A DNA stretch of 64,000 nucleotides from Gammaproteobacteria bacterium. Lineage in GTDB: Bacteria > Pseudomonadota > Gammaproteobacteria > Eutrophobiales > Eutrophobiaceae. Positions 1-64,000 of this stretch are shown here, one piece after another. Position numbers and translations under genes: made by a program. The stretch lies in contig JACPSH010000015.1 in the NCBI GenBank assembly GCA_016193395.1, forward strand, positions 37,858 to 101,857, given 5' to 3'. The notes beneath the pieces are model-generated. The model made no database searches and was not told the DNA's origin. It saw only the letters and a program-made list of their open reading frames with translations. Numbering within the stretch: the first letter of the stretch is position 1; each line of letters starts with the position of its first letter.

Positions 1-115
1 TCATGCCCTCCGAGATCCCGAGGCGCTCGCCCAGGTGCTCGATCGCATTCGTGAAAACCTCGGCCGCGACGAGAATGAGCAGGAGCATGGCGGCGAGATT
101 GAGCCAGATGATCAT
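1..115 (-). CDS. Partial CDS (N-terminal ~38 aa). Putative cation/Ca2+ antiporter-like membrane protein. The gene runs off the left edge of the window.
   Basis: The minus-strand ATG at 115..113 opens a frame that translates as MIIWLNLAAMLLLILVAAEVFTNAIEHLGERLGISEGM. This is a hydrophobic helix followed by a 'GxxxGIS' motif, reminiscent of CaCA/YrbG-type alpha-repeats. No stop codon occurs before coordinate 1. Confidence 0.35.
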   Translation of the reverse strand, partial: MIIWLNLAAMLLLILVAAEVFTNAIEHLGERLGISEGM

Positions 116-238
116 GAATGACGCAGGCCTCGCATGAAGTTCGCGATTGTACAGGCAATGCGGGCGGGATGGCGGCTTTCCCGGCCCGCGGTTAAACTGC
201 AACGCGCCACGGTTCCATTCCCTGTCCAACACTCCACC

Positions 239-820
239 ATGCGTTCCGTCTGCGTATTCTGCGGAGCCAATGCGGGCCGCAAACAGAAGTTCGCCCGGGC
301 CGCCCGCGAGACGGCCCGCGCACTCGTCGACCACGGACTGACCATCGTTTACGGCGGCGGCAGCGTCGGCATGATGGGGATCCTGGCGGACGCGGCGCTG
401 GAGGCCGGCGGCAAGGTGGTCGGCGTCCTGCCCGGGCAACTGCACCGCAAGGAGATGGCCCACGCCGGACTGACGCAACTGCACATCGTCGGCTCGATGC
501 ACGAGCGTAAGGCGCTCATGGCCGAACTCTCCGACGGGTTCATCGCGCTGCCGGGCGGACTCGGCACGCTGGAGGAATTGTTTGAAGTCCTTTCCTGGGC
601 ACAACTCGGCCTGCACGCCAAACCGTGCGGGCTGCTCAATATCGGTGGTTATTTCAACAAGTTGAATGCCTTTCTCGAGCTCGCCGTGGCCGAGCGTTTC
701 CTGCGGCGGGAACACCGGTCACTGCTGCTGATCGACACGGACGTGGAGCGCCTGCTGCGGCGCTTCGCGAGATTCCGGCCAGCGCGCCTCAGGAGGTGGA
801 TCGGGCCAAGGCAGGCTTGA
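239..820 (+). CDS. LOG-family protein (cytokinin riboside 5'-monophosphate phosphoribohydrolase / putative lysine decarboxylase family)
   Basis: The translation MRSVCVFCGANAGRKQKFARAARETARALVDHGLTIVYGGGSVGMMGILADAALEAGGKVVGVLPG...GFIALPGGLGTLEELFEV carries the LOG signature motifs GGGxxGxMG and PGGxGTxEE. ORF 134..820 was trimmed to the internal ATG at 239, which gives a typical length of about 193 aa. Confidence 0.8.
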   Translation: MRSVCVFCGANAGRKQKFARAARETARALVDHGLTIVYGGGSVGMMGILADAALEAGGKVVGVLPGQLHRKEMAHAGLTQLHIVGSMHERKALMAELSDGFIALPGGLGTLEELFEVLSWAQLGLHAKPCGLLNIGGYFNKLNAFLELAVAERFLRREHRSLLLIDTDVERLLRRFARFRPARLRRWIGPRQA

Positions 821-898
821 GACCCCACGCCATGGCCTCGAGGTTCTTTTTCCACCGCCACGCGGCCGACGTATATGAAGATCGGGCGCAGTCGCGTT

Positions 899-1402
899 CT
901 ATTTGATCAACTCCGGCCGCCCCGGTCCGAGCGCGCCGTCCGATCGGGCCTTGAGATAGGAATATAGCGCGTCGATCCGTTCCCGCACTGCGGGGTTGTT
1001 CTCCCACACCGGCATGCGCACGGCGTCTTCAGATCGGGCTTCCGACGCGCCGATCCATTCCAGGAACGCCTGATGCACCGCCGCCCGCCCCGACTCCGAG
1101 GCCAACTCCTCAGTGGATACCGGGATCAGGTAGCGGTTCAGCACCTTCACTTCGAATTCCTTCGCGCTCATCCTGCCGGCGGCGACGGTCAGGTCCGGGG
1201 CCACTGCGGAACCGAGGCCGTCTGCCCCGTGGCAGGCGATGCAGGTTTGCTGGTACATGTTCCAACCCAGGAACGTCTGCGCGTCGACTTTCCCGTCGAC
1301 TACGCGATAGGCGCCTCTTTCCACTTCCTGCGCGCCAGCGTCGGACATGCCTGCCAGCAGCACAATGCCCGAGATAATCGTGTTCAGGATTCTAGTCATG
1401 GC
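899..1402 (-). CDS. Mono-heme c-type cytochrome, secreted
   Basis: A CIACH heme-binding motif (CxxCH) is present. The N-terminal hydrophobic signal-like segment MTRILNTIISGIVLLAGMSDAGA follows the internal Met. ORF 899..1450 was trimmed to that Met. Confidence 0.7.
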   Translation of the reverse strand, partial: AMTRILNTIISGIVLLAGMSDAGAQEVERGAYRVVDGKVDAQTFLGWNMYQQTCIACHGADGLGSAVAPDLTVAAGRMSAKEFEVKVLNRYLIPVSTEELASESGRAAVHQAFLEWIGASEARSEDAVRMPVWENNPAVRERIDALYSYLKARSDGALGPGRPELIK

Positions 1403-1476
1403 CTTGGCTGCGCATTTCACGACCGCGATGCGGCGTGCCCTGGAGGACATTATCGGTGCAGGTCCGCTCCTGGTGA

Positions 1477-1490
1477 TTGATCGGGATCAA
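1477..1490. promoter_or_regulatory. Perfect consensus FNR/Anr box TTGATcgggATCAA in the divergent region between the cytochrome c gene and the benzoate-CoA ligase operon
   Basis: Read directly from the sequence. The site lies ~114 bp upstream of ATG 1598 and ~81 bp upstream of the minus-strand cytochrome start at 1402. An Fnr orthologue is encoded at 14128. Confidence 0.7.
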
Positions 1491-1597
1491 TTGCCTGCCC
1501 TCCGTTCTTCGATATGTATTCCACCAGCCTCGTGCCCGCCCCGAGGGCCTCGTGGACACCGGACAGGCCTGACTGGCGCGACGCTGAGCCGCAAACC

Positions 1598-3145
1598 ATG
1601 AACGCGCGCAAGATCTTCGAACCAGGCCGCATGAACGCCGCGGAAGAGCTGCTTGGGCCGCCGCTGGCCGCGGGACGCGATGACTCCACGGCACTGATTT
1701 GCGGTCCGCGCAGCCTGAGCTATGGCGAGCTGGATCGCCTCGCCAATCGCTACGGCAATGCCATGGTCGAGGCTGGCGTCGAGCAGGAAAACCGGGTGCT
1801 GATTTTCATGGACGATTCACCGGACATGGTCGCCGCCTACCTTGCGACCATGAAGATCGGGGCGGTCGCGATAGCCATAAACGTGCGCGTCGCGCCCGAT
1901 GACCTGCGGTTCGTGATTGAGGAGAGTCGTTGCAAGCTTCTGTTCATCGATGCCTGCCACGAGCAGCTTTACCGTGCCATAGAAGGCGAGTTTGCGCATC
2001 CACCCGTGGTCGTCCCCGGCGGCGCCGACAGTGGGCCTGCACATCAGGATTTTGTGGGCCACCATGCCGACACGCTCAATTACGTGCCGATGGCTGAGGA
2101 CGACATGGCTTTCTGGCTGTACACCTCCGGCACGACCGGGAAACCAAAGGCAGTCGTTCACTCGCACCATGATGTTCTCATCGCCGACCGGCATCTCAGG
2201 GAAAACCTGAACCTGGTTCCCGGCGAGCGGATACTGACCACATCGAAAATCTCTTTCGCCTATGCACTTGGGCATTCCTTCTTCGGTGGCCTGCGCTGCG
2301 GGGCAACCGTGATCCTTCATACAGGCTGGCCGGACTGCGGATCTATACTCCGGGAGATTGAGCGCTCCGCTCCCGATCTTTTTTGCAGTGTCCCGAGTTT
2401 CTACCGAAACCTGCTGCGCGAGGGCGCGGCGCAGAGCCGCGCATTCAACCGCATCCGGCATTGCATTTCCGCCGGCGAGCATCTGCCGGAACAACTGTTC
2501 AGGCAGTGGCGGGAAATTACAAGCGTCACCATTCTCGAAGGTATAGGTACAACCGAGACTATTTTTCTCTTCCTGTCCAACACGCCCGGCGCAGCGCGGG
2601 CCGGGAGCGTGGGGCGCGCCCTGCCATGGGCGGACGTGCGGCTGCTGGGTTCCGGCGGCGACGAAATCGCCGATGCAGGAGCCGTCGGCACTCTGTGGGT
2701 TCGCATGGACAGTCTCTTCGACCGATACTGGAACCAGCAGGCCAGAACCCATGCCGCATTCAAGGACGGGTTCTATTGCACGGGCGACCTCTTCAGTTTT
2801 GACGCCGATGGGTACTGGCATTACCAGGGACGGGCGGACGACATGTTGAAAATATCAGGCCAGTGGGTGAGCCCTGTTGAAATCGAGGAATGTGTCCTGT
2901 GCGTCCCTGATGTTGCGGAAGCAGCGGTGATCGGCAGAGAAGATGCTGACGGACTGGTGCGCGCCGCGTTGTTCGTCGTGCCTGCCCCTGGGCGGCCCGT
3001 GCCCGAACTTGAGCAGGCAATTCGAACAACGCTGCTCAGTCACCTCTCGATCTACAAGTGTCCGCGAACGATCCGTTTCGTGAGCGAAATTCCGCGGACC
3101 CGCACCGGCAAGGTCCAGCGCTTCAAGCTGCACCAGCTGCTTTGA
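1598..3145 (+). CDS. Benzoate-CoA ligase family AMP-dependent synthetase (aromatic acid-CoA ligase)
   Basis: The protein is an ANL-superfamily enzyme with the motif [12 protein letters not shown]. The C-terminal [11 protein letters not shown] block matches benzoate/4-hydroxybenzoate-CoA ligases. It is the first gene of a benzoyl-CoA lower-pathway operon. The start was trimmed to ATG 1598 (MNARKIFEP). Confidence 0.85.
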
Positions 3146-3161
3146 CCGGAATCTTCCGATT

Positions 3162-4235
3162 ATGAGAATCAATGCACAGCGCTGGCTGATGACCGCAAGG
3201 GGGGAACCGCTCTCACGCGCTGAATTCAATCCATTGCCGCCCGGCGCCGGTGAGGTGGTCGTCGCCGTGGCCGGCTGCGGCGTATGCCATACCGACCTCG
3301 GCTTTTTCCATAACGGTGTGCGCACCCGCCATGAACTGCCCTTGGCGCTCGGTCACGAGGTCAGCGGCCGCGTGATCGCCTGCGGCGCCGGCACGGAATC
3401 CTGGCGTGATCGTTCCGTGATCATCCCCGCGGTGATCCCCTGTGGCGAATGCGACTGGTGTCAGCGCGGGAAACCGACTATCTGCCCGAACCAGAAGATG
3501 CCGGGCAACGACATGCATGGCGGATTCGGCACCCATATCCTGGTGCCCGCGCGGGGCCTGTGCCCGGTGGACGAAACGCGTCTCGCAAATGCGGGACTGT
3601 CGCTGCCCGATGTCTGTGTCATCGCGGATGCCGTGACCACACCGCTTCAGGCGGTGACCCGATCAGGCGTCGGGCCGGGCGACATCGCCATTGTCATCGG
3701 GATTGGGGGCGTCGGCGGGTTTAGCGCCCAGATTGCCCATGCCTTTGGCGCCAAAGTCGTGGCGATTGACGTGAATCAAGGCAAACTTGACCGCATCAGT
3801 GAACATGGTGCGTCGCTTACCCTGAACTCGGGCAGGATCGGGAGTCGCGAACTGAAACAGGCAATAAGCGCCTTCGCGGAACAGTCCGGGCTGCGCCAGA
3901 CCGAGTGGGTAATCTTCGAGTGCTCCGGAACGGCGGCCGGGCAACAAACGGCATTCGGGCTCATTACCTATGGTTCGACGTTATGCGTGGTCGGATTCAC
4001 CATGGACAGGATCGAGGTTCGTCTTTCCAATCTGATGGCATTCGATGCGCGCGCCGTCGGCAACTGGGGATGTCCTCCCGGATCGTACCCGGCGGCGCTG
4101 GACCTGGTACTGGACGGGCGCATCAAGCTGCTGCCGTTTATAGAGCGCCGCCCGCTGGATGAGATCAACAGGATATTCGAGGAGGCCCATGCGCAGAGCC
4201 CGCACCGAAGGATCGTATTGGTCCCGGAACTCTAG
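3162..4235 (+). CDS. had: Zn-dependent alcohol dehydrogenase (MDR) family; likely 6-hydroxycyclohex-1-ene-1-carbonyl-CoA dehydrogenase (Had-like)
   Basis: Catalytic and structural zinc motifs are present ([18 protein letters not shown], and a [15 protein letters not shown] cysteine cluster). A Rossmann-type GIGGVGG motif is also present. Its position between the CoA ligase and the Oah-type hydrolase matches the T. aromatica dch-had-oah gene context. Confidence 0.65.
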
Positions 4236-4246
4236 GAGACTGACTT

Positions 4247-5377
4247 ATGAACGCACAACCTGAAAAACACACATCGCCCGGGACTCTGCGCGACCATGAC
4301 CTGGTCCGGGAGATGGTTGCACCGGGTGTCGTCTACGAAAAGCATCCCGTGCACACGCCGGACGGCACTCCTGTCGAGGGGCTGCATCATGCCTGGATCT
4401 GGCTGGACAACCCGAAGCAGTACAATTCCTATACGACGGAAATGGTCAAGGGCGTTATCCTCGCCTTTCGTGCCGCCAGCAACGCCAGGGATGTGGTTTG
4501 TGTCGTCTTTACAGGCACCGGCGACAAGGCATTCTGTACCGGCGGGAATGTAAAGGAGTATGCCGAATATTATGCCGGCAACCCGCAGGAGTACCGGCAG
4601 TATATGCGCCTGTTCAACGACATGGTCTCGTCGATTCTGAGCTGCGACAAGCCCGTGATCTGCCGGGTCAACGGCATGCGTATCGCCGGCGGGCAGGAGA
4701 TCGGCATGGCCTGCGATTTCACCATCGCCCAGGATCTGGCGCGATTCGGTCAGGCCGGCCCGAAGCACGGCTCCGCGCCCCTCGGCGGCGCCACCGATTT
4801 CCTGCCATTGATGCTGAGCGCCGAGCAGGCCATGGTGTCAGGCACGCTGTGCGAACCGTGGTCGGCGCACAAGGCATACCGTCTCGGGATGATCAGCGAC
4901 ATCGTTCCGGCTCTCAAGGTCGATGGGAAATTTGTCGCCAATCCGCTGGTTGAAACGGACCGCTATCTGGACGAGTTCGGCCGCATCATTCTTGGCGAGC
5001 CCAAGACCGGTAACGCGCTGAGCGAAGCCAAGGCAGTGCTGGCCAGGGGCCAGGTCGATCTGGAACTTCTGGATCGTAAGATCGAGGAATTCTGTGCCAA
5101 GTTCGTGCTGACGTTTCCGGAGTGCATGACAAAAACACTGGAGGAGCTGCGCAAACCGAAAATCAATGCCTGGAACACAAATAAGGAGGATTCCCGCGCC
5201 TGGCTCGCTCTCAACATGATGACCGAGGCAGGTGCCGGATTCCGGGCGTTCAATGAAGGGACGGGGAGCGATCGGGAGATCGACTTCATCGCCTTGCGCA
5301 GGGCGCTTGCCGCGGGCCAGCCATGGACACCCGAATTCGCCGACAGTCTGCTGCCCGCCGCCAAGTCCAGTCAATGA
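4247..5377 (+). CDS. oah: 6-oxocyclohex-1-ene-1-carbonyl-CoA hydrolase (ring-cleaving; Oah/BamA type, crotonase superfamily)
   Basis: The 376-aa protein carries the characteristic N-region ...WLDNPKQYNSYTTEMVKGVILAFRAASNARDVVCVVFTGTGDKAFCTGGNVKEYAEYYAGNPQEY..., typical of BamA/Oah ring-hydrolysing enzymes. The length (~375 aa) also fits. Confidence 0.8.
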   Translation: MNAQPEKHTSPGTLRDHDLVREMVAPGVVYEKHPVHTPDGTPVEGLHHAWIWLDNPKQYNSYTTEMVKGVILAFRAASNARDVVCVVFTGTGDKAFCTGGNVKEYAEYYAGNPQEYRQYMRLFNDMVSSILSCDKPVICRVNGMRIAGGQEIGMACDFTIAQDLARFGQAGPKHGSAPLGGATDFLPLMLSAEQAMVSGTLCEPWSAHKAYRLGMISDIVPALKVDGKFVANPLVETDRYLDEFGRIILGEPKTGNALSEAKAVLARGQVDLELLDRKIEEFCAKFVLTFPECMTKTLEELRKPKINAWNTNKEDSRAWLALNMMTEAGAGFRAFNEGTGSDREIDFIALRRALAAGQPWTPEFADSLLPAAKSSQ

Positions 5378-6144
5378 GCGGGGATCCTGTTCGCTGGCAC
5401 CGGGACCGGGACGGCCGGTTACTGCGGCTCACCCTGGCCCGGCCGCGGGCGAATATCGTCGATACAAGCATGATCGCGGCGCTGGGCCGCGTGCTGGCGG
5501 ACCATGCCGGCGATTCCGGATTGCTGGCGGTTCTGCTGGCGGCGGATGGCCCGAACTTCAGTTTCGGCGCCAGTGTCGAGGAGCATTTTCCGGAGCACTG
5601 TCGTGACATGCTGGCCGGCCTGCACGCCCTGATCAAGCGCCTGCTCGATTACCCCGTGCCGATACTCGTCGCGATCCAGGGTCAATGTCTGGGTGGCGGA
5701 CTAGAGATTGCGCTTGCCGGCAGCCTGCTGTTCGGGGCGCCCGATGCGCGCATGGGCCAGCCTGAGATCCGCATCGGCGTTTTTGCGCCGGCAGCCTCGT
5801 GTCTGCTGCCGGCGCGGGTCGGCCAGTCACGCGCCGAAGATCTGCTGTATTCAGGGCGCAGCATCGGCGCAGAGGACGCATTAGCCATGAACCTGTTGCA
5901 TGCGATCAGTGATGATCCGGTAGCGGCGGCACTCGCCTATTTTGATCAGTATCTGGCCGGCCTTAGCGCCTGCAGTTTGCGGTTTGCGCACCAGGCAGCG
6001 CGTGGTGATTACTCGATCTACTTGAAGACTCGGCTTGATGCCGTCGAGAAGCTGTATCTGGAACGTCTGATGAGCACGCATGATGCCGTGGAAGGGCTCA
6101 ATGCCTTTGTGGAAAAGCGCCCTCCCCGCTGGCAGCACAGGTGA
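5374..6144 (+). CDS. dch: Enoyl-CoA hydratase/crotonase family; likely cyclohexa-1,5-diene-1-carbonyl-CoA hydratase (Dch-like)
   Basis: The crotonase fold is indicated by ...ADGPNFSFGASVEEH...AIQGQCLGGGLEIALAG.... The ATGA start/stop overlap with the upstream gene at 5374-5377 indicates translational coupling. Confidence 0.7.
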   Translation: MSGDPVRWHRDRDGRLLRLTLARPRANIVDTSMIAALGRVLADHAGDSGLLAVLLAADGPNFSFGASVEEHFPEHCRDMLAGLHALIKRLLDYPVPILVAIQGQCLGGGLEIALAGSLLFGAPDARMGQPEIRIGVFAPAASCLLPARVGQSRAEDLLYSGRSIGAEDALAMNLLHAISDDPVAAALAYFDQYLAGLSACSLRFAHQAARGDYSIYLKTRLDAVEKLYLERLMSTHDAVEGLNAFVEKRPPRWQHR

Positions 6145-6175
6145 ACATGGCACAATCCACAGTGGAGAGAATTCA

Positions 6176-7432
6176 ATGTCGTCCCATCCTTCGGCCATCG
6201 TTTTTTCCTACGACGATATCTGGTTAATCAACGGCGTGCGCACGCCGTTTGCGGATTTCAACGGCGTGCTGGGACGCGTATCGCCGATCGACCTCGGCAT
6301 CAAGGTCGCGCGGGAGATCTTCAAGCGCAGCGGGTTGCCGCCCGCCGATATCGGCGCGGTGATCGCCGGTTCGATGGCCCAGGCCTCGTTCGACGCGTAC
6401 GTGCTGCCGCGACATGTCGGCCTCTACGCGGGGGTGCCACACGAAGTGCCCGCGACGCTCGTGCAGCGCGTCTGCGGTACCGGCATGGAAATTCTTTTGC
6501 AGGCGGCCGACGCGATCACGCTGGGGAAAATCCGGCTGGGACTTTGTGTCGGTACCGAATCGATGAGCCGGAATCCGATCGCGGCCTATACGGTCCGCGG
6601 CGGTTTTTCCCTTGGCAACGTGGAGTTCAAGGACTTCCTGTTCGAAGCGCTGACCGACACGGCGTTCGGCGGCAGCATGGGGGATACCGCCGAACGGCTG
6701 GCCCGTGATTATCATTTGAGCCGCGAGGAGGTCGACCGCTTCGCGTGCGACAGTTTTGAGCGGGCATTGGCGGCCCAGCAGAGCGGTTTTCTGGCCGGCG
6801 AGATCGTGCCGCTGACGACCGAGACCTTCGAGTTGGAAGGCTATCGTCCGCGCGGGATCCGGTTACCGAGAGAGGTCAAGGAGTTGGCGGTCGATAATCA
6901 TGTCCGGCCTTCGCCGATGGAGAGCCTGGCCAAGCTACGACCGGCATTTGGGGGAGTCCAGACAGGCGGAAACAGTTCTGCGATCGTCGACGGCGCGGCG
7001 GCGGCGCTGGTTGGCTCGGGCGAGTACTGCCGCGCCAACGGCGTCGCCCCGCTCGGCCGTATCGTCACCGGCGCCGTGGTCGGCGTCCCCCCGGACAACA
7101 TGGGTATCGGCCCGGTCGCGGCCATCCGCGCCTTGCTGGACCACCTCGGCATGAAACTCGCTGACATCGATCGGTTCGAAATCAACGAGGCCTTCGGCGC
7201 GCAGTGCCTGGCGGTCGAGCGCGAAATCGGCATTGACCATGCGCGGCTCAACGTCAATGGCGGCGCGATCGCGATCGGTCACCCGCTCGCGGCAACCGGC
7301 GTGCGCCTGACGATCACCGTCGCGCGGGAGCTGCGCCGGTCGCGCAAGCGATACGGCATCTCGTCGGCCTGCATCGGCGGCGGTCAGGGGATCGCGGTGT
7401 TGATCGAAAATCCGGAGTATGGCGCGGCCTAG
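6176..7432 (+). CDS. Acetyl-CoA C-acyltransferase (thiolase II family), beta-oxidation-like step of the benzoyl-CoA lower pathway
   Basis: Thiolase motifs are present: VCGTGMEIL (active-site Cys), NVNGGAIAIGHPLAATG and GIAVLIE near the C-terminus. The start was trimmed to ATG 6176, which is preceded by a GAGAGA stretch. Confidence 0.85.
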   Translation: MSSHPSAIVFSYDDIWLINGVRTPFADFNGVLGRVSPIDLGIKVAREIFKRSGLPPADIGAVIAGSMAQASFDAYVLPRHVGLYAGVPHEVPATLVQRVCGTGMEILLQAADAITLGKIRLGLCVGTESMSRNPIAAYTVRGGFSLGNVEFKDFLFEALTDTAFGGSMGDTAERLARDYHLSREEVDRFACDSFERALAAQQSGFLAGEIVPLTTETFELEGYRPRGIRLPREVKELAVDNHVRPSPMESLAKLRPAFGGVQTGGNSSAIVDGAAAALVGSGEYCRANGVAPLGRIVTGAVVGVPPDNMGIGPVAAIRALLDHLGMKLADIDRFEINEAFGAQCLAVEREIGIDHARLNVNGGAIAIGHPLAATGVRLTITVARELRRSRKRYGISSACIGGGQGIAVLIENPEYGAA

Positions 7433-7443
7433 TCCCTAACCCG

Positions 7444-8712
7444 GTGAATACGATAACGGACGAAAAGTCAGGCGCCGATCGGTTCGCCGAACGGCAGCGC
7501 CGCATCACCGACGCCATCGCGTTGCGGCAACCGGATCGAGTCCCGGTGGTGATGAACAGCCTGTTCTGGCATACGCGATACGCCGGGCTCACCTGCCGAC
7601 AAGCGATGTACGATTACGACGCCTTGACCGACGCAACCCGGCGCGCGCTGCGGGAACTTCAACCTGACGGTTATGTGCTCCCGCACCCGCTGCTCTGTCT
7701 GGGTCCGACGATGGAAACCATCGGATACCGGCAGTTGAAATGGCCGGGCCACGACGGGCTCGACCCGAACGTTCCGTTCCAATATCTCGATTACGAGTAC
7801 ATGCACGCGAACGAATACGAGGACTACATCTTCGATCCGACCGGTTTCATCCTGCGAAAATATCTGCCGCGGATTGCGACCGCGTTTGAGCCGTTCGCGC
7901 GGCTGCCGAATTATGCCGCGCTGTACTACACCCGCATCCTGCACTATACGCGCGCTTTCGCGGTGCCGGAGCTGGTCGCGACCTGGCAGACACTGGCCAA
8001 GGCGGGCGCCGAAATGACAGTCATGCTGACGAAGGCGAAAGCGTTTGCCGAGGAGATGGCGGCAGAAGGTTTTCCGCTGATCGAGTCCGCGACCGCGCTC
8101 TCGCCATTTGACTATTTCGCGGATTACCTGCGGGGCTCCAAGGGCATCATGCTCGATTTGTTCCGGTGCAAAGGTCTGCTGCTGGAGGCAATGGAGAAAG
8201 CGGCGCGGCTCCTGCCGGAGCCGGCCGTGGCAACCGCAAAACGGAGCGACTGTAATATCGTGTTCATCCCGTTGCATTGGCCGGGTGACAGCCTGATGTC
8301 GCCACCGCAGTTTCGGACGTTCTACTGGCCGCCGCTGCGCAAGGTGGTCATGACGTTGATCGAGAGGGGGTTGGTCCCGTGCATGTTATGGGAAGGCGAT
8401 TGCACCTCCCGGCTCGAAGACATTCGCGACATCCCCGCCGGCAAGTGCATCTATTTCTTCGAGCGCACCGACATCTTCAAGGCGAAGCAGGTGCTCGGTG
8501 ATGTCGTCTGCCTCCGCGGCAATGTCCCATCGACCCTGCTTGTGACCGGCACGCCGGACGAGGTCAGGGCCTATTGCCGGAAATTGATCGCCATCGTCGG
8601 CCAGGGTGGAGGATTCATCATGGACGGCGGCACCGGCATCCCGGACGAGGCGAAGCCGGAGAACGTCAAGGCGATGTTTGACGCGACGCGCGCCTTCGGC
8701 GGCTACCGGTAG
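7444..8712 (+). CDS. Uroporphyrinogen-decarboxylase (URO-D)/MtaA-like family protein of unknown specificity
   Basis: An N-terminal ...AIALRQPDRVPVVM... motif and a C-terminal ...VGQGGGFIMDGGTGIPDEAKPENVKAMFDATRAFG motif resemble URO-D and methylcobamide methyltransferase family proteins. It is the last gene of the benzoyl-CoA operon. Confidence 0.65.
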   Translation: MNTITDEKSGADRFAERQRRITDAIALRQPDRVPVVMNSLFWHTRYAGLTCRQAMYDYDALTDATRRALRELQPDGYVLPHPLLCLGPTMETIGYRQLKWPGHDGLDPNVPFQYLDYEYMHANEYEDYIFDPTGFILRKYLPRIATAFEPFARLPNYAALYYTRILHYTRAFAVPELVATWQTLAKAGAEMTVMLTKAKAFAEEMAAEGFPLIESATALSPFDYFADYLRGSKGIMLDLFRCKGLLLEAMEKAARLLPEPAVATAKRSDCNIVFIPLHWPGDSLMSPPQFRTFYWPPLRKVVMTLIERGLVPCMLWEGDCTSRLEDIRDIPAGKCIYFFERTDIFKAKQVLGDVVCLRGNVPSTLLVTGTPDEVRAYCRKLIAIVGQGGGFIMDGGTGIPDEAKPENVKAMFDATRAFGGYR

Positions 8713-8833
8713 CGCGCCAGGAGTGGCCGCCCGCCGGCCGGTTGGCGGCCTGCCGTGCTCTGACCAGTCCAGGACAGACTTGTTCAGCGTTTCCGCAGTG
8801 TGTCGTCCCGCGATGTTCTTGCGAAATTCCACG

Positions 8834-8950
8834 TCAGCGGGAACGTCATTCCGGGCCCGCCGCAGGCGGCGCCCGGAATCCAGCCTTCGTCAAGTGCTGT
8901 CTGGATTCCGGAACGCGGCTGCGCCGCTTCCGGAATGACGTCGTCGCGAC
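8834..8950. repeat. Long imperfect palindrome (arms ~45 bp) in the convergent intergenic region between the URO-D-like and ACS genes
   Basis: Arm 1 is GGGAACGTCATTCCGGGCCCGCCGCAGGCGGCGCCCGGAATCCAG. Arm 2 is CTGGATTCCGGAACGCGGCTGCGCCGCTTCCGGAATGACGTCGTC. The loop is ccttcgtcaagtgctgt. Confidence 0.6.
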
Positions 8951-8994
8951 GCGGGAATTGCACAAGATCATTGCGGGACGGTATAGCAGCAGCT

Positions 8995-9040
8995 TGATGC
9001 AAAAGTCCGACCATGGACTTTTGCATCACGCTGTTAGCAT
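8995..9040. repeat. 45-bp palindromic motif, copy 1 (overlaps the stop codon of the ADP-forming ACS gene)
   Basis: GATGCAAAAGTCCGACCATGGACTTTTGCATCACGCTGTTAGC has an 11-bp stem, TGCAAAAGTCC/GGACTTTTGCA. Confidence 0.75.
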
Positions 9041-11358
9041 TTGCTTTTCACGATCAGCGCATCCAGCGCCAGTACTCCGCTCGCACCCGCCCGCAACGGA
9101 TTGATATCCAACTCCTGGATCACCGGCTGCTCAACCAGCAGGCGCGAGATCGCGAGCAACGCCCGGATGATCGCTTGCTTGTCGACCGGCGGGCTGCCGC
9201 GCCAGCCATCCAGCAGGACCCGTGCCTTCAGCTCGGTGAGCATTTCCGCCGCATCCGCCTCGTCGAGCGGCACCAGCCGCATCGTGACGTCTTTCAGCGC
9301 TTCCGCCTGGGTACCCCCCATGCCGAGCAGTACCGCCGGACCGAATACCGGATCGCGAAGCCCGCCGACGATAAGATCGAGACCGGCGTTCGCCATCTTT
9401 TCGATCAGGTACGCGCGTTCGCGCAAAGGCGGGATCGCGTCGATCCGGCCGAGCGCCGCGGCGAGTTGATCGGCATCGCGAATGTTCAGATGGACGCCTC
9501 CCATTTCCGTCTTATGCAGTATGTCCACGTCCAGTACTTTGATCACGACCGGTTTCCGCAATCGCGCGAACGCGGCGCGCGCTTTCTCGTGGCCAAGGCA
9601 AACCGCGGATTCTGGCACCGGGATACCGATGGCGCGCAACAGGTCCTTGCCCTGCGCCTCGTTCAGCGCGCCGGCAGGCAGCGATGGCATCGCGGCGGTC
9701 TGGGTTATGGCGTCATCCCGGCGTTGTTTACGGTACCGGCATCGCGCGTCGTCGACGACCGCGCGCATCGCGCGGGCGGCCCGCTCGGGAGACCGGAACG
9801 GCACGACGCCCAGTTCGGCGAGCTGCCGCGCGGTCATGCGCATATCGTTATCCTCGCCGGCGGTACCGTAGATGACGGGTTTTGTGAGTCGTGCCTGCCG
9901 TTCCTTGAATAGCGCAATCGGATCCAGCACGGTCGGTTCGTGCAGGACGAATATCAGGATGGCGTCGATGCCTTCCTCTGCGGCGATAATGTCGAGCACG
10001 TTCCCGAATTCCGGCGTCGGCCGGCCGGCGTCGACCGGGTTGTTGATGTAGTGCATCGGCGGCAGCTCGCGCGCGATCCGGGCAATGCCGTCGGCGCTGA
10101 GTTTCGGCACGTCGACGCCGATGGACTTCAACTGATCCAGCATCAGCAGCCCCGCGCCGGCCTGGCCGATCAGAACGCCGACGCCCGGCGCCGGTTTGGG
10201 CGGCAGCCGGATCAGCGAGAGCGCGCTCGCGGCGTCAACCAGATCGTTCGAATTTTCCGCGATGACCGCGCCGGCCTGCCGGAAGGCCGCGACTTTCAGG
10301 TCGTAGGATCCGACCAGATTGCCGGTATGCGACTGCGCGAAGGCGCCGATTTCGTTGCGCCCGATCGTCAATGCCACGACCGGTTTCCGATCCGTCGCGC
10401 GCCGGATCGATTCGAACAGCCGGCGTCCGTCGCGGAATCCCTCCAGGTACAGCGCAATCACGCGCGTGTGCTCGTCGTCGGCGAGGTAATCGATGACGTC
10501 CGCCGCGTCGACATCAACCGCGTTGCCGAGGCCGACCGTCAGGCTGACGCCGAAACCGTCATTCTCCAGCATGCAAGCCAGGATCAGGCTCATGCCGCCG
10601 CTTTGCGACACAACCGCGATGGGCCCGGGTCCTAACTTCTGGTAGGACACCGAGAAACTCGCGACGAGCCGTTGCGGCGGGGCGGCATATCCGCCGGTAT
10701 TCGGCCCCAACATGCGGATCCCCGTCTTCCGGCAGATGTCCGCCAACCTGTCCTGCAGGCGTTGCCCTTCCTCGCCACTTTCGCCGAAGCCGCCGCCCAT
10801 GATGATGGCGGCGCCGGCCTGGATCGACGCGGCCTCCTGCAACAGATCCGGGCACGCCGCGGCCGGCACGGCGAACAACACCAGATCGACCGGCACGCCG
10901 ATCGCGGTCAACGACGGATACACGGGATGGCCGAGGATCGTCGTCTCCCGCGGATTGACCGGGTAGATCGCGCCGGCATAACTCTCCAGCAGCTGGACCG
11001 CCATATAGCCGGCTTTCCCCGGCGTCGCAGAGGCGCCGACAATCGCGATCGAGCGTGGCCGGAAAAGGCATTCGAGACCGTCTTTTTTCGTCATGACGCG
11101 GCTAGGATAATCGAAACCGGAGCGGCGGCGGGCGCGAGTGGAGCGGTCGATTGCCTCGTGGGCGATGTTGACCCCGCCGGACGGCAGTCCCTCGAGCTGC
11201 AAACGCGCATCCGTCCAGGAGAACTCTCGGCATGTCTGCGAGTAGTCATCCGGGTTCGGCACCACCTTCAGCGCCGCGGCAGTCTTGCGGATGGGATCCC
11301 AGACCATTGATTTCGTTTCCAGATTCGCAAGGACTATCACCGAAGGCAGGCACACCAT
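9034..11358 (-). CDS. Acetate--CoA ligase (ADP-forming) family acyl-CoA synthetase (fused alpha/beta; CoA-binding + ATP-grasp)
   Basis: The sequence ...CLFRPRSIAIVGASATPGKAGYMAV... is a CoA-binding domain and ...VIKVLDVDILHKTEMGGVHLNI... is an ATP-grasp domain. The architecture is typical of NDP-forming ACS. The start is uncertain: an in-frame Met at 11094 (MTKKDG...) precedes the first conserved domain, and the 88 residues upstream resemble an ANL-ligase N-terminus (see findings). Confidence 0.8.
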   Translation of the reverse strand: MVCLPSVIVLANLETKSMVWDPIRKTAAALKVVPNPDDYSQTCREFSWTDARLQLEGLPSGGVNIAHEAIDRSTRARRRSGFDYPSRVMTKKDGLECLFRPRSIAIVGASATPGKAGYMAVQLLESYAGAIYPVNPRETTILGHPVYPSLTAIGVPVDLVLFAVPAAACPDLLQEAASIQAGAAIIMGGGFGESGEEGQRLQDRLADICRKTGIRMLGPNTGGYAAPPQRLVASFSVSYQKLGPGPIAVVSQSGGMSLILACMLENDGFGVSLTVGLGNAVDVDAADVIDYLADDEHTRVIALYLEGFRDGRRLFESIRRATDRKPVVALTIGRNEIGAFAQSHTGNLVGSYDLKVAAFRQAGAVIAENSNDLVDAASALSLIRLPPKPAPGVGVLIGQAGAGLLMLDQLKSIGVDVPKLSADGIARIARELPPMHYINNPVDAGRPTPEFGNVLDIIAAEEGIDAILIFVLHEPTVLDPIALFKERQARLTKPVIYGTAGEDNDMRMTARQLAELGVVPFRSPERAARAMRAVVDDARCRYRKQRRDDAITQTAAMPSLPAGALNEAQGKDLLRAIGIPVPESAVCLGHEKARAAFARLRKPVVIKVLDVDILHKTEMGGVHLNIRDADQLAAALGRIDAIPPLRERAYLIEKMANAGLDLIVGGLRDPVFGPAVLLGMGGTQAEALKDVTMRLVPLDEADAAEMLTELKARVLLDGWRGSPPVDKQAIIRALLAISRLLVEQPVIQELDINPLRAGASGVLALDALIVKSKC

Positions 11359-11360
11359 GC

Positions 11361-11374
11361 TTGATCCCGATCAT
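11361..11374 (-). promoter_or_regulatory. FNR-like box TTGATcccgATCAt abutting the first ATG of the ADP-forming ACS ORF
   Basis: It is a 9/10 match. Its position is only consistent with a promoter if translation starts downstream (Met 11307 or 11094). Confidence 0.35.
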
Positions 11375-11574
11375 AATGCGGTTCCGAACCCGGTGCGGGA
11401 AACGCCCATTAATGCCTAAATGACGGCACCGCAACCTTAACAGGGTGATGTAAAACCCCGTTTAGCGTCACCCTGCGGCTTCCTGCGGACGGAACGCATC
11501 GCGTATTGAATACCTAAGTGTTTGATATGCGGAGCGAGGCCGAAGCTGAGTTTTGGCCGGAGCGAGATGTAAAA

Positions 11575-11617
11575 GTCCACGGATGGACTTTTGCATAAAC
11601 TTGTTAAGGGGGAAATC
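11575..11617. repeat. 45-bp palindromic motif, copy 2 (between the ACS 5' region and the PRTase gene)
   Basis: GATGTAAAAGTCCACGGATGGACTTTTGCATAAACTTGTTAAG matches copy 1 at ~36/43 positions, including the tail ...GCAT(C/A)A(C/A)C(G/T)TGTTA. Confidence 0.75.
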
Positions 11618-11633
11618 CGCGAGACAATATCAC

Positions 11634-12323
11634 ATGCGTGCCTGGCGTATTTTCTCGGATCGCATAGAGGCCGGACAGGATCTGGCAAAGGCGCTGGCCG
11701 TACACCGCGGCCGACCGGACGTGGTCGTGCTCGGACTGCCCCGGGGCGGCGTGCCGGTGGCGTTCGAGGTAGCCCGCTTTCTGGGGGCGCCGCTGGATGT
11801 ACTGATTGTGCGCAAGCTCGGTGTACCCGGGCATACCGAACTCGCCATGGGGGCCATCGCCACGGGCGGCATCCGCCTGCTGAACGACGAGGTCATCCAG
11901 GCACTGCAGATCCCGATGGAACAGATTGACCGGGTCGCCGCGCAGGAGCAGCGCGAAATGTCGCGGCGCGAAATGGCCTACCGCGGCGACCGGCCGCCGC
12001 TGGACCTGCGTGGCCATGTCACCATCGTCGTGGACGACGGCATGGCCACGGGTTCCACCATGCGCGCGGCCGTGCAGGCCCTGCAGCGGCGCAACGCGTC
12101 GAAGATCGTCGTCGCCGTTCCCCATGCGCCCGCCGACACGGTCGGAGAGTTGCGCGCGATGGGCGCGGAAGTGGTGTGCCTGGAAATGCCCGAGCCCTAT
12201 TTTTCCGTTGGATCGTGGTATCGGGAGTTTCCGCAGGTCGACGATGCCGAGGTCAGAAATCTCATGAAGAAGGCCGGGCGGCGGGCGTTGAAGAGCGGGA
12301 GAGCAGCCGGCGGGCAAACTTAG
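11634..12323 (+). CDS. Phosphoribosyltransferase family protein
   Basis: Translation: MRAWRIFSDRIEAGQDLA...VVLGLPRGGVPVAFEVARFLGAPLDVLIVRKLG...TIVVDDGMATGSTMRAA... The PRTase PRPP-binding motif VVDDGxATGST is present. Confidence 0.7.
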   Translation: MRAWRIFSDRIEAGQDLAKALAVHRGRPDVVVLGLPRGGVPVAFEVARFLGAPLDVLIVRKLGVPGHTELAMGAIATGGIRLLNDEVIQALQIPMEQIDRVAAQEQREMSRREMAYRGDRPPLDLRGHVTIVVDDGMATGSTMRAAVQALQRRNASKIVVAVPHAPADTVGELRAMGAEVVCLEMPEPYFSVGSWYREFPQVDDAEVRNLMKKAGRRALKSGRAAGGQT

Positions 12324-12889
12324 CCGACGACGTGATGTTTGCCGACGACGCTGATCGACGTCGCCTGCGGCCCGGCTTCCCCCTGCTCTTCGTTGAAGCG
12401 CACCTCCGCGCCGATTTTCAGGTTGCCGAAGGCGGCGTTGATCAGGCTGTGGCGGTGAAAATACACGAGCCGGCCATCCGGTGTCGCCAGCCTCCCGAAA
12501 TTCTTTTCGGGCCAGAGTTCCGCAATGCGGCCGTGCAGCACCGGTTCGCGCGTCTTGACGTCCCCGCGACGGCGGCGCATGTAATCCTCCAGTTGCCGCG
12601 CGACGGCGTTGAACGCGTCCCGAACTGCCACGTAGACGTCCTCGTGCGCGTGGTGCCCACCGGGACTGCGCTTCACCACGATTTCCTCGCCGGGCACCGT
12701 GACATCGATCCGGATGTGATAGAGATTGCCCTTGTGGTGGTGCCGGTGCGGCGCCTCCACCATTACGCGGCAGCGCATGATCTGGTCACAGAACTTATCG
12801 AGCTTGTCCGTGCGCTCGCGGATGCGGGCCTCCACGGCCGCCGAGGGTTTAAGGTTACGGAAACTGATCTCCAGCGGGACCGATGCCAT
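12320..12889 (-). CDS. Ribosome hibernation promoting factor (HPF/RaiA, S30AE) fused to a C-terminal cold-shock-like domain
   Basis: The N-terminal ~110 aa (ISFRNLKPSAAVEARIRERTDKLDKF...YVAVRDAFNAVARQLEDY) match HPF/YfiA. The C-terminal ~65 aa (HGRIAELWPEKNFGRLATPDGRLVYFHRHSLI...LKIGAEVRFNEEQGEAGPQATSISV) follow the CspA pattern G-I-x-WF-x-KGFGFI...G-DVFVH-S-I...G-V-F...G-KGP-A. Confidence 0.65.
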   Translation of the reverse strand: MASVPLEISFRNLKPSAAVEARIRERTDKLDKFCDQIMRCRVMVEAPHRHHHKGNLYHIRIDVTVPGEEIVVKRSPGGHHAHEDVYVAVRDAFNAVARQLEDYMRRRRGDVKTREPVLHGRIAELWPEKNFGRLATPDGRLVYFHRHSLINAAFGNLKIGAEVRFNEEQGEAGPQATSISVVGKHHVVG

Positions 12890-13001
12890 GGACGTCCTCC
12901 AGCACGCGGCGTTGCGCGGCGACTACCGGACAGAGCATAACGTCATCGGCGCCGGGGGGAATGATCCCGGTCAAGTCCGGATCGCGGCGCGGTTTGCAGG
13001 A

Positions 13002-13970
13002 TCAGCGTTGTCGGTCGACAAAGTAACGCAGCCCGCGCAGGGTCGGCGAATCGCATGTCATCAGAAACGTCGGGATCGCTTCCAGGTAGGAACGGTAGCG
13101 GCCCTTGTCGACGAACCGCTGCCTGAAACGCGACGCGTTCAGCTGCGCCCGAAGTTCGGGAAGAATGCCGCCGGCCAGGAAGATGCCGCCGGTGGCGCCC
13201 AGGGACAGGGCGAGGTCGCCGGCCACCGTACCCAGCAGGGCAAAAAAGGCGTCCAGCGCTTCTACGGCATGAAGATCTTCGCCCGAGATCGCGCGCCGGC
13301 TGATCTCGGGTGCGGCGGGCGCCGGTTGCATCGCGGCACCCGGGCCACCGGCTACCAGGCGGTACAGGTTTTCGATTCCGGGCCCCGAAAGCGCACGCTC
13401 CGCGGAGACGTGGCCGAATTCCTGCTCCAGCCCTTCCACCATCCCGCGTTCCCGTCGGTCACGGGACGGCAGCGTGACATGCCCGCCTTCGCCTGCAATC
13501 GGGATCCAACCCGGCCCGGACTTCACCAGGCCGGACACGCCAAGTCCGGTTCCAGGACCGAGCACGCCGATGTTGCCATCGGGCACGGACCGGCCCGTGC
13601 CGATCTGGACCCGATCCGCAGGCCCGAGCGAAGGCACGGCAAGCGCCGCGGCGCACATGTCGTTGATCAGGTGCACGGCCTCAAACCGGAACTGTCCTCT
13701 GAGTTCCGCCGCCTCCAGGCGCCAGCCGAGATTCGTCAGCGTTACGCTTTCGCCTGACACCGGCCCGGCCACCGCGAATGCCGCCGTATGAGGCGTGCGA
13801 CCCCGGCAGCGTTCCGCCAGGAACGCGGCGAGGATCGCCGCGACGCCGCTATGCCGGGCATTTTCGACTACAAATGGGGGGGGCATGCCCTCACCCGGAA
13901 TGGAGAGGGCAAGGCGAGTATGGGTGCCCCCGATATCCCCGAGCAGTACAGGCGAGTGGATTGCATTCAT
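13002..13970 (-). CDS. glk: Glucokinase
   Basis: The N-terminus LLGDIGGTHTRLALS matches the Glk motif LVGDVGGTNARFAL. The length (322 aa) is typical for bacterial Glk. Confidence 0.85.
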   Translation of the reverse strand: MNAIHSPVLLGDIGGTHTRLALSIPGEGMPPPFVVENARHSGVAAILAAFLAERCRGRTPHTAAFAVAGPVSGESVTLTNLGWRLEAAELRGQFRFEAVHLINDMCAAALAVPSLGPADRVQIGTGRSVPDGNIGVLGPGTGLGVSGLVKSGPGWIPIAGEGGHVTLPSRDRRERGMVEGLEQEFGHVSAERALSGPGIENLYRLVAGGPGAAMQPAPAAPEISRRAISGEDLHAVEALDAFFALLGTVAGDLALSLGATGGIFLAGGILPELRAQLNASRFRQRFVDKGRYRSYLEAIPTFLMTCDSPTLRGLRYFVDRQR

Positions 13971-14041
13971 TCAGGCATGGGCCGGTAATGAAAAACTAAT
14001 CATACGCCGGCCGGTCACGGGGGTGTCCGGACGCCGGGTTT

Positions 14042-14058
14042 AGCTGATGTTTTCAGCT
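14042..14058 (+). promoter_or_regulatory. Inverted repeat AGCTGA-N5-TCAGCT ~70 bp upstream of fnr (candidate operator)
   Basis: It is a perfect 6-bp-arm palindrome in the glk/fnr divergent region. A wider imperfect inverted repeat (TAGCTGAT...ATGAGCTA) surrounds it. Confidence 0.3.
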
Positions 14059-14127
14059 CCCTGCGGATATGAGCTAAAATCGGCATGGACCGCCCGCTCC
14101 GGGCCGCCTGTACGGAAACGACCGCAA

Positions 14128-14871
14128 ATGGATGTACACGAACTAAAAATCTCCTGCCAGAAGTGCCGGCTCAGCGAGCTGTGCCTGCCGTATGGCCTGG
14201 AGTCAGAGGAGCTGGATCGCCTGGAGCATATCGTTCAGCGCCCGGCGCCGCTGCGGCGCGGCGAGGTCCTGTATCGCGCCGGCGGATCCTTCCATGCCAT
14301 CTATGCGGTCCGTTCCGGGGCCCTTAAGATTTTCTCCGGCTCGGAAGACGGGCACGAACAGATTTTGGGTTTTTATCTGCCCGGCGAACTGCTCGGCCTG
14401 GACGGCATGGACAAGGACCTCCACAAGTGCACCGCCGTGGCGCTCGAGACGAGTTCCGTATGCACCTTGCCGTTCAACCAGTTGAGCGTGCTGTGCGAAA
14501 AGATCCCGGGACTGCAGAAGCGCCTGTTCCGGCTCATCGGCCGGGAGATCGGCGTCGAACACGAATTGCTGCTGATGATGGGACAGAAGGACGCCGAGGA
14601 AAGGCTCGCCATCTTCCTGGTCACGCTGGCCGCCCGCTTCAAGAGGCGCGGCTACTCCCAGAGTGAATTCCGGCTGCCGATGAGCCGCCACGATCTCGCC
14701 AATTACCTCGGACTCACGCCCGAGACCGTGAGCCGGCTGTTTGGTCGTTTTCGCAAAAACGGGCTGATAGAGACCAACCGCAGTCTGGTCAAGCTCCTGG
14801 ACATGTCGCGTCTTGTAACGTTGTGCGCCGGCCCCGAGGATGCGGGCCGCCTGGCCGCCGTCATGAACTGA
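14128..14871 (+). CDS. fnr: Fnr/Anr-type oxygen-sensing CRP-family transcriptional regulator
   Basis: The N-terminal Cys cluster ISCQKCRLSELCLP plus an internal Cys in ...ETSSVCTLP correspond to the four [4Fe-4S] ligands of FNR. A C-terminal HTH (...DLANYLGLTPETVSRLFGRF...) is present. Overall similarity to E. coli FNR is close. Confidence 0.85.
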   Translation: MDVHELKISCQKCRLSELCLPYGLESEELDRLEHIVQRPAPLRRGEVLYRAGGSFHAIYAVRSGALKIFSGSEDGHEQILGFYLPGELLGLDGMDKDLHKCTAVALETSSVCTLPFNQLSVLCEKIPGLQKRLFRLIGREIGVEHELLLMMGQKDAEERLAIFLVTLAARFKRRGYSQSEFRLPMSRHDLANYLGLTPETVSRLFGRFRKNGLIETNRSLVKLLDMSRLVTLCAGPEDAGRLAAVMN

Positions 14872-14894
14872 GTCGCATCCTGTCGCGGACATTG

Positions 14895-14908
14895 TTGATC
14901 CAGATCAG
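14895..14908 (+). promoter_or_regulatory. Near-consensus FNR box TTGATccagATCAg upstream of the CBS-pair gene
   Basis: It is a 9/10 match to TTGAT-N4-ATCAA. It lies ~115 bp upstream of ATG 15017 and directly downstream of the fnr stop. Confidence 0.5.
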
Positions 14909-15016
14909 CAACCGTTCTTCCCTTTCGACCGATACTTTCCCTGCAGGATAAGCCGACCGGCCACAATGCCGGGCCGGGCGTTTCCGCCAGTCTGAACCAT
15001 TCTGGGAAGAGGGAAC

Positions 15017-15472
15017 ATGAGCGTAGGCCATGTCTGCAACCGCGAAGCCATCGTGGCCAATCGCGGCGACAGCCTCCTCGACATCGCGAAGCTGATGCGC
15101 AAGTACCACGTCGGCAGCGTCATTATCGTGGAACCCCACGGCGAACGTGTGCGCCCGATCGGGATCATTACCGACCGGGACCTGGTGGTCGAAATCCTGG
15201 CGGAGGAGCTGGACAACTCCACCGTTGCGCTGGAGGACGTCATGAGTCCGACCTTGATCACGGCCGAGGAGGACGACGACGTGTATGACGTCATCGAGGC
15301 CATGCGCAACCACGGCGTAAGGCGCGTGCCTGTCGTCGATCAGGAGGGATTCCTGGTCGGCGTCCTGGCCATGGATGACCTGCTCTGGAACCTGTCGCAG
15401 GAACTGGGGAACATCGTGGCCCTGATCGAACGTCAGACCGGGGCCGAGGCGAAGCGTCAGGCGCACGTGTAG
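15017..15472 (+). CDS. CBS-domain pair protein
   Basis: Two CBS repeats are present (...HVGSVIIVEP... and ...HGVRRVPVVDQEGFLVGVLAMDDL...). An FNR box lies about 115 bp upstream. Confidence 0.8.
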   Translation: MSVGHVCNREAIVANRGDSLLDIAKLMRKYHVGSVIIVEPHGERVRPIGIITDRDLVVEILAEELDNSTVALEDVMSPTLITAEEDDDVYDVIEAMRNHGVRRVPVVDQEGFLVGVLAMDDLLWNLSQELGNIVALIERQTGAEAKRQAHV

Positions 15473-15482
15473 GGAAGCTCTT

Positions 15483-15530
15483 TCCTTCATTTTCCAATCG
15501 CTTACGCGACTGGAAAATGGCCATACGTCC
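15483..15530. repeat. Related inverted repeat CCATTTTCCAATCGC-ttac-GCGACTGGAAAATGG followed by a second hairpin; terminator-like, between the CBS gene and the convergent kinase-like gene
   Basis: It is nearly identical in pattern to hairpin 3 of the 33826 cluster (CATTTTTCAATCGC...GCGATTGAAAAATG). A second hairpin, CCATAC-gtccat-GTATGG, follows. Confidence 0.6.
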
Positions 15531-15655
15531 ATGTATGGCGGCCGGCGCTCACACTGCGTCGCCGCCGGCGAAACGCCCCTGCCCTCTTCATTGCAATGCC
15601 GGTCACGGCGCATTCCTTTTGATGACGACGCGGACTGAAAGCCGTCCGATCCGCG

Positions 15656-17269
15656 TCACCGTTCCGGCACGAGCTTCGACGAGATCTGCCCGCACAGGCT
15701 GTCCATCTCGACGCCGGCTTCCGTGTCGATCCGAATGCGGGCGGCCTGCTCGCTGCCGTCCAGAGGTTCCAGGTTCGCGATCTGGTAGTCCAGCACCCGC
15801 GCATCGGCTTCCGATGCGTCGCCGCCGACTTTACGCCGCTCGTTCATTCGCCGGCGCAGCGTCGCCTCCCGGGCGCTGACCTCGAGAATGACCCAGGGGG
15901 CGCCCCGCTCGCGGGCAACACCTTCCAGGCACGCGCGCTGCTCGCGACGAAGACAGGCCGCATCGATGATGACGCAATGTCCGGCCTCCAGCACCTCCGC
16001 CGCGATCTGCGCGAGCCGGCCATATGTCGCCCCGGTCGCGGCTTCGGAATAGATCCCTGCCCCGGTTGCGGATCCCGACGCCTCCAGCGCGGCAAGACCA
16101 TGCAGACGCTTGCGCTCGATATCCGAACGGACGCGGACAGCGCCGAGCCGCTCGAGCAAATCTTGAGTCACGGAAGTCTTGCCGCTCCCGGACAGACCGA
16201 AAGCGATCAGGAGCGCCGCCGTGCGCGGGCCCGAATAGCCGCGGGCAAGGGACAGGTGAATCTGCCGCGACGCGGTTTCCGCGGCGCGCGCCTCCGCCTT
16301 GAACCCAGGCTGCTGCAGACGGATCGACGCGATTTTCGCGCGTACCAGGGCGCGGTACGCAAGATAGAAATTCAGCACCCCGAGCCCGCCATAATCACCG
16401 CTGTGCTCCAACCAGGCGTTGAGGAACCGCCAGGCCGGTCCCGTGCCGGCGCGCGCGCGCAAGTCCATCATCAGAAATGCGACTTCGTCGATTACGTCGA
16501 TCCAGCGCAAGCCCTCGGAAAACTCTACGCAATCGAAGATGACGAGTTCTCCGTCGTGAAGAACGATATTGCCGAGATGCATGTCGCCGTGGCACTCGCG
16601 TATGCCGCCGTGCTCCTGCCGCGCCTGGAACCGGGCGTGCAGAGCGTGGCACTGAACCCGTGTCCATTCCTCCAATTGCCGAAGTGATACGCGTTCATCA
16701 CCGGCCAAGGCGGGATCCGCCGCGAGTTGGCTCAAGTTGGCAAGCGCGGGATCGCGGATGCTTTCGATCGATCCGTGACGGGAGCCCGCGTCGGCGATGG
16801 TGGCGGACGCATGGAACCGGGCAATCTTCTCCGCAAGGCGATCGACCAGATCCGGAGTCAGCTCTTCGCGCGCCGCAATGCGGTCCAATTCCATTTCACG
16901 GGGAAACTGCAACATTCGAACCGCGTATTCCAGGACCGGCCCACTCCCGCCCAGGACGGGACGCTCCTGCGGGCCGGTGATGGACACGACCTCCAGGTAA
17001 TGCCGCGGGGCGAGCCGCCGGTTCAGTCTCAGTTCCTCTTCGCAGTAGTGCTTCCTTCGCGGGAGCGTCGTGAAATCGAGAAAACCGAGGTCCAGCGGCT
17101 TCTTGAACTTGTAGGCGTACGGCCCGGTCAACAGGATGATGGAGATGTGCGTTTCCACGATCGCCATCGTCGGCGCCGGGTGGTTAAAGCGCGCGTGATC
17201 GCGCACCGATTCGACCAGTCGCCTGAGCGCTGCAACAGGGTCCGCCTCCCGTGGATCCATCATGGCCAT
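15656..17269 (-). CDS. Bifunctional protein: aminoglycoside-phosphotransferase-like kinase domain + P-loop (zeta-toxin/AAA_33-like) ATP-binding domain
   Basis: The central region carries the APH/eukaryotic-like kinase catalytic motif HGDMHLGNIV...IFD. The C-terminal region carries a Walker A motif, LIAFGLSGSGKTSV. Confidence 0.7.
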   Translation of the reverse strand: MAMMDPREADPVAALRRLVESVRDHARFNHPAPTMAIVETHISIILLTGPYAYKFKKPLDLGFLDFTTLPRRKHYCEEELRLNRRLAPRHYLEVVSITGPQERPVLGGSGPVLEYAVRMLQFPREMELDRIAAREELTPDLVDRLAEKIARFHASATIADAGSRHGSIESIRDPALANLSQLAADPALAGDERVSLRQLEEWTRVQCHALHARFQARQEHGGIRECHGDMHLGNIVLHDGELVIFDCVEFSEGLRWIDVIDEVAFLMMDLRARAGTGPAWRFLNAWLEHSGDYGGLGVLNFYLAYRALVRAKIASIRLQQPGFKAEARAAETASRQIHLSLARGYSGPRTAALLIAFGLSGSGKTSVTQDLLERLGAVRVRSDIERKRLHGLAALEASGSATGAGIYSEAATGATYGRLAQIAAEVLEAGHCVIIDAACLRREQRACLEGVARERGAPWVILEVSAREATLRRRMNERRKVGGDASEADARVLDYQIANLEPLDGSEQAARIRIDTEAGVEMDSLCGQISSKLVPER

Positions 17270-17326
17270 GCCTTCCCAAATCCTTGCGGTAGACCTGCTT
17301 CAGCGGCGCGCGGCTTCGCGCCGCGA

Positions 17327-17340
17327 TTGATCCGGATCAA
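17327..17340. promoter_or_regulatory. Perfect consensus FNR box TTGATccggATCAA in the divergent region between the kinase-like gene (minus) and the host-attachment/archease operon (plus)
   Basis: Read directly from the sequence. The site is ~118 bp upstream of ATG 17452 and ~64 bp upstream of the minus-strand start at 17269. Confidence 0.65.
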
Positions 17341-17451
17341 GAATCGAATGCCGCGAACGACCACCGCTGAAATACCATTCGAATTGTCGCGTAGCATAAT
17401 GCATCCTGTATCGGCATCCGTGCGCGGCATGGCCGCAAGGGAGCGCAGACG

Positions 17452-17883
17452 ATGGAGCTGACCTGGGTAGTCGTTGCGGAAAGCAGCCGCGCGCGGATTT
17501 TTGTTTTCGAGGGATTGCAGTCGCCGCTGCGCGAGGTGGAAGATCTGGTCAACCCCGAAGCCCGGGCACATGAACGCGATCTCAAGTCCGATCGGCAGGG
17601 ACGCACCATCGACAGCACCGGTCAACGGCGTCATGCTAAACAGCCTGAAGTCAGCCCAAAGGAACAGCGCGTGATCGAGTTTGCGAAATCGGTCGCCGAG
17701 CGCGTCGAGCGGGCGCGGGCACAGGGCATGTTCAAGCGCCTCATCCTCGTCGCCGCACCCGGGTTCCTGGGCCTTTTGCGCGGGAGCCTCGGCGACGCGA
17801 CTCGCCAGTGCATCACGCGGGAGATACACAAGAATCTGGTGCGCAAGGACGAGAAAGCCATACGGAAGTCGATGAAACTCTGA
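17452..17883 (+). CDS. Host-attachment family protein (DUF-type, ~140 aa)
   Basis: The N-terminus MELTWVVVAESSRARIFVFE is the hallmark start (TWVVVAD-x-RARIF) of 'protein required for attachment to host cells' family members. Confidence 0.65.
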   Translation: MELTWVVVAESSRARIFVFEGLQSPLREVEDLVNPEARAHERDLKSDRQGRTIDSTGQRRHAKQPEVSPKEQRVIEFAKSVAERVERARAQGMFKRLILVAAPGFLGLLRGSLGDATRQCITREIHKNLVRKDEKAIRKSMKL

Positions 17884-17979
17884 GGGCCCTGCCGCTGATC
17901 CAGGGTCGCGGCGGATCCGGCCCCACTCTAGACATGCGCGCCGGAGGCGGCCCTGATCCAGATCAATCGACCCATCACG

Positions 17980-18447
17980 ATGGAATCCATCCCCGCCGGA
18001 CACGAGACCGGCAGCATCGGTGAGGGCGCGCCGCCGCGCTGGGAACATTTCGAGCACAAGGCGGATATCGGCGTGCGCGGCTTTGGCCGCACGCTCGCCG
18101 AATCCTTCGAACAGGCGGCGCTTGCGCTTACGGCGGTCGCCACCGATCCCGCCTCGGTGCAGGCCTCCGACATAGTGCAAGTCGAATGCCGCGCCGCGGA
18201 CACGGAACTGTTGCTGGCGGACTGGTTGAACACGATTATTTTCGAAGCGTCCACGCGCGGCATGCTGTTCGGGCGTTTCGCGGCGCAAATCAACGATGGC
18301 CATCTGCGCGGACAGTTGTACGGTGAACCGGTGGATCGGTTGCGCCACCAGCCGGCGGTCGAGGCGAAGGGCGCCACCTATACAGAGCTGCGCGTCGCGC
18401 GGCAACTCGACGGTCTCTGGGTCGCCCAGTGCGTTATTGATGTCTGA
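17980..18447 (+). CDS. Archease (RtcB activator/chaperone)
   Basis: The motifs FEHKADIGVRGFGRTLAESFEQAA... and the C-terminal ...AKGATYTELRV...WVAQCVIDV match the archease fold. It sits immediately upstream of rtcB. Confidence 0.75.
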   Translation: MESIPAGHETGSIGEGAPPRWEHFEHKADIGVRGFGRTLAESFEQAALALTAVATDPASVQASDIVQVECRAADTELLLADWLNTIIFEASTRGMLFGRFAAQINDGHLRGQLYGEPVDRLRHQPAVEAKGATYTELRVARQLDGLWVAQCVIDV

Positions 18448-18640
18448 AGCGCCGATAGGTTGCGGGATCGATGGCCGCCAATCGAGTAGCTTGCTGTATT
18501 CATGTCGCAATGGCCGCCTATCCGGGGGCGGGTCGGCCCGGCGTTCATCCGGCGGCGATGAGCGGCGCGCGGGCCAGGGACGGTGCAGCGCGACGCGACC
18601 GCAGCGAGCGCGGCCGGGACGCAGCGCGAGCGGGAGCCGG

Positions 18641-18676
18641 ATGAATCCGGCCGGACCGCCCGTTGCGAGGGACTAA
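18641..18676. repeat. Stand-alone copy of the 'tail' module ATGAATCCGGCCGGACCGCCCGTTGCGAGGGACT between archease and rtcB
   Basis: It is near-identical to 39466-39500. It is preceded by a degenerate GC-rich stretch (18560-18640) and followed by an AT-rich TTGAAAAA element. Confidence 0.7.
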
Positions 18677-18679
18677 CAG

Positions 18680-18755
18680 GTTGTTGAAAAATGGCGGCGC
18701 ATCCTGCACCGCTTTATCAGGCCGTTGAAAAGGCTTTTTCAACAGCCTGCTAACG
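18680..18755. repeat. AT-rich 'TTGAAAAA' element (family copy)
   Basis: GTTGAAAAATGGCGGCGCATCCTGCACCGCTTTATCAGGCCGTTGAAAAGGCTTTTTCAACAGCCTGCTA. It is homologous to 33926-33990 (...ATTGAAAAATGCCGGTACATCCCTGCACCG...CGAAAAACGCTGTTTTTCAACAGCCTGCTA). Confidence 0.75.
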
Positions 18756-18853
18756 GAAGCGGGCACCCGGAGTCCGCCTAGAACGCAGGGATTTTTCAAA
18801 CGAGTACCCCGTAAGCCGCCTTGGGTGGATGATTCGTTGACTGGAGCCGAGAA

Positions 18854-20284
18854 ATGCGCCTCGACAACCTGGAACGCGTATCGGATATTTGCTGGCGGCT
18901 TGAGCCACACGGCGCGATGCGCGTGCCCGTCATTATTTATGGCGACGAGGCGTTGCTGCGGGGGATGGACGACAAGGTGGCCGAACAGGCCGCGAATGTC
19001 ACCATGCTGCCCGGGATCGTGAATGCCGTGTACGCGATGCCGGACGCACACTGGGGCTACGGCTTCCCCGTCGGCGGCGTGGCCGCCTTCGACGCCGACG
19101 AGGGCGGAGTCGTCTCCGCGGGCGGCGTGGGTTTCGATATCTCCTGCGGCGTGCGCACCCTGCATACCGGCCTGCGCCGCGAGCAACTGGAACCGGTCAA
19201 GACGCGGTTGGCCGAGGAACTGTTCCGGACCATCCCCGTCGGACTCGGCAGCACCGGCCGCATCGATCTCGGCGCCGCGGAGATGGATGCGATGCTCCGG
19301 GGCGGTGCGCGCTGGGCGGTGGAGCAGGGTTATGGCGAAGAGCGCGACCTGGAACGGATCGAGGAGCGTGGCCGGATGGCCGGGGCCCGCCCCGAGCAGG
19401 TGTCCGCCCATGCCAAGCAGCGACAGCAGCGGGAAATGGGCACGCTCGGATCGGGCAATCACTACCTCGAAGTGCAGCAGGTTGTCGATATACTCGATCC
19501 CGCCGCGGCGGGCGCATTCGGGCTCGGCAGGGGCGACGTGGTCGTCAGCATCCATTGCGGCTCGCGCGGGCTCGGACACCAGATCGGAACCGATTTCCTC
19601 AAGGCCATGGTCACGGCCGCCCCGCGCCACGGCATCGTCCTGCCGGATCGCGAACTCGCCTGCGCGCCATTGTCATCGGAACTGGGCCAGAACTACCTGG
19701 GCGCCATGCGCGCCGCGATCAACTGCGCGCTTGCCAACCGCCAGATCATCACGCACCTTGCGCGCGAAGTCTTCCGGCGCATGCTGCCCACAGCGCGGCT
19801 CGATCTGTTTTACGATGTTTCGCACAATACCTGCAAACTGGAAGACCATCGCGTGGCCGGGCGCAACCGGCGCCTGTACGTGCATCGAAAGGGCGCCACG
19901 CGCTCGTTCGGCACCGGCCATGCCGACCTGCCGGAGGCCTTCCGCGAAGCCGGCCAGCCGGTATTGATCGGCGGGTCGATGGGCACCGCCTCGCACATCC
20001 TCGCGGGCGATCCCGACAACGACGAGAAGTCGTTCGCCTCCGCGTGCCACGGCGCCGGCCGGAGCATGAGCCGCCGCCAGGCATTGAAGACCTGGCAGGG
20101 GCGGAGCGTGGTGGACGAGCTGGCTGGCCGCGGCATTATCGTGCGCAGCCCTTCGCTGCGCGGCGTCGCGGAAGAAGCCCCGGGCGCGTACAAGGACGTG
20201 GACGCGGTAGTGGCCGCAACGGAACGGGCGGGTCTCGCGCGGCGCGTTGCGCGGCTGGAGCCGCTGCTGTGCATAAAGGGATGA
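18854..20284 (+). CDS. rtcB: RNA-splicing ligase RtcB (3'-phosphate/5'-hydroxyl nucleic acid ligase)
   Basis: The motifs PDAHWGYGFPVGGV, GGVGFDISCGVR and HNTCKLE...HRKGATRSF match RtcB active-site regions. The length is 476 aa. Confidence 0.9.
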   Translation: MRLDNLERVSDICWRLEPHGAMRVPVIIYGDEALLRGMDDKVAEQAANVTMLPGIVNAVYAMPDAHWGYGFPVGGVAAFDADEGGVVSAGGVGFDISCGVRTLHTGLRREQLEPVKTRLAEELFRTIPVGLGSTGRIDLGAAEMDAMLRGGARWAVEQGYGEERDLERIEERGRMAGARPEQVSAHAKQRQQREMGTLGSGNHYLEVQQVVDILDPAAAGAFGLGRGDVVVSIHCGSRGLGHQIGTDFLKAMVTAAPRHGIVLPDRELACAPLSSELGQNYLGAMRAAINCALANRQIITHLAREVFRRMLPTARLDLFYDVSHNTCKLEDHRVAGRNRRLYVHRKGATRSFGTGHADLPEAFREAGQPVLIGGSMGTASHILAGDPDNDEKSFASACHGAGRSMSRRQALKTWQGRSVVDELAGRGIIVRSPSLRGVAEEAPGAYKDVDAVVAATERAGLARRVARLEPLLCIKG

Positions 20285-20299
20285 GCTTCGCACCGGATC

Positions 20300-20480
20300 C
20301 CTCACGAACGCCAGGATCCGGGCGGGCGGGTTCTGTCATCGGACGCACCTGTCCGTGCTCGCTCCGGTCCCCTCCGCTTGCGCGCGGAGCAGGTGCGCCC
20401 GATGCCACCCGCCCGGTTTACGTGTCGGGGCGCGACAGGTGAACACGAAGGCGGTACCCGGCGACAGGACCCGTCCGCCC
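20300..20480. repeat. GC-rich imperfect-palindromic extragenic element (family copy, ~1.5 units) between rtcB and polX
   Basis: ...CCGTGCTCGCTCCGGTCCCCTCCGCTTGCGCGCGGAGCAGGTGCGCCCGATGCCACCCGCCCGG... followed by ...ACGAAGGCGGTACCCGGCGACAGGACCCGTCCG. It is homologous to the copies at 25195, 33727, 34022 and 39356. Confidence 0.75.
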
Positions 20481-20521
20481 GAAGCCTTGAACGTTTATGA
20501 ATAATCCGGGGCAACCAGCCG

Positions 20522-22225
20522 ATGCCCGTGCAGAATGAACACGTGGCTGAAATACTGGACGAGATCGCCGATCTGCTCGCCATCCAGGATGCCAACCCGT
20601 TCCGCGTGCGGGCGTACCACAATGCGGCGCGCACCGTGCGGGGGCTTTCCCGCGAACTGCATGATCTGATCGCACGCGGCAAGGACCTGACCGATCTTCC
20701 GGGGATAGGCGATGATCTCGCCGGCAAGATCAGGGAGATCGTCGGGACCGGCGCGTGCAGGGCCCTGGAAAAACTGCATCGACAGGTCCCGCACGAACTG
20801 GAGGAACTGCTCGCCGTCCCCGGGCTGGGGCCAAAACGGGTCAAGGCGCTGTTCTACGACCTGCGGATCCGCACCACGCAGCAGCTCGAGAAGGCGGCGC
20901 GCGCCGGCCGCCTGCGCAAGTTGCCGGGATTCGGCCAGAAGCTGGAACAGCGCATTCTTCAGGCCGTCGCCGCACGCCAGTCCGGGACGCGGCGCTTCAG
21001 CATCGACGTCGCGGAAGAATCCGGCGGAAAGCTCGCGGCCTATCTCGGATTGGTGCCGGGCACGGGCAAGGCCATCATTGCGGGCAGCTTTCGCCGCGGC
21101 CGTGAAACGGTCGGCGACCTCGACATCCTGGTGACGACCTCGCGGCCGGCGGCGGTCATGGAGCGATTCGCGGCTTACGACCAGGTGGCGCGCGTCACGT
21201 CCCGGGGCGCCACGCGTGCCTCCGCCGTCCTTCGGAACGGGCTGCAGGTGGATCTGCGGGTCGTGCCGAAGCAGAGTTTCGGCGCCGCCCTGCACTATTT
21301 CACCGGGGGCAAGGCGCATAACATCCGGGTCCGGACCCTCGGCCAGAAGTTCGGCCTGAAAATCAACGAATATGGCGTGTTCCGCGGAGCGAGACGCGTC
21401 GCCGGAGCGACTGAAGCATCCGTGTTCAAGTCCGTGGGCCTGCCCTTGATACCGCCAGAATTAAGGGAAGACCGCGGCGAGATCGAGGCAGCGCGCGCGC
21501 ACCGCCTGCCGCGGCTGGTCGAAGAAGGCGACCTCAGGGGCGATCTGCACGTCATCGCGAACGGGCGGGACGATCTGGTTGCGATGGCCATCGCCGCAAA
21601 GCGGCGGGGCCTGCGCTATATCGCCTTCACGATCCGGCAGGGACCGGACGCGCCGGCGGACGCCGTGCTCCGGCAACTCGACCGTATCGACCAGATCCGT
21701 GAACGCGCTGATGGCATGGTACTGCTCAAGGGGATCGAAGCCGAGATTCCCGAGGACGGCAGGCTGGACCTCCCGACCGAGGTGCTTGCGCGCCTCGATC
21801 TTCTGATCGGCGCGGCGCACGGGCAGTTCGAACTGACTCGCGCCAGGCAAACGGCGCGGCTGCTGCGAGCCATGGACAGCCCCTGTTTCACCATCCTGGC
21901 CCATCCGGGCGGACGCCTCCTGCCGGAGCGCGATGCCTGCTCGGTGGACATGGAGCGGATCGTGCGCGCCGCGCGCGTGCGCGGTTGTTTCCTGGAACTG
22001 AACTCACAACCGCAACGGCTCGACCTGGCCGACGTCCATTGCCAGATGGCGAAGGCGGAGGGCGTCCTGGTCAGCATCAACAGCGGCGCCCGCCAAGGGG
22101 AGGACTTCCGGGATCTGCGTTTCGGAATAACCCAGGCGCGGCGCGGATGGCTCGAAAAGGACGATGTGCTGAATACGCGTCCGCACGCCGCGTTGAAGCG
22201 GCTGCTCCGGCGGACGATGGACTGA
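20522..22225 (+). CDS. polX: Family X DNA polymerase with C-terminal PHP (3'-5' exonuclease/phosphoesterase) domain
   Basis: The N-terminal helix-hairpin-helix regions (LLAIQDANPFRVRAYHNAARTV, LPGIGDDLAGKIREIV, VPGLGPKRVKALF), the pol-beta palm motif GSFRRGRETVGDLDILV and the C-terminal PHP histidine motifs (HxH...) together indicate a PolX-PHP protein. Confidence 0.9.
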   Translation: MPVQNEHVAEILDEIADLLAIQDANPFRVRAYHNAARTVRGLSRELHDLIARGKDLTDLPGIGDDLAGKIREIVGTGACRALEKLHRQVPHELEELLAVPGLGPKRVKALFYDLRIRTTQQLEKAARAGRLRKLPGFGQKLEQRILQAVAARQSGTRRFSIDVAEESGGKLAAYLGLVPGTGKAIIAGSFRRGRETVGDLDILVTTSRPAAVMERFAAYDQVARVTSRGATRASAVLRNGLQVDLRVVPKQSFGAALHYFTGGKAHNIRVRTLGQKFGLKINEYGVFRGARRVAGATEASVFKSVGLPLIPPELREDRGEIEAARAHRLPRLVEEGDLRGDLHVIANGRDDLVAMAIAAKRRGLRYIAFTIRQGPDAPADAVLRQLDRIDQIRERADGMVLLKGIEAEIPEDGRLDLPTEVLARLDLLIGAAHGQFELTRARQTARLLRAMDSPCFTILAHPGGRLLPERDACSVDMERIVRAARVRGCFLELNSQPQRLDLADVHCQMAKAEGVLVSINSGARQGEDFRDLRFGITQARRGWLEKDDVLNTRPHAALKRLLRRTMD

Positions 22226-22600
22226 CAGAACCGCCCGGCTCAGCGTTTCCAGGCCGCCACGAGCCGGCGACACTCCCTGCGCCATTCGCAGTCCCCGTTT
22301 CGGCAATGGAGGCGCTCCTGCGTCATGAAGCAGGCCTTCCTGCCGGCGGCCCTCTGTTCGGAACGCACCCATTCCGTTCTGGAAACAAAGGTGGTGGATC
22401 GCACCGGCAGCCACTTCCCTTGTACTGCCGCCACGGTTTCGGTACGTTGTGTCGCCATGCCTCGTCGAACTCCTGCCTTGCGGGATCTTGCAGCGTTTGT
22501 CTGATCCCGGGGTCGCGACTGACCGCGTGACCTTCACCCCCTGAATCCGGCGCAACCGGAAACAGACTGCCGCTCTTTTATCAAAGGTAGATGACCCACG

Positions 22601-22614
22601 GGACAATTCGTTTG
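22601..22614 (+). promoter_or_regulatory. FNR/CRP-like palindrome TTGACacagATCAA ~30 bp upstream of glgP
   Basis: It is a 9/10 match to the FNR consensus. Its spacing to the ATG at 22644 is short, so it may act as an operator or be coincidental. Confidence 0.3.
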
Positions 22615-22643
22615 ACACAGATCAAGAGCAGGCGACGTTCGCG

Positions 22644-25178
22644 ATGATGTCAGGCACTTCCTTCACGCTGGAAATCCAGCCCCGGATCCCGACGGAGTTC
22701 GCGCGCCTGGAGGAACTGGCCGCGGATCTGTACTTCAGCTGGGACCGGCACACCCGCGGGCTGTTCTTCTCTCTCGACCCGGAACTCTGGGATCGATGCG
22801 GCCACAATCCGAAGGTATTCCTGCGGCGCGTTTCGCAGAAACGGCTCGAGGAAGCCGCGACCGATCGCGCCCTGCTGGAAGAGTACCAGCGCACCCTGGC
22901 TTACTACGACATCTATCACAAGGAAGGCAAGCGCCCACAACGCAGCCACGGCCTGGACAGCGAGCTGGTCGCTTATTTCTGCGCCGAATTCGGGCTGCAT
23001 GAGAGCCTGCCGATCTATTCCGGGGGTCTCGGCATCCTCGCCGGGGACTTCTGCAAGGCCGCGAGCGATATTGCCCTGCCGTTTGTTGCGGTGGGGATCT
23101 TCTACCGCACCGGCAACCTGCTCCAGACCATCGATGACAGCGGCCACCAGATCCTGCACAACCTGCCGGTGGAACCGGATGACCTGCCGGTACGCCTGAT
23201 CCGCGAGGCGGACGGGCGGGAACTCACGGTGACCGTGGAGTTGGCGCATGGCTCGGTCGTCGTCCGCGTCTGGCAGGTCAAGGCGGGCCATACGTACCTG
23301 TATCTGCTCGATACGGACGTCGAAAGCAACGCGGAGGCCGACCGCGCGATCACGCATAATCTTTATCCCGCCGACAAGGAGATGCGCCTCAGGCAGGAGA
23401 TTGTGCTCGGCATTGGCGGCGTGCGCGCCCTGGAGAAACTGGGGCTCCACCCTGCGATCTGGCACATCAACGAGGGGCATCCCTCATTCCTGCTCGTGGA
23501 ACGCTGGAGTCAACTGGTGCGCGAAGGGATGGAATTCCATGCGGCGCTGGAGATCGTGGCGTCCACGACCATTTTCACGACGCATACGCCGGTCACGGCC
23601 GGCCACGAGGTATACGACCATCATCTCATTCATGCGTACCTTCCAAGCCTGACGCGGGGACTCGGGGTCAGCCAGGAGGAATTCCTGTCGCTCGGCGCCG
23701 TCCAGGACCGGCCGGGATTCAACCTCACCACGTTCGCCTTGCGCTGTTCCCGCTACTACAACGGCGTGAGCCGGATTCACCGGCGCGTGGCCGCGGCGCT
23801 CGAGCGTCACATGTGGCCGGAGATCCCGATCGACGAGAACCCCTTCGGCTACGTCAACAACGGCATTCACGTCCCCACTTTCCTGGCGCGCAACTGGTTC
23901 GGCGTGCTGGAAGGCCCCGGCTGGCATAACGAACTGCTGAACGTCGACTACTGGCGGCGCATCGATGCCATCCCGGATGCCACGTTCTGGAGCGTGCGGC
24001 TCTCCCTCAAGGCGGCGCTGCTGAAGGAATGCCGTCGCGTCGTGGAGTTGCGCTGCCGGCGGCACGGCCACAGCGTGCAGCAGACCGAATGCGCCACGGA
24101 ACAGCTGCGCAACGAGGGCAACATGCTGGTCATCGGATTTGCCCGGCGCTTCGCCACTTACAAGCGCGCGACGCTGCTGTTCGAAAACCCGGACCGGCTC
24201 CACCGGCTCGTGAATAACGAGCAGCGGCCGGTGTTGCTCATCTTCGCCGGCAAGGCGCACCCGAATGACGAGCCGGGCAAGGAGCTGATCGCGCGCATCA
24301 ATGATTTCTCGAAGCGCCCCGGGTTCCAGGGGCGCGTGGTGCTCCTCGAAGGCTACGACCTGTCGCTGGCGCGGCGACTCGCGGCCGGGGTTGACGTATG
24401 GATCAACGTTCCGGAATACCCCATGGAAGCCAGCGGGACATCGGGGATGAAGGCGGCGATCAACGGCGCCATCAACCTCAGCATCATGGACGGCTGGTGG
24501 GCGGACGGGTACAACGGGCACAACGGCTGGGCGCTGCAGCCGCATGCCTCGGAACCGAATCCCGAAGTGCGCAGGCGCCTCGAGGCCCAGGAACTGCTGG
24601 ACACGCTCGAGAACGAGGTCATTCCGCTCTATTTCCGCACGGGCGCGGGCTATCCGGATGAATGGGTGAAGATGGCCAAGGAGTCGATGAAATCGATCAT
24701 CCCTCGCTTCAATTCGGAGCGCATGGTCATGGATTACATCAACCAGTTCTACATCCCGTCTCTGCAGACCTCGCGCCGCCTCCGGGCGGACAACAGCGCC
24801 GCGGCGCTCGAGCTGGCGCAGTGGAAAAAGCGTGTCCGCGCAAGCTGGCCCGGCGTCCAGTTGCATTCTATCGGCGACAGCAAGAAAGCGATCCGGCAGG
24901 GCGAAAACCTGACGGTCAGGGTGGCCGTCCGGTTAAACGGCCTGCAGAGCCAGGATCTCACCGTGGAATGCCTGGTCGGTATTGCCACCGATCACCAGGA
25001 TTTCAAAGTCACCGCCCGCCACCTGCTGCACGCTGTCGGGACGCAGGATCATGAGACGATCTATGAATGCAGCTTCGCGCCGGACCTGTCCGGCCTCGTG
25101 ACCTACAAGCTCCGCGCCTATCCGGGCCACTCGCTGCTTTCCCGGCGCTTCGAGATGGGGTTCATGAAGTGGATCTGA
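22644..25178 (+). CDS. glgP: Alpha-glucan (glycogen) phosphorylase, GT35 bacterial/archaeal long type
   Basis: The 844-aa protein carries the motifs AYFCAEFGLHESLPIYSGGLGILAGD and ASGTSGMKAAINGAINLSIMDGWW (pyridoxal-phosphate region). Confidence 0.9.
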   Translation: MMSGTSFTLEIQPRIPTEFARLEELAADLYFSWDRHTRGLFFSLDPELWDRCGHNPKVFLRRVSQKRLEEAATDRALLEEYQRTLAYYDIYHKEGKRPQRSHGLDSELVAYFCAEFGLHESLPIYSGGLGILAGDFCKAASDIALPFVAVGIFYRTGNLLQTIDDSGHQILHNLPVEPDDLPVRLIREADGRELTVTVELAHGSVVVRVWQVKAGHTYLYLLDTDVESNAEADRAITHNLYPADKEMRLRQEIVLGIGGVRALEKLGLHPAIWHINEGHPSFLLVERWSQLVREGMEFHAALEIVASTTIFTTHTPVTAGHEVYDHHLIHAYLPSLTRGLGVSQEEFLSLGAVQDRPGFNLTTFALRCSRYYNGVSRIHRRVAAALERHMWPEIPIDENPFGYVNNGIHVPTFLARNWFGVLEGPGWHNELLNVDYWRRIDAIPDATFWSVRLSLKAALLKECRRVVELRCRRHGHSVQQTECATEQLRNEGNMLVIGFARRFATYKRATLLFENPDRLHRLVNNEQRPVLLIFAGKAHPNDEPGKELIARINDFSKRPGFQGRVVLLEGYDLSLARRLAAGVDVWINVPEYPMEASGTSGMKAAINGAINLSIMDGWWADGYNGHNGWALQPHASEPNPEVRRRLEAQELLDTLENEVIPLYFRTGAGYPDEWVKMAKESMKSIIPRFNSERMVMDYINQFYIPSLQTSRRLRADNSAAALELAQWKKRVRASWPGVQLHSIGDSKKAIRQGENLTVRVAVRLNGLQSQDLTVECLVGIATDHQDFKVTARHLLHAVGTQDHETIYECSFAPDLSGLVTYKLRAYPGHSLLSRRFEMGFMKWI

Positions 25179-25194
25179 GTCGAAGAGCGGCGAT

Positions 25195-25315
25195 TGACGG
25201 ACGGGTGGCACCGGGGACTCCTGTTCCGCGCGCAGCGAGAGGGCCTCTCCAGCGGCTGGTTCAAGCGAGCACGGACAGGAGTGCCCGGTGACAGGACCCG
25301 TCCGCTGACCCGCGT
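25195..25315. repeat. GC-rich imperfect-palindromic extragenic element between convergent glgP and malQ
   Basis: GGACGGGTGGCACCGGGGACTCCTGTTCCGCGCGCAGCGAGAGG...GAGCACGGACAGGAGTGCCCGGTGACAGGACCCGTCCG. The outer arms are reverse complements (GGACGGGTGGCACCGGG / CCCGGTGACAGGACCCGTCC). Confidence 0.8.
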
Positions 25316-26757
25316 CAGCATCGCCCGTACAAACCGTTGAGGTGCCGGAGCCAGCCGCCGAGTTCGGGTCTGATCAGGTTCCAATCCAGGCAGTACTTCC
25401 AGTTGCCATCCACCGTGCCGGGCGTGTTGGTCCGGTGCGCGGCCCCGAGCACCAGCAGGTCCTGCATCGGCAGGATTGCAAATCGACACACGGAACCCAG
25501 CGCGGCGTTGATCAGCGGCCACGGCATCGGCTCGGGCGGCTGGCGCAGATAGTCCATCACTTTCATCTTTTGCCCTGTATCGAGCGCTTCATACCACCCG
25601 ACGGTCGTGTTGTTGTCGTGCGTGCCGGTATACACGACGGCCTCCGGCTCGAGGTTGTGCGGCAGGTACGGGTTGCTCGCGTCGCCGTCGAAGGCGAACT
25701 GCAGCACCTTGACGCCCGGCAACCGGAATTTCTTGCGCAGCTTCTCCACAGGCGGCGTGATGATCCCGAGGTCCTCGGCGATGCACGGCAGGGGCCCCAG
25801 CGACTTTCGCAGGGTACGAAGCAGCGCTTCTCCCGGCACCGGCCGCCACTCCCCACGCTGCGCGGTCGGGCAGTCCGCCGGAATTTCCCAGAGAGCTTCC
25901 AGTCCGCGGAAATGATCGATGCGGACGATGTCGAAGAGTTGCAGCTGCCGGTGCATGCGCTCAACCCACCACTGGAACCCCTGTTCCCGCAGGCGACCCC
26001 AGTGATAAACGGGGTTGCCCCAGCGCTGGCCGGTCGAGGAGAAGTAATCCGGCGGCACGCCGGCGACGACCGTCGGTTGTCCGCGCGCATCGAGCTGGAA
26101 ATACTCCGAGTGGGACCAGACGTCTGCGCTGTCATGGGCGACAAACAGGGGCATATCGCCGAAGAGCAGAATGCCGAGCGCCTTGGCGATCGATCGCATT
26201 TCGTTCCACTGGCACGAGAACAGGAATTGCGCGAAACACCACCGTTCGATTGCATCCGCGTGATCCGAATGGAACGCCGCAAGCGCCCCGGCTTTGCGGT
26301 CGCGCAATCCGTCGGGCCAATTCCACCACGGTTGGTTGCCGCAGACGTCCCGGATCGCCATGAACAGGGCATAATCGTTGAGCCAGTATCGTGATTGCTC
26401 CCGAAATGCGGCGAAGCCGGCGCGGTCCTCTGTCCCCGCGCGCGCATTGAACGCGGCCAGAGCGGCGCCCCCGCCTTCACCGCCAAACCAGGCAGTCTGG
26501 GCAAGGCGCTGGCTGCTGATCAGTCCCGGGTGGCCGGCGAACGCGGAGCAACCCTGATAAGGAGAAGAATGGGCATCGACCGGTTGCACGGGCAACAACT
26601 GCCAGATCCTGAAACCGGTATCCGACAGGAATTGCAGGAATCGCCGGGCCGGATCGCCCAGCCCGCCGCCATCGGACGGTACGGCGAGCGCGCTCAGCGG
26701 CAGCAGGATCCCCGCGCGCCGGCGTTCGAACCAGTCTCCGTGCCGTGCGCGACTCAT
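25315..26757 (-). CDS. malQ: 4-alpha-glucanotransferase (amylomaltase, GH77)
   Basis: The N-terminus RRAGILLPLSAL is typical of MalQ. The internal motifs ...GVPPDYFSSTGQRWGNPVYHW... and ...IAEDLGIITPPV... match GH77 catalytic regions. Confidence 0.9.
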   Translation of the reverse strand: MSRARHGDWFERRRAGILLPLSALAVPSDGGGLGDPARRFLQFLSDTGFRIWQLLPVQPVDAHSSPYQGCSAFAGHPGLISSQRLAQTAWFGGEGGGAALAAFNARAGTEDRAGFAAFREQSRYWLNDYALFMAIRDVCGNQPWWNWPDGLRDRKAGALAAFHSDHADAIERWCFAQFLFSCQWNEMRSIAKALGILLFGDMPLFVAHDSADVWSHSEYFQLDARGQPTVVAGVPPDYFSSTGQRWGNPVYHWGRLREQGFQWWVERMHRQLQLFDIVRIDHFRGLEALWEIPADCPTAQRGEWRPVPGEALLRTLRKSLGPLPCIAEDLGIITPPVEKLRKKFRLPGVKVLQFAFDGDASNPYLPHNLEPEAVVYTGTHDNNTTVGWYEALDTGQKMKVMDYLRQPPEPMPWPLINAALGSVCRFAILPMQDLLVLGAAHRTNTPGTVDGNWKYCLDWNLIRPELGGWLRHLNGLYGRC

Positions 26758-26787
26758 ACTGCCGGAGGGGCCCGCTGGTGCTCCGCG

Positions 26788-28497
26788 TCACGCGGAGACA
26801 GGCGGCGCGCCAGGCCGGATGACCCCCCCCAGGAGCGGCGCGCCACTGCCGTGCGAAAGTATCCGGGTGAGCTGCTGCGGCGGCTCCCGGCCCAGCATCT
26901 CGTACAGGTTCGCAAGATGCAGGCGGAACAGCCGCTCGAAATCGCTGACCGTCTGCGCCGGGTTATACCCGCCGAACCACCAGAACCAGTCCGATCCCTC
27001 GCACACCGCGAGCTGCCGCGCCAGCCGATCACGACGGTGCGGGTCGAAATCGCCGAGCTGGAGACACTCGTCGTGGACACGCTTGGCTTCGCTCAGGATT
27101 TCCCAGGCGCGGTTCTTGTCCTCGTCTCCAATCCACGTGGAGAAGGTGCCGTGCACCCAGCTGCCGGCCGTGAGATGCGGGAGCTCCCGCGGCGCCGCGG
27201 CGTCCAGCGCTTCCGAAAACGTGCAGAGCCGGATGCGCGGATGTTCGCTGAGACGGCGGTACAGCGCCGACAGGAAAAAATAGCCGTTGTTCGGGTAGTA
27301 CTCCCATGCGTTTTCGCCGTCCATGATGATCGACACGACCGCCCCTGGGGAGGACCTCGTGTGGTCCGCGATGATCTCGAGCCGCCGGACCAGCTCCGCG
27401 ACCGCGTCGTCGGCGTGCCAGTCGGCGAACGTGAAGCCGATGAGATCGGACAGGGTATCGTCGCGAGCGAACAATCCGAGACGGGCGCCGGGTCTTCGAT
27501 AGGCGGCATAAAGGGCGTTTGCGTCCCCAGCCCCATGGCCGGAACGGTGCAGGCTGTTGCGCAGCACGGCCTCGCCGGTGGCCGCCCAACCGAAGCCGGC
27601 GGCGTCCAGCAGGTCGAGCGTGGCGGCGCTGACGCTCCCCTCCGAGGGCCAGCAACCCCGCGGACGCCTGCCGAAAAAGCGTTCGAAGATCGCGAGCCCG
27701 TGTTCGATGTGCCAGGCTGCGCGCGCCGCACCGCCCGGATATGCCTCAAGCACCGGGAGACGCGCGCCCGGCTGCGCCTCCCGCGCCGACCTGAAATCCA
27801 GCAACAGGGGGACTATCGGGTGCGCGTAGGGCGTCGTCGACAGCTCGACGCGTCCCTCGTCCGCCAGCTTGCGGTAGCGCGTGCGCACCGAACCGATCTG
27901 TTCGGCAATGCATTGCAGCAGGGTCCGGCGCTGGTGCAGCGTGAAACCCGAGCCCTGTTCGCTGAGCTGGCGGACGCGTTCATCGGTGCGGCGCACGGTC
28001 TCGCCCATCCACGCGAGGTGGTACCAGGTGACGAGATCGGCGAGGTATTGGTTATTGATATAGGCCCCGGCGTGCGTGTCGTGCATGACCAGCTCCGCGA
28101 TCTGCGCCAGCCGCCGGTACGGACGGAACGGCTCAATCATGCGCTTGCGGTTAGCGCGCAGGCAGGTCTTGACGAGGGCGAGCCGGTGCTCGACGTCGGC
28201 CGGGAACACCGCAGCCTCGAGCGCCGCCAGCAGGGGATCGCCGGGCGGCGTCGCTTCCTTCCGCCAGGCATTGAGCTGCGATTCATAGTCCTCGATCTGC
28301 TCGAGCAGGATCGGGCTGAAGTTGACGACCGCCTTCGACCCGGGCGCGGCTTCCAGGTGCGCCGCCATGTCCGTGTAGTCCTTGATCGCGTGCAGGTAGA
28401 CCCAGGGGAATTCCCATCCATTGCGCAGGTGATCGCGGTAGTCCGGCTGGTGCATGTGCCAGCACAGCACCAGCCGGAGAGGAGGGTCAGGTGCCAT
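26788..28497 (-). CDS. Glycoside hydrolase family 57 protein (alpha-glucan branching/processing)
   Basis: The N-terminus LVLCWHMHQPDYRD is the GH57 signature. The catalytic-region motif ...WIGDEDKNRAWE... is also present. It lies within the glycogen cluster. Confidence 0.85.
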   Translation of the reverse strand: MAPDPPLRLVLCWHMHQPDYRDHLRNGWEFPWVYLHAIKDYTDMAAHLEAAPGSKAVVNFSPILLEQIEDYESQLNAWRKEATPPGDPLLAALEAAVFPADVEHRLALVKTCLRANRKRMIEPFRPYRRLAQIAELVMHDTHAGAYINNQYLADLVTWYHLAWMGETVRRTDERVRQLSEQGSGFTLHQRRTLLQCIAEQIGSVRTRYRKLADEGRVELSTTPYAHPIVPLLLDFRSAREAQPGARLPVLEAYPGGAARAAWHIEHGLAIFERFFGRRPRGCWPSEGSVSAATLDLLDAAGFGWAATGEAVLRNSLHRSGHGAGDANALYAAYRRPGARLGLFARDDTLSDLIGFTFADWHADDAVAELVRRLEIIADHTRSSPGAVVSIIMDGENAWEYYPNNGYFFLSALYRRLSEHPRIRLCTFSEALDAAAPRELPHLTAGSWVHGTFSTWIGDEDKNRAWEILSEAKRVHDECLQLGDFDPHRRDRLARQLAVCEGSDWFWWFGGYNPAQTVSDFERLFRLHLANLYEMLGREPPQQLTRILSHGSGAPLLGGVIRPGAPPVSA

Positions 28498-29773
28498 ATC
28501 CGGCCCGCTGGCCGAGCATTTCCGGACAGACGAGGACGACGCCGCCGGGCGTCATGTGGAACCGCTCCCGGTCAGCGGCGGGGTTTTCGCCGATAACGGT
28601 GCGCTCGGGAATGTGACAGTCGGAATCGATGATGGCGCGCCTGATGCGGCAGTGACGCGCGATGTTGGCGCCCGGCAGCAGCACGGAATCCTGCACGGTC
28701 GAATAGGAATTTACGCGCACGTTGTTGGACAACAGCGAATGCCGGATGAGCGCGCCGGAGACGATGCAGCCGGCCGAGACCATCGAGTCGACCGCCATCC
28801 CGCGCCGGCCATCATCGTCGAACACGAATTTGGCGGGCGGCAGCTGGATGGGGGCGGTGCGGATGGGCCAGTCCTGATCATAGAGATTCAGCGGCGGCGT
28901 GACGCCGATCAGTTCCAGGTTTGCCTGCCAGTAGGCATCCAGGGTTCCGACATCGCGCCAGTAGCCCTGCTCCGTGGATTCGAGATCGTTGAAGGGACAG
29001 GCGATGAGGCGATGCTTCTCGTGTATCGTCGGCATGATGTCACGACCGAAGTCGTGGCTCGATTCGGGGACTTTCGCATCGCGTTCCAGCACGCTGACGA
29101 GAAAATCCGTGGAAAACAGGTAGATGCCCATGGAGGCCAGCGCCGCGTCCTCGCGGCCCGGCGTGGGGAGGGGCCGGGCCGGCTTCTCCTGGAAACCGAT
29201 GACGCGGTTTTCCGCGTCGACGATCATCAGGCCGAACAGGCTCGCGCTGCGTAGCGGAACCTCCACGCAGCCGACCGTGACGTCCGCGCGGCAATCCATA
29301 TGCGTCGCCAGCATCAGGCCGTAGTCCATCTTGTAGATGTGGTCGCCAGCCAGCACCAGCACGCGATCCGGCCGGTGATCGAGGATGATGTCAAGGTTCT
29401 GGTAGACGGCGTCCGCGGTGCCCTGGTACCAGGAAGAATTTTCATAGCGCTCCTGCGCGGGGAGCAGCTCGATGAACTCATCGAACTCGTGCCGCGAGAA
29501 CGACCATCCGCGCTCGACGTGCTGGATCAGCGAATGCGCGCGATACTGGGTAAGGATGCAGATCTTGTGCAGGCCGGAATTGACGCAGTTCGACAGCGAG
29601 AAATCGATGATCCGGTACTTCCCCCCGAAGGGAACGGCCGGCTTGCTGTGGCGCGCCGTCAGCGGGCCGAGACGCGCACCCCTGCCGCCGGCCATGACCA
29701 CCGCGACGGTATTGCGGAGAGACTGGTCGATGGAACGTTGCACGCGCTTGCGTGGCATATCATCATCTCCCAC
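28487..29773 (-). CDS. glgC: Glucose-1-phosphate adenylyltransferase
   Basis: The motifs VMAGGRGARLGPLTARHSKPAVPFGGKYRIIDFSLSNCVNSG and the C-terminal left-handed beta-helix match GlgC. The start is possibly at the internal MPRKRV. Confidence 0.9.
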   Translation of the reverse strand: MGDDDMPRKRVQRSIDQSLRNTVAVVMAGGRGARLGPLTARHSKPAVPFGGKYRIIDFSLSNCVNSGLHKICILTQYRAHSLIQHVERGWSFSRHEFDEFIELLPAQERYENSSWYQGTADAVYQNLDIILDHRPDRVLVLAGDHIYKMDYGLMLATHMDCRADVTVGCVEVPLRSASLFGLMIVDAENRVIGFQEKPARPLPTPGREDAALASMGIYLFSTDFLVSVLERDAKVPESSHDFGRDIMPTIHEKHRLIACPFNDLESTEQGYWRDVGTLDAYWQANLELIGVTPPLNLYDQDWPIRTAPIQLPPAKFVFDDDGRRGMAVDSMVSAGCIVSGALIRHSLLSNNVRVNSYSTVQDSVLLPGANIARHCRIRRAIIDSDCHIPERTVIGENPAADRERFHMTPGGVVLVCPEMLGQRAGYGT

Positions 29774-29954
29774 CCGAGCGCCGGGTGCGGCGGCTGTCGG
29801 TCGGCCGCGCGCGACTTCCGTTCAGGCTACGGAACCGGGCCGGGCGCATGCTGACCCAGGTCAATATGGTAACGATTACCGGCGATTATTCTAGGCATCG
29901 TACCCCGGAACGGCATAACGAAAACGTGCGGGGTCGACAATTGAGGAGGCGATC

Positions 29955-32141
29955 GTGAAAAGTCGCGGAAGGGTGATCGCCCGGAACGAAGATTTCGTCC
30001 TCGTCGGTGCGGCGCAGCACCATGACCCGGGGCGCGTCCTGGGACGGCACGTTGCCGGGGCCAACGCGGTGGCGCGCAGCCTGGTCCCGGGCGCCGCCCG
30101 GGTCGTGATCGCGGATACCGGCCAGCCCATGAGCCGCATCGAAGGCAGCGACCTGTTTGAATGGATCGGGCCCGCAGACACGCTTCCGGCGCGCTTCCGC
30201 ATCACCTGGTGGGACGGGAAAGGCGCTGAACACAGCGCCTGGGAGCCGTACTGTTTCCCTCCCCAGCTCAGCGATTTTGATCTTCACCTTTTTGGGGAAG
30301 GCACGCATCGGCATGCCTGGCGTTTCCTCGGCGCCCGCCCACACCAGGTCGACGGGGTGCCGGGCGTCCTTTTCTCGACCTGGGCCCCGAACGCCCGGCG
30401 CGTCAGCGTCGTCGGCGATTTCAATGCGTGGGACGCCCGCCGGCACGCCATGCGCGTGCGCGGCAGCAGCGGCGTCTGGGAACTGTTTGTCCCCGGCATC
30501 GGGCCTGGCACCCTGTACAAATTCGAGATCCTCGACCGCGCGGGCGGCCTGCATCTGAAAACCGACCCCTATGCGCGCAGTTGCGAAATGAGACCGGCCA
30601 CGGCTGCGCGCGTCGCGGACGACGGCGCGTTCCCGTGGACAGACGCGGAGTGGCTGGCCGCGCGCGCGACGCGCGACTGGCGGCATGCGCCGATGTCCAT
30701 TTACGAAGTGCATCTCGGCTCCTGGCGCCGCGCGCAAGACGGCGGGTTCCTCGATTACCGGGAGCTGGCCGTGCAACTGGCCGCGCACGTCAAGGCGCTG
30801 GGTTTCACGCACGTTGAACTCCTGCCCGTGACCGAACACCCGTTCGACGCGTCGTGGGGATACCAGACCACCGGCTACTATGCGCCGACCAGCCGTCATG
30901 GCGACCCAGACGACTTCCGCTGGTTCGTCGATTACCTGCACCGGCAGGGAATAGGCGTGATTCTGGACTGGGTGGCCGGGCATTTTCCCGGCGATGCGCA
31001 TGCGTTGAGGCGTTTCGACGGCACGGCGCTGTACGAGCACGAGGACCCGCGCCGCGGCCTCCATGTCGATTGGGGGACCCTGGTCTTCAACTACGGCCGA
31101 CACGAAGTGCGCAATTTCCTGATCTCGAACGCGATCTACTGGATCGAGGAATTCCATCTCGACGGGCTGCGCGTGGATGCGGTGGCCGCGATGCTCTACC
31201 TCGATTATTCGCGCAAGGAGGGCGAATGGCTGCCCAACGAATTCGGCGGCAGGGAGAACCTGGAAGCCATTGCGTTCATCCGTGAATTGAACGAGCAGGT
31301 GCTGAGCCGCCACCCCGGCGCGCTGACGATCGCCGAGGAGTCGACCGCGTGGCCGCTGGTGACGCGCCCGCAATGGGTCGGTGGACTGGGCTTCTCGATG
31401 AAGTGGAACATGGGCTGGATGCACGACACCCTGCAATATCTCGCCAAGGATCCGATCTACCGGCATTACTATCATGAAAACCTGACCTTCGGCCTGCTCT
31501 ACGCGTTCCACGAGAATTTCGTGCTGCCGCTCTCCCACGACGAAGTCGTGCACGGAAAGCGCGCACTGCTGGACAAGATGCCCGGGGACGATTGGCAGCG
31601 ATTCGCCAGCCTGCGCCTTCTATACACTTACTTGTTCACCTACCCCGGGAAGAAGCTGCTGTTCATGGGCGGCGAATTGGCGACCCGGCGTGAATGGAAC
31701 CACGACAGCGCGCTGGACTGGACGCTGGCGCAGGAACCTTGGCACCGAGGGATGATGTCGCTGCTCGCGGATCTCAACCGGCTGTACGTGGAACGGGCCG
31801 AACTGCACGGCTTCGAATTCCAGCAAGACGGGTTTGAATGGCTGGACTGCCATGACGCCCCGCAGTCCGTGCTGTGCTACATGCGCAAGCGGGTCGATGC
31901 CTTCGTGGTGGTGGTCCTGAATTTCACGCCGGTACCGCGCCGCGGCTACCGGGTCGGTGTGCCCATTGACGCTCACTACCGCGAGCTGTTGAATTCCGAC
32001 TCTGCGCATTACGGTGGCAGCAATCTTGGGAACGCCGGCGGCGTGCACTCACTCGACGAACCGTGGATGGGCAGGCCTTTTTCGCTGGTCCTTGACCTGC
32101 CGCCACTGGGCGGGCTGATACTGGGAGCCGGGACGAATTGA
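29955..32141 (+). CDS. glgB: 1,4-alpha-glucan branching enzyme (GH13)
   Basis: A GTG start at 29955 is preceded by a GAGGAGG Shine-Dalgarno at 29944-29950. The motifs [25 protein letters not shown] and [18 protein letters not shown] are GlgB signatures. Confidence 0.9.
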
Positions 32142-32236
32142 CCGCCCGCCGCGCATCGCGTCCGCCGGCGGCGGTACGGAACGCAACCGTTCCGCGGCGG
32201 ACGCGCGCGCGCGCCCGGACGGCGCCGCGGATCCTG

Positions 32237-33688
32237 ATGGCCGCAGCGGAGGTCTTCCCGCTTGTCAAGATCGGCGGGCTGGCGGATGCCTCCGCCTCTC
32301 TCTCCCGCGCGCTGCACGAAATGGGCCTGGACGTGCGTGTCGTGCTCCCGGGCTACCGGCAGGTCATCAAGGCCCTGCCCGCCGCCCGATCCGCCGGGGA
32401 CGTCCGCGGCATCGCCGCGCCCGGGACGAGCCGCATCCTCGAGGCCGTTCTCCCCGACAGCCACGTGCCAGTCTATGTCATCGATCTTCCGTCCTTGTTC
32501 GACCGTGACGGCAGCGCATACCAGGACACCGCGGGCCGGGACTGGCCTGACAACGCGCAGCGCTTCGGGGCTTACTGCCGCGCCATCGAGGGGATCTGTC
32601 TCGGAACCGCGGGGCTCGACTGGACGCCCGAGGCCGTGCATTGCAACGACTGGCACACGGGCCTGGTACCGGCGCTGCTTTCGCTGCACGCGCCCCGTCC
32701 CCCGAGCGTATTCACCATCCACAATCTGGCTTACCAGGGCAATTTTCCGCAGGGCGCTTTCCGGGCGCTCCGGCTGCCGGATGCGCTCTGGACGCCCGGG
32801 GGCATCGAGTTCCACGGCATGATGTCGTTTATCAAGGGCGGGCTCGCCTACGCCGACTTCCTGACGACGGTGAGCCCGACCCACGCCGTGGAGATCACCG
32901 GCCCCGGCCTGGGCTTCGGCCTCGATGGCCTGCTCCGCTTCCGGCGCGGCGCGCTCAGCGGGATATTGAACGGCGTGGATTACCGGACATGGGATCCGCG
33001 GAAAGACCCGCACATCGCGCGCGGTTTCTGGACCCACCGCCTGGACGGCAAGGAATCCTGCAAGCTCGCCCTGCAAGCGCAGGCGGGACTGCGGGAGGAC
33101 GCGGCGGCGATCGTGCTCGCGCTCATCGCACGCTTCACCTATCAGAAGGGCGTCGATCTCGTGCTCGCCATCCTCGGTGATCTGCTCGCCGAACCGGACC
33201 TGCAGCTGGTCGTGCTCGGCGCGGGCGACACGGGTTTGAAGGCCGCCATGCACGCCGCGGCACACGCTCATCCCGGACGCGTTGCGGCGCACGTCAGCCA
33301 TGATGAGGCCCTTGCGCACCGCATCGTGGCCGGCGCGGACATGCTGCTCATGCCGTCCCGATACGAGCCCTGCGGATTGACCCAGCTTTATGCGCTCCGC
33401 TACGGCACGGTTCCGGTCGTGCACCGCACGGGCGGACTGGCCGATACGATCGTCGACGTCACGGATCGCACCGTCGCCGATCAGACGGCGACGGGTTTCC
33501 AGTTCGCGCGCGCCGAGCCGGGACAGCTGCTCGACACCGTGCGACGCGCCGCCCGGCTGCGACGCCACGATCCCGGACTCTGGCGGCGGATCATGCGCAC
33601 CGGCATGCGTCGGGATTTCAGTTGGGCGGCAAGCGCCGCGCGTTATGCGGAGCTGTACGCGCAGTTGCTGCCGCTGCGACAGCTCTGA
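32237..33688 (+). CDS. glgA: Glycogen synthase (ADP-glucose type, GT5)
   Basis: ...AAEVFPLVKIGGLADA... matches the GlgA N-terminal KxGGL motif. The C-terminal ...MPSRYEPCGLTQLYALRYGTVPVVHRTGGLADT... is also conserved. The ATG at 32237 was chosen, but a slightly upstream non-ATG start is possible. Confidence 0.85.
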   Translation: MAAAEVFPLVKIGGLADASASLSRALHEMGLDVRVVLPGYRQVIKALPAARSAGDVRGIAAPGTSRILEAVLPDSHVPVYVIDLPSLFDRDGSAYQDTAGRDWPDNAQRFGAYCRAIEGICLGTAGLDWTPEAVHCNDWHTGLVPALLSLHAPRPPSVFTIHNLAYQGNFPQGAFRALRLPDALWTPGGIEFHGMMSFIKGGLAYADFLTTVSPTHAVEITGPGLGFGLDGLLRFRRGALSGILNGVDYRTWDPRKDPHIARGFWTHRLDGKESCKLALQAQAGLREDAAAIVLALIARFTYQKGVDLVLAILGDLLAEPDLQLVVLGAGDTGLKAAMHAAAHAHPGRVAAHVSHDEALAHRIVAGADMLLMPSRYEPCGLTQLYALRYGTVPVVHRTGGLADTIVDVTDRTVADQTATGFQFARAEPGQLLDTVRRAARLRRHDPGLWRRIMRTGMRRDFSWAASAARYAELYAQLLPLRQL

Positions 33689-33726
33689 AGCCGGCCGGCT
33701 ACATTTCGAAATGTTGCCGGACGGGT

Positions 33727-33825
33727 CCTGTCACCGGGCGCCCCTTTTCCGTGCTCGTGCGGTCCCCTCACTTGCGCGCGGAAGAAGGGGAGTGCCCGGT
33801 GCCACCCGTCCGTTCGACTCTAGCA
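33727..33825. repeat. GC-rich palindromic extragenic element (opposite orientation) downstream of glgA
   Basis: GGACGGGTCCTGTCACCGGGCGCCCC...CCGTGCTCGTGCGGTCCCCTCACTTGCGCGCGGAAGAAGGGGAGTGCCCGGTGCCACCCGTCCG. It equals the reverse-complement orientation of the 39356 copy. Confidence 0.8.
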
Positions 33826-33995
33826 TGATGTTGAAAAACGATTTCCATATCGTTTTTCAACTCGCAAAGCAAAAATGCGATTTCCGCTTTGCTCCATTTT
33901 TCAATCGCTTGCCGCGATTGAAAAATGCCGGTACATCCCTGCACCGGGCGCAGGCTGTCGAAAAACGCTGTTTTTCAACAGCCTGCTAGAGCGTG
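33826..33995. repeat. Cluster of four AT-rich hairpins carrying the TTGAAAAA motif (composite element)
   Basis: Hairpin 1 is GTTGAAAAACGAT-ttccat-ATCGTTTTTCAAC (perfect). Hairpin 2 is GCAAAGC...GCTTTGC. Hairpin 3 is CATTTTTCAATCGC-ttgcc-GCGATTGAAAAATG (perfect). Hairpin 4 is GCAGGCTGTCGAAAAACG/CTGTTTTTCAACAGCCTGC. The region is much lower in GC than its surroundings. Confidence 0.8.
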
Positions 33996-34021
33996 AATCC
34001 GACCGGATTCAGGCATAGGTG

Positions 34022-34140
34022 CTGACCGGGCGGGTGACATCGGGTCACCGCTCTTCGCGCGCAGCGTAAGCGAGCACGAAGACGGTACCCGATGGCAGGA
34101 CCCGGCCGCGCTGAAGCGGGAATGAATCCGGCCGGACCTT
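34022..34140. repeat. GC-rich palindromic element plus 'ATGAATCCGGCCGGACC' tail module
   Basis: GACCGGGCGGGTGACATCGGGTCACCGCTCTTCGCGCGCAGCGTAAGCGAGCACGAAGACGGTACCCGATGGCAGGACCCGGCCG is followed by GGGAATGAATCCGGCCGGACCTTGCACTACTGA. Confidence 0.7.
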
Positions 34141-34174
34141 GCACTACTGATACGGCGAGCGGGGCAGGAAGCGG

Positions 34175-34726
34175 TCAGGGCAGGCGCGAGATGAACTCCG
34201 CGGGGGGCTTGCGCAGGGTCGCGGGGATCTCGGCGGGTATCCCATACCAGAAAATGCCGACGACGCGCTCCCTGGCGGGATCGATGCGCGTGATCTCGAA
34301 AAAGCGCGGATCGCGTATGACTTCCCCGGTCGTCCATTTGACGCCGATGCCGCGGTCCCAGAGAAAGAGCATCATGTTCTGGGCCGCGCAGCAACACGCC
34401 GCATAGTCCTCCCAGCACCGCACTTCATCGGCCTCCCGCTGGCAGGTCAGCAACAGCCAGCCCGGGATGGCGCGCCAGCGCCGCAGTTTCATCTCCGCGG
34501 CCCGTTCGCCCTTGCCGGCCCTCACCCGTTCCGCGTTGAGCAGGCATATGGCTTCCACAGTTTCCGGTCCCAGCAGGTAAAAGCGCCACGGTTGCGTGAG
34601 GTAATGGTTTGGCGCCCACGACGCGTGCGCGATCGCATCCAGGATGACGACCTGCGGCGGCGCCCCGGGCCGGAACTCGTGGATGGTCCGGCGGCCGCGG
34701 ATCGTGTCAGCGATGGTTGCAATCAT
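34175..34726 (-). CDS. Nitroreductase-family protein
   Basis: MIATIADTIRGRRTIHEFRPGAPP... is the nitroreductase N-terminal (R/S)xR pattern. The length is ~183 aa. Confidence 0.7.
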   Translation of the reverse strand: MIATIADTIRGRRTIHEFRPGAPPQVVILDAIAHASWAPNHYLTQPWRFYLLGPETVEAICLLNAERVRAGKGERAAEMKLRRWRAIPGWLLLTCQREADEVRCWEDYAACCCAAQNMMLFLWDRGIGVKWTTGEVIRDPRFFEITRIDPARERVVGIFWYGIPAEIPATLRKPPAEFISRLP

Positions 34727-34751
34727 AATGTTGTCGTCTCCGTCGGATCGA

Positions 34752-36389
34752 CTATGTCCCCTCGCGCCTCGCCCGGATGACCACTTCGCGCGCCTCCTTC
34801 AGGCGCAGGTTGTCCGGCGTCAACAGCAGCAGCTCATCGATATAGGCCTCAGCCCGATCGTAGTCCCGCTCCTTGATGGCCTGCCTCACGATGATCTGGA
34901 ATTCGTTGCTGATTGCGCGCAGCTTCTGGAGCGCGTCGCGGTCGCCGGGGTTCTGCTGAAGCCTGCGGCGGATGGCAGCGAGCCGTTCGCGTTCGCGCGG
35001 ACCGATAAGGAGCGCCTGGTCCGGATGGGCAGCGGCTGCAAGCTTCGGCGTGGCCGGAGCGCTTTCGGACATCCTGGAATCGGGCCGGTTCGCTGGCGGC
35101 GGTGCCGTGGATTTCTGCGATTCCGCCGTGCCCGGGATCGGGTCCTGCGCGGTCGTCTTCTCCGTCAGGAGTTGAGTCATCTCCGGAGGCGGTTCGGAGG
35201 TTGTCACCGGGACAGCCTCTGAACTTTCCGCTGGCACGGCCACGGACCCGGGTATGTGTTCCGGGACAGGTTCGCGCCCGGGCTGCTGGAACAGGGCAAT
35301 CCCGATCACGCCCAAGAGCGCCACGGCCGCCAGTGAGCCCGCGACCAGGCGGCTGCGCCGGGAACGCGTGTCGCTCGTGACGGCCACGTCGGGCACGGCC
35401 CCGGCAATCATGGTGATCTTCACCGTGTCGTTTACCGCCGGTGCGGCGGTCTTTGCGCGCGCGACCTCCGTCGCCGCCTCGGATCGCTCCGTGGGCATGA
35501 CCGGGCCCTGAAGATCGCGGCGCCATTCCGCGATCGTCTGCGGGCGGTCTTCAGTCCGGAACGCCATGGCGCGGTCAATTGCACCGAGCAGCCGCTTCGA
35601 GTATCCGGACGGATCGAGCTCGACGAGGGGTACGTACACGTCGCGCCCCGTTTGCAGCAGCGCTTCACTGCGGTTCATGGCGTCGACGGGCGCGCGGCCG
35701 ATGACCAAGCGGTAGAGCGTCGCGCCCAGGCCATAGATGTCGGTCCATGGACCCTGCTTGTCGCTCTTGCCGGTGTACTGCTCGAAAGGGGCGAATCCCG
35801 GCGAAACGAGCGTGGTCAGCGTCCGCGTCGCGACGCTCAACGACTGCCGCGCCGAACCGAAGTCGAGCAGCACCGGGCTGAAGTCGCCGCGCACGAAGAT
35901 GTTCGCCGGCTTGATGTCGCGGTGGATAAAGCCGCGGTCGTGCACCTGCTCCAGGCCATCCAGGATCGGCATCAGCAGGCCGTTGAGTTCGGCTTCCGGC
36001 AGCGTACCGCGCTCCTTGAGGATTTCGTGAAGCGCCTGTCCCTGCTCATATTCCATGATCATGTAGGCGGTGTTGTTCTCCGTGAATACGGTGAACACAC
36101 GCACGATATTGGCGTGCTTGAACTGCGCCAGTGTCCGCGCCTCGCTGATGAACCTGTCCAGCCCCCAGCGGAACTGTTCTTCATGCTCCGGCGACCGTGG
36201 GTGGACAGAGGTATCGCTTCCCCGCGCCGCCATTTCCACGGGCAGGTATTCCTTCACGGCCACCACCTGGTTCAGGTTAGTGTCCATCGCCAGGTAGGTA
36301 ATACCAAAGCCGCCCTGCCCCAGCACTTCGCGGATCACGTACCAGTGAATCCGGTAACCGGGAGGCAGCGCGTTGCGATGTTCAGCCAT
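34752..36389 (-). CDS. Serine/threonine protein kinase with a membrane-spanning segment and a C-terminal extracytoplasmic TPR-like region
   Basis: The kinase domain is indicated by LGQGGFGITYLA...VAVKEY (ATP-binding lysine), HRDIKPANIF and DFGSA. A hydrophobic segment (LVAGSLAAVALLGVIGIALF) follows the kinase domain. Confidence 0.85.
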   Translation of the reverse strand: MAEHRNALPPGYRIHWYVIREVLGQGGFGITYLAMDTNLNQVVAVKEYLPVEMAARGSDTSVHPRSPEHEEQFRWGLDRFISEARTLAQFKHANIVRVFTVFTENNTAYMIMEYEQGQALHEILKERGTLPEAELNGLLMPILDGLEQVHDRGFIHRDIKPANIFVRGDFSPVLLDFGSARQSLSVATRTLTTLVSPGFAPFEQYTGKSDKQGPWTDIYGLGATLYRLVIGRAPVDAMNRSEALLQTGRDVYVPLVELDPSGYSKRLLGAIDRAMAFRTEDRPQTIAEWRRDLQGPVMPTERSEAATEVARAKTAAPAVNDTVKITMIAGAVPDVAVTSDTRSRRSRLVAGSLAAVALLGVIGIALFQQPGREPVPEHIPGSVAVPAESSEAVPVTTSEPPPEMTQLLTEKTTAQDPIPGTAESQKSTAPPPANRPDSRMSESAPATPKLAAAAHPDQALLIGPRERERLAAIRRRLQQNPGDRDALQKLRAISNEFQIIVRQAIKERDYDRAEAYIDELLLLTPDNLRLKEAREVVIRARREGT

Positions 36390-36459
36390 GAAGTAGAGAC
36401 CGTCTATTTACAGATGCTTTTGAACCCGCCGGGCGTCCAAGAATACGGACTGGTTCGCG

Positions 36460-37653
36460 TCATCGTTGCACGGTCGCGCGCACACGCCGATCTTCGGGCA
36501 GGAACCACTGCAGCAGGTCGTTAAGATGGCAGCGCCCAAATTCGGTCGGCTGGACGCGTCCGGCGCCTTGCGCGAGCAAACCCCGATCCGCGGCCTGGCG
36601 CAGTCCCGGAGCCAGCGCTTCCGCATCGAGCCCCGTGCGTGCCGTGAACAGGGCCAACGCAAAGCCCTCCGTCAGTCGGCAGGCGTTCAGCATGAATTCG
36701 ATCACCCGATCCGATGCCGCCAGTTCCTGGCGGCGCACCACCACGGCCGGCGTCCCGGCCAGTTTCATGTAACGCTCGGGCAGGCGATGGCGCGCATGGC
36801 GTGTGATGGTCCCGCGCTCGACGTCGGTCAGCTTGCCGTGCGCGCCCGCGCCGATGCCGAGATAGTCCCCGAATTCCCAGTAATTGATATTGTGCCGGCA
36901 TTCGTGCCCCGGCGCGGCCCAAGCCGACACCTCGTATTGCCTGAAACCCGCGTCGCGGAGTTGCTGCTGCCCGAGCACGCGCATGTCCCAGATTGTATCC
37001 TCGTCCGGCAATCGGGGAGGCGCGCTATAGAAAGCGGTATTCGGCTCGATGGTCAATTCGTACCAGGAGACGTGCGTGGGCCGCAGCGCCACGAGCCGCC
37101 GCAGGTCATCCATGGCCGCAGCCGGGGTCTGAGCGGGCAGGCCATGCATCAGATCCATGTTGATCCGGGTAAAGCCCGCGGCGTGCGCGATAGCCGCGGC
37201 GCGGATCGCCTCGGCCGAGTCATGGATGCGTCCGAGGGATCTGAGGCTGGCGTCATCGAGACTCTGCATGCCGAGCGACAGGCGATTGATGCCAAGACCG
37301 TGGTAGCCGGCAAAGCGCCGTGCTTCGGCAGTCCCCGGGTTGGCCTCGAGCGTGATCTCCGCCCCCGGCGCGACGGCATCGTGGCGGGCGAGAACCTCGA
37401 GCAGGCGCCCGATGGCGCCGGCAGGGAACAGGCTGGGCGTACCGCCGCCGAAGAATATTGTCTGGAACCGCCGCCCGTGCAGTTGCGGAAGCTCCTGCTC
37501 CACATCTCGGATCAACGCGTCCAAATAAGCCCGATCCGGCACGGCGCCCGGACCGATGCCGTGCGAATTGAAATCGCAGTACGGGCATTTGCGCACGCAC
37601 CAGGGCAGGTGCACGTACAGCGAAACCGGCGGCGGTTGCAGACGCGTACTCAC
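36460..37653 (-). CDS. hemW: Radical SAM family heme chaperone HemW (oxygen-independent coproporphyrinogen-III oxidase-like)
   Basis: The N-terminus LYVHLPWCVRKCPYCDFNS carries the CxxxCxxC radical-SAM motif. The length is 397 aa. The rdgB-hemW adjacency is conserved. Confidence 0.85.
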   Translation of the reverse strand: MSTRLQPPPVSLYVHLPWCVRKCPYCDFNSHGIGPGAVPDRAYLDALIRDVEQELPQLHGRRFQTIFFGGGTPSLFPAGAIGRLLEVLARHDAVAPGAEITLEANPGTAEARRFAGYHGLGINRLSLGMQSLDDASLRSLGRIHDSAEAIRAAAIAHAAGFTRINMDLMHGLPAQTPAAAMDDLRRLVALRPTHVSWYELTIEPNTAFYSAPPRLPDEDTIWDMRVLGQQQLRDAGFRQYEVSAWAAPGHECRHNINYWEFGDYLGIGAGAHGKLTDVERGTITRHARHRLPERYMKLAGTPAVVVRRQELAASDRVIEFMLNACRLTEGFALALFTARTGLDAEALAPGLRQAADRGLLAQGAGRVQPTEFGRCHLNDLLQWFLPEDRRVRATVQR

Positions 37654-38279
37654 GCCGTTGCCGCGCTTCGCGGCCGCAACATGGCGGACAGCTCACGCCG
37701 CAGTTCCATCAGGGCCCGGGCTCGATGGCTGATCCGGTTTTTCACTTCGGGGGGCAACTCGGCGGAGGTGCAGCCGTGGGTCGGCACGAAAAAGACCGGG
37801 TCGTAGCCGAAACCGTTCCGGCCCCTCGGTTCCATCACCACGAATCCCTCCCATGTCCCGCGTGCGATCACGGGCGCCGGATCGTCAGCGTCGCTTACAA
37901 AGGCCATGGCGCATTGAAAGCGCGCGGCGGGACGCACGGCGCCGGTGCAGGCTATTCGATACAGCAACAATCTCAGATTGTCCTCGTCGCTGGCGCACTG
38001 CCCCGCGTAACGGGCGGATCGAACGCCGGGCTCCCCGCCGAGCACATCCACTTCCAGCCCGGAGTCGTCGGCGATGGCAGGGAGGCCCGCGTGTTGCGCG
38101 GCGTGGCGCGCTTTGAGCACGGCGTTCGCCGCAAAGCTGTCTTCCGACTCCTCCACCTCCGGGATCGCCAGCTCAGGCAGCGGCACGATGTCCACGTCCA
38201 GCCCGGCCATCATTTCGCGGAATTCCTTCAGTTTCCCTGGATTGCGGCTCGCCAGCACGACACTCCGATGCGAATGCAT
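37650..38279 (-). CDS. rdgB: RdgB/HAM1 family non-canonical purine NTP pyrophosphatase
   Basis: The motifs VVLASRNPGKLKEF and ...AIADDSGLEVDVLGGEPGVRSARYAG... are present, together with the C-terminal ...FGYDPVFF... motif. Confidence 0.85.
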   Translation of the reverse strand: MHSHRSVVLASRNPGKLKEFREMMAGLDVDIVPLPELAIPEVEESEDSFAANAVLKARHAAQHAGLPAIADDSGLEVDVLGGEPGVRSARYAGQCASDEDNLRLLLYRIACTGAVRPAARFQCAMAFVSDADDPAPVIARGTWEGFVVMEPRGRNGFGYDPVFFVPTHGCTSAELPPEVKNRISHRARALMELRRELSAMLRPRSAATA

Positions 38280-38282
38280 GTC

Positions 38283-38999
38283 CTACCCCTGAAGCGCCTG
38301 CTCCTGGATTGCGAACAGCCGCCGGATTCCGGAGTCCGCGAGATCCAGCATCGCTTCAAGCTCGGTGCGGGTGAACGCGCGACCCTCCGCAGTGCCCTGC
38401 ACCTCCACGAATTCCCCGGCACTGTTCATGACCACGTTCATGTCGGTCTGCGCGCCCGCGTCTTCGGCATAGTCCAGGTCGAGGACCGGCTGGCTGCCGA
38501 GGATACCCACGGATACGGAGGCGACCTTGCCGCGCAGGGGATCGCCGGCAATGAGCCCGTTATTCCGGCCGGTCCGGATGGCATCGGCCAGCGCAACGAA
38601 GCCGCCGGTGACGGACGCCGTGCGCGTACCGCCATCGGCCTGGATCACGTCACAGTCGATCAAAATGGAGCGTTCGCCGAGCGCCTGCATGTCCACCACG
38701 GCCCGCAACGAGCGTCCAATCAGGCGCTGGATTTCGTGCGTGCGTCCCCCCTGCCGTTGTTGACTGGCCTCGCGGCGCATGCGTTCCGTGGTCGAGCGCG
38801 GCAGCATGCCGTATTCCGCCGTCACCCAGCCGCGTCCCTGCCCCTTGAGGAACGCCGGCACGGTATTGTCGATCGTGGCGTTGCAGATCACGCGCGTCCT
38901 GCCGAACTCGACGAGCACCGATCCCTCCGCGTGGCAGGTGTAGTTGCGCGTCAACGTGACTTTTCGAAGTTCGTCGTTCGCTCGTCCGTCCGTCCGCAT
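38283..38999 (-). CDS. rph: Ribonuclease PH
   Basis: [20 protein letters not shown]...[18 protein letters not shown]... matches Rph. The ORF was trimmed to the internal Met, giving ~238 aa. Confidence 0.9.
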
Positions 39000-39047
39000 G
39001 ATCTCTTCTCCGTGGCTGCTTGCATTGGGCACGGGAATTATACCGGC

Positions 39048-39160
39048 AGGCGGATCGCCGGGTGCTTGTTCCTCTCAGCCCGTCGGATCGGGCGGTCCGG
39101 CCGGCTTCATCCTGCCCCATCATAGAGGGCGGATCGCCGGGTAGTCGTTCCGCTCATTTT
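39048..39160. repeat. Two ~32-bp direct repeats, GGCGGATCGCCGGGT(g/a)(c/g)T(t/c)GTTCC(t/g)CTCA, 80 bp apart, upstream of rph
   Basis: The copies are at 39048-39080 and 39128-39160. They lie in a 600-bp structured divergent region that also contains the perfect hairpin GCGAATCA-ttcc-TGATTCGC at 39206-39225. Confidence 0.55.
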
Positions 39161-39355
39161 CCGGCCGCTGGGACGTCTTGGCCGGGCTTATTCCGCTTTC
39201 GCTTCGCGAATCATTCCTGATTCGCTCGCGGCTAGCGCAGCGCACTTCACCGTCCTGGCTGCGTGCGCTGCTTAAGCCGCTCCACAAGCCCGGCCAAGCC
39301 GTCTTTACGCGGCCAGACTTCAGCAACGGTACGGCCGGATTCACGTGCAGGAGAT

Positions 39356-39500
39356 AAACGGACGGGTGGCGCCGGGCACTCCCCTGTTCCGCGCGCAAGC
39401 GAGGGGACCGAGCGAGCACGGACAGGGGTGCCCGGTGACAGGACCCGGCCGCCCACCAACGCAAACATGATTCCGGCCGGACCGCCCGTTACGTGGGACT
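39356..39500. repeat. GC-rich palindromic element plus tail module in the rph/yicC divergent region
   Basis: GGACGGGTGGCGCCGGGCACTCCCCTGTTCCGCGCGCAAGCGAGGGGACCGAGCGAGCACGGACAGGGGTGCCCGGTGACAGGACCCGGCCG is followed by the tail CATGATTCCGGCCGGACCGCCCGTTACGTGGGACTC. Confidence 0.8.
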
Positions 39501-39633
39501 CATCGAAACAAATACCCGGCAGGCCGCCGGTGGCAACACTCGCGGCAGTTATTTAGTATGGGGCCGGACCCGTGCTCCGTTTCAGCAGCCCCTGACATGC
39601 AGCCGGGTCGATCGAACACAGAGGAGACCCGGC

Positions 39634-40494
39634 ATGATTGCAAGCATGACGGCGTTTGGCCGGCTCGAACGCAGCGGCGAATGGGGAAGCGCAATATGGG
39701 AAGTCCGCAGCGTCAATCACCGGTACCTGGAGATGGCGATCCGCCTGCCGGAGGATCTGCGCGGCCTGGAGCCCGCGGTCCGCGAACGAATCGCGCGCAG
39801 GATCCAGCGCGGCAAGGTCGACTGCCAGCTGCGTCATGAACGCGATGCCGGCGGGGACGATAGCCTGCACGTCAACGCGGCCCTTGCGAAACGCGTCATC
39901 GCTGCGGCGGAGTCGCTTCCTGTCGCCGGACCCACTACGCTCAACCCGATCGATATCCTCCGCTGGCCCGGCGTACTGCAGAAGACGACCGCGGACGCGG
40001 AGGAGCTTGCGGCGATGCTGCTCGGGTTCCTCGACGAGGCTCTAGCTGCACTGGTGGACACGCGCCGGCGCGAGGGCGCGAAGATTGCGCGCATTCTGGA
40101 GGAACGCTGCGCGGCGATCTCCGCGATCAGCGCCGGGGCGCGGGACCGCCTGCCGGGGCTGATCGACGCCATCCGCGCGCGGTACCAGCAGCGCGCCAGC
40201 GAACTGAAGGTCGAACTGGAACCAGTGCGCCTGGAACAGGAAATCCTGCTGCTCACCCAGAAGATGGACGTGACGGAAGAACTTGACCGCCTCGACGCGC
40301 ATGTGGAGGAGGTTTGCCGCGTCCTGCGGCAGCAGGAGCCGGTGGGACGGCGCCTGGATTTCCTCATGCAGGAGATGAATCGCGAGGCGAATACCTACGG
40401 CGCGAAGGCGGCGAACATGGAATTGAATTATGCATCCGTCGACATCAAGGTGCTGATCGAACAAATGCGGGAGCAGGTGCAGAATGTCGAATAG
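39634..40494 (+). CDS. yicC: YicC/YloC family endoribonuclease
   Basis: MIASMTAFGRLERSGEWGSAIWEVRSVNHRYLEMAIRLPED... is the YicC N-terminal domain. The C-terminal ...ANTYGAKAANMELNYASVDIKVLIEQMREQVQNVE is the conserved YicC C-terminus. It is divergent from rph, as in E. coli. Confidence 0.85.
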   Translation: MIASMTAFGRLERSGEWGSAIWEVRSVNHRYLEMAIRLPEDLRGLEPAVRERIARRIQRGKVDCQLRHERDAGGDDSLHVNAALAKRVIAAAESLPVAGPTTLNPIDILRWPGVLQKTTADAEELAAMLLGFLDEALAALVDTRRREGAKIARILEERCAAISAISAGARDRLPGLIDAIRARYQQRASELKVELEPVRLEQEILLLTQKMDVTEELDRLDAHVEEVCRVLRQQEPVGRRLDFLMQEMNREANTYGAKAANMELNYASVDIKVLIEQMREQVQNVE

Positions 40495-40509
40495 GCGCTC
40501 CCCCTGAGG

Positions 40510-41151
40510 TTGGAGATCGGCGTGCGGCCCGGAATCCTGTTCATCGTCTCCGCCCCTTCTGGCGCGGGCAAGACCACCCTGGTGCACGGCCTGGTCAAAC
40601 GCGACCCGAACGTAGTGCTGTCCATATCGCACACGACGCGCCGCCAGCGCCCAGGGGAAGTCAACGGCGTGCATTACCATTTCATCGACGATGCGGCCTT
40701 TGGGAAGATGGTGGAAAAGCAGGCGTTCCTCGAACATGCGCCCGTCTTTGACCACCAGTACGGCACGTCGAAGCACTGGGTCGAGGCCCGGCTCGCTGAA
40801 GGCCGTGACGTCATCCTGGAAATCGACTGGCAGGGCGCCCGGCAGGTCCGTTCCCGGGGCGCGGACCCGATCTCGATCTTCGTCCTGCCGCCCTCCCTGC
40901 ACATCCTCGAACAGAGGCTGCGGACGCGCGGAGAAGACGACACGGTTGTGGCGCGCAGGATGCGCGACGCCATCAGCGAGATATCCCATTACGCCGAATA
41001 CGATTTCCTGGTGGTCAACGATGCGGTGGACCGGGCCCTGCTCGATCTGGGCCAGATCATGGACGCCGCCCGTCACTGTTACCGGCCGCTGCGGCTGCAC
41101 TTTGACGCCGCCGTCGCCGAACTCTTGCGTGATGCCGGAGACATCCGTTAA
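40510..41151 (+). CDS. gmk: Guanylate kinase
   Basis: ILFIVSAPSGAGKTTL is the P-loop. The motifs ...SISHTTRRQRPGEVNGVHYHF... are characteristic of Gmk. Confidence 0.9.
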   Translation: MEIGVRPGILFIVSAPSGAGKTTLVHGLVKRDPNVVLSISHTTRRQRPGEVNGVHYHFIDDAAFGKMVEKQAFLEHAPVFDHQYGTSKHWVEARLAEGRDVILEIDWQGARQVRSRGADPISIFVLPPSLHILEQRLRTRGEDDTVVARRMRDAISEISHYAEYDFLVVNDAVDRALLDLGQIMDAARHCYRPLRLHFDAAVAELLRDAGDIR

Positions 41152-41232
41152 ACTCGCCGGCCGCCAAACGCCCGGACCGCGTGGCCCCCGTGGCCGCGGC
41201 CGGCAAACCGCAACGCACAAGGTGAACACAGC

Positions 41233-41487
41233 ATGGCCCGTCTGACCGTCGAAGATTGCCTGAAGTACATTCCCAACCGATACGACCTCGTGCTGCTGGC
41301 CAGCAAGCGCGCGCGCCAGCTCGCGCTTGGCGCGGACCCGATGGTCAGTGAAGACGGCGATAAGCCCGGCGTCATCGCCTTGCGCGAGATCGCCGAAGGA
41401 CTGGTCAGGCTCGACAACATCGACTCGATCGCCCGCACGCCGACCGAAGAGGAACTGGCGGAACTGGAGTTCCGCGCCGCCGAGTAG
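41233..41487 (+). CDS. rpoZ: DNA-directed RNA polymerase subunit omega
   Basis: [30 protein letters not shown] matches RpoZ almost along its whole length. Confidence 0.9.
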
Positions 41488-41579
41488 CACCGCCGCGCCC
41501 GGCCCCGGCGCGTTTCCCCCGATTGCCCGCTTCCCGCCTGCCCCGGCAGGTGCGGCGTGCGTGCGTTAGAATTAGTCTC

Positions 41580-43700
41580 ATGAGCGCGACGATCTCCGAT
41601 CTGGAACGCCAGGTCAGCGCCTACCTTCAGCCGGACGAGGTTGAGAAGGTGTTGCGCGCCTACGATTTCGGCGCCAAGGCCCACGAAGGCCAGCACCGGG
41701 TCAGCGGCGAGCCGTACATCCACCATCCGCTGGAAGTGGCGCAGATCCTGGCGGGCATGCACATGGATCACCAGACCCTGATCGCGGCGATCCTGCACGA
41801 TGTCATCGAAGACACCGAGACTGCGAAGCTCGAGATCCAGCGCAAATTCGGCAAGGGCGTCGCGGACCTCGTCGACGGCGTCAGCAAGCTGACCCAAATC
41901 AAGTTCGACTCGCACGCAGAGGCGCAGGCGCAGAACTTCCGCAAGATGCTCATGGCCATGAGCAACGACATCCGCGTGATCCTGGTCAAGCTCGCGGACC
42001 GCGTGCACAACATGCGTACGCTGCGGGCGCTCCCCTCGGAAAAACGGCGGCGCATCGCCCGCGAGACGCTGGAAATCTACGCGCCCATCGCGCAGCGCCT
42101 CGGGATCAATTCGATCCGGCTCGAGCTCGAGGAGCTCGGCTTCGCCACGCTCTATCCGATGCGCTACCGCGTCCTGTCCGAGGAGGTCAGAAAGGCCCGT
42201 GGGCACCGCAAGGAGATCGTCAACCGCATCCGCACCGCCCTCAAGCGGCGGCTGCGGCAGGATAAGGTGCACGCGCAGGTCATCGGGCGCGAGAAGCACC
42301 TGTACGGCATTTATCAGAAGATGATCAGCAAGCGACTGTCCTTCGCCGAGGTGTACGACGTCTACGCGTTCCGCATCATCGTCGACAACGTCGATACCTG
42401 CTACCGCGCCGTGGGCACGGTGCACAACCTGTACAAGCCCGTGCCCGGCAAGTTCAAGGATTACATCGCCATTCCCAAGTCGAACGGCTACCAGGCGCTG
42501 CATACCGTGCTGTTCGGCCCGTTTGGAGTTCCCATCGAGGTCCAGATCCGCAGCCGCGACATGAACGATGTCGCCGAGGCCGGGATCGCCGCTCACTGGC
42601 TGTACAAGTCGGGAAGCGCCAGTGAGCGCAGCGGCGCTCACAAGCGGGCGCGTGAGTGGCTGCGCAGCATCATGGAAATGCAGACCACCGCCGGCAACCC
42701 GCAGGAATTCCTGGAGAACGTGAAAATCGACCTGTTCCCCGAATCCGTCTACGTCTTCACGCCGAAGGGAAAGATCATCGAGTTGCCGCGCAATGCCACC
42801 GCGGTGGATTTCGCGTATGCAATCCACACGGACGTCGGCAACGGCTGCGTGGGCGCGCGCATCAACCGCCGCCTCGCCCCCTTGGGCACGCGGCTTGCGA
42901 CCGGGCAAACAGTCGAGATCGTGACCGCCCCGGGCGCGCATCCCAATCCGGCGTGGCTGAATTTCGCCGTCACCGCCAAGGCCCGGTCCAACATCCGGCA
43001 CTACCTCAAGCACCTGCAGCAAAGGGAGGCCGCGGCGCTCGGCAAGCGGCTGCTGAACCGCGAGTTGCAGATGCACTCGACGGCCTACGACGAGGTGGAT
43101 CGGGACCAGCTGCGCAGGGTGCTCGAGGAATACCATCTCAAGGGCGAGGAAGAGCTGCTGCAGGACGTGGGGCTCGGGAACCGCATGGCGCCGATCATCG
43201 CGCGGCAGCTCCTCGGGCAATGGACCGCGGTCCCGCATGCGAAACCGAACGGAGGGGACGCACAGCCCCTGCTGATTAAGGGTACCGAAGGGCTCGTGAT
43301 TAACTTTCCGAAATGCTGCCGTCCCATTCCCGGCGATCCGATCCTCGGTTTCATGACCGCCGGCCGTGGCATTGTGGTGCACCACCAGTCCTGCCCGAAC
43401 GTCCGCGAATACCGCAATCATCCGGACAAGTGGGTCAACGTCGAATGGGAATCGGATATCCAGGGCAGCTTCCCGACCAACATCCGCCTAGACGTCACCA
43501 ACCAGCGCGGTGTACTGGCGAAGATCGCCGCCGAGATCGCGGACCAGGAGGCGAACATCGTCAACGTGGAGATGCAGGATCGTGACGACCGGTACACGAC
43601 CCTCAAGTTCACGATCGAGGTCCAGGATAGGCAGCACCTCGCCCGCGTCATGCGCCGCATACGCGGGCTCAAGCACGTCTCGCGGATCTCGCGCAGGTAG
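41580..43700 (+). CDS. spoT: Bifunctional (p)ppGpp synthetase/hydrolase (RelA/SpoT homologue)
   Basis: The HD hydrolase domain (HPLEVAQILAGMHMD, ILHDVIEDT) and the synthetase domain (YQALHTVLFGPFGVPIEVQIRS) are present. The TGS and ACT C-terminal regions are also present. The gmk-rpoZ-spoT order matches E. coli. Confidence 0.9.
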   Translation: MSATISDLERQVSAYLQPDEVEKVLRAYDFGAKAHEGQHRVSGEPYIHHPLEVAQILAGMHMDHQTLIAAILHDVIEDTETAKLEIQRKFGKGVADLVDGVSKLTQIKFDSHAEAQAQNFRKMLMAMSNDIRVILVKLADRVHNMRTLRALPSEKRRRIARETLEIYAPIAQRLGINSIRLELEELGFATLYPMRYRVLSEEVRKARGHRKEIVNRIRTALKRRLRQDKVHAQVIGREKHLYGIYQKMISKRLSFAEVYDVYAFRIIVDNVDTCYRAVGTVHNLYKPVPGKFKDYIAIPKSNGYQALHTVLFGPFGVPIEVQIRSRDMNDVAEAGIAAHWLYKSGSASERSGAHKRAREWLRSIMEMQTTAGNPQEFLENVKIDLFPESVYVFTPKGKIIELPRNATAVDFAYAIHTDVGNGCVGARINRRLAPLGTRLATGQTVEIVTAPGAHPNPAWLNFAVTAKARSNIRHYLKHLQQREAAALGKRLLNRELQMHSTAYDEVDRDQLRRVLEEYHLKGEEELLQDVGLGNRMAPIIARQLLGQWTAVPHAKPNGGDAQPLLIKGTEGLVINFPKCCRPIPGDPILGFMTAGRGIVVHHQSCPNVREYRNHPDKWVNVEWESDIQGSFPTNIRLDVTNQRGVLAKIAAEIADQEANIVNVEMQDRDDRYTTLKFTIEVQDRQHLARVMRRIRGLKHVSRISRR

Positions 43701-43709
43701 TCGCGCCCG

Positions 43710-43983
43710 GCAGACAATTGCTCCTGCGATTTCTGCATTTCCGCCATCCCTGGCGGTCATCCCTGGCGGCCATCCCGGGCGGTCATCCCGGGCGGTCGCA
43801 GAAAATTGCTCCTGCATTTTCTGCATTTCCGCCGTCCCTGGCGGTCATCCCGGGCGGTCATCCCTGGCGGTCATCCCGGGCGGTCGCAGAAAATTGCTCC
43901 TGCATTTTCTGCATTCCCGCCATCCCTGGCGGTCGCAGAAAATTGCTCCTGCATTTTCTGCATTCCCGCCATCCCTGGCGGTC
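43710..43983 (+). repeat. Nested tandem-repeat array: four 36-bp units, each followed by 4, 4, 1 and 1 copies of a 13-bp sub-repeat
   Basis: The 36-mer is GCAGA(A/C)AATTGCTCCTGC(G/A)TTTTCTGCATT(T/C)CCGCC. The 13-mer is ATCCC(T/G)GGCGG(T/C)C. The units start at 43710, 43798, 43886 and 43935. The 36-mer contains a 9-bp-stem hairpin, GCAGAAAAT/ATTTTCTGC. The array fills the gap between the spoT stop (43700) and the ridA core. Confidence 0.9.
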
Positions 43984-44363
43984 GGAAAATCATCTCGACC
44001 GACGCGGCGCCCCACGCGATCGGGACCTACTCGCAGGCGGTCCAGGTCGGCAATACCGTTTACCTCTCCGGGCAGATCCCGCTCGACCCCGCGACCATGC
44101 GACTCGTCACCGGCGATGTGCGCGGCCAGATCGACCAGGTATTCCGGAACCTCGCCGCGTTGGCTGGAGCCGCGGGCGGCAGCCTGGCGGATGTCGTCAA
44201 GCTGAATGTCTACCTCACCGATCTCGAATATTTCCCGCTGGTCAATGAGGTCATGGAGCAATACTTCCGGAAGCCCTATCCGGCACGCGCCGCGGTCGGC
44301 GTCGCCGAATTGCCGAAAGGGGCACTGGTCGAGATCGAAGGCATCCTGATGCTGGAGTCCTGA
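43806..44363 (+). CDS. ridA: RidA (YjgF/TdcF) family reactive-intermediate deaminase. The 5' end and start codon are uncertain because the gene abuts a tandem-repeat array.
   Basis: The conserved core [35 protein letters not shown]...[17 protein letters not shown] starts at ~43986. No ATG, GTG or TTG codon occurs at the expected position. The only in-frame upstream start-like codon (TTG at 43806) lies inside the repeat array. Confidence 0.65.
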
Positions 44364-44424
44364 CGGAGTGACGCGGTCCTGAGCACGGCATTTCTGGTAG
44401 GCGTCCCGCGCCGGGGATAGGCCA

Positions 44425-46518
44425 TTGCCCCGGGCCAGGCCACTGTCCGCGCCCACGCGCGATCTGCCCGGCGTCGGACCCAAGATCGAAGACCTGTTGA
44501 AACGCATTGGCATTCACTGCCTGCGCGACCTCTTGTTCCACCTCCCCTACCGCTACGCGGACCGCACGCGCCTGCTGCCGATCGGGGCGCTGCAATCCGG
44601 CGTCGAAGCGCTGACCCAGGGACGGGTGGAACTGTGCCAAGTGCGCTATCCCGGCCGCCGCTCGCTCCTGTGTCGAATCAGCGACGGCACCGGCGCATTG
44701 ACCCTGCGGTTCTTCCACTTCAATCGCGCGCAGGAAGCTCAGCTGCAGCGAGGCGCGCTCATTCGCTGTTATGGGTTGGCGCGCCGTTCCGCAACCACCG
44801 TGGAAATGATCCACCCTGAATACCAGAAGCTGAACGCGGAGCAACCGGCCCCGCTCGAACAGACGCTCACGCCGGTCTATCCCGCGACGGAGGGCCTGAG
44901 CCAGGGCCGGTTACGCAGGTTGACCACGGAAGCGCTGGCGGCCATGCGCTCCGATGCCGGGGGCCTGGAAGAGATCATTCCGGCAAGCCTGCTTCGCGAT
45001 CTGGGGATGCCGCTGCTGCGCGAGGCGCTGGAATACGTCCACCGTCCGCCGCCGGATGCCGATACCGCCCTGATGATGCAGGGAAGGCATCCCTGCCAGC
45101 AGCGGCTCGCCTTCGAGGAACTGCTCGCCCACATCCTGAGCCTGCGCGTGCTGCGATCCGAAGTCCGCGCGCAGAACGCGCCGCCGCTCAATCCGCCGGA
45201 CAACCGCCTGAGCGAAGCGATGATCGGCGCGCTGCCATTCGCATTAACCCTGGCCCAGCAGAGGGTCATGGCGCAGGTGCGCGCCGATCTCTCGGGAAAC
45301 AGGCCGATGATGAGGCTGTTGCAGGGAGACGTTGGATCCGGGAAAACCGTCGTGGCCGCATTCGCGGCGGTGCAGGCCGTAGCGTCCGGTTACCAGGTCG
45401 CGTTCATGGCGCCGACCGAACTGCTCGCCGGGCAGCATTTCCTGAACCTGGGACAATGGCTGTCTGCGCTGGAAATCGAGGTCATCCTGATGTCGGCCCA
45501 GTCCCGCGGCAGCGGGCGCGGCGAATGCCTGGCCCGCATGCGCGACGGGGCGCCGCTCGTCGCGGTCGGCACGCATGCCCTGTTCCAGGAACAGGTGAAA
45601 TTCGGGCGGCTGGGCCTCGTCATCATCGACGAACAGCACCGCTTCGGCGTGCATCAGCGCCTTGCGCTGCTCCGTAAAGGGGAGTCGGGCGAATCATTCC
45701 CCCACCAGCTGATCATGACGGCGACCCCCATTCCGCGCACGCTGGCCATGACGCTGTTCGCGGACCTGGATCTCTCGGTCATCGACGAGCTTCCCCCGGG
45801 GCGGCAGTCGGTACGGACCGTGGTGGTGTCCAATGTCCGCCGTGGCGAGGTGATCGATCGCGTTGCCGAGGCGTGCCGCGCAGGACGGCAGGTGTACTGG
45901 GTATGTCCGCTGATTGCGGAATCGGAGGTCCTGCAATGCCAGGCGGCGATCGAAACGCGCGCAGCCCTGCAGGAACAGTTTCCTCACCTGTCCATCGGCC
46001 TGCTCCACGGACGATTGCAGGCGCGCGAGAAAGAACGCGGGATGCAGCAGTTCCGTTCCGGCGCGCAGGATATTCTGGTGGCCACGACGGTAATCGAGGT
46101 TGGAGTGGACGTCCCGAACGCGAGCCTCATGGTCATCGAAAACGCCGAGCGGCTCGGCCTTGCGCAGCTGCATCAGTTGCGCGGACGGGTCGGACGCGGA
46201 CGAGCGAAGAGCGATTGCGTGTTGCTCTACCAGCCCCCGTTGTCCGGCTCGGCTCGGGCGCGCATGGAAACGATGCGTAGGACCACGGACGGTTTTGCGA
46301 TTGCCGAGAAGGATTTGCAGTTGCGCGGCGCCGGCGAACTCCTGGGCGCGCGTCAGACCGGGCTGCAAGGGATGCGCATTGCCAGTTTCGAGCGCGATGC
46401 CCGGATGATTCCGCGGGCGCGAAAGGTTGCGGACGCGCTGGTCGAGCGGCACCCGCAGGCCGTCGAACCGCTGGTGCGCCGCTGGGTGATGACCGAAGCC
46501 GGGATCGGTTCCGTCTGA
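44425..46518 (+). CDS. recG: ATP-dependent DNA helicase RecG
   Basis: The wedge domain, the helicase motifs (LLQGDVGSGKTVVA, DEQHRFG) and the C-terminal region match RecG. The spoT-(ridA)-recG order is conserved. Confidence 0.9.
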   Translation: MPRARPLSAPTRDLPGVGPKIEDLLKRIGIHCLRDLLFHLPYRYADRTRLLPIGALQSGVEALTQGRVELCQVRYPGRRSLLCRISDGTGALTLRFFHFNRAQEAQLQRGALIRCYGLARRSATTVEMIHPEYQKLNAEQPAPLEQTLTPVYPATEGLSQGRLRRLTTEALAAMRSDAGGLEEIIPASLLRDLGMPLLREALEYVHRPPPDADTALMMQGRHPCQQRLAFEELLAHILSLRVLRSEVRAQNAPPLNPPDNRLSEAMIGALPFALTLAQQRVMAQVRADLSGNRPMMRLLQGDVGSGKTVVAAFAAVQAVASGYQVAFMAPTELLAGQHFLNLGQWLSALEIEVILMSAQSRGSGRGECLARMRDGAPLVAVGTHALFQEQVKFGRLGLVIIDEQHRFGVHQRLALLRKGESGESFPHQLIMTATPIPRTLAMTLFADLDLSVIDELPPGRQSVRTVVVSNVRRGEVIDRVAEACRAGRQVYWVCPLIAESEVLQCQAAIETRAALQEQFPHLSIGLLHGRLQAREKERGMQQFRSGAQDILVATTVIEVGVDVPNASLMVIENAERLGLAQLHQLRGRVGRGRAKSDCVLLYQPPLSGSARARMETMRRTTDGFAIAEKDLQLRGAGELLGARQTGLQGMRIASFERDARMIPRARKVADALVERHPQAVEPLVRRWVMTEAGIGSV

Positions 46519-46544
46519 TATGCTGCCGCGACCTTAACCGCCTT

Positions 46545-47489
46545 ATGGGCACTCCCCAACCCATGCCGCCTGCGATCGGGATTTTCCTGCGGGTCGCCGG
46601 TGCCCGGGCCCAGGACTCCTGGCCGCGACTGCGCGAACGCCTGCGGGTGTACGCGGCGCTGACGCGCATCGACCGTCCCATCGGGGCGATGCTGCTGCTG
46701 TGGCCGACGCTGTGGGCATTGTGGATCGCCGGCGACGGAGCGCCGTCATTGCACCTGCTGCTCGTGTTCCTGTCCGGGGTGATCCTTTTGCGGTCCGCCG
46801 GCTGCGCATTGAACGACCTCGCCGATCGCGGCTTCGATGCGCATGTGCAGCGCACGCGCCTGCGACCGCTCGCGACTGGCGCGGTACAGCCACAAGAGGC
46901 ATTGACCGTGGCGGGAACGCTGCTGGCACTGGCTTTCGCCCTGGTCCTGACGACTAACCGCCTGACCATTCTGCTCTCGTTCGTCGCACTGACCCTGGCC
47001 GGCACCTACCCGTACATGAAGCGGCACACGTACCTGCCGCAATTCGTCCTCGGCCTTGCGTTCAGCTGGGGCATCCCCATGGCATTTGCGGCGCAGGCCG
47101 GCGCCATACCGCAGGTGGCGTGGCTGCTGTTCATCGCCAACCTTCTGTGGACCGTAGTCTTCGACACGATCTACGCGATGGTGGACCGCGAGGACGACCT
47201 CCGGATTGGAATCAAGTCCACCGCGATCTTGTTTGAGGATGCTGATCGGGTCATTATTGGCGTCATCCAGACGATGTTCATCGTCGTCCTGGCCATCGTC
47301 GGACGCAGACTCGAACTCGGAACGCCCTATGCAGTCTCCCTGGCAGTGGCCGCGGCATTCATGGTCTACCACCAGTACCTGATCCGCGAGCGTCTCCCGC
47401 AAAAGTGCCTGCAGGCCTTCCACCACAACAACTGGATCGGTCTCGTGATCTTTGCTGGGTTGGTAGCGACTTACGGACTGCGATCGTGA
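46545..47489 (+). CDS. ubiA: 4-hydroxybenzoate polyprenyltransferase
   Basis: The UbiA prenyltransferase motifs are present: NDLADRGFD (first Asp-rich motif) and the second motif, DTIYAMVDREDD. The protein has multiple transmembrane segments. Confidence 0.85.
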   Translation: MGTPQPMPPAIGIFLRVAGARAQDSWPRLRERLRVYAALTRIDRPIGAMLLLWPTLWALWIAGDGAPSLHLLLVFLSGVILLRSAGCALNDLADRGFDAHVQRTRLRPLATGAVQPQEALTVAGTLLALAFALVLTTNRLTILLSFVALTLAGTYPYMKRHTYLPQFVLGLAFSWGIPMAFAAQAGAIPQVAWLLFIANLLWTVVFDTIYAMVDREDDLRIGIKSTAILFEDADRVIIGVIQTMFIVVLAIVGRRLELGTPYAVSLAVAAAFMVYHQYLIRERLPQKCLQAFHHNNWIGLVIFAGLVATYGLRS

Positions 47490-48373
47490 GATTGCGGAGG
47501 GCATTGCCGCGATTGCTCGTGATCATGTGCGCCGTTTCGCCGCACGTTCGCGCCGCCGGCGACGACGATGTCGGTTCCGTCTGTGAACGCATCTCGGCGA
47601 AGCTTGCCAGTGTCAGGACCGAGGAGTGTGTCGAACGGGAATTGCGGCTGAGCACGGGCCGCTCGGTGCAGGACACGCCGATCCTGTATAAGGAATACGC
47701 GCCGCTCTCGTCGCGCAAGCCGCTGGGCCGCGTCCTGCTCGTAGGCGGGATCCATGGCGACGAATATTCCTCGGTGAGCATCGTGTTCAAATGGATGCTC
47801 ACGCTGGATTCGTATCATTCCGGACTGTTCCACTGGCGAATCGTGCCCCTGTTGAACCCGGACGGTCTGCTCCGCGATGATTCGCAACGGGTGAATGCCA
47901 ATGGCGTCGATCTCAACCGCAATTTCCCCATGCCGGCGTGGGAGGACACGTCTCTGGCATACTGGATACAGAAAACGGATCGCAATCCCCGCCGCTATCC
48001 GGGCAGCGGTCCGCTCAGCGAACCTGAAACGCGCTGGTTCGTGGACGAGATTAATGTGTTCGCGCCGGACGTGATCGTCACCGTTCACGCGCCGCATGGA
48101 ATCGTCGACTACGACGGTCCGAAGGATGGCCCGCGCCGGCTCGGCCGGCTGTACCTGAGTCTCATCGGGACGTACCCCGGATCGCTGGGAAATTATGCCG
48201 GCATCCAGCGGCGCATCCCGGTGGTCACGATCGAACTGCCCTACGCGGGGACGATGCCGAAGTCAGCGGAGGTGGCGGATATCTGGCGCGATCTGGTGCA
48301 GTGGTTGACGCGGAATATCCCTGCGCGGTTGCCGGTGGCCGGGCAGGACCCTCAGGACATGGAGCCTTCGTAG
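47486..48373 (+). CDS. M14-family zinc carboxypeptidase (murein-peptide amidase/gamma-D-Glu-DAP peptidase-like), secreted
   Basis: Zn-binding and substrate motifs are present (LLVGGIHGDEYSS, DLNRNFP and HAPHG). A GTG start at 47486 overlaps the ubiA stop (GTGA) and gives a signal-peptide-like N-terminus, RLRRALPRLLVIMCAVSPHVRAAG. Confidence 0.7.
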   Translation: MRLRRALPRLLVIMCAVSPHVRAAGDDDVGSVCERISAKLASVRTEECVERELRLSTGRSVQDTPILYKEYAPLSSRKPLGRVLLVGGIHGDEYSSVSIVFKWMLTLDSYHSGLFHWRIVPLLNPDGLLRDDSQRVNANGVDLNRNFPMPAWEDTSLAYWIQKTDRNPRRYPGSGPLSEPETRWFVDEINVFAPDVIVTVHAPHGIVDYDGPKDGPRRLGRLYLSLIGTYPGSLGNYAGIQRRIPVVTIELPYAGTMPKSAEVADIWRDLVQWLTRNIPARLPVAGQDPQDMEPS

Positions 48374-49563
48374 ACGATCCGCCACTTGCCGTCCTCTTCC
48401 CTCTGCCAGTACTGGCGCTTGACGAATACGCGACGCAGATTGTCGCTCGTATAATCCTGTTCAAACGTGACCACGAGGACTTCGTCCTCTCCCGGGTACA
48501 GGAACATGCTCTGTGCCGAGATCCCGACGCGGATGAAGCGCTTGCTGGAAGTCACGCGGCGCTTGTAGTCGACCCATGCTGAATAATCCTTGCCCAGACC
48601 GGAATAGCCCGGGGAATAGTGACTCAGATAGAGATCCGCGTCGCGGCTCTCCCAGTCGCGTCGCCACTGCTCGACTACGTTTTCCAGCGCGCCGCGGCGC
48701 CGCTGCCATTCCGCGCGCGCCAGCCACTGAATGCCGGCGGTCAGTATCACCGGCGTGCGGCCAGGCTCAACATACTGAGCCAGCGCGTTCAGGTCCCGGT
48801 TGCTAAGGATCACGCAGCCGTCGCTGTCCCGCGGCGGGCGGCTGAAGGTGTCGTGCGGTGTGCCGTGCAGCCAGATGCCGTAGCCGGTGCGGCCGTGGCG
48901 CTGATCCCAGACGTTCGGATAGTCGATGGGATAGGCGCCGTCGCCGTAGAAATCGGGCAGCTGCCCGGAGCCGATGAAGCCGGTGACGAAATAGACTCCG
49001 ACCGGGGTCTTTTGATCCCCCTCCGAGCCCTTGCCCATCCCGTTCTTGCCGATGGTGGCGTAGAAGTCCAGGACAAGCTCCGGAACGCCGCTCCGGTTTT
49101 CGAACAGGTACAGCCGCGACGTGCTCATATTGACGACGATCGCATAGCGCTGATCATCGCTGAGCTTGACCAGTGAAGCCGGCACGAGGCCGGCGGGCGA
49201 CGGCGCCCGGTAGTGCCGCCAGCGCGCCTGCGCTTCGTCGCGCAGCGCCTGGATCTGACCATACGCGGCCGAAGGTACGTTTCCAAAATCGCCGATCGGC
49301 CGGGACTTGGCGAGCAACAGATCGGCATAGACCAGCTGCGCCAGGCGGAAGCTGGGATTGTCGATGACCAGCTGCTGCAGCTCGGCCAATGCGCCGTCCA
49401 ACTGGCCACGGCCAATCCTGTCCAACGCCTCCACGAACATGAGTTCCTGCCCGTGATCGAAATCGTGCAGGACGACGTGCTTGGCGACCAGGTCCGCGGC
49501 ACAGGCGGGCATCGCCAGCAACGCCAGGAACAGGATCACGGAGAATTTCATGGGTCGGGGCAT
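48352..49563 (-). CDS. L,D-transpeptidase (YkuD/ErfK family) with signal peptide
   Basis: The signal peptide MKFSVILFLALLAMPACAA is followed by a catalytic region, HGTPHDTFSRPPRDSDGCVILSN, carrying the LdtD-type H...SxGC motif. Confidence 0.75.
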   Translation of the reverse strand: MPRPMKFSVILFLALLAMPACAADLVAKHVVLHDFDHGQELMFVEALDRIGRGQLDGALAELQQLVIDNPSFRLAQLVYADLLLAKSRPIGDFGNVPSAAYGQIQALRDEAQARWRHYRAPSPAGLVPASLVKLSDDQRYAIVVNMSTSRLYLFENRSGVPELVLDFYATIGKNGMGKGSEGDQKTPVGVYFVTGFIGSGQLPDFYGDGAYPIDYPNVWDQRHGRTGYGIWLHGTPHDTFSRPPRDSDGCVILSNRDLNALAQYVEPGRTPVILTAGIQWLARAEWQRRRGALENVVEQWRRDWESRDADLYLSHYSPGYSGLGKDYSAWVDYKRRVTSSKRFIRVGISAQSMFLYPGEDEVLVVTFEQDYTSDNLRRVFVKRQYWQREEDGKWRIVYEGSMS

Positions 49564-49584
49564 GTTCGCACCGGGCGCCGGACC

Positions 49585-50718
49585 TTAGCGGATGGTCTCT
49601 TGGGTGATCATCCAGCGTTCCCCTGTTTTTTTCAGCAACAACGTCTTGCGAATCCGATCGTCAATCGTATCCGATTGGTAATCCTGCCAGAACGCCGCCT
49701 GTGCATGATCCTCGCCCATCATGGTCACATTGAGATCGGAAATCTCCACCTGGATGAAGTGCGGCGCCGCCAGCCGTTCCCTGCGCCAGGCTGCCCACTC
49801 GCCGCGTGGCCTGCCGTCAGCCGGAGAGAAATCGTCCGCGTAAAACGCGAGATAGGCGTCCGCATCCTTTGATGACCAGGCGGTCGCCCAGAGATCGACC
49901 GCCCGTCGCACCGCCTCCAGGCTCGCCGCGGGATCCGCGACCACCGGCCTGGCGGCCACCGCCGCGGGCATTGCAGCAGGTGCAGCGGACGGTTTGGTCG
50001 CTGCAGGCGGCGATGCGGGCGCCGACGGAGCGGCTGTCCCGGGCGTCGCCTCGACAGGCGCGGCCTCCGCCACAACCGGCTTTGCGGCCGACGGCGTTTC
50101 CGCCGCCGTGGGCGCGGGAGTTGCCGCACGAGTCTCCATGGGAGCCGGCGCCGGCCGCGCAGTCTTGGCCGGGGTGGCTTGCGCGACGGTTGCCGCTTCC
50201 GGCTGTGGCGCGGGGAACAGGTTCGTGATCAGGGACAGCTTGGCTTTTGCGGTGGAATTGTCCTGGTCCAGCTGGAGGGCGTGGTTGTAGGCCTGGCTCG
50301 CCATCTTGGCGTAGATGTCACCCAGGTTTTCGTGCGCGGTAGCGTAACTCGGGTGCGTGTTGATCGCTTTCTGCAGCGCCTGCCGCGCCTTTTCGAAATC
50401 GCCCTGCGCGGCATACACGACGGCGAGGTTATTGTAGGGCTCCGGCAATTCCGGGTGTTCATTCGTCAATTCCAGGAAGATTTCCGCCGCTTCATCCATC
50501 CGGTTCATCCGCGTCAGGATCGAACCCTTGAGAAAGCGGTAGGTGACGCTGGCCATGTCGTCTTTCAACTCTGCATTGGTGGCCGACAACGCTTCATCGA
50601 GTTTCCCCTGCTCGACGAACTCCTGGATCCGCGCTGATGCGGCGGGCTCTGCACCGCTGGCCGCGCAGATCAAGATGCCCAGCATCCCGGCATATGCGGT
50701 CTGTAATTTCGATTTCAT
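49585..50718 (-). CDS. TPR-repeat protein with Ala/Pro-rich linker and C-terminal NTF2-like (DUF4440/SnoaL-type) domain; secreted
   Basis: MKSKLQTAYAGMLGILICAASGA is a signal peptide. TPR repeats follow (YNNLAVVYAAQGDFEKARQALQKAINTHPSYATAHENLGDIY), then a low-complexity PA-rich region. ORF 49585..50784 was trimmed to the signal-peptide Met. Confidence 0.65.
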   Translation of the reverse strand: MKSKLQTAYAGMLGILICAASGAEPAASARIQEFVEQGKLDEALSATNAELKDDMASVTYRFLKGSILTRMNRMDEAAEIFLELTNEHPELPEPYNNLAVVYAAQGDFEKARQALQKAINTHPSYATAHENLGDIYAKMASQAYNHALQLDQDNSTAKAKLSLITNLFPAPQPEAATVAQATPAKTARPAPAPMETRAATPAPTAAETPSAAKPVVAEAAPVEATPGTAAPSAPASPPAATKPSAAPAAMPAAVAARPVVADPAASLEAVRRAVDLWATAWSSKDADAYLAFYADDFSPADGRPRGEWAAWRRERLAAPHFIQVEISDLNVTMMGEDHAQAAFWQDYQSDTIDDRIRKTLLLKKTGERWMITQETIR

Positions 50719-50804
50719 TCCCCCGCGCCCGCCCCCATCATGCATTTCAGTTTTTATCTTCAACCGATCCCGACAGATACGCACAACTCTTGAAGTGGCT
50801 TATT

Positions 50805-51566
50805 CTATGGGGCGGACCGGTTGATGGCAATTTGATCACAGCGCACCGGTACAAAGTGATAGCGCGAGGGGAGACCGCGGAACATTTCGTCAATGGCGCT
50901 GCCTGAGGCCGGAACCTGCACGTCCAGCCAGTAGATTTGCTGCAGATTCGAATAGGGAACGACGACTGGCTTGAAGCCCTTCTCCTTGAGTTCCTGCAAC
51001 CTCGCGTTCACGGTGGCCTGCGTTGAAAACAGGCCCAGGGAAATGGAGTTCACCAGGTCCCCGCGATTGATCAGGCGGTAGTCGCGCACGCCTTTTTTCT
51101 GAAGATCCGCCATCGTTGCATCCGCACCGGCGCGCGACGTCTGTTCCAGGTATACCCAGAACAACCGGCGGTCCGGATCCTGGGCGGCGCGCGCCGAGGC
51201 CGGGCTCCGGCGCGCATGAAACCAGTCTCCCAGCCAGAGCACATGCTTCTCCTCGGGCAACGGCCCGAACGTGAAACAGCTGTACTCGACCGACTCAGCG
51301 GACACGTCCGCCATGCTGATGTCGGGCAACTGCGTGACCAAATCCCCTGCATCGTCCTCCGGTTCGGGCGCGGGCTCCACGGGCATCTCTTCCACCCGCG
51401 CGACCGGCGGGGATTCCAATTCCTCCAGCAGCGCAAGTTTCTTCGCGGACCAGGCGACGGGCAGCGAGGCATCGGCGTTCGCGATGTTGGCGCGTGATTG
51501 CCGATCCAGCTCCCAGCCCAAGTAAACGGCGTTCGCGATCAGCAGGAGCAGCACCAGCCACTTCAT
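50805..51566 (-). CDS. SPOR domain-containing protein (septal peptidoglycan binding), membrane anchored
   Basis: An N-terminal TM helix MKWLVLLLLIANAVYLGW is followed by a C-terminal SPOR-like segment (...RGDLVNSISLGLFSTQATVNARLQELKEKGFKPVVV). It lies downstream of birA-coaX, as in many proteobacteria. Confidence 0.7.
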   Translation of the reverse strand: MKWLVLLLLIANAVYLGWELDRQSRANIANADASLPVAWSAKKLALLEELESPPVARVEEMPVEPAPEPEDDAGDLVTQLPDISMADVSAESVEYSCFTFGPLPEEKHVLWLGDWFHARRSPASARAAQDPDRRLFWVYLEQTSRAGADATMADLQKKGVRDYRLINRGDLVNSISLGLFSTQATVNARLQELKEKGFKPVVVPYSNLQQIYWLDVQVPASGSAIDEMFRGLPSRYHFVPVRCDQIAINRSAP

Positions 51567-52310
51567 TCAGCGCTCCGCGCCGAACAGCGCGAGCCCCCGA
51601 AGCACCAGTTCCGGATCATGCTCGAATCGGTGCTGCAGCCCTGGCAGGAGGCGCTCCGCCGCGCCACCGGTGATGAAGCAATGGAGATCCGGCCCGTGGC
51701 GGGAAGTCATCCAAGCGGCTGCGCGGTCGATCAATGCCGCGAGGGCAATGGCGGCTCCATTGCGAACGCATTCCCCGGTCGAGCGCCCGAATTCCGGCAT
51801 GGCCCCGCTCGAAGCCGCAGGCGGGATCCCGTCCGTATTATCACTCAGCGATCGGAGCATCAAATCCACCCCGGGGACGATGAGCCCGCCCACATGCTGT
51901 CCTTCCCGATCCAGGCCGTCAATCGTCGTGGCCGTTCCGCAACTGACGATGCACGCGGGCCGGTGCCGCTCCGACCACGCAGCCAGCAGCGCCAACCAGC
52001 GATCGACCCCGAGCTGCCTGAAGTCCGTGTAGCCATTGATCACGCCAAAGCGTTGCCGTTCCACCTGCACGAAGACCGGTGAGAGCGACCAAAGCCGGGA
52101 ACAGTCTGCGGCGACGTTCTCCGCGGCAGCCTGTCCACCGACATTGGCGACCAGGACCGTTTTGGGCCTCGAAAGGTCTGCGAACACCTTGAACAAACCA
52201 TCGGACACCATGGCATCCGGCCGCGGCACCGCGCCGCCAGTCATGAATGAGCCGCTCTCGAGCGTGGCCCATTTGATGCGCGAGTTGCCAATGTCGATCA
52301 GCAGATTCAT
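51567..52310 (-). CDS. coaX: Type III pantothenate kinase
   Basis: MNLLIDIGNSRIKWA is the hallmark N-terminus. The length is 247 aa. A 4-bp overlap with birA indicates an operon. Confidence 0.9.
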   Translation of the reverse strand: MNLLIDIGNSRIKWATLESGSFMTGGAVPRPDAMVSDGLFKVFADLSRPKTVLVANVGGQAAAENVAADCSRLWSLSPVFVQVERQRFGVINGYTDFRQLGVDRWLALLAAWSERHRPACIVSCGTATTIDGLDREGQHVGGLIVPGVDLMLRSLSDNTDGIPPAASSGAMPEFGRSTGECVRNGAAIALAALIDRAAAWMTSRHGPDLHCFITGGAAERLLPGLQHRFEHDPELVLRGLALFGAER

Positions 52311-53275
52311 GCGCCGAGCCGGAGACTGAGTTCGCCACTGCTGAAACGCTGTTCCCGTCCCGCGATTTGCATGATCAGCAGGCCGCGTTCGTCGATGTCC
52401 AGGACCCTGCCGGCGACCTCGCGATCGGGAAGCTTGAGGCGCGCCGGACGACCCCTGCCAACGTCATGGTTGCGCCATTCCTGGAGGTACGCCGGCGTTT
52501 CACCGGCCTGGCAGTCGCGGCACATGCGCAGCAATTGCGCGATCGACAACGCGGCCAGGCGGTTGCGCGAAGGCGCCGCGCCGCCAATACTCGCCAGGTC
52601 GGTGACAGGCTGGTCGACAGATGCGCCGACATTCGGCGGCAGACGGACATTCAGGCCCAGCCCGATGACGACATCGACCGCGCCCGCGATCTGGCCCCGC
52701 GACTCGACCAGTATGCCGCCCAGTTTACGATCTTCGTGGACCATGTCGTTCGGCCACTTCAGGCCGACGCCCGTGATCCCGCAGCATTGCAATGCGCGCA
52801 GCACGGCCACGGCGCTGAACAGCGACAACATCATCAGGGAATCCGGCGCGCTCTCGAACCGCCAGCCGAGCGACAGGCATATGCCGCTGGCGGGCGGCGA
52901 CACCCAGCGATTCCCGCGCCGGCCGCGTCCGGCCGTCTGGAATTCCGCGAGCACCACGTTCCCGTGCGGCCGGGCTTCCCTGAGAAGGAAGTCATTGGTG
53001 GACACGAGCGTGAAAAACACGTCGAGACGGTTGAGTGCACGGGCTGCCTCCGCATCCAGGCTGTCCCGGATCAGACCGGCATCGAGCAGTTCCAGCGGTT
53101 CCGCCAGCCTGTACCCCTTGCCGCGGATCGCGAAGATATCCAGGCCCGCGCCGACCAAGCCGCGAACGCCTTTCCAGACCGCGGTGCGGCTGCGGCCAAG
53201 GTCGCGGGCGAGCGTGGCACCAGAATGGAACACCCCGTCGGACAGCCGGGCCAATATCGCGCGCCGCAGTTCCAT
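52307..53275 (-). CDS. birA: Bifunctional biotin--[acetyl-CoA-carboxylase] ligase and biotin-operon repressor
   Basis: An N-terminal HTH is followed by the motif ...QTAGRGRRGNRWVSP... (GRGRRG biotin-binding loop). The length is 322 aa. Confidence 0.9.
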   Translation of the reverse strand: MELRRAILARLSDGVFHSGATLARDLGRSRTAVWKGVRGLVGAGLDIFAIRGKGYRLAEPLELLDAGLIRDSLDAEAARALNRLDVFFTLVSTNDFLLREARPHGNVVLAEFQTAGRGRRGNRWVSPPASGICLSLGWRFESAPDSLMMLSLFSAVAVLRALQCCGITGVGLKWPNDMVHEDRKLGGILVESRGQIAGAVDVVIGLGLNVRLPPNVGASVDQPVTDLASIGGAAPSRNRLAALSIAQLLRMCRDCQAGETPAYLQEWRNHDVGRGRPARLKLPDREVAGRVLDIDERGLLIMQIAGREQRFSSGELSLRLGA

Positions 53276-53363
53276 TCCCCGAGGCTACCGGAGACGCAGC
53301 CACCGGATGCGGCGGCGGGTACGCGCAGACACGGACTCCTGCATCGCTCCCGCTACGCCACTT

Positions 53364-54559
53364 TCACTTGCGGGCGTCCTGGTCCGAACCGGTGATATCA
53401 AAGAAATCGTCTCCGGAGCCGTTGCCTTCTTTCTTCTTTGAAGCGCCGCGCGCCGCGGTCGGAGGTGGACTGGCGCCCGGCATCAATGTGTCGTCCTCCG
53501 AATCCGGAGCCTTATCGCCCTCGTCCCCGGATGTTCCGCCCGGTAGCAGGGTCTCGTCCTCGGAAGTCGGCCGCGGGGCGCCGCCGGCCGGCAACAGTGT
53601 CTCCTCATCGGCGGCGGCGCTTCTGCCAGAACCGCGGGAAGGGAGCAGGGTTTCCTCTTCCCCCGTGAGTCGCGGTTTCCGCCCCGGAGCCTGCTCCTCG
53701 CTGACCGAGAGATCATGCAACAACTCGGCCTCTTCCGTGCTCATCGCGGCGGCGGCCTTCTGTGGTACGCCCCTCCCGGCGAATCCCGTCTCCGACACGA
53801 CGGTCTTGCCGGTCTCGGCCACGTCCGGCATGACAAATTCAAACTGGTACTTATGCAGGCGCACGCGGTCGCCATGCTTCAACCGGATTTCGCTGCTCAC
53901 AGCCTTGTCGTTCACGAAAGTCCCATTGATGCTGCCCTGATCCATGATCCAGTAGGCGAAGTCCTTGTACTCGATCAGGGCGTGGCGCCGGCCGATGGTC
54001 GACTGCGGAATGACGATGTAATCCAGGTGCTCCGTGTCCTTCCCTGCAACGCGACCGAGCATGATGGGTTTGCTTCCGAGCTTGTAAGTGGTCTGCGACG
54101 TGCCGCCTTGCAAATCGTTCAGGTAGGCCTCGGCGACATAGGCGTGCGGAGGCCGGAGTTCGTGTCCCCGGCGGATGAGCAGCACGATGATGCCGACCAA
54201 CGCTGCGATCAGCGCAATCGCGGCGAACAGGATGATGATCGAACGGGTCCGCTCTTCCTCCTGGACGGATTCAACCTGCTGGGCAGGCGCAATTTCGACG
54301 GGTGCACCGGCATGGGCCGGTTCCCCTGCATCGGCGGCGGGCGCGAATCCGGGCTGCAGCCCGGGCTGCGATTCCAGGGGAGGACCCGTCTCAGCCGGGA
54401 CTTCCGCGGAGGTCTCAGTATCGGGCCCTGGCGCGGCCGGTTGCTGAGCGGCCTCCGCGATCCCCGGATCGGCGTCCGGATCTCCCCCCGCCGCAATGCC
54501 CTGCTCCTGCCCGGCAACCGGCAGCGAAATCACGAGCATCAGCAACAAGGGCAAAACGC
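53364..54559 (-). CDS. FHA-domain membrane protein with C-terminal acidic 'EETLLP' repeats
   Basis: After the signal peptide MISRVLPLLLMLVISLPVAG and a TM helix (IIILFAAIALIAALVGIIVLLI), an FHA domain follows (IMLGRVAG...IGRRHALIEY...WIMDQGSINGTFVND). Four degenerate repeats follow: EEETLLPSRG / DEETLLPAGG / EDETLLPGGT / EDDTLMPGAS. ORF 53364..54773 was trimmed to the signal-peptide Met. Confidence 0.7.
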
Positions 54560-54657
54560 GGGAAATCATTGCATGGAAAGCCTGGTTCGGAGGAGGGTTG
54601 GGAAGAGTGACATTATAAGTCGTCCATGTTCGGCTCTGCACCCCGAACGTCGGGGGT

Positions 54658-55494
54658 TCAGCCCTCCCCCGTCGCGATCGGGCGAGCGGGATCAGCGCAC
54701 CATTCGCTCCAGGATCCGGCATAGAGCCTGGGAAACGGCAAACCGGCGTGGACCGCCGCCAGAATATTGACACAGGCGGTCACTCCCGAGCCGCAGTAAC
54801 AGACCACATCCCCTGCGGGACAACTGCCATAGACGGACTCCATCCGACGGCGGATCTCGGCCTTCGGGCGAAACGCTCCGCGGGCATCGATATTCTCTTT
54901 CCAGAAGTAATTGCGGGCGCCCGGGATGTGTCCTGCGACCGGGTCGATGGACTCCTTTTCGCCCCGGTAGCGCGCCGGCTCCCGCGCGTCGAGCAGGAGC
55001 GGTGCGGCGCTCACCTGCGCCAGCGTGACCAGCCAGTCATCCCGCGGACTCCCCAGGAACGGACTCGGCAAGTTCCTGGTTTCGCGCTGCTCGGTTTCGA
55101 ATCCGGCGTCGACCCACGCGCTCCAGCCGCCGTTCAGCACAGCCGCCGCATCGTGTCCCATGTACCTCAGCATCCACCACAGACGTGCGGCGATCGCGCC
55201 CGACGAATCGTCGTACGTCACCACTTGCACGCCGGCGCTGATCCCGAACGAGCAGAACAGTTCTCTCAGTCGGGAGGGAGAAGGAATGGGATGCCTCCCG
55301 TGATCGGTCAGGGGCGGACCGCTCAGATCATCATGCAGGTGCGCATAGACTGCGCCGGGTATGTGGCCGGCGAGATAGGCCCGGTACCCGGCGCCCCGGT
55401 CTGCGAGTTCGTAGCGGCTGTCGACGATGACACAGCCGGGCTCGCTGCGTTTTGCGCGGAGCGCCTGCGCGCCAATCAGCGTGTCGAACATGCG
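54658..55494 (-). CDS. sseA: 3-mercaptopyruvate/thiosulfate sulfurtransferase (tandem rhodanese)
   Basis: Two rhodanese domains are present. The active-site loop CYCGSGVTACV contains the catalytic Cys in a CG[ST]GVT context, typical of MST-type enzymes. The start was trimmed to MFDTLIG. Confidence 0.85.
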   Translation of the reverse strand, partial: RMFDTLIGAQALRAKRSEPGCVIVDSRYELADRGAGYRAYLAGHIPGAVYAHLHDDLSGPPLTDHGRHPIPSPSRLRELFCSFGISAGVQVVTYDDSSGAIAARLWWMLRYMGHDAAAVLNGGWSAWVDAGFETEQRETRNLPSPFLGSPRDDWLVTLAQVSAAPLLLDAREPARYRGEKESIDPVAGHIPGARNYFWKENIDARGAFRPKAEIRRRMESVYGSCPAGDVVCYCGSGVTACVNILAAVHAGLPFPRLYAGSWSEWCADPARPIATGEG

Positions 55495-55580
55495 ACCGAT
55501 CTTAACAGGTTGAGATACGGGGCTTCCGTCAGGGCGCGCGTTCCATTGGCCGCCGGAGCGCGCGCGGCTACACTTCCGGC

Positions 55581-56693
55581 ATGCAGGCCGCCACCGCACA
55601 GTTCCGATTTGATTGCGGACTGTTGGCGCTCGGAGAATTCCTGGGTGCCTGGCGCCTGCTCATCCTTCTGTCGGCCACCGCGCTCGGTGGCTGCGGTACA
55701 ATTCAGTTCTACTCCCAGTCCGTGGCAGGACAACTGGAAATATGGCGTAAGTCCAGGCCCGTGGAGCAGGTCCTGCGCGACCGGCAGACGCCCGGGGACG
55801 TCCGGGAGGTGCTCGAGCTCGTACAGGAGATACGGGATTTTGCACGCACTGCGATGCGCCTTCCTGACAACGAGAGCTACCGCAGCTATGCCGCGCTGGG
55901 CCGACCGTTCGTCGTCTGGAACGTGTTCGCAGCTCCGGAATTGTCGCTGGATCCGGTTCAATCGTGTTTTCCCGTCGCCGGCTGTCTGAATTACCGTGGC
56001 TACTTCAGCGAGGTCCGCGCCCGGCGTTACGCGGCCTCCCTGGCACGGCGCGGCCTCGACACCTATGTGGGCGGCGTATCCGCCTACTCGACGCTCGGCT
56101 GGCTCCGCGACCCGGTGCTCGATACGATGTTGCGAAGAAGCGCGCCGGAACTCGTCAGGCTGGTGCTGCATGAACTGGCTCACCAGTTGCTGTATTTCAC
56201 GGACGACCCGGACTTCAACGAGGCCTTTGCGGAAACCGTCGCGGGCATCGGCGTCAAGCAGTGGCTGAGCTCGCGGCCCGGGGTGGAGGCGGAAAAGTTT
56301 CATGCCGAGCAGGCCCGTGAAGAGGCTTTCTTCAAACTCATCATTGCGGGAAAACGCGAACTCGAGGGCATCTACCGTTCAGATATCCACGCGGCGGACA
56401 AGCGCGCTCTCAAACTCTCAATGGCCTCGGAATTGCGAAATCGCTATCTGCAACTGAGCCGGGGCTGGGAAGCCCCGGGTGCCTATCTTGACTGGTTTGC
56501 GAACGGGATCAACAACGCACGCCTCGCCGCCGTATCGACCTATCGCGAACTCGTGCCCGACCTGCTGCGCAGGTTCACGGCCACAGGTGAAAACCTGGAG
56601 ACATTCTATGCCCTTGCCGAAAACCTCAAGGACTGTAGCGCGGCGGCACGGCGGCGCTGGCTTCAATCCGGCCACATCGATGAACATTGCTGA
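55581..56693 (+). CDS. Predicted zinc aminopeptidase (DUF2265-type), probable lipoprotein
   Basis: A lipobox-like LSATALGGCG is present. The HExxH zinc motif occurs in LVLHELAHQLLYF. The family is annotated as 'aminopeptidase' in many genomes. Confidence 0.6.
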   Translation: MQAATAQFRFDCGLLALGEFLGAWRLLILLSATALGGCGTIQFYSQSVAGQLEIWRKSRPVEQVLRDRQTPGDVREVLELVQEIRDFARTAMRLPDNESYRSYAALGRPFVVWNVFAAPELSLDPVQSCFPVAGCLNYRGYFSEVRARRYAASLARRGLDTYVGGVSAYSTLGWLRDPVLDTMLRRSAPELVRLVLHELAHQLLYFTDDPDFNEAFAETVAGIGVKQWLSSRPGVEAEKFHAEQAREEAFFKLIIAGKRELEGIYRSDIHAADKRALKLSMASELRNRYLQLSRGWEAPGAYLDWFANGINNARLAAVSTYRELVPDLLRRFTATGENLETFYALAENLKDCSAAARRRWLQSGHIDEHC

Positions 56694-56708
56694 GCGGCGG
56701 TAAACGTC

Positions 56709-57584
56709 ATGACCCCATCTCTGTTTCCGGCGCGGACATGGTTCAGGCCCGTATTGCTTGTCTTGCTTCTGGCCGCCTGCAGCCTGGCGCGGAGCGAGAC
56801 GGCCCGGACGCCGGAAACGGGCGGCGCCGCGCCGGAGCGAAGCGCGGCCGTGCCTGCCGCGGAAGGCGCCCGGATCGCCCATCCGCGCCTCGATAAAGGC
56901 ATCTTCCTGATTGCGAGACAGGGCCTGGACGATCCCAACTTCAGCCGCAGTGTCATCCTCATCACCCAGTACGACGATGCGGGGACCGTCGGACTGGTCA
57001 TCAACCGCACGCTGCCGGTTCTGGCCGTGGAAGCCGTTCCGCCCATCGCGCGGCTCGGGCTCGATCCGGGAGAGTTGCGAGCCGGGGGGCCCGTCGCGAT
57101 TGATTCCCTGCAACTCCTGATTCGCGCGGCAGCCGGCATGGACGATTCCCTGCGGATTCTCGATGACATCTATCTCATCAGCGAAGCGGCCGCGCTGGAA
57201 AAGCTCCTGCAAGGGGGCGTGACCGGTCATGCGCTGCGACTCTACGCCGGCTACGCGGGTTGGGGTCCGGGCCAGCTGGAAAGCGAACTGTTGCGTGGCG
57301 ACTGGCACCTGTGGCCGGCCGATCCGGCGGAGATATTTTCAGCGTCGCCGGACACGATCTGGCCGAAATTGATCCAGCTTGCGGCTGCCCAGTGGGCTCG
57401 TCTCGCCGCTCCCTTCCCTGCTGTGACGCATTTGACGAGACGCAGTATAATGGCCGGCCATTTGACTAGAGCACAGCCATCGGCCGGCCGCGACAGGGCG
57501 TTCGCGGGCCGGCCCCACCCAAGGTGCCACCAGCCCGCCAATCCGATTCCACACTCGAGCCATGCTGAACAAATTCTTCACTAA
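56709..57584 (+). CDS. YqgE/AlgH family protein (UPF0301) with N-terminal signal peptide and extended C-terminus
   Basis: ...GIFLIARQGLDDPNFSRSVILITQYDDAGTVGLVINR... and ...RLYAGYAGWGPGQLESELLRGDWHL... match AlgH/YqgE. The ~70-aa C-terminal tail is non-conserved. The gene overlaps the next gene by 22 nt. Confidence 0.7.
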   Translation: MTPSLFPARTWFRPVLLVLLLAACSLARSETARTPETGGAAPERSAAVPAAEGARIAHPRLDKGIFLIARQGLDDPNFSRSVILITQYDDAGTVGLVINRTLPVLAVEAVPPIARLGLDPGELRAGGPVAIDSLQLLIRAAAGMDDSLRILDDIYLISEAAALEKLLQGGVTGHALRLYAGYAGWGPGQLESELLRGDWHLWPADPAEIFSASPDTIWPKLIQLAAAQWARLAAPFPAVTHLTRRSIMAGHLTRAQPSAGRDRAFAGRPHPRCHQPANPIPHSSHAEQILH

Positions 57585-58449
57585 ACCGCTGGAACTCAAG
57601 GTCGCAGGTCAGACGCTCAAGTTCTCCTCCGTGGCCGACTTCGAGTTCAGCGTCGCTGGGCGTGTCGCAGTGCCTTCCAAAAAGATCACCGAGATGGTCA
57701 AGTTTTCGCCGGATCAGCTGAAGAAGGAGGCGAAGACCATCAAGGAAATCGAGAAGCGCTTCGTGAACATCCTGTCCCAGTCCATCGAGGACTCGGCCAG
57801 CATCAACCGGGCGCTGCGCGAACTCGACCCGCTGATTTTTTCGCAGGACCACGGCTGGCGCGAGATCATTGGCGCGCTGAACGAAGGCGATGACAGTTAC
57901 AACCCGTTCCGCCGCATCGCCCTGGTCAAGTACATGCAGTACCTGTCGGCCAGGCAGGAGATCATCAAGTACCTGTATTCGGAAAAGAAGAAGTACCTGG
58001 AGGAAACGCCTGGCCTCGCGGAAACGGCGACCGATTCCACCAAGTTCAAAGACACGCTGATCCTCGAAAACACCATCTTCGAGCCCGTGGCCGGGGACAA
58101 GAAGGCGGGCGATTTCGAGCGCCTGCCGAAGGGCGAGGTCGTGACTCTGACGCTCTCTCCGGGAACCGAGGTGGACGTCATGCTTTCGAAACACCACTGC
58201 AAACTCTTGGCCGACGGCAAGGTGCGCTTTATCGACCAGGAGGGCCGACGCTATGACCTCAAGGAAGGCCGCAACATCATCGGCCGCGACACGGTCAGCA
58301 CCGTCCTCATCGATCCCGCGCTGCGCGACGTTTCGCGCCTGCATCTCGTAATCGAAAACCTCGACAACAAGACGGTGCAGCTCACGGACATGTCTTCGCA
58401 CGGCACGTACATTCCCGCCAAATACCTGCAAAACCGCTCCAACTGGTAA
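57562..58449 (+). CDS. Hypothetical protein with C-terminal FHA domain and unrecognised Lys/Glu-rich N-terminal domain
   Basis: The C-terminal sequence NIIGRDTVSTVLIDPALRDVSRLHLVIENLDNKTVQLTDMSSHGTYI is an FHA fold (GR...R.H..I......I.D.S.NGT). The N-terminal 200 aa have no recognisable motif. The gene is visibly less GC-rich than its neighbours. Confidence 0.6.
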   Translation: MLNKFFTKPLELKVAGQTLKFSSVADFEFSVAGRVAVPSKKITEMVKFSPDQLKKEAKTIKEIEKRFVNILSQSIEDSASINRALRELDPLIFSQDHGWREIIGALNEGDDSYNPFRRIALVKYMQYLSARQEIIKYLYSEKKKYLEETPGLAETATDSTKFKDTLILENTIFEPVAGDKKAGDFERLPKGEVVTLTLSPGTEVDVMLSKHHCKLLADGKVRFIDQEGRRYDLKEGRNIIGRDTVSTVLIDPALRDVSRLHLVIENLDNKTVQLTDMSSHGTYIPAKYLQNRSNW

Positions 58450-58539
58450 ATCAGGGCAACGGACGGCACGACTCCCCCTGGAGCGCGTCGTCTCGGGAAT
58501 CAATACCACGGACAACCCATCACGACCAAGAATGGCACG

Positions 58540-59280
58540 ATGAAAACCCCGGAATTCAACGTCAACGCTGCGGCGGCGGAACTCGAGGGCAGGCATCCAT
58601 CTGAAATCCTCCGCCTGGCGCTCGGACAGTTCAAGCGCGTCGCCATTTCCTTCAGCGGCGCCGAAGACGTGGTCCTCGTCGACATGGCGGTGAAGATCGA
58701 TCCTCGCGTACAGGTCTTTTCCCTGGATACGGGACGCCTGCATCCGGAAACCTATCGCTTCCTCGAGCACGTCCGCGAGCACTATGGGGTGCAACTGGAG
58801 GCGCTCGCGCCCGAGTCGGCCGCGCTGGAAAAGCTGGTCCGGGAGAAGGGCCTGTACAGCTTCTATCGCGATGGGCACAGGGAATGCTGCGGGATCCGCA
58901 AGGTGATGCCCCTGCGGCGGAAACTGGCCACGCTGGACGCGTGGATCACCGGCCAGCGGCGCGATCAGAGTCCGGGCACGCGGGCCGCTGTGCCGCTCGT
59001 CGAGGCGGACAGCGCTTTCTCCACGCCCGAACACCCCCTCGTCAAGTTCAATCCCCTGTCCAGATGGAGTTCTGCCCAGGTCTGGGACTACATTCGCGAG
59101 AACAACGTGCCGTTCAACGAACTGCATAACCGCGGCTTCATCAGCATCGGTTGCGAGCCGTGCACGCGCCCGGTCCTGCCGAATCAACATGAGCGCGAGG
59201 GACGCTGGTGGTGGGAAGAAGAGACGATCAAGGAATGCGGACTCCACGCGAACAACGCGGCGAAAATCGGGGGGCGCTGA
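58540..59280 (+). CDS. cysH: Adenylyl-/phosphoadenylyl-sulfate reductase (thioredoxin-dependent), Fe-S cluster type
   Basis: The PAPS-reductase fold is indicated by [14 protein letters not shown] (PP-loop). CCGIRK and SIGCEPCT cysteine pairs mark the [4Fe-4S]-containing APS-reductase subgroup. Confidence 0.85.
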
Positions 59281-59297
59281 TCGCCGTGCGCATCACC

Positions 59298-59621
59298 ATG
59301 GTCAAGAAGATCAAGGCTGACGGTTCGCCCTGCCGCAAGTGCGCGGACGTGGAGGAGCGCCTCAAGTCATCGGGCCTTTGGAACGGCATCGATGAGGTCG
59401 TCGTCGCGGATGAACGTGAACCCGACAGCGAAGGGATGCGGCTCGCCCGGCAGTACGGCGTGGATGCGGCCCCGTTTTTCATCGTAGAGGATGGGCCGGG
59501 GCAGGTCCGCATCTATACGGTATTCATGCGCCTGCTCAGGGAAGTGCTGGATAAACCCGTGTCGGAATCGGACGAAGCCGCCGAGATCCTGGATCGTCAC
59601 CCCGGCCTGGACCTGCTATGA
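59298..59621 (+). CDS. Small thioredoxin/glutaredoxin-like protein with CxxC (putative reductant partner of CysH)
   Basis: MVKKIKADGSPCRKCADVEERLK... carries a CxxC motif near the N-terminus. ...DAAPFFIVEDGPGQVRIY... is glutaredoxin-like. ORF 59208..59621 was trimmed to the ATG at 59298, just after the cysH stop. Confidence 0.5.
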   Translation: MVKKIKADGSPCRKCADVEERLKSSGLWNGIDEVVVADEREPDSEGMRLARQYGVDAAPFFIVEDGPGQVRIYTVFMRLLREVLDKPVSESDEAAEILDRHPGLDLL

Positions 59622-59628
59622 AAGTGCA

Positions 59629-59742
59629 AAGTGGAAAGTTGAAAGTGTAAAGAAAAGTTCCCGCTCCCGGCACTGGCGAGTCCGCTCATCGAAGCTGAGA
59701 TTTCAGGCTCCCGCTTTTCCCTTTTTACTTTACACTTTCCAC

Positions 59743-59744
<2 letters not shown>
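59629..59744. repeat. AT-rich long inverted repeat between convergent grx-like/cysH and cysB (bidirectional terminator-like)
   Basis: The left arm is AAGTGGAAAGttgaAAGTGTAAAG. The right arm is CTTTACACTTTCCACTT. They flank ~75 nt of GC-rich sequence. The right arm overlaps the cysB stop codon. Confidence 0.5.
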
Positions 59745-60786
<1,042 letters not shown>

Positions 60787-60830
60787 CTACCAAGCTCATT
60801 CACGTCCACCCGTCAGCGGGAGACACATTC

Positions 60831-61613
60831 ATGGAACCTGCATACACCATTGCGGGGTTTGTCGTCGGATTCATCGTGGGCCTCACCGGCGTCGGCGGCG
60901 GTTCGCTCATGACCCCGATTCTGGTGCTGCTGTTCAGCGTGAAACCGGCGATCGCCGTGGGCACCGACCTGTTATACGCATCCATCACCAAGTCCGGCGG
61001 GATCTTCGTGCACCAGAGCCGGGGAACGATCGAATGGAATGTTGTCGGACTGCTGGCGCTCGGAAGCGTTCCCGCGTCGATGGCTTCAGTGATGGTCCTG
61101 AAGCAACTGGATGTCTCCGGGGTCGATTACGACCGGATCCTCACGTCGGCCCTGAGCGTTGCCCTGATCCTGACGTCGATGGTGTTGATTTTCAGGGGCA
61201 GGCTCCAGAAATTGAGCCAGAGCGACCGGCTCGCGCCGGTGCGCGCCTTGCATCACCGCCTGCGGCAGCCGATGACGATCGTCGCGGGCGCGGCCATCGG
61301 CGTACTGGTCACGTTGTCTTCGGTCGGGGCAGGAGCGCTGGGCGCGGCGATCCTGTTCTTTCTCTATCCCAGAATGCGCGCCATCAATATCGTCGGCACC
61401 GATCTCGCCCATGCGGTCCCCATCACGGCGATCGCGGGCTTTGGGCACATGCACCTCGGCAGCGTGGATTACATTCTTCTCGGCAACCTGCTGCTCGGTT
61501 CGCTCCCCGGAATTTACGCGGGCAGCCATACCGGAGCGCGGCTGCCGGATCATATCGTCAGGCCGGCGCTGGCCGGGATGCTTCTGCTGATCGGCGTCCG
61601 CATGGCCTTCTGA
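60831..61613 (+). CDS. Sulfite/anion exporter TauE/SafE family membrane protein
   Basis: GLTGVGGGSLMTPILVLLF is the DUF81/TauE signature, present twice (second copy: ...LSSVGAGALGAAILFFLY...). The protein is divergent from cysB. Confidence 0.85.
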   Translation: MEPAYTIAGFVVGFIVGLTGVGGGSLMTPILVLLFSVKPAIAVGTDLLYASITKSGGIFVHQSRGTIEWNVVGLLALGSVPASMASVMVLKQLDVSGVDYDRILTSALSVALILTSMVLIFRGRLQKLSQSDRLAPVRALHHRLRQPMTIVAGAAIGVLVTLSSVGAGALGAAILFFLYPRMRAINIVGTDLAHAVPITAIAGFGHMHLGSVDYILLGNLLLGSLPGIYAGSHTGARLPDHIVRPALAGMLLLIGVRMAF

Positions 61614-61617
61614 AAAC

Positions 61618-61668
61618 GAAAAGCCCCGCGCGAGGCGGGGCTTGTTGCCGGCCGGCGTCAGGCCGGCG
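61618..61668. terminator. Bidirectional rho-independent terminator between tauE (plus) and the DUF465 gene (minus)
   Basis: The GC hairpin AAAAGCCCCGCGCGAGGCGGGGCTT is flanked by a poly-A/T run on the minus-strand side (...GGGGCTTTTCGTTTTC). A second hairpin, GCCGGCCggcgtcaGGCCGGC, follows. Confidence 0.6.
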
Positions 61669-61679
61669 CAGATCCGGAC

Positions 61680-61904
61680 TCAGGCATGTGACCGGCGGTA
61701 TTCTTCAATCATCGCTGCCATGCGATCCTTGAGCAGCAGTTTCTCCTTTTTCATGTTCTCCAGCGCGAAATAATCCAGAGGATCGGCGCCGACATTGGCG
61801 TCGCGCACGCGTTGCTTCAGTTCTCCGTGCTTTTCGTACATGCGCTTGAAATTTTGGTTTTCGAGAAGAAGCGAATCAACAATCTCCTGATCGTATTCAA
61901 ACAT
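61680..61904 (-). CDS. DUF465 (YdcH-like) small protein
   Basis: The 74-aa sequence MFEYDQEIVDSLLLENQNFKRMYEKHGELKQRVRD...LENMKKEKLLLKDRMAAMIEEY is coiled-coil-like, following the DUF465 pattern. Confidence 0.65.
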   Translation of the reverse strand: MFEYDQEIVDSLLLENQNFKRMYEKHGELKQRVRDANVGADPLDYFALENMKKEKLLLKDRMAAMIEEYRRSHA

Positions 61905-62130
61905 TTTTGCCCCCTGTAGAGGTGAGGACTTGTCTCAAGGCTTGAGGATGGGCCGGATCGGGCGGGTACGCCGATCCGGCTCGACAGGACGCCGCAGGAT
62001 CCTCCGCGTTGCGGCCAGGTCGGGTATGGCGAGCGGTATGGTTCATGCTCCCTCAGCTGTAAACTTAGTTCAGAACGCCCCGCATCTCAAGGTTAAAAAT
62101 CGGCCGGGAGCGAGGACGGGATCCGGACCA

Positions 62131-63159
62131 ATGTTCATGAATGTTTTCAAGATTTTGTGGCGTTTATGGCATGAAGCCACGGAGGGATCGGGGCGAACCC
62201 CGCGCCGTGGGCTCGGGCCGGCCCGACCCGGATCCGGCGCTTGCGCGCTGCTGCCGATGATTGCGCTGGCGACCGCCTGCCCGCCCACGCTGGCCGGGTC
62301 CGACAGCGCCTTTAATATCCACGAGATCGCGCCCGGCGTGTTCGTGCACCAGGGTATTCATGTTCCATTCGACCACGCGCAGCACGACGACATCGCCAAC
62401 ATCGGGTTCATCGTCGGCGAGCGGTGTGCGGCGATCATAGACACGGGCGGCTCGATCCGCATAGGACAGGCTTTGCGCCAGGCCGTTCGCGAACAAACCG
62501 ATCGGCCGATCTGCTACGTCATCAACACGCACGGGCACTACGATCACGTCCTGGGCAATGCGTCGTTCCAGGCCGATCGGCCAACATTCGCCGGACACGC
62601 CGATCTGGGCGAGGCGATCGATGCCTCACGGGAGTATTTCCTCAAGCAGTTCGGCTCCGACCTGGGGCCTGATCCCCGGCCGGAAAGCGTCATCGGCCCC
62701 GGCTTCGCAGTCGCCGGCCGCGCGGAAATCGATCTTGGCGGCCGCGTCCTTGAATTGATCGCGCATCCGCCGGCCCATACTTTCAGCGATCTCACCGTAT
62801 TCGACCGCACAACGGGCACGTTGTGGCTCGGGGATTTGCTGTTCATCGATCGCACCCCCGCGCTGGATGGCAGCCTTTCGGCCTGGATCCGGCTCATGGA
62901 GGAGCTGCATGCGTTTCCCGCGGCGCGTGCCGTACCCGGCCATGGCCCGGCCAGCGCGGATTGGCCACGATCCGCGGACCGCCAGTTGAATTACCTGCGC
63001 ACCCTGCGCGACCAGGTGCGCGCCGGCATTGCACAAGGATTGCTGATGGAGGAGTTGGTGGAATCCGCGGCGGCCGGCAGTGATCCGGAATGGCAGCTCT
63101 ACGAGCAACACCACGGTCGTAACGTCGGCAAGGCGTATCTGGAACTCGAGTGGGAGTGA
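62131..63159 (+). CDS. MBL-fold metallo-hydrolase (quinoprotein-relay-system-like zinc hydrolase family)
   Basis: INTHGHYDHVLGN is the HxHxDH metal-binding motif. A downstream ...PGHGP... motif is also present. ORF 61930..63159 was trimmed to ATG 62131. Confidence 0.7.
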   Translation: MFMNVFKILWRLWHEATEGSGRTPRRGLGPARPGSGACALLPMIALATACPPTLAGSDSAFNIHEIAPGVFVHQGIHVPFDHAQHDDIANIGFIVGERCAAIIDTGGSIRIGQALRQAVREQTDRPICYVINTHGHYDHVLGNASFQADRPTFAGHADLGEAIDASREYFLKQFGSDLGPDPRPESVIGPGFAVAGRAEIDLGGRVLELIAHPPAHTFSDLTVFDRTTGTLWLGDLLFIDRTPALDGSLSAWIRLMEELHAFPAARAVPGHGPASADWPRSADRQLNYLRTLRDQVRAGIAQGLLMEELVESAAAGSDPEWQLYEQHHGRNVGKAYLELEWE

Positions 63160-63198
63160 GGAGAGAACGGCAGGTAGCAGATACCTGCGACCTGCTAT

Positions 63199-64000
63199 CT
63201 ACAATCGCTGGAACCGGCCGAGCCCGTACGGAGCCGGGTCGAGATCCGGCGGTTCGCCGCATATCAGTTGCGTCACCAGCCTTCCGGATCCGGCCGCCAT
63301 GGACCAGCCCAGATGGCCATGACCCGTATTCAGGAAAAGATTGGCCCAATTCGTCGCGCCCAGTATGGGTACGCCATCGCAGCTATACGGTCGCAATCCG
63401 GCCCACGTGCTGGTGGCGGTCGTCGCGATGAACGGCCGCAAACCGGGATAGAAATCGGAAATGAACCGGGACATGTTACGGATGCGCCGTGGATCCACCG
63501 AAGCATCGAATCCGTTGAATTCGGCGGTCCCGGCGACCCGCAAACGGTGGCCCAACGGCGTGGCGGCGATATGGGCATCCTCATCCACCACCGGCATGCG
63601 CGGCGGCGCATCCCAGCCGCGGATGTCCAGCGTCAGCGAATAACCTTTGACAGGCTGCACCGGGATCGCAAGCCGGATCGATCGGGCGATCACCGGACTG
63701 TAGCTGCCGGCCGCCAGGACGTACACATCCGCTTCGACCCGCCCCGCGGAAGTCCGCACTGCGCGTATCTCGCGTTCGGAAGATTCCAGCCCGAGCACGG
63801 TAACGCCATGGCGGAATATCGCACCCCGTTGCATTGCATGATGGGCCAGAAGCCGGCAGTAAAGGTGGGCGTCACCGGATTCGTCATCCGGGTAGAAAAT
63901 GCCGCCGGCCAGCAGGCTCTCCACCGCTCCGAGCGCGGGCTCAAGGGCAACGACCTGGGCCGGATCCAGCGCCTGCCAGCGGACTCCGCTTCCCTCGAGT
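63199..64000 (-). CDS. FAD-dependent oxidoreductase, D-amino-acid dehydrogenase/glycine-oxidase (DadA/ThiO) family. Partial: the N-terminus lies beyond the window's right edge.
   Basis: The C-terminal motifs GLRPYSCDGVPILG...NTGHGHLGWSMAAGSG match DadA-type flavoenzymes. The reading frame stays open upstream of Met 63924 to the window edge (...WQALDPAQVVALEPALGAV-ESLLAGG). Confidence 0.7.
   Translation of the reverse strand, partial: LEGSGVRWQALDPAQVVALEPALGAVESLLAGGIFYPDDESGDAHLYCRLLAHHAMQRGAIFRHGVTVLGLESSEREIRAVRTSAGRVEADVYVLAAGSYSPVIARSIRLAIPVQPVKGYSLTLDIRGWDAPPRMPVVDEDAHIAATPLGHRLRVAGTAEFNGFDASVDPRRIRNMSRFISDFYPGLRPFIATTATSTWAGLRPYSCDGVPILGATNWANLFLNTGHGHLGWSMAAGSGRLVTQLICGEPPDLDPAPYGLGRFQRL

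What the first reader, a model, noticed from the sequence alone, without database searches (positions are those of the whole stretch)
17327..22225. Candidate FNR-regulated nucleic-acid repair module: host-attachment-family protein, archease, RtcB and PolX-PHP
A perfect FNR box (TTGATccggATCAA) lies upstream of a co-directional set of four genes. These are a host-attachment-family protein, archease (the RtcB cofactor), RtcB (the 3'-P/5'-OH ligase) and a family-X DNA polymerase with a PHP domain. They are separated only by repeat-containing spacers.

There is no RtcR/sigma-54 activator and no RtcA cyclase next to rtcB. These are the usual partners in the regulated rtcBA operon. A PolX directly downstream is reminiscent of end-healing and gap-filling repair systems.

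The combination suggests an anaerobically controlled RNA/DNA end-repair unit.
Basis: partly seen in the sequence, partly recalled or inferred. Interest (0 to 1): 0.5.

Follow-up and report, generated by a model that had tools for sequence, protein, structure and literature searches.

The report
FNR-controlled hypoxia operon: mini-release-factor, RtcB, PolX
The four genes and the oxygen-sensor (FNR) binding site are real, but the cluster looks like one piece of a low-oxygen dormancy island built around ribosome hibernation and RNA re-ligation, a proteobacterial counterpart of the tuberculosis dormancy genes Rv2629 and Rv2631, rather than a DNA/RNA end-repair machine.

Summary
**Observation: confirmed.**
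- A perfect FNR box (17327-17340) precedes four co-directional genes: a Host_attach protein, archease, RtcB and PolX.
- The two long spacers are dispersed hairpin repeats that a 77%-identical relative lacks.
- A Cys-cluster fnr gene lies 2.5 kb upstream.

**Interpretation: partly supported.**
- FNR control is well supported. The box sits at a fixed distance upstream of this gene family in 20 of 49 lineages (2.0 versus 0.07 sites per kb).
- Two homologues in Bradyrhizobium are published as microoxia-induced. One of them is listed as a FixK2 target.
- "Host attachment" is a misnomer. The protein is a single-domain aeRF1/Balon-like protein (Pfam baeRF family 12), and its best structural match is the ribosome hibernation factor Balon.
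- The trio baeRF12-archease-RtcB is conserved in this clade. PolX follows in only three of six relatives with sequence or gene calls downstream of RtcB.
- In this lineage the PolX PHP domain has lost five of nine metal ligands, so no "end-healing" activity is expected.
- Missing RtcA and RtcR is normal for archease-type RtcB.
- Neighbouring genes (an HPF-cold-shock fusion, a CBS protein, a phosphoribosyltransferase, a nitroreductase, glycogen genes) mirror hypoxia regulons in other bacteria.

**Verdict:** a new variant of a known kind, of moderate interest.

The parts
14047..14871 (+). fnr gene. The likely cognate regulator; it lies outside the finding's coordinates.
   Evidence: NCBIfam NF008365 Fnr scores 259.9 bits against a cutoff of 228. 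It is 44% identical to E. coli K-12 FNR, with Cys20, Cys23, Cys29, Cys122 and the ETxSR recognition helix all aligned.
17327..17340 (.). FNR box 1, TTGATCCGGATCAA. It starts 125 nt upstream of the baeRF12 ATG.
   Evidence: The box is invariant and at the same distance in L174, L093, L175 and L086, while the flanks diverge. Boxes of this type are enriched 28-fold upstream of baeRF12 genes generally.
17392..17400 (+). Best -10-like element, TAGCATAAT. It would put box 1 at about -70 to -73, a class I-like position.
   Evidence: Read directly from the sequence. It is conserved in L174 and L093, partly in L175, and not in L086. This is an inference; no transcription start site data exist.
17421..17443 (+). 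Conserved 5'-UTR element: a small GCGGC/GCCGC hairpin followed by a Shine-Dalgarno sequence (GGAG).
   Evidence: These are invariant columns in alignment A2 of five relatives. The hairpin is predicted in all four sequences folded, but it is not more stable than in shuffled sequences.
17452..17883 (+). baeRF family 12 / 'Host_attach' protein, 143 aa. A single-domain aeRF1/Balon-like protein.
   Evidence: Pfam PF10116 and PF18856. The AF2 model has pLDDT 81. The best PDB matches are Balon/Msmeg1130 8v9l_z (E 1e-5, TM 0.62), then aRF1, Pelota and eRF1. The family spans 8,350 clusters at 50% identity; all but a few of the 150 best-scoring representatives are about 140-155 aa.
17925..17930 (-). TAGAGT on the minus strand, exactly 22 nt from box 2. 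A possible -10 of an antisense class II FNR promoter.
   Evidence: The CACTCTAG motif and its spacing to box 2 are conserved in the window, L174 and L086, while the sequence between them varies. Its function is untested.
17953..17966 (.). FNR-like box 2, CTGATCCAGATCAA. It ends 13 nt before the archease ATG.
   Evidence: It is conserved in L174 (3 nt before the ATG), L086 and L087. It is too close to the ATG to activate an archease promoter on the plus strand.
17980..18447 (+). Archease, the RtcB guanylylation cofactor.
   Evidence: PF01951, E 1e-36. It scores 96 bits to P. horikoshii archease 4n2p, and the WEHFEHxADIG motif is present. Archease sits immediately upstream of RtcB in 74 of 80 relatives.
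18448..18853 (.). 406-nt spacer carrying dispersed repeat units, including inverted TTTTTCAACAGCCTGCTAA copies at 18673-18753.
   Evidence: The equivalent gap is 12 nt in L086. A different repeat insertion occupies the same place in L174. The overall fold is not significant (z -0.9).
18854..20284 (+). RtcB 3'-phosphate/5'-OH RNA ligase of the archaeal/eukaryal type.
   Evidence: PF01139, 564 bits. It scores 514 bits to P. horikoshii RtcB, 485 to T. thermophilus and 402 to human RTCB. The motifs holding the Asp, Cys and His active-site residues (as I recall them) are conserved in the alignment.
20285..20521 (.). 237-nt spacer: a REP/MITE-like long hairpin, roughly 20319-20481.
   Evidence: The RNA fold is -135 kcal/mol, z -6.9. 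A 74-nt match (88%) lies at 39383-39454, and shorter matches (20-42 nt) lie near 25200-25305 and 33720-34110. The equivalent gap is 3 nt in L086.
20522..22225 (+). Family X DNA polymerase with an intact polymerase core and a degenerate PHP domain.
   Evidence: It scores 417 bits to ttPolX 3au2. The Asp triad is intact. Among the PHP ligands, H344 is deleted, D349 is N, H374 is lost, D529 is G and H531 is R. The closest relative L174 also lacks these five. L086 and five other relatives keep all nine.
15656..17269 (-). Divergent neighbour: an APH-like kinase fused to an AAA_33 P-loop kinase.
   Evidence: Pfam. It is conserved next to baeRF12 in L174, L175, L086, L087, L093 and L095.
14895..15472 (+). 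FNR-like box (14895-14908, TTGATCCAGATCAG) and a CBS-pair protein gene (15017-15472).
   Evidence: A box sits at a similar position before the CBS gene in L086 and L175. The protein scores 44 bits to M. tuberculosis Rv2626c.
12320..12974 (-). HPF (Ribosomal_S30AE) fused to a cold-shock domain, with a 2-mismatch FNR-like box at 12961-12974, 72 nt upstream.
   Evidence: Pfam. It scores 165 bits to PDB 9t0z_9, 'Ribosome hibernation promoting factor'. The box is; L086 has a 1-mismatch box at the equivalent position.
22612..22625 (.). FNR-like box TTGACACAGATCAA upstream of the glucan phosphorylase gene (22644-25178). It marks the downstream end of the unit.
   Evidence: The identical box is found in L086 and L174.

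Best explanation
**What it is.** The region is an FNR-activated operon. It belongs to a larger low-oxygen dormancy island.

**Proposed sequence of events**
1. When oxygen falls, the [4Fe-4S] FNR encoded 2.5 kb upstream binds box 1.
2. FNR turns on transcription of baeRF12. Transcription continues into archease, because there is no room for a separate archease promoter. It probably continues, attenuated by the inserted hairpin repeats, into rtcB and polX.
3. The 143-aa baeRF12 protein is a stand-alone copy of the aeRF1/Balon middle domain. It lacks a GGQ motif. It most likely docks at the ribosomal A site or peptidyl-transferase centre as a non-catalytic hibernation or rescue factor.
4. Archease-activated RtcB re-ligates rRNA or tRNA that has been cut to 2',3'-cyclic-phosphate and 5'-OH ends during dormancy.
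5. PolX, which acts here as a polymerase only because its PHP site is dead, fills small DNA gaps in non-replicating cells.

**Shown:** gene identities, the fold of baeRF12, conservation of the FNR box, conservation of the gene trio, and loss of the PHP ligands.

**Inferred:** FNR binding and oxygen response in this organism, the transcript structure, ribosome binding by baeRF12, the RNA substrates of RtcB, and any physical coupling between baeRF12 and RtcB.
For: **Regulator and site**
- The box is perfect and statistically unexpected.
- The FNR has all four cluster cysteines and the ETVSR recognition helix.
- Box 1 is invariant, with no indels over 155 nt, in five relatives whose flanks diverge.
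- Across 87 baeRF12 loci, boxes occur at 2.0 per kb in the 250 nt upstream against 0.07 per kb elsewhere. They are present in 20 of 49 protein clusters (binomial P about 1e-22). They usually lie 73-98 nt before the ATG. In many of the 35 distinct upstream sequences I read by eye, a -10-like hexamer sat at or near 23-28 nt after the box, which is class II geometry.
- FNR-like sites in the first 40 kb are concentrated in intergenic DNA: 9 of 15 sites fall in 11% of the sequence.

**Published experimental parallel**
- Two B. diazoefficiens 'host attachment proteins', bll5315 and bll4645, are induced 15- and 22-fold by microoxia.
- bll5315 is listed as a direct FixK2 (CRP/FNR family) target.
- bll4645 sits in a locus-tag run with USP, CBS, PCMT, nitroreductase and glucokinase genes that are also microoxia-induced (PMC6515984).

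**Protein identity**
- The fold search places the protein next to Balon, aRF1, Pelota and eRF1.
- Burroughs and Aravind described stand-alone baeRF-1 core-domain families linked to HPF (PMC6514570).
- Balon genes neighbour RaiA and RtcB, and the M. tuberculosis homologue Rv2629 is hypoxia-induced (PMC10901736). Rv2631 is an RtcB in the same DosR block (PMC5309233).

**Gene order**
- baeRF12-archease-RtcB is found in the window, L174, L086, L087 and L089.
- The gaps between archease, RtcB and PolX are only 12 and 3 nt in L086.
- In L174 the archease ATG is 3 nt after box 2, which leaves no space for its own promoter.
- No plus-strand terminator and no sigma-70-like promoter was found in the spacers.

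**Context**
- An HPF-CSD fusion, a CBS protein, a PRTase, a nitroreductase and glycogen genes lie nearby.
- Around archease-RtcB in 80 other bacteria, PRTase (11 loci), HPF (9), CBS (8) and PolX (7) recur within 6 kb.
Against: - No expression or binding data exist for this organism, which is an uncultured gammaproteobacterial MAG.
- In the window clade the class II -10 slot after box 1 is poor (ACCGCT). The promoter geometry is therefore uncertain; it looks class I-like at about -70 to -73.
- The conserved box 2 is unexplained. Its geometry fits an antisense promoter better than a sense one.
- The 406-nt and 237-nt structured insertions may uncouple rtcB and polX from the baeRF12 promoter.
- baeRF12 lacks the N and C domains that Balon uses to bind the decoding centre and EF-Tu, so ribosome binding is not assured. 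A sequence profile search found no solved relative.
- Below about 55% identity most baeRF12 genes are solitary. The link to RtcB is therefore clade-specific.
Confidence: 0.55

Rival explanations
1. Co-regulated but mechanistically independent neighbours. The cluster would be a regulon island in which only archease and RtcB work together. baeRF12, RtcB and PolX would each do a separate maintenance job under hypoxia, and their adjacency would reflect shared FNR control and drift of gene order.
For: - baeRF12 is solitary in most lineages yet keeps its FNR box.
- PolX is present in only three of six clade members with sequence or gene calls downstream of RtcB, and its orientation varies elsewhere.
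- The island components are shuffled between relatives. For example, in L090 baeRF12 sits beside the nitroreductase block that lies 16 kb away in the window.
Against: - The baeRF12-archease-RtcB order persists down to 57% identity, in three different wider contexts.
- Balon-RtcB and PrfH-RtcB2 show that pairings of release-factor-fold proteins with RtcB recur independently.
Confidence: 0.25
2. One reading: an anaerobically controlled RNA/DNA end-repair unit. PolX-PHP would heal and fill DNA or RNA ends, and RtcB would seal them.
For: - RtcB-polX adjacency occurs with a 3-nt gap in L086 and a 34-nt gap in L174.
- PolX lies within 6 kb of RtcB in 7 of 80 relatives. By my rough estimate that is far above chance for a single-copy gene.
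Against: - The PHP metal-binding site is destroyed in the window and in L174.
- PolX is absent downstream of RtcB in L087, L089 and the P0006 contig.
- No ligase-partner end-healing enzymes (RtcA, Pnkp/Hen1, Ku/LigD) were seen in the window.
- The model leaves the release-factor-fold protein unexplained.
Confidence: 0.12
3. A counter-conflict RNA repair system. RtcB would reverse damage by toxin or phage ribonucleases, in the manner of PrfH-RtcB2 against colicin E3, and the FNR box would be incidental.
For: - Burroughs and Aravind place RtcB systems and baeRF-1 proteins in biological-conflict contexts.
- The phyletic pattern of baeRF12 is patchy.
Against: - There are no PADLOC hits for any of the six proteins tested.
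- The genes sit in a syntenic chromosomal metabolic island rather than a mobile one.
- The FNR box is conserved across lineages.
- The RtcB does not reach the cutoff of the PrfH-linked 'release_rtcB' model (133 bits against 271.8).
Confidence: 0.05
4. The box serves only the divergent APH/AAA_33 kinase gene, or it is a chance palindrome.
For: The box is closer to the kinase ATG (58 nt) than to the baeRF12 ATG (112 nt).
Against: - The distance to the kinase ATG is not conserved: 58 nt in the window against about 220 nt in L086. The distance to baeRF12 is invariant.
- Boxes persist upstream of baeRF12 where no kinase gene is present.
- Chance expectation is 0.05 per window.
Confidence: 0.03

Closest known systems
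M. tuberculosis DosR dormancy regulon, block Rv2623-Rv2631 (Rv2626c CBS/Hrp1, Rv2629 Balon homologue, Rv2631 RtcB), plus Rv0079 HPF, Rv0571c PRTase and the nitroreductases
   Same: - A hypoxia-controlled set that pairs an aeRF1-fold ribosome factor with RtcB.
- The same accessory kinds occur nearby: HPF, a CBS pair, a phosphoribosyltransferase and a nitroreductase.
   Different: - The regulator is FNR with a TTGAT-N4-ATCAA box, not the DosR two-component system.
- The aeRF1-like protein is a 143-aa single domain, not the three-domain Rv2629.
- A PolX is attached.
- Whether Rv2630 is an archease could not be verified here.
Balon ribosome hibernation factors (Helena-Bueno et al. 2024, PMC10901736)
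   Same: - It is the best structural match (8v9l_z, E 1e-5).
- No conserved GGQ motif.
- Stress-operon context with HPF and RtcB neighbours.
   Different: - Only the middle domain is present.
- It lacks the N domain with its HP motif, which contacts the decoding centre.
- It lacks the C domain that contacts EF-Tu.
- No similarity is detectable at the sequence level.
Pfam PF18856 baeRF_family12 / PF10116 Host_attach (Burroughs and Aravind 2019, PMC6514570); B. diazoefficiens bll5315 and bll4645
   Same: - It is a direct family member.
- Stand-alone core-domain baeRF-1 families and their link to HPF were predicted.
- Microoxic induction of both homologues, and FixK2 control of bll5315, are published for the alphaproteobacterial homologues.
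   Different: - An operon fusion with archease-RtcB(-PolX) and conserved FNR boxes in Gammaproteobacteria did not turn up in the papers I searched.
- In the papers I read, no one has tested ribosome binding for this family.
Archease-RtcB 'tRNA splicing/RNA repair' operon (Desai et al. 2014 and 2015; PMC3973293, PMC4604427)
   Same: Archease lies immediately upstream of an archaeal-type RtcB, as in 74 of 80 relatives.
   Different: - Here the pair is split by a 406-nt repeat insertion.
- It is preceded by a release-factor-fold gene with FNR boxes.
PrfH-RtcB2 ribosome rescue and repair module (PMC9304027)
   Same: A release-factor-like protein is encoded next to an RtcB ligase. This is a plausible analogy for rescue followed by rRNA ligation.
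   Different: - PrfH is a bacterial RF-type protein with a GGQ motif, whereas baeRF12 has an aeRF1 fold and no GGQ.
- This RtcB fails the release_rtcB model cutoff.
- Archease is present here.
E. coli rtcBA-rtcR system
   Same: It encodes an RtcB-family ligase.
   Different: - Identity is only 30%.
- No RtcA, RtcR or sigma-54 control is present.
- It is archease-dependent.
Bacterial PolX (T. thermophilus, B. subtilis)
   Same: Full-length POLXc plus PHP architecture with an intact polymerase Asp triad.
   Different: Five of the nine PHP metal ligands are lost in the window and in L174.

Membership tests
FNR regulon member (FNR-dependent promoter) | Match to TTGAT-N4-ATCAA in a promoter-proximal intergenic region | tested here: met
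   A perfect match at 17327-17340, starting 125 nt before the ATG.
FNR regulon member (FNR-dependent promoter) | Cognate FNR with an N-terminal Cys cluster, Cys122 and the E-SR recognition helix encoded in the genome | tested here: met
   NF008365 scores above its cutoff. All residues align with E. coli FNR.
FNR regulon member (FNR-dependent promoter) | Site conserved upstream of orthologues | tested here: met
   The box is invariant at the same distance in five relatives. It occurs in 20 of 49 clusters, a 28-fold enrichment.
FNR regulon member (FNR-dependent promoter) | Site centred at -41.5 (class II) or at -61.5 or beyond (class I) relative to a mapped transcription start | tested here: inconclusive
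   Many other baeRF12 loci show a -10-like hexamer at or near the class II distance. The window clade does not. Its best -10 gives a position of about -70 to -73. No transcription start data exist.
FNR regulon member (FNR-dependent promoter) | Oxygen- and FNR-dependent expression; FNR binding | not testable with these tools
   Only an indirect parallel is available: microoxic induction of two Bradyrhizobium homologues, one of them a listed FixK2 target.
Pfam baeRF_family12 / Host_attach | Scores above the Pfam gathering cutoff over the full length | tested here: met
   PF10116 scores 141 bits (cutoff 26.7). PF18856 scores 116 bits (cutoff 27.7).
Balon / aeRF1-type ribosome factors | aeRF1-like middle-domain fold | tested here: met
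   The Foldseek top hits are Balon, aRF1, Pelota and eRF1, with probability 1.00 and TM about 0.5-0.63.
Balon / aeRF1-type ribosome factors | Three-domain architecture: N domain (decoding centre), M domain, C domain (EF-Tu) | tested here: not met
   The protein is 143 aa and a single domain. Nearly all of the 150 best-scoring family representatives are also about 140-155 aa.
Balon / aeRF1-type ribosome factors | Binds the ribosomal A site and inhibits translation | not testable with these tools
   Inference from the fold and the gene context only.
Catalytic release factors (aeRF1, PrfH) | Conserved GGQ motif in the catalytic loop | tested here: not met
   The loop at residues 39-61 carries SDRxGR...RHA. 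No invariant Gln appears in the 39-sequence alignment.
Archease-dependent RtcB ligase pair | Full-length RtcB with conserved active-site motifs, plus an adjacent archease with the N-terminal acidic motif | tested here: met
   Adjacency holds in 74 of 80 relatives.
E. coli-type rtcBA/RtcR operon | RtcA cyclase and a sigma-54 activator RtcR adjacent | tested here: not met
   Neither was found in the 64-kb window. RtcA is present in 1 of 85 related loci and RtcR in none.
PrfH-linked RtcB2 | Matches TIGR03073 release_rtcB above its cutoff; prfH adjacent | tested here: not met
   The score is 133 bits against a cutoff of 271.8. No RF-1-type gene is adjacent.
Bacterial PolX (POLXc plus PHP) | Polymerase catalytic Asp triad | tested here: met
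   The residues equivalent to D198, D200 and D243 are present.
Bacterial PolX (POLXc plus PHP) | Nine PHP metal-binding residues | tested here: not met
   Only four are retained in the window and in L174. All nine are retained in six other relatives. Pfam PHP is not hit, and NF006375 scores 406 against a cutoff of 426.
Known anti-phage defence systems | Match to a PADLOC model | tested here: not met
   No hits at E up to 0.01 for the six proteins tested.

The most novel reading that the evidence does not exclude
- The single-domain baeRF12 protein would be a 'mini-Balon'. It would occupy the A site or peptidyl-transferase centre of ribosomes idled by oxygen loss.
- It would also license or recruit archease-RtcB to re-ligate cleaved rRNA or tRNA in place.
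- That would make the operon an FNR-wired ribosome hibernation-and-repair unit. Functionally it would parallel PrfH-RtcB2 and M. tuberculosis Rv2629 with Rv2631.
- It would imply that Actinobacteria (through DosR) and Proteobacteria (through FNR or FixK2) share a hypoxic dormancy toolkit: an HPF chimera, a CBS pair, a PRTase, a nitroreductase, an aeRF1-fold factor and RtcB.
Probability: 0.3. Interest if true: 0.7.

Novelty: new variant of a known kind. Interest (0 to 1): 0.5.

Why it matters
- **A testable role for a large family.** 'Host attachment protein' (PF10116) spans 8,350 clusters at 50% identity and has a misleading name. I found no study of its function in the papers I searched. Here it gains a testable role as a hypoxia-induced, release-factor-fold translation factor.
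- **A physiological setting for bacterial RtcB.** The role of archease-type RtcB in bacteria remains poorly understood. Placing it in a low-oxygen dormancy setting suggests when and where to look for its substrates.
- **A shared toolkit across phyla.** The same gene kinds recur under DosR in mycobacteria, FixK2 in rhizobia and FNR here. This suggests that a common toolkit for ribosome preservation and repair has been wired to different oxygen sensors. That bears on persistence and antibiotic tolerance.
- **A natural experiment in PolX.** The polymerase with a dead PHP domain separates the polymerase function from the nuclease function.

Tried and rejected
- **Non-coding RNAs in the spacers.** An Rfam search of 13500-23000 at E up to 1 found no family, and there are no tRNAs in the window. 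I found no evidence that the spacers hide a Y-RNA-like or other known RNA.
- **Sequence link to solved structures.** A profile search of the baeRF12 alignment against PDB sequences gave no meaningful hit. Only the fold comparison linked it to Balon and aeRF1.
- **Independent promoters or terminators.** The simple scan gave one sigma-70-like hit, inside rtcB, against 0.7 expected. It gave no plus-strand terminator in the spacers. This is uninformative for a GC-rich uncultured organism.
- **Class II promoter at box 1 in the window.** The -10 slot is poor on both strands, so I rejected it as a clean class II site.
- **Box 2 as an archease promoter.** I rejected this because the box ends 13 nt (window), 3 nt (L174) or 5 nt (L087) before the start codon, and no alternative downstream start exists.
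- **FNR boxes upstream of polX in other loci.** Only weak 2-mismatch sites were found.
- **A scanning artefact.** FNR-like matches at the 3' end of rtcB in many loci are coding coincidences from the C-terminal L-(I/L)-C-I-K motif. I did not count them towards the archease-upstream tally; they remain in the background rate, which makes the enrichment estimate conservative.
- **Defence-system membership.** There were no PADLOC hits.
- **Literature checks that failed.** Rv2630 as an archease and Rv2004c as an APH/AAA kinase were recalled from memory and could not be confirmed. Neither is used as evidence.

Full report
**1. Observation**

- TTGATCCGGATCAA lies at 17327-17340. The 64-kb window has two perfect TTGAT-N4-ATCAA sites against 0.05 expected, and none of 100 shuffles reached two.
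- With one mismatch allowed there are seven sites against 0.77 expected.
- Downstream, on the plus strand, lie four ORFs with the high third-position GC typical of real genes in this window.

| Coordinates | Product | Evidence |
|---|---|---|
| 17452-17883 | PF10116 Host_attach, also PF18856 baeRF_family12 | |
| 17980-18447 | Archease | |
| 18854-20284 | RtcB | |
| 20522-22225 | Family X polymerase, 417 bits to T. thermophilus PolX | |

- The spacers are 96, 406 and 237 nt.
- No RtcA cyclase or sigma-54 activator was found in the window, by Pfam on the ORFs scanned or by tblastn of the whole window with the E. coli proteins.
- The window comes from an uncultured gammaproteobacterial MAG.

**2. 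The regulator and the box**

A CRP/FNR-family gene lies at 14047-14871.
- It scores above NCBI's cutoff for Fnr.
- It is 44% identical to E. coli FNR.
- Cys20, Cys23, Cys29, Cys122 and the E-SR recognition helix all align.

Box 1 lies between divergent genes, so I asked which gene it serves.
- In five relatives (baeRF12 77-86% identical) the 155 nt upstream of baeRF12 align without a single indel. The box is invariant at 125 nt from the ATG, while the flanks diverge.
- In L086 the distance to the divergent kinase ATG grows from 58 to about 220 nt.

I then collected 87 baeRF12 loci from metagenomes and encoding contigs.
- Boxes with at most one mismatch occur at 2.0 per kb in the 250 nt upstream of the ATG, against 0.07 per kb elsewhere.
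- They are present in 20 of 49 protein clusters at about 80% identity (binomial P about 1e-22).
- Most lie 73-98 nt before the ATG. In many of the 35 distinct upstream sequences I read by eye, a -10-like hexamer (TAGCAT, CATAAT, GATCAT, TACAAT) sat at or near 23-28 nt after the box. That is the class II FNR arrangement.
- These loci mostly lack the kinase gene, archease and RtcB. The box therefore belongs to the baeRF12 gene itself.

In the window clade the class II slot is poor. The best -10 (TAGCATAAT, 17392-17400) would put the site near -70 to -73, which is class I-like. This remains an inference.

Published data fit this picture. In Bradyrhizobium diazoefficiens two 'host attachment proteins' are induced 15- and 22-fold by microoxia, and one of them is listed as a direct FixK2 target (PMC6515984).

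**3. What the 'host-attachment' protein is**

- The Pfam name is historical. The same protein matches baeRF family 12. This is one of the bacterial aeRF1-like families of Burroughs and Aravind, three of which retain only the core domain and which are linked by gene neighbourhood to the hibernation factor HPF (PMC6514570).
- An AlphaFold model (pLDDT 81; a disordered loop at residues 39-61) finds the mycobacterial Balon homologue Msmeg1130 as its best solved match (E 1e-5, TM 0.62). Next come aRF1, Pelota, eRF1, Psychrobacter Balon and Rv2629.
- A sequence profile search finds nothing in the PDB.
- The loop carries a conserved SDRxGR...RHA motif but no conserved Gln. Peptidyl-tRNA hydrolysis is therefore unlikely.
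- The family is large, at 8,350 clusters of 50% identity. All but a few of the 150 best-scoring representatives are about 140-155 aa.
- Balon is a three-domain A-site hibernation factor. Its genes neighbour RaiA and RtcB, and its M. tuberculosis homologue Rv2629 is hypoxia-induced (PMC10901736).
- The window protein shares the fold and the context. It fails the three-domain test, so I describe it as Balon-like and not as a Balon.

**4. Gene order in relatives**

- Archease lies directly upstream of RtcB in 74 of 80 relatives whose RtcB is 64-73% identical.
- baeRF12-archease-RtcB occurs in the window, L174, L086, L087 and L089 (baeRF12 identity 86% down to 57%), in three different wider contexts.
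- One 78% relative has baeRF12 followed directly by RtcB, with no archease called.
- More distant baeRF12 genes are mostly solitary, or lie about 4 kb from archease-RtcB.
- PolX follows RtcB in the window, L174 and L086. It does not in L087, L089 or the 78% relative.
- Among the 80 RtcB loci, PolX lies within 6 kb in seven, in either orientation. That is an island-level association, not a fixed operon.
- In L086 the gaps from archease to RtcB and from RtcB to PolX are 12 and 3 nt.

The window's long spacers are therefore secondary insertions.
- They share units with other intergenic regions of the window.
- The RtcB-PolX spacer folds into a -135 kcal/mol hairpin (z -6.9).
- L174 carries a different insertion of the same repeat kind between archease and RtcB.

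**5. The enzymes**

- RtcB is the archaeal/eukaryal type: 514 bits to P. horikoshii RtcB and 402 bits to human RTCB. The motifs that hold the active-site Asp, Cys and His residues are conserved in the alignment.
- It is only 30% identical to E. coli RtcB.
- RtcA is near RtcB in 1 of 85 related loci, and RtcR in none. Their absence is normal for this class.
- PolX keeps the polymerase Asp triad.
- Measured against T. thermophilus PolX, five of the nine PHP metal ligands are lost: H344 deleted, D349N, H374 lost, D529G and H531R.
- The closest relative, L174, has lost the same five by different substitutions. L086 and five other relatives keep all nine.
- The PHP half is also less conserved than the polymerase half (75% against 89% identity to L174). 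The loss is therefore real and shared, not an assembly error.
- It removes the activities that an 'end-healing' role would need. That those activities reside in the PHP domain is from my own knowledge of the B. subtilis and T. thermophilus enzymes.

**6. Context**

The left 40 kb of the window reads like a low-oxygen regulon.
- Genes include a LOG-family protein, an ADP-forming acetyl-CoA synthetase, a phosphoribosyltransferase and an HPF fused to a cold-shock domain.
- They also include glucokinase, fnr, a CBS-pair protein, the APH/AAA kinase and the four-gene set.
- A glycogen gene cluster and a nitroreductase follow.
- The HPF fusion scores 165 bits to a PDB chain named 'Ribosome hibernation promoting factor'. 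HPF-Csp chimeras located near Balon genes are described in preprint 10.1101/2025.11.04.686544.
- Nine of the fifteen FNR-like sites with at most two mismatches fall in the 11% of this stretch that is intergenic. They lie upstream of HPF-CSD, CBS, baeRF12, archease, glgP and others. Several recur at the same places in L086, L174 and L175.
- Around archease-RtcB in the 80 other bacteria, PRTase (11 loci), HPF (9), CBS (8) and PolX (7) recur.
- The M. tuberculosis DosR regulon contains the same kinds: Rv0079 HPF, Rv0571c PRTase, nitroreductases, Rv2626c CBS, Rv2629 Balon and Rv2631 RtcB (PMC5309233).

**7. Mechanism**

Most likely, with confidence 0.55:
1. Low oxygen activates FNR, which acts at box 1.
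2. baeRF12 and archease are co-transcribed. In L174 the archease ATG is 3 nt after box 2, so archease has no promoter of its own.
3. Read-through continues, possibly attenuated, into rtcB and polX.
4. baeRF12 acts on ribosomes as a non-catalytic A-site or PTC factor.
5. Archease-RtcB reseals cleaved rRNA or tRNA.
6. PolX acts as a gap-filling polymerase only.

The main rival (0.25) is that these are co-regulated but mechanistically independent neighbours. A conflict-system reading (0.05) lacks support: there are no PADLOC hits and the genes sit in a syntenic chromosomal island.

**8. Unexplained**

- Box 2 (CTGATCCAGATCAA, 17953-17966) is conserved in the window, L174, L086 and L087.
- It is too close to the archease start codon to activate a sense promoter.
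- On the minus strand a TAGAGT hexamer lies exactly 22 nt from the box in the window, L174 and L086, while the sequence between them varies. That is the geometry of a class II FNR promoter firing antisense into baeRF12.
- The alternative is a roadblock that tunes read-through. Neither reading could be tested here.

**9. Novelty and score**

- Each element is known: the archease-RtcB pair, baeRF families, the Balon-RtcB neighbourhood, hypoxic induction of Host_attach proteins, and PolX.
- Three things did not turn up in the papers I searched:
  - the conserved FNR box as a family-wide feature of baeRF12 genes in Gammaproteobacteria;
  - the fusion of a single-domain aeRF1-like gene with archease-RtcB(-PolX) in one transcription unit;
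  - the lineage-specific inactivation of the PolX PHP site.
- I rate this a new variant of a known kind, with interest 0.5.

Noticed in passing
window 12320-12974 (minus strand): A ribosome hibernation factor (HPF, Ribosomal_S30AE) is fused to a cold-shock domain. A 2-mismatch FNR-like box lies 72 nt upstream. The protein scores 165 bits to PDB chain 9t0z_9, 'Ribosome hibernation promoting factor'. The same gene is present in L086 and L175, and L086 has a 1-mismatch box at the equivalent position.
   Followed up: partly
window 17925-17966; L174 about 2001-2042; L086 about 8470-8511: A second FNR-like box lies just before the archease start codon. A conserved CACTCTAG motif sits exactly 22 nt upstream of it. 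On the minus strand this reads as a TAGAGT -10 at class II distance. That suggests an FNR-dependent antisense promoter into baeRF12, or else a roadblock site.
   Followed up: partly
window 21530-22225; L174 4221-5948: The PolX PHP domain has lost five of nine metal-binding residues in the window. Its closest relative has lost the same five by different substitutions. Six other relatives keep all nine. The PHP half is also less conserved than the polymerase half (75% against 89% identity).
   Followed up: yes
window 18640-18800, 20319-20481, 25200-25305, 33700-34140, 39089-39500: A family of dispersed intergenic repeats, REP/MITE-like and GC-rich with long hairpins, plus a TTTTTCAACAGCCTGCTA(A/G) unit. 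They are inserted between operon genes here and, independently, in L174. They have no Rfam match.
   Followed up: partly
window 17421-17443: A small conserved GCGGC/GCCGC hairpin lies immediately 5' of the baeRF12 Shine-Dalgarno sequence. It is invariant in five relatives, including the diverged L086. Its fold energy is not better than that of shuffled sequences.
   Followed up: partly
window 14895-15472: A CBS-pair protein gene is preceded by an FNR-like box 122 nt upstream, and the box position is conserved in L086 and L175. The protein is distantly similar to M. tuberculosis Rv2626c (Hrp1). Similar CBS genes lie near archease-RtcB in 8 of 80 other bacteria.
   Followed up: partly
window 899-8712: The second perfect FNR box (1477-1490) lies between a divergent cytochrome c gene and a run of genes: AMP-binding CoA ligase, alcohol dehydrogenase, enoyl-CoA hydratase, thiolase and a URO-D-like protein. 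This may be an anaerobic acyl-CoA pathway.
   Followed up: no
window 9034-11374: An ADP-forming acetyl-CoA synthetase (ATP-grasp, CoA-binding and succinyl-CoA-ligase-like domains) has an FNR-like box only 3 nt upstream of its annotated ATG. The true start is probably further downstream. The same box is present in L175.
   Followed up: no
window 22612-33688: An FNR-like box, TTGACACAGATCAA, precedes the glucan phosphorylase gene and is identical in L086 and L174. A full glycogen gene set follows: malQ, GH57, glgC, glgB and glgA.
   Followed up: no
contig of P0006 (no DNA available): In a relative with 78% identity the order is fnr, CBS, baeRF12, then RtcB directly (455 aa, no archease called), followed by a nitroreductase gene. 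This is a variant in which the release-factor-fold gene abuts RtcB itself.
   Followed up: no
L001-L080, about position 7411 (3' end of rtcB): The conserved C-terminal RtcB residues L-(I/L)-C-I-K encode CTGATCTGCATCAA-like strings. These mimic FNR boxes in many genomes and are a source of false positives in motif scans.
   Followed up: yes
L090, L094, L096, L097, L100, L101; window 34175-38279: In several lineages baeRF12 sits between a LOG-family gene and a block of nitroreductase, Ser/Thr kinase, HemN-like and Ham1 genes. The same block lies 16 kb away from baeRF12 in the window. The island has therefore been rearranged around these genes.
   Followed up: partly

Follow-up and report, generated by a model that had tools for sequence, protein, structure and literature searches.

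What are the GC-rich palindromes that recur between the genes of an uncultured gammaproteobacterium, and how did they come to be there? We addressed this question in a window of 64,000 nt (GCA_016193395.1, contig JACPSH010000015.1), for which an earlier note had proposed at least six copies of one repeat family, in both orientations, together with a conserved "tail" module. The repeat family in the window is confirmed. The family, made up of small mobile repeats that form hairpins, has not been described before; it belongs to a well-known kind (MITE, like ERIC and Correia), and its hairpin core is unusually constrained. We consider it probable that the hairpin elements are copies of a non-autonomous mobile element (MITE), and weigh three other explanations below.

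A repeat family between genes

A GC-rich hairpin core, 82-107 nt long, occurs five times in full within the window and once as a 3' half copy, always between 20.3 and 39.5 kb (Table 1). Three methods recovered the five full cores: nhmmer (E = 1.6e-15 to 4e-23), a covariance model run over all 64 kb with filters off (78-112 bits, E = 4e-13 to 6e-20), and a repeat search of the window; nothing else in the window, apart from the half copy, scored above noise. The family and its two orientations are thereby borne out, and the six copies become five full cores and one half copy. The block at 20300-20480, taken for one copy, is family sequence, in fact a full minus-strand copy plus the 3' half copy at 20436-20478(+). 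A degenerate copy claimed at 18560-18640 matched neither the HMM nor the covariance model, and alignments of 18448-18640 with every copy stayed within the range of shuffled sequence; it is not supported as a family member, the only genuine element there being the tail at 18641.

Alignments show the architecture that had been described, with terminal arms CGGACGGGTGG...ACAGGACCCGTCCG around a palindromic centre CGCGCGCA...CGAGCACG. Pairwise identity among the window copies is 56-89% (mean 68%). They lie, as claimed, only in intergenic DNA, in tandem, convergent and divergent gene contexts, and all 20 copies analysed here and elsewhere are intergenic. They are not gene fragments. The peptide GRVLSPGTPVRAR that had been seen in both ORFs 25118..25522 and 39247..39468 is a reverse-strand reading of the 3' arm.

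Table 1. Cores, terminal inverted repeats (TIRs) and tails of the hairpin family, in window coordinates
Feature	Position	Strand	Description
Solo tail, no detectable core	18640..18674	+	Extension resumes past the second-family MITE inserted at 18671-18756
Degenerate right TIR of copy 1	20291..20310	-	CGTTCGTGAGGGATCCGGTG on minus strand; aligns with family right end CGTTCATGAATAATCCGG; begins 7 nt past rtcB stop codon
Full core, copy 1	20322..20416	-	nhmmer E = 9e-21; covariance model 89.9 bits; -64.9 kcal/mol, z = -6.0
Half copy, 3' arm only	20436..20478	+	nhmmer E = 7e-4, model positions 51-94; covariance model 16.9 bits; right-arm regex match with 1 mismatch; head-to-head with copy 1
Right TIR, metagenome type, after half copy	20492..20511	+	CGTTTATGAATAATCCGGGG; fuzzy match to CCGGATTATTCATGAACG on minus strand; polX start codon 10 nt past it
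Full core, copy 2	25197..25305	+	nhmmer E = 4e-23; covariance model 112.5 bits; -69 kcal/mol; longer apex; fills 136-nt gap between glgP and malQ stop codons
Right TIR of copy 3	33691..33705	-	AATGTAGCCGGCCGG; 3 mismatches to CATGAATCCGGCCGG; 3 nt past glgA stop codon; distance to core as in other copies
Full core, copy 3	33718..33813	-	nhmmer E = 1.7e-21; covariance model 83.1 bits; -61.9 kcal/mol, z = -5.5
Displaced left TIR of copy 3	33989..34004	-	Cut off from core by inserted second MITE (33821-33988); abuts left TIR of copy 4, head-to-head
Left TIR of copy 4	33999..34013	+	CCGACCGGATTCAGG
Full core, copy 4, short apex	34026..34109	+	nhmmer E = 1.6e-15; covariance model 77.9 bits; -51.6 kcal/mol, z = -4.6
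Right TIR of copy 4	34121..34139	+	AATGAATCCGGCCGGACC; 1 mismatch; likeness to other tails ends at 34139
Solo tail (TIR + extension), no core	39049..39118	-	Just upstream of rph; repeat search, pattern match
Left TIR of copy 5	39331..39345	+	ACGGCCGGATTCACG; 17/20 vs right TIR, reverse-complemented
Full core, copy 5	39357..39452	+	nhmmer E = 1.3e-22; covariance model 83.6 bits; -58.3 kcal/mol
Right TIR of copy 5 + tail extension	39466..39528	+	35-nt module of the earlier note = 39467-39500

Occurrence in other uncultured lineages

The family is present in several uncultured lineages. A search of public metagenomes with a pattern for the left half of the core returned full copies from 12 further sites and, in addition, several that are cut or truncated, in a set where 11 of 23 contigs come from one sample; in the full copies the right half, which the pattern left unspecified, is conserved as well. 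A separate scan of genome representatives added four MAGs with one strict match each, a number atypical for an amplifying element and, as such, a point against a MITE. Repeats are often lost from MAGs. The hosts are uncultured groundwater or sediment Gammaproteobacteria and one MAG labelled Acidimicrobiia. No match to the hairpin family was found in Rfam, even at E = 10, in the PLSDB plasmids, or in 5,426 genomes of E. coli, a carrier of ERIC and REP/BIME, which agrees with the earlier note, where it was not recognised as a described family. A search for an autonomous element with the same terminal repeats gave nothing or chance-level matches in plasmids and only chance-level matches in viral contigs, and a Pfam search of essentially all ORFs in the 64-kb window found no transposase gene, Y1_Tnp/RAYT included; the missing partner also speaks against a MITE.

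A constrained and covarying hairpin

On the element strand, each full copy in the window folds into a single long hairpin of -52 to -69 kcal/mol (z = -3.1 to -6.0). Double changes occur in 11 of 31 pairs, with 95% of cells paired; none of 500 shuffles reached the observed covariation, and slid controls had at most 4 double-change pairs. The outer stems are invariant, as are an asymmetric internal loop (GG opposite ACAGG), the apex-proximal motif TYCGCGCGCA...CGAGCACG and a GTGG directly 5' of the inner hairpin (GGGTGGCACCGGG), and the middle stem varies through compensatory changes; majority fractions are 0.90-0.98 in P1, the loops, P2 and P4, and 0.65-0.68 in P3. The fold is better on one strand: the consensus helices contain 34 G-T vs 4 A-C cells, the consensus energy is -47.8 vs -32.4 kcal/mol, and the element strand is the more stable one in 18 of 19 copies. 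Apex length varies among short, medium and long forms, with a 189-nt form at locus L014. Conservation is higher in the core than in the terminal repeats; a textbook MITE would show the reverse, which is a point against that explanation.

Structured RNAs usually reveal themselves by covariation together with invariant loop nucleotides. With the better-folding element strand, this might suggest that the copies are small RNA genes of one family, or cis-regulatory RNAs of another type, equipped with their own expression signals. We regard this as very improbable, given the empty Rfam result, the lack of a promoter- or terminator-like signal at any copy and of a conserved neighbouring gene, and the presence of terminal inverted repeats, half copies and nested insertions, which are features of mobile DNA.

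Terminal repeats, flanks and insertion

In the best-preserved subfamily, the core sits within a unit of ~173 nt bounded by 18-20-nt terminal inverted repeats (CCCGGATTATTCATGAACG), in the order terminal repeat (CCGGATT[ATT]CATGAAC), ~14-nt spacer, core, spacer, inverted repeat. Window copies retain homologous terminal repeats; none are recognisable at copy 2, which sits uneasily with a MITE. The tail module, ATGAWTCCGGCCGGACCGCCCGTTRCG.GGGACT, is real, the longer part of its pattern having 3 matches vs 0.04 expected (18641-18674, 39467-39500 and, inverted, 39071-39118). It is the right terminal inverted repeat of the element plus an extension, and not an independent module; the inverted counterpart is found to the left of the core (39331-39345 and 33999-34013). 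Three copies were said to be followed by the tail; it follows in full at 39467, after the 34026 copy only ~19 nt of its beginning are present (34121-34139), and the one at 18641 has no detectable core.

Intact metagenome copies have matching 4-nt flanks, TTAA or CTAG. L006 and L018 are flanked by TTAA/TTAA, L017 and L025 by CTAG/CTAG, and L012 by CTAG/CGAG, and beyond these four bases the sequences of the five loci are unrelated. L006 and L012 are 94% identical and yet differently flanked, so the flanks derive from the target and were not inherited with the element. The earlier suggestion of a REP/BIME- or ERIC-like repeat or a non-autonomous MITE is supported, and the terminal inverted repeats and matching flanks of the well-preserved relatives favour the MITE specifically. 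The duplicated target motif of IS5 is YTAR (PMC5009759), which TTAA and CTAG both fit; insertion at YTAR with a 4-bp duplication would indicate an IS5-family DDE enzyme, or one of similar target choice, target choice being the whole basis of this tentative assignment. The matched flanks seen are all palindromic, a further observation against a MITE, since they could be four extra base pairs of stem instead of a target duplication.

That extra stem is what a REP/REPIN-like element would predict, one moved as single-stranded DNA by an HUH tyrosine transposase (RAYT or IS200/IS605-type) that recognises a short head motif together with the folded hairpin; the outer inverted repeats and TTAA/CTAG flanks would then be no more than additional stem. 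Like REPs, these are extragenic palindromes with a stem kept by compensatory changes (PMC2817692); the strand-asymmetric folding fits a single-strand substrate, GTGG resembles the REP heads GT(A/G)G, the head-to-head pairs 20322/20436 and 33718/34026 recall BIME-type alternation, and in L012 the two terminal repeats have changed in a matched way. The terminus CTAG-CCCGGAT...ATCCGGG also resembles the Pseudomonas mendocina REP GTAGCCCGGATGCAATCCGGG, although the match spans 10 nt and may be fortuitous. However, the core (82-107 nt) and unit (~173 nt) compare with 20-40 nt for REPs, making the family 3-5x longer; the flanks vary, match on both sides and ignore element relatedness, as target duplication predicts; no Y1_Tnp/RAYT gene was found in the 64 kb; and orientations are mixed within 19 kb, in contrast to the strict strand bias of IS200/IS605-type insertion. 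We think single-strand transposition unlikely.

A second MITE family inserted at 33821-33988 and 18671-18756, with clean CTAA/CTAA and CTAG/CTAG duplications and an end identical at 23/23 positions to the end of a transposase unit annotated as IS5-family, which shows that this genome has undergone YTAR-type insertion. The hairpin family has a terminal repeat unlike that IS5-type end. Read from the sequence, deleting 33825-33988 rejoins CCGGTCGGATTCACGCTCTAGAGTCGAA to CGGACGGG, and the rejoined stretch can be aligned with the left end of copy 5.

Taken as a MITE, the element would depend on a transposase encoded elsewhere in the genome, which would bind the terminal repeats and insert the unit at YTAR with a 4-bp duplication. 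Selection would presumably keep the hairpin because single-strand folding is needed for the element to propagate, or for it to be tolerated in co-transcription, and transcripts would carry a very stable stem-loop, as has been shown for ERIC and Correia. The window copies would then be old, with ends partly lost, paired head-to-head and invaded by the second MITE, and their main role today might be to pad intergenic space and give rise to spurious ORFs.

Genomic context and empty junctions

In L033, the closest syntenic relative and not a near-identical strain, the glgP-malQ gap is 35 nt and element-free vs 136 nt in the window, and the archease-rtcB gap is 0 nt vs 406 nt; neither of the two closest relatives has an element in 32 kb. 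These empty sites count in favour of a MITE. The junctions also bear on the idea that the hairpin is a structural element retained by the host and immobile now, perhaps a barrier to 3' exonucleases, a processing site for RNase III or RNase E, or a DNA site for a nucleoid protein. Host retention would explain invariant motifs in old copies, P1, the loops, P2 and P4 being almost invariant despite 56-89% identity. Several copies lie 10-40 nt past stop codons, the hairpins are very stable (-52 to -69 kcal/mol), and ERIC and Correia, the precedents for RNA-level effects, alter mRNA stability and processing (PMC10969869, PMC2229807). However, tandem contexts hold 6 sense and 4 antisense copies, hence no orientation rule despite the strand asymmetry of the fold; the hairpin lacks a downstream T-tract, the cores coincide with no terminator-like or promoter-like site, the flanking genes are unrelated across loci, and the closest relatives lack the element at the same junctions. 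Retention by the host seems decidedly improbable.

Comparison with known elements

Integron attC sites (e.g. VCR-type) are likewise imperfect palindromes, 60-140 nt long, whose outer stems are conserved and whose central spacer is unpaired; they too fold strand-specifically and vary in terminal structure. Unlike attC, the hairpin copies lie in both orientations between housekeeping genes and not cassettes, the core sites R''/R' (RYYYAAC/GTTRRRY) are absent from their ends, and no integrase is present. IS5-family elements and derived MITEs share TTAA/CTAG flanks that fit YTAR, whereas no annotated IS in PLSDB matches the hairpin family's terminal repeat. ERIC/IRU elements (Enterobacteriaceae, Vibrionaceae) are 127-bp imperfect palindromes classed as MITEs, and resemble the family in size class, single long hairpin, intergenic position in either orientation, terminal inverted repeats, spurious ORFs and variants with internal apex insertions. 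In ERIC the terminal repeats are 7 bp long and the flanks TA, in contrast to 18-20 nt and TTAA/CTAG here, and there is no sequence similarity, the hairpin family being GC-rich with an invariant core motif and found in uncultured hosts. Correia/NEMIS elements of Neisseria are likewise MITEs of 100-200 bp, whose terminal inverted repeats measure roughly 20-26 bp. They differ in having TA duplications, an IHF site and internal promoters, whereas no promoter-like site was found in the hairpin family, whose sequence is unrelated. The stem of Correia transcripts is cleaved by RNase III, and a transcript of the hairpin family would form a similar long double-stranded stem.

Hairpin copies within the window

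An earlier, sequence-only note had described common arms around a central GCGCGC motif, and these could be read directly at all five positions at which it placed full copies; an HMM built from these five copies found each of them again (E = 1.6e-15 to 4e-23 in the window), together with a 3′ half copy and no further match in the window. An unfiltered search of all 64 kb with a covariance model scored the five copies at 78-112 bits and the half copy at 16.9 bits, the remainder being noise, and the 5.5 hairpin copies are spread over four intergenic regions (Table). Since the HMM and covariance-model lists agree, the block at 20300-20480, previously taken for a single copy, is a full copy on the minus strand with a half copy adjoining it head-to-head. 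A degenerate copy proposed at 18560-18640 finds no support: neither model matches it, and when 18448-18640 was aligned locally with the individual copies, the scores stayed within the range of shuffles.

Gene calling by third-position GC and Pfam bore out that every copy is intergenic, and the window as a whole is ordinary gammaproteobacterial chromosome, with a glg operon and the order rph-yicC-gmk-rpoZ-spoT-ridA-recG. The look-alike ORFs in this region had been suspected of being spurious, and because their shared peptide GRVLSPGTPVRAR is the 3′ arm of two copies translated on the reverse strand, they are indeed artefacts. The unit has no coding capacity, the ORFs that cross it being reverse-strand artefacts of this kind; the 114-aa ORF at 39120-39464 has no Pfam match, and ARAGORN found no tRNA or tmRNA. 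Across the hairpin loci there is neither a conserved neighbour gene nor an orientation rule relative to the flanking genes. Evidence against a role as a host RNA that requires a fixed strand comes from the copies in tandem gene contexts, 6 of which are sense and 4 antisense, and from the finding that no promoter-like or terminator-like site coincides with any core.

Table. Hairpin copies, terminal repeats and second-MITE copies of the window, flanks of intact units at loci outside it, and conserved parts of the hairpin core
Feature	Position (strand)	Motif, flanks or gene context
Copy 1	20322-20416 (-)	between rtcB and polX, tandem genes
Half copy	20436-20478 (+)	between rtcB and polX, tandem genes
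Copy 2	25197-25305 (+)	between glgP and malQ, convergent genes
Copy 3	33718-33813 (-)	between glgA and nitroreductase gene, convergent genes
Copy 4	34026-34109 (+)	between glgA and nitroreductase gene, convergent genes
Copy 5	39357-39452 (+)	between rph and yicC, divergent genes
Left inverted partner of tail repeat, left of copy 5 core	39331-39345	
Left inverted partner of tail repeat, left of copy 4 core	33999-34013	
Right terminal repeat of copy 3	33691-33705	
Right terminal repeat, metagenome-type, after half copy	20492-20511	
Right terminal repeat, degenerate, after copy 1	20291-20310	
Second MITE copy	18671-18756	direct CTAA...CTAA flanks
Second MITE copy, 168 nt	33821-33988	CTAG...CTAG flanks
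Intact unit, L006		left/right flank TTAA/TTAA
Intact unit, L018		left/right flank TTAA/TTAA
Intact unit, L017		left/right flank CTAG/CTAG
Intact unit, L025		left/right flank CTAG/CTAG
Intact unit, L012		left/right flank CTAG/CGAG
Outer stem of core		CGGRCGGGT/ACCCGYCCG, conserved
Asymmetric internal loop of core		GG opposite ACAGG, conserved
Second stem of core		CRYCGGG/CCCGRTG, conserved
Apex-proximal motif of core		TYCGCGCGCA...CGAGCACG, conserved

Copies elsewhere and syntenic relatives

Two pattern scans extended the family beyond the window. A strict right-half pattern, run against one genome per species for 185,579 species, matched four MAGs, once each and always in a full-length copy. 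Rifle and groundwater samples yielded two of these, both Gammaproteobacteria; the other two bear the labels Acidimicrobiia (73% GC locus) and Enterobacteriaceae (62% GC locus). In JGI metagenomes, a pattern made of the left arm and CGCGCGCA only gave 23 contigs, of which a single sample supplied 11. Twelve of the 23 carry complete copies, in which the right half is conserved though it was not in the pattern; four copies are truncated or cut by a contig end, two consist of the left half only, and the others are chance left-arm matches. With these further copies in MAGs and metagenomes, the family first claimed from a single stretch of DNA stands. Five loci (L010, L011, L019, L020 and L028) were rejected as members, being chance matches to the 16-nt left arm, and L021/L023 and L024, considered as autonomous elements, proved to be truncated copies adjoining ordinary genes.

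A protein of an NCBI Gammaproteobacteria MAG matches the window's GlgP at 100% identity, and after it the nearest relatives reach only 66-67%. One syntenic relative, L033, shares the gene order rtcB...glgP-malQ-GH57-glgC-glgB-glgA with the window, and the 32 kb fetched from it and from L034 contain no hairpin element. Both relatives have short spacers. The glgP-malQ spacer is 35 nt in L033 vs 136 nt in the window, and the archease-rtcB spacer 0 nt vs 406 nt; because the relatives are so distant, this is a comparison of presence and absence and not a strain-level empty site. The only other assembly with the window's GlgP is an 8.9-kb Logan contig (L001, SRR12113425_31733), whose end (its start, at window 20471) falls inside the repeat block 20436-20511, consistent with the repeat having broken a short-read assembly.

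Complete unit, terminal repeats and flanks

In a well-preserved metagenome subfamily, whose cores are 89-98% identical pairwise, similarity runs past the core on both sides, and the complete unit with its flanks reads (TTAA or CTAG) CCCGGATTATTCATGAACGG-spacer-core-spacer-CGTTCATGAATAATCCGGG (TTAA or CTAG); the unit itself is 171-175 nt long, or 253 nt in L014. The five intact units are enclosed by 18-20-nt terminal inverted repeats (CCCGGATTATTCATGAACG with its inverse); shorter or degenerate homologous repeats bound copies 3, 4 and 5 and the 20322/20436 pair, and copy 2 has none at all. The idea that the two subfamilies have unrelated terminal repeats was dropped, since a 3-nt indel distinguishes the window form CCGGATTCATG from the metagenome form CCGGATTATTCATG, and the two are homologous.

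Four of the five intact copies have identical 4-nt flanks, and the sequence beyond the tetranucleotides is unrelated; around the window copies, no duplication was definable. L006 and L012 are 94% identical, yet their flanks differ, so that the flanks act like duplications of the target and unlike sequence passed on with the element. The YTAR tetranucleotides that IS5 duplicates (PMC5009759) number four, and TTAA and CTAG are among them; CTAA or TTAG flanks were not seen in the hairpin family. Because TTAA and CTAG are both palindromic, the flanks may alternatively extend the stem by a further four base pairs. In L012 (1705-1877) both terminal repeats carry a matched substitution (GGACTATT...AATAGTCC vs the usual GGATTATT...AATAATCC); here, in one copy, the outermost stem has undergone a compensatory change.

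Fold, conservation and strand asymmetry of the core

The imperfect palindromes recognised earlier fold into one long hairpin per copy; the energies range from -52 to -69 kcal/mol, and the z-scores for the element strand, the better-folding one, lie between -3.1 and -6.0. Five window copies and 14 from other loci, 19 distinct copies in all, were aligned and gave a consensus structure of 31 pairs in three helices. Pairing extends to 95% of cells, and in 11 pairs both sides have changed. None of 500 shuffles attained the observed pairing and covariation values, and when the partners were slid by 1-3 columns, pairing fell to 28-40% with at most 4 double-changed pairs.

Conservation is markedly uneven along the core, as measured by the majority fraction of each part. 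The outer stem, the internal loop, the second stem and the apex-proximal motif lie at 0.90-0.98 and hold most of the invariant columns, whereas the middle stem lies at 0.65-0.68, has no invariant column and bears most of the covariation. This unevenness persists although the window copies average only 68% pairwise identity (56-89%). The unusual feature of the family is this constrained, covarying and strand-asymmetric internal hairpin, which is the most constrained part of the unit, above the terminal repeats.

The apex itself occurs in short, medium and long forms, and in L014 (89-281), where the apex has taken up about 80 nt of unrelated sequence, the core is 189 nt long. Left-half-only variants (L021 1666-1700, L023, L024 44-137) are broken exactly at the apex, after CGCGCGCAG, and mirror the window's right-half-only copy. 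The hairpin apex appears to be a preferred point of breakage or insertion.

For the element strand, 34 G-T cells stand against 4 A-C cells in the consensus helices, and 13 distinct pair types against 4; the consensus energy is -47.8 kcal/mol, against -32.4 kcal/mol on the opposite strand, and the element strand is the more stable in 18 of the 19 copies. Because G-U counts in the MFE folds of individual sequences show no strand difference (31 vs 40), the evidence for better folding on the element strand, seen only in consensus helices and energies, is moderate.

A second MITE nested in the first family

A second MITE, unrelated to the hairpin family, accounts for the AT-rich DNA that separates copies 3 and 4 and for the stretch after the tail at 18641; its ends are TAGCAGGCTGTTGAAAAA/TTTTTCAACAGCCTGCTA (also given as CAGGCTGTTGAAAAA/TTTTTCAACAGCCTG), with 6 end-motif matches vs 0.01 expected. 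Excising the shorter copy, at about 18675-18752 between its CTAA flanks, restores the tail extension as it stands at the other two tails, and excising the longer copy, at 33825-33984 between its CTAG flanks, restores the normal left spacer and terminal repeat of copy 3. The end of this MITE is identical at 23 of 23 positions to a sequence on the S. meliloti plasmid CP050559.1, 62 nt outside an annotated IS5-family transposase gene. It follows from the CTAA and CTAG flanks and this match that YTAR-type insertion occurred in this genome, and, since the second MITE is nested in the hairpin family, that such insertion also hit the hairpin family itself. The nested insertion, in the region 33813-34013, lies inside the left spacer of copy 3; without it, copies 3 and 4 abut head-to-head through the 16-nt near-palindrome GAATCCGACCGGATTC. 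The 168-nt copy also has one more end motif in its interior, along with three TTGAAAAA hairpins.

Tail modules and mosaic spacers

The 35-nt tail that had been noticed beside some cores is a real module but not merely an associated one: it begins with the right terminal repeat in its window version, CATGAATCCGG, which a 3-nt indel sets apart from the metagenome version. An extra extension of about 45 nt is common to the tails at 39466-39528, 39049-39118 (inverted) and 18640-18674, and two of these three have no adjoining core. The window copies are old, partly eroded and mosaic in arrangement, which is why the earlier note saw a core with an accompanying module.

The 460-nt spacer between rph and yicC is pieced together from repeat fragments, with a partial additional tail extension (GGCGGATCGCCGGGTAGTCGTTCC) at 39128-39160 beside the solo tail 39049-39118. 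The true start of yicC is probably further downstream than predicted, because the predicted GTG at 39493 lies inside a tail and the Pfam domain begins at residue 49. The archease-rtcB gap (18448-18853) consists largely of repeat modules, namely one solo tail, a copy of the second MITE and additional TTGAAAAA motifs, and the corresponding genes abut in L033 (4893-5423/5423-6853). The 193 nt at 18448-18640 match nothing identified.

Searches for homologues and an autonomous partner

The full metagenome unit, the full window unit and the terminal repeat with its spacer gave no or chance-level matches in PLSDB plasmids, and the terminal repeat and right arm gave four chance matches and no element in IMG/VR. 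No autonomous IS with hairpin-family ends was found in the PLSDB plasmids, IMG/VR, the fetched loci or the 64-kb window; the search strategy that worked for the second MITE found no IS for the hairpin family, and Pfam found no transposase, integrase or Y1/HUH domain among the window ORFs tested. Rfam gave 0 hits over the window at the gathering threshold; at E <= 10, a window copy again gave 0 hits and a metagenome copy one chance-level match, to a human lncRNA model (15.6 bits). All complete E. coli genomes, searched by blastn at word size 11, contain no match to the hairpin family, which is thus without sequence similarity to ERIC/IRU.

Interpretation

The anatomy of the hairpin family fits that of a MITE, because it combines terminal inverted repeats, matched short flanks and a lack of coding capacity with intergenic copies dispersed in either orientation, half copies, nested insertions and absence from the nearest relatives. 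What a MITE should have was found here with two exceptions: a cognate IS, and a target duplication, for which the candidate cases are all palindromic. The unit is likely to be mobilised in trans by a transposase encoded elsewhere, and this enzyme would probably be a DDE transposase with IS5-like YTAR target choice.

The main rival reading, in which the family is REPIN-like and a RAYT or another HUH enzyme mobilises it in the form of single-stranded DNA, would accommodate the compensatory evolution of the stem, the strand asymmetry of the fold, the head-to-head pairs and the invariant GTGG at the base of the inner hairpin, but it sits poorly with the size of the element, with flanks that are variable but matched, with the mixed orientation of copies and with a 64-kb window that has no RAYT; RAYTs are single-copy genes. 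The same reading gains from the resemblance, over 10 nt, of the unit terminus to a Pseudomonas mendocina REP (PMC2817692). Membership among REPs was rejected on length and head: a REP is a palindrome of 20-40 nt with a 5′ GT(A/G)G head (PMC2817692), whereas the hairpin here measures 82-107 nt, its invariant GTGG is internal, at the junction of stems P1 and P2, and its outer tetranucleotide is TTAA or CTAG. An attC reading was rejected on core sites, orientation and cassette context, since attC has R''/R' core sites RYYYAAC...GTTRRRY where the hairpin family ends in CGGRCGGGT...ACCCGYCCG, and lies uniformly oriented in a cassette array with an integrase expected next to it, whereas the hairpin copies are mixed in orientation and flanked by rtcB, polX, the glg operon, rph and yicC, with no integrase among the window ORFs tested.

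We prefer to read the fold as a product of element-level selection, which would favour folding on one strand during mobilisation or when the element is transcribed. Effects on the host may resemble those of ERIC, which exposes RNase E sites in an orientation-dependent manner, and of Correia, which is cleaved by RNase III (PMC10969869, PMC2229807); the hairpin family works like either and is a member of neither. A further reading, which we consider improbable, makes the core itself the functional unit, a strand-specific RNA or ssDNA module whose GG/ACAGG loop and CGCGCGCA...CGAGCACG apex motif would dock a putative protein, with the terminal repeats merely a vehicle. Candidates for this protein are a new transposase or recombinase that recognises hairpins, and a host factor that binds or processes RNA. 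This reading would explain why the core is better conserved than the ends, why single copies persist in MAGs labelled as different phyla, and why the same invariant positions recur in resident copies as divergent as those of the window (56-89% identical).

The hairpin family is not a new class of system, and it is the constraint on the core that merits a specialist's second look. The family adds a GC-rich, highly structured candidate to the MITEs, hosted by uncultured groundwater or sediment Gammaproteobacteria, with one copy on the 73% GC contig labelled Acidimicrobiia. It accounts for look-alike spurious ORFs, for contig breaks in short-read assemblies and for unusually long intergenic spacers in this MAG lineage, such as the 406 nt that split archease from rtcB and the 460 nt of repeat modules between rph and yicC. 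If the core constraint reflects end-pairing of very short transposons, or a hitch-hiking RNA function, the copies would form a convenient natural data set.

Other repeats nearby

Between spoT and ridA, a tandem array at 43710-43984 is built of 88- or 49-nt units that match at 93-98%, each with a hairpin (GCAGAAAATTGCTCCTGCATTTTCTGC) and one to four copies of the 13-nt CATCCCGGGCGGT; the array overlaps the predicted N-terminus of the ridA ORF. An intergenic inverted repeat after a URO-D-like gene (8804-8883/8901-8980) has 80-nt arms that are 73% complementary across a 17-nt gap. The palindrome ATGCAAAAGTCC(N5-6)GGACTTTTGCAT, which may be a site for protein binding of the operator type or else a further small repeat, occurs at 8994-9032 and 11561-11599, bracketing an ADP-forming acyl-CoA synthetase-like gene (9034-11358).

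What the first reader, a model, noticed from the sequence alone, without database searches (positions are those of the whole stretch)
33826..33995. AT-rich 'TTGAAAAA' hairpin cluster and related elements forming composite loci with the GC-rich repeats
A 170-bp island that is markedly AT-rich for this genome contains four consecutive hairpins, two of them perfect. All are built on the TTGAAAAA / TTTTTCAA motif. A 75-bp homologue lies at 18680-18755, with the shared end ...TTTTTCAACAGCCTGCTA. A related inverted repeat lies at 15483-15530.

At two loci the AT-rich module directly abuts the GC-rich palindromic family or its tail module. This suggests a composite mobile or regulatory element. It could also be a small structured RNA gene, a cluster of binding sites for a nucleoid protein (IHF, Fis or H-NS type), or a set of transcription terminators.
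Basis: seen in the sequence. Interest (0 to 1): 0.55.

Follow-up and report, generated by a model that had tools for sequence, protein, structure and literature searches.

The report
Miniature IS5-type transposon, hairpin-rich
The AT-rich hairpin cluster is a 162-bp non-coding "hitch-hiker" transposon (a MITE) carrying the end sequences of IS5-family insertion sequences; it landed between two convergent genes and belongs to a large, strongly structured but apparently undescribed family, so it is an ordinary kind of thing with some interesting family features.

Summary
Window 33824-33985 is a discrete 162-bp element (46% G+C against 64% for the window) that folds into five consecutive hairpins, not four.

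It has terminal inverted repeats, CATGATGTTGAAAAA and TTTTTCAACAGCCTG, and is flanked by a 4-bp direct repeat, CTAG/CTAG. The same ends bound full-length 1.25-1.5 kb IS5-family insertion sequences in at least eight other genomes. Across 144 small elements the flanks are mostly identical Py-T-A-Pu tetramers, which is the IS5 target signature.

It is therefore a MITE. The 18680-18755 "homologue" is a 73-bp internal-deletion derivative flanked by CTAA/CTAA. 15483-15530 is a relic that has no ends. Two further copies lie at 11441-11603 and 8987-9033.

Relatives in Gammaproteobacteria form a canonical family of 151-153 nt. All 56 base pairs show compensatory change. There is no strand asymmetry and no orientation bias, which argues against a strand-specific RNA gene.

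Flanks of other copies are unrelated, so the "composite" with the GC-rich repeats is co-accumulation, not one unit. The orthologous spacer is 44 bp in the nearest relative.

This is a known kind of element and a new family member. Central IHF-like and loop TCC/GGA motifs are untested leads.

The parts
33820..33823 (.). Left target-site duplication, CTAG, of element el1
   Evidence: Identical CTAG on both sides. CTAG is rare in the window, 16 seen against about 212 expected.
33824..33985 (+). el1: a 162-bp MITE of the five-hairpin family
   Evidence: The covariance model built from 42 relatives scores 106.9 bits, E about 1e-27, over the full model. It is 79% identical over 170 nt to L075 and 76% to L089.
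33824..33838 (+). Left terminal inverted repeat, CATGATGTTGAAAAA (family consensus CAGGNTGTTGAAAAA; G3 is T in this copy)
33830..33861 (.). Hairpin H1 (13/13 pairs). It pairs the inner part of the left repeat with an internal TTTTTCAAC. The loop is TTCCAT.
33864..33892 (.). Hairpin H2
   Evidence: Helix 2 is 78% paired across the family, and all 11 pairs show double changes.
33895..33927 (.). Hairpin H3 (14/14 pairs). TTTCAATCGCTTG at 33899-33911 is one mismatch from the IHF consensus and sits at the centre of the element.
33928..33947 (.). Hairpin H4, with the conserved loop CATCCCTG (TCCN in 81 of 100 family members). On the minus strand the scan calls it terminator-like.
33950..33986 (.). 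Hairpin H5. An internal partial copy of the left repeat (GCAGGCTGTCGAAAAAC) pairs with the right terminal repeat.
33971..33985 (+). Right terminal inverted repeat, TTTTTCAACAGCCTG
33986..33989 (.). Right target-site duplication, CTAG
18673..18753 (+). el2: a 73-bp internal-deletion derivative (18677-18749) flanked by the direct repeat CTAA/CTAA. The left repeat is fused at TTGAAAAATG to the 3' arm of H3, followed by H4 and H5.
   Evidence: The same short form occurs in L218 and L138.
11437..11607 (-). el3: a 163-bp full-length divergent member (11441-11603) with variant ends CAAGTTTATGCAAAA / CAGGGTGATGTAAAA, flanked by TTAA/TTAA. It has an exact IHF consensus at its centre.
   Evidence: Covariance model 41 bits, E about 1e-9. 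IHF match at 11527, minus strand.
8983..9037 (+). el4: a 47-bp mini-element (8987-9033, H1 only) with ends of the el3 type. The flanks are ATAG and TTAG.
   Evidence: (family D6).
15473..15540 (+). el5: a relic with H2-like, H3 and H4 modules but no recognisable terminal repeats. It starts right after a TAG stop codon.
   Evidence: 36 bits; only H3/H4 align well.

Best explanation
[quoted passage not shown] It is a 162-bp, non-coding, non-autonomous derivative of IS5-family (IS5-group) insertion sequences.

Shown:
- It carries the roughly 15-bp terminal inverted repeats CAGGNTGTTGAAAAA of that IS clade.
- It is flanked by a 4-bp duplication of a Py-T-A-Pu target (CTAG).
- It belongs to a large family of 151-153-nt elements. 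Their copies sit at unrelated sites, each with its own duplication.

Inferred:
- It was inserted by cut-and-paste by a DDE transposase (DUF772 + DDE_Tnp_1) supplied in trans by a full-length IS elsewhere in the genome. No such IS lies in this window.
- This copy is probably old. Its left repeat carries a G-to-T change, and the copies in the window are diverged from one another.

Interior:
- The interior is five local hairpins whose pairing is conserved through compensatory change equally on both strands.
- The hairpins are most likely a property selected at the level of the element or of its tolerability. That could be a compact foldable or bendable body between the ends, or bidirectional hairpins that are harmless at gene 3' ends. 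They are unlikely to be a host RNA gene.

Setting:
- Py-T-A-Pu sites are very rare in this GC-rich genome and coincide with TAA/TAG stop codons. These elements therefore pile up in short spacers at gene ends, next to other repeat families.
For: Ends and duplication:
- The repeats and the CTAG/CTAG flanks are read directly from the sequence.
- el2 has CTAA/CTAA and el3 has TTAA/TTAA. These are direct, not inverted, repeats, so the tetramer is a duplication and not part of the inverted repeat.

The autonomous relatives:
- The same ends bound full-length ISs of 1236-1523 bp in L024, L073, L093, L054, L118, L026 and L034, and one of about 1539 bp on a Sinorhizobium meliloti plasmid (L125) with CTAA/CTAA flanks.
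- Their ORFs are DUF772 + DDE_Tnp_1 and match NCBIfam NF033581, IS5 family transposase, at 241-256 bits against a cut-off of 140. The plasmid records annotate them as IS5 family transposase.

Target signature:
- Of 144 small end-pairs, 83 have identical 4-bp flanks: CTAG 44, CTAA 18, TTAG 17, TTAA 1.
- This matches the published IS5 target Py-T-A-Pu, in which CTAG is the commonest (PMC5493358).

Copy number and spread:
The base after it is G or A in 115 of 125 occurrences.
- Near-identical copies lie at many different sites of one assembly, each with its own flanks (JRYH01 and DAITQM01 contigs).

Boundaries and coding:
- Flanks are unrelated between copies.
- The two ORFs that overlap the island have no Pfam hit.

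Orthologous site:
- In the nearest relative (GlgA 68% identical, same glgA/nitroreductase/kinase order) the spacer is 44 bp, against 486 bp here. In a second relative the spacer after glgA is 26 bp.

Structure:
- 90.4% of cells are paired, against 69.6% in shuffles and about 40% with slid partners. All 56 pairs show double changes.
Against: - No IS5-family transposase gene lies in the 64-kb window (tblastn), and the rest of the genome could not be searched. A partner in this organism is therefore inferred, not shown.
- No precise empty site was found. An exact-match scan for the predicted junction in metagenomes gave 0 hits.
- The relative's spacer holds a different mini-element rather than a clean empty site.
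- Simple trans-mobilisation needs only the terminal repeats. It does not by itself explain the strict length and hairpin conservation or the conserved TCC loops of the interior.
- The left repeat of el1 departs from the consensus, so this copy may no longer be mobile.
Confidence: 0.9

Rival explanations
1. Exapted transcription terminator or mRNA-end protector. The hairpins stop or stabilise the transcripts of the convergent glgA and nitroreductase genes. This is a secondary function layered on the MITE, not an alternative origin.
For: - The element lies between convergent genes.
- Across the family, convergent settings (13) outnumber divergent ones (5).
- In this copy the scan calls two terminator-like sites on the minus strand, the nitroreductase direction: H4 followed by CATTTTTCAA, and the inner part of H5. 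A homologous site is called in L075.
- In canonical members H1 reads A5, G+C stem, T5, which is the shape of a bidirectional terminator.
- SPRITE is a precedent for a terminator-like MITE (PMC10969869).
Against: - The scan calls nothing in the canonical copy L057 and nothing on the plus strand here.
- H1 of el1 has an A+T-rich stem.
- Relatives manage with 26-44-bp spacers.
- There are no transcript data.
Confidence: 0.2
2. Binding platform for a DNA-bending nucleoid protein of the IHF type at the centre of the element. The protein either helps bring the two ends together for transposition or influences local DNA architecture.
For: - An exact WATCAANNNNTTR is present in 16 of 66 full-length members. 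It is always on the same strand and at relative position 0.496 +/- 0.008.
- 29 of 66 have at most one mismatch at that position. Shuffles give a hit in 12 of 3300.
- el3 is exact, and el1 has one mismatch at 33899-33911, its exact centre (all).
- Family length is strictly kept at 151-153 bp.
- From my own knowledge, Correia elements and RIP/BIME-1 carry IHF sites.
Against: - Most lineages, including large ones such as the L057 type and the A+T-rich type, lack an exact match.
- The consensus is degenerate, and the motif overlaps a conserved stem, so its conservation may be structural.
- No binding data exist.
- A dsDNA site does not explain conservation of the hairpins.
Confidence: 0.2
3. A small structured RNA. 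In particular, the minus-strand transcript could act as a Csr/Rsm-type protein sponge or as a CsrA-binding 3' UTR, because its hairpin loops display GGA.
For: - Minus strands carry on average 3.6 GGA (2.1 of them unpaired), against 1.2 (0.3 unpaired) on plus strands.
- Loop motifs read CAGGAUG, CACGGAUG and CAGGGAUG. From my own knowledge this is close to the CsrA/RsmE consensus CANGGAYG.
- The H4 loop is TCCN in 81 of 100 members.
- The fold is very stable.
Against: - No Rfam match and no promoter-like site.
- G.U cells (119) equal A.C cells (120) in the stems, so there is no strand-specific RNA signature.
- There is no co-orientation with flanking genes: (+,+) 10 against (-,-) 13.
- The element is not conserved at the orthologous locus.
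Confidence: 0.06
4. One composite mobile unit made of the AT-rich module plus the GC-rich palindromic repeats.
For: - el1 lies between two head-to-head GC-rich units (33689-33812 and 33998-34150).
- el2 abuts the GC-rich tail module at 18641-18674.
- One copy in another organism (L078) is followed by a similar TCCGGCCGG motif, and the two L089 copies share their right flank.
Against: - In about 80 other copies the flanks are unrelated and similarity ends at the duplicated tetramer.
- GC-rich units occur without the AT-rich element at 25189-25321 and 39350-39500.
- el1 has its own CTAG duplication, lying outside both GC-rich units.
Confidence: 0.04
5. Incidental AT-rich spacer with chance palindromes.
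For: None beyond its intergenic position.
Against: - Motif counts are far above shuffles.
- Homologues exist in many genomes.
- The covariance-model match has E about 1e-27.
Confidence: 0.005

Closest known systems
IS5 and the IS5 group of the IS5 family (DDE transposase; 4-bp Py-T-A-Pu target duplication)
   Same: - The terminal repeats are the same as in full-length IS5-family elements found here.
- The 4-bp duplications have the same spectrum as published for IS5: CTAG most often, then CTAA and TTAG (PMC5493358).
   Different: - No transposase gene: 162 bp against 1.2-1.5 kb.
- From my own knowledge, the ends differ from those of E. coli IS5 itself (GGAAGGTGCGAATAAG).
- The interior shares nothing with the ISs beyond the ends.
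MITEAba12 of Acinetobacter (113 bp, mobilised by ISAba12; PMC6382973)
   Same: - Both are non-coding, A+T-rich MITEs whose identity to the presumed parent IS is confined to 15-16-bp terminal repeats.
- The two terminal repeats resemble each other: GGCTTTGTTGCACAAA there, (CA)GGCTGTTGAAAAA here.
- Element length is tightly conserved in both.
   Different: - The duplication is 9 bp there and 4 bp Py-T-A-Pu here.
- MITEAba12 transposition was observed experimentally; here mobility is inferred.
- The family here has five covarying hairpins and spans many gammaproteobacterial lineages.
Correia elements (NEMIS) of Neisseria
   Same: Both are MITEs of about 100-160 bp with terminal inverted repeats and a duplication containing TA. 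Both are intergenic and fold into stable hairpins. From my own knowledge, Correia elements also have a central IHF site.
   Different: - The ends are unrelated.
- The duplication is TA there and 4 bp here.
- From my own knowledge, the Correia transposase is unknown, whereas here matching IS5-family ISs are identified.
- IHF binding is untested here.
SPRITE, BOX and RUP clusters of Streptococcus pneumoniae (PMC10969869)
   Same: Small repeats of different families bunch together in the same spacers and insert next to or into one another. SPRITE has the shape of a terminator.
   Different: The sequence families and the hosts are different, and no terminator activity has been shown here.
REP/BIME elements (RAYT-associated)
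   Same: Both are intergenic, palindromic and found at gene 3' ends, with compensatory change keeping the hairpins.
   Different: From my own knowledge, REPs have no terminal inverted repeats or target duplication and are tied to a Y1 (HUH) transposase. This element has both features and matches a DDE-type IS.

Membership tests
MITE (non-autonomous IS derivative) | Small size (tens to a few hundred bp) and no coding capacity | tested here: met
   The element is 162 bp. The overlapping ORFs 33390-33989 and 33975-34418 have no Pfam hit.
MITE (non-autonomous IS derivative) | Terminal inverted repeats | tested here: met
   CATGATGTTGAAAAA and TTTTTCAACAGCCTG. Read as 18-mers, the left end has 2 mismatches to the right end.
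MITE (non-autonomous IS derivative) | Target-site duplication flanking the element | tested here: met
   el1 has CTAG/CTAG, el2 CTAA/CTAA and el3 TTAA/TTAA. Across the family, 83 of 144 pairs have identical flanks.
MITE (non-autonomous IS derivative) | Multiple dispersed copies with unrelated flanks | tested here: met
   There are five copies or relics in the window. More than 100 relatives lie in other genomes and metagenomes with unrelated flanks.
MITE (non-autonomous IS derivative) | Terminal repeats match those of an autonomous IS | tested here: met
   Eight full-length ISs have the same ends.
MITE (non-autonomous IS derivative) | A matching transposase in the same genome, or observed mobility | not testable with these tools
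   There is none in the 64-kb window. The rest of the genome is not available, and the empty-site scan found nothing.
IS5 family, IS5 group (as the mobilising system) | DDE transposase of IS5 type in the elements that carry these ends | tested here: met
   PF05598 and PF01609. NF033581 at 241-256 bits against a cut-off of 140.
IS5 family, IS5 group (as the mobilising system) | 4-bp duplication of Py-T-A-Pu | tested here: met
   CTAG 44, CTAA 18, TTAG 17, TTAA 1, compared with PMC5493358.
Intrinsic (rho-independent) terminator | G+C-rich stem-loop followed by a T run, placed after a gene | tested here: inconclusive
   Two minus-strand sites are called in el1, one in L075 and none in L057. H1 of el1 is A+T-rich.
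Csr/Rsm-type sponge RNA | Several GGA motifs exposed in hairpin loops of one strand | tested here: met
   The minus strand has 3.6 GGA per element, 2.1 of them unpaired, against 1.2 and 0.3 on the plus strand.
Csr/Rsm-type sponge RNA | Own promoter, and strand-specific conservation as an RNA | tested here: not met
   No promoter-like site. G.U 119 against A.C 120. No orientation bias. No Rfam hit.
IHF-binding repeat (as in Correia elements or RIP) | Match to WATCAANNNNTTR at a fixed place in the element | tested here: inconclusive
   The match is exact in 16 of 66 members, always at the centre. el3 is exact and el1 has one mismatch.
IHF-binding repeat (as in Correia elements or RIP) | Demonstrated IHF binding | not testable with these tools
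   This needs a gel-shift or footprint.
REP/BIME | Short imperfect palindromes without terminal repeats or duplication, linked to a RAYT transposase | tested here: not met
   The element has terminal repeats and a 4-bp duplication.

The most novel reading that the evidence does not exclude
The 151-153-nt five-hairpin family may be more than a passive hitch-hiker. Its architecture is kept by selection on both strands. It carries a central IHF-like site and invariant TCC/GGA hairpin loops. It could therefore be a portable protein-binding or insulating module that IS5-type transposases have spread through Gammaproteobacteria to gene 3' ends. That module could be an IHF-bent transpososome scaffold, a bidirectional terminator, or a set of CsrA-type binding hairpins when transcribed. 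Hosts may have partly domesticated it: el5 keeps the hairpins but has lost its ends.
Probability: 0.15. Interest if true: 0.55.

Novelty: new member of a known kind. Interest (0 to 1): 0.3.

Why it matters
For annotation:
- It explains an odd AT-rich island and at least four other small repeats in this window as one MITE superfamily.
- It explains why short-read assemblies of this organism break at these spacers.

For mobile-DNA biology:
- It documents a clade of IS5-family elements whose 15-18-bp end is conserved across many phyla.
- This clade has spawned many unrelated MITE families.
- One of those families has unusually strict length and hairpin conservation, which makes it a good substrate for asking what, beyond the terminal repeats, a MITE needs in order to be mobilised or tolerated.

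It does not reveal a new kind of system.

Tried and rejected
- Rfam. The whole window at gathering thresholds gave nothing, and the island at E up to 10 gave only noise. Twelve loci holding canonical, Pseudomonas-type and deltaproteobacterial-type elements gave only an unrelated riboswitch and a 5S rRNA.
- First hypothesis of an IS630/Tc1-type element with a TA duplication. I rejected it because CTAA/CTAA, TTAG/TTAG and TTAA/TTAA are 4-bp direct repeats and the full-length elements encode IS5-type, not IS630-type, transposases.
- Integron attC site. I considered it because of the GTTRRRY-like cores. I rejected it because the arm order is wrong in H1 and H5, there are no cassettes, and terminal repeats plus a duplication explain the ends.
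- Empty-site scan for CCGTTCGACTCTAGAGCGTGAATCC in metagenomes: 0 hits.
- Paralogous empty site at 39467-39500. It is not informative, because the sequence after the GC-rich tail differs.
- DNA similarity search of the element against plasmids: no match.
- Literature search for the end sequences: only unrelated primer hits.
- Exact-protein look-up with the TTG-start GlgA ORF failed because the start codon was wrong. It was solved through the homologue search.
- CsrA-sponge idea. I tested it by orientation and by wobble asymmetry, and neither supports it.
- Terminator scan on canonical copies. H1 was not called, because its A and T runs pair with each other.

Full report
**1. Observation**

The island exists as described. 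In 100-nt windows G+C falls to 0.43-0.48 across 33800-33949, against 0.64 for the window as a whole.

The repeat finder gives a perfect 13-nt inverted repeat at 33830-33842/33849-33861 and a perfect 14-nt one at 33895-33908/33914-33927. It also gives a 17-nt, 94% complementary repeat at 33950-33966/33970-33986, and a 13-nt, 85% repeat at 33864-33876/33880-33892.

Folding 33820-33989 gives five consecutive hairpins. As RNA the energy is -77.5 kcal/mol with z = -10.2; as DNA z = -11.0.

The motif-pair patterns occur once each, against zero in 100 shuffles. The shared end TTTTTCAACAGCCTGCTA occurs six times with up to 3 mismatches, against 0.01 expected.

The island lies in a 486-bp spacer between two convergent genes. 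One is glgA, ending at 33688 on the plus strand. The other is a nitroreductase gene, ending at 34175 on the minus strand.

**2. Anatomy: ends and duplication**

The mismatch search showed that the shared end also occurs in inverted orientation at the left edge of both loci. The island therefore has terminal inverted repeats, CATGATGTTGAAAAA at 33824 and TTTTTCAACAGCCTG ending at 33985.

It is flanked by CTAG on both sides, at 33820-23 and 33986-89. The element at 18677-18749 has CAGGTTGTTGAAAAA and TTTTTCAACAGCCTG, and is flanked by CTAA on both sides.

CTAA/CTAA is a direct repeat; the inverted form would be TTAG...CTAA. The tetramer is therefore a target-site duplication and not part of the inverted repeat.

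**3. What carries such ends elsewhere**

They come from Pseudomonadota, Nitrospirota, Desulfobacterota, Planctomycetota, Verrucomicrobiota, Acidobacteriota, Ignavibacteriota, Bacteroidota and others.

In every case the 18-mer is the end of something. The next base is G or A in 115 of 125 occurrences.

In L024 two inverted copies lie 1362 bp apart around a 365-aa ORF with DUF772 and DDE_Tnp_1 domains. A tblastn search with that ORF found homologues next to the 18-mer in L073, L093, L054, L118, L026, L034 and L027.

Seven of these loci show both ends, 1236-1523 bp apart, with CTAG flanks. The proteins reach 241-256 bits against NCBIfam NF033581, IS5 family transposase, whose cut-off is 140.

A 72%-identical copy on a Sinorhizobium meliloti plasmid is annotated as IS5 family transposase. 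It has the ends CAGGGTGTTGAAAAA and TTCTTCAACAGCCTG with CTAA/CTAA flanks.

Over all loci, 83 of 144 small end-pairs have identical 4-bp flanks: CTAG 44, CTAA 18, TTAG 17, TTAA 1. This is the spectrum published for IS5, consensus Py-T-A-Pu with CTAG commonest (PMC5493358).

The island is thus a MITE of an IS5-group clade. The window itself holds no homologue of the transposase, so a partner in this genome is inferred, not shown.

**4. The family**

blastn found full-length relatives of el1 in other Gammaproteobacteria: L075 at 79% over 170 nt, two copies in a Sedimenticola MAG (L089), L014 and L039.

Of 131 occurrences, 58 are elements of about 150-159 nt, mostly 151-153 nt. All share one architecture:
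- the left repeat;
- H1, of the form A5, stem, T5;
- H2;
- a short linker;
- H3;
- H4;
- H5, in which a partial internal copy of the left repeat pairs with the right repeat.

I built a covariance model from 42 non-redundant members. It scores el1 at 106.9 bits.

On 100 distinct aligned sequences, 90.4% of cells form standard pairs. The figure is 69.6% when partners are shuffled and about 40% when partners are slid by 1-3 columns. All 56 pairs show changes on both sides, and the covariation score is 0.325 against 0.094. One caveat applies: this alignment was fitted to the model.

The H4 loop is TCCN in 81 of 100 sequences, and H1 loops are mostly xTCCxT.

Near-identical copies lie at many sites of single assemblies, each with its own duplication (JRYH01 and DAITQM01 contigs). 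That is the signature of recent bursts.

Flanks of about 80 copies are unrelated to one another, so the repeated unit ends at the duplicated tetramer.

**5. Other copies in the window**

The model also finds the following.
- **el3, 11441-11603 (minus strand).** It scores 41 bits, has variant ends and is flanked by TTAA/TTAA.
- **el4, 8987-9033.** This is a 47-bp mini-element with only H1 and ends of the el3 type.
- **el5, about 15473-15540.** It keeps H2-like, H3 and H4 modules but has no recognisable ends.
- **el2.** This is an internal-deletion derivative. The left repeat is joined at TTGAAAAATG to the 3' arm of H3, followed by H4 and H5. The same short form recurs elsewhere, in L218 and L138.

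**6. RNA gene, or structure at the DNA or element level?**

- No Rfam family matches el1 or canonical members.
- No sigma-70-like promoter is called.
- In the stems, G.U cells (119) equal A.C cells (120). An RNA read from one strand should show an excess of G.U.
- A crude GC3-based call of flanking genes gives (+,-) 13, (-,-) 13, (+,+) 10 and (-,+) 5. There is no co-orientation with neighbours, only the usual excess of convergent over divergent settings.
- The nearest relative (GlgA 68% identical) has the same glgA, nitroreductase and kinase order, but the spacer is 44 bp.
- That 44-bp spacer is filled by a different, 40-nt mini-element of the el4 type lying exactly between the two stop codons.
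- A second relative has a 26-bp spacer.

The 486 bp here therefore consist of lineage-specific insertions, and el1 is not a conserved gene of this locus.

**7. The "composite" with GC-rich repeats**

el1 lies between two complete, head-to-head GC-rich palindromic units. It is 7 nt from 33689-33812 (reverse orientation) and 8 nt from 33998-34150. el2 abuts a GC-rich tail at 18641-18674.

GC-rich units occur without the AT-rich element at 25189-25321 and 39350-39500. AT-rich elements elsewhere have unrelated flanks.

CTAG is very rare in the window, 16 seen against about 212 expected from base composition, and two of those 16 are el1's own duplication. All four Py-T-A-Pu tetramers contain TAA or TAG.

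That rarity explains why insertions concentrate at gene ends. The flank of el4 contains the stop of ORF 9034-11358, and the flank of el3 contains the stop of ORF 11604-12317. In the relative, the mini-element sits between two stop codons.

Co-accumulation of different small repeats in the same spacers is known (PMC10969869).

**8. Leads not settled**

- **IHF-like site.** The consensus WATCAANNNNTTR is exact in 16 of 66 full-length members. It is always on the same strand and at relative position 0.496 +/- 0.008. A further 13 have one mismatch there. Shuffles give 0.4%. el3 is exact. el1 has one mismatch at 33899-33911, its centre.
- **GGA loops.** Minus strands expose GGA in hairpin loops, 3.6 per element against 1.2 on plus strands, in contexts that resemble CsrA sites. 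The strand tests in section 6 do not support an RNA role.
- **Terminators.** Terminator-like sites are called on the minus strand of el1 and L075 but not in L057.

**9. Verdict**

This is a MITE mobilised, now or formerly, by IS5-group transposases. The kind of element is known. I found no description of this family or of its end sequence in the searchable literature or in Rfam. The interior's conserved five-hairpin design is the only part that asks for further explanation.

Noticed in passing
window 25189-25321, 39350-39500, 33689-33812, 33998-34150, 20454-20478, 18641-18674: A separate GC-rich palindromic repeat family of about 115-150 nt. Its arms are CGGACGGGTGGCRCCGGG... and ...CCCGGTGACAGGACCCGKCCG, with an optional tail ATGAWTCCGGCCGGACCGCCCGTT. 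Its nature (REP-like or another MITE) was not determined.
   Followed up: partly
window 43697-43985: A tandem array of 88-nt units. Each unit has a hairpin GCAGAAAATTGCTCCTGCATTTTCTGC followed by 13-nt repeats TCATCCCKGGCGG. The hairpin CCGCCATCCCTGGCGG carries the same CATCCNTG loop motif as H4 of the MITE. The covariance model gives only 11 bits here.
   Followed up: no
L248 2133-2180: In the nearest relative, the 44-bp glgA/nitroreductase spacer is filled by a 40-nt mini-MITE, CAAGGTGATGCAAAAGTCC...GGACTTTTGCATCAAACCA. It lies exactly between the TAG stop of glgA and the TAA stop of the nitroreductase gene. The target tetramers coincide with the stop codons.
   Followed up: partly
window 9034-9037 and 11604-11607: The TTAG flank of el4 contains the TAA stop of the 774-aa minus-strand ORF 9034-11358. 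The TTAA flank of el3 contains the stop of ORF 11604-12317 (minus strand). I did not check whether these ORFs are real genes.
   Followed up: no
Metagenome loci such as L146, L149, L154, L164, L184, L188: Solo 22-bp palindromes, CAGGCTGTTTTTCAACAGCCTG, flanked by CTAG and with no other module. They may be minimal elements or excision or deletion remnants.
   Followed up: no
L001-L120 (for example L023, L063, L112 in Pseudomonas; L033, L047, L111, L113 in deltaproteobacteria; L010, L025, L050 in Nitrospirota): Several other MITE families with unrelated, lineage-specific interiors share the same 18-mer end. One IS5-family end has seeded many independent MITE families across phyla.
   Followed up: partly
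L121-L124, L246-L247: Short-read (Logan) contigs of the same organism end 54 nt after glgA and 95 nt after the nitroreductase stop. The assemblies break inside the repeat-filled spacer.
   Followed up: yes
L133, L134, L166, L232: Canonical elements are inserted immediately next to another copy of the same family, giving tandem or nested MITEs.
   Followed up: no
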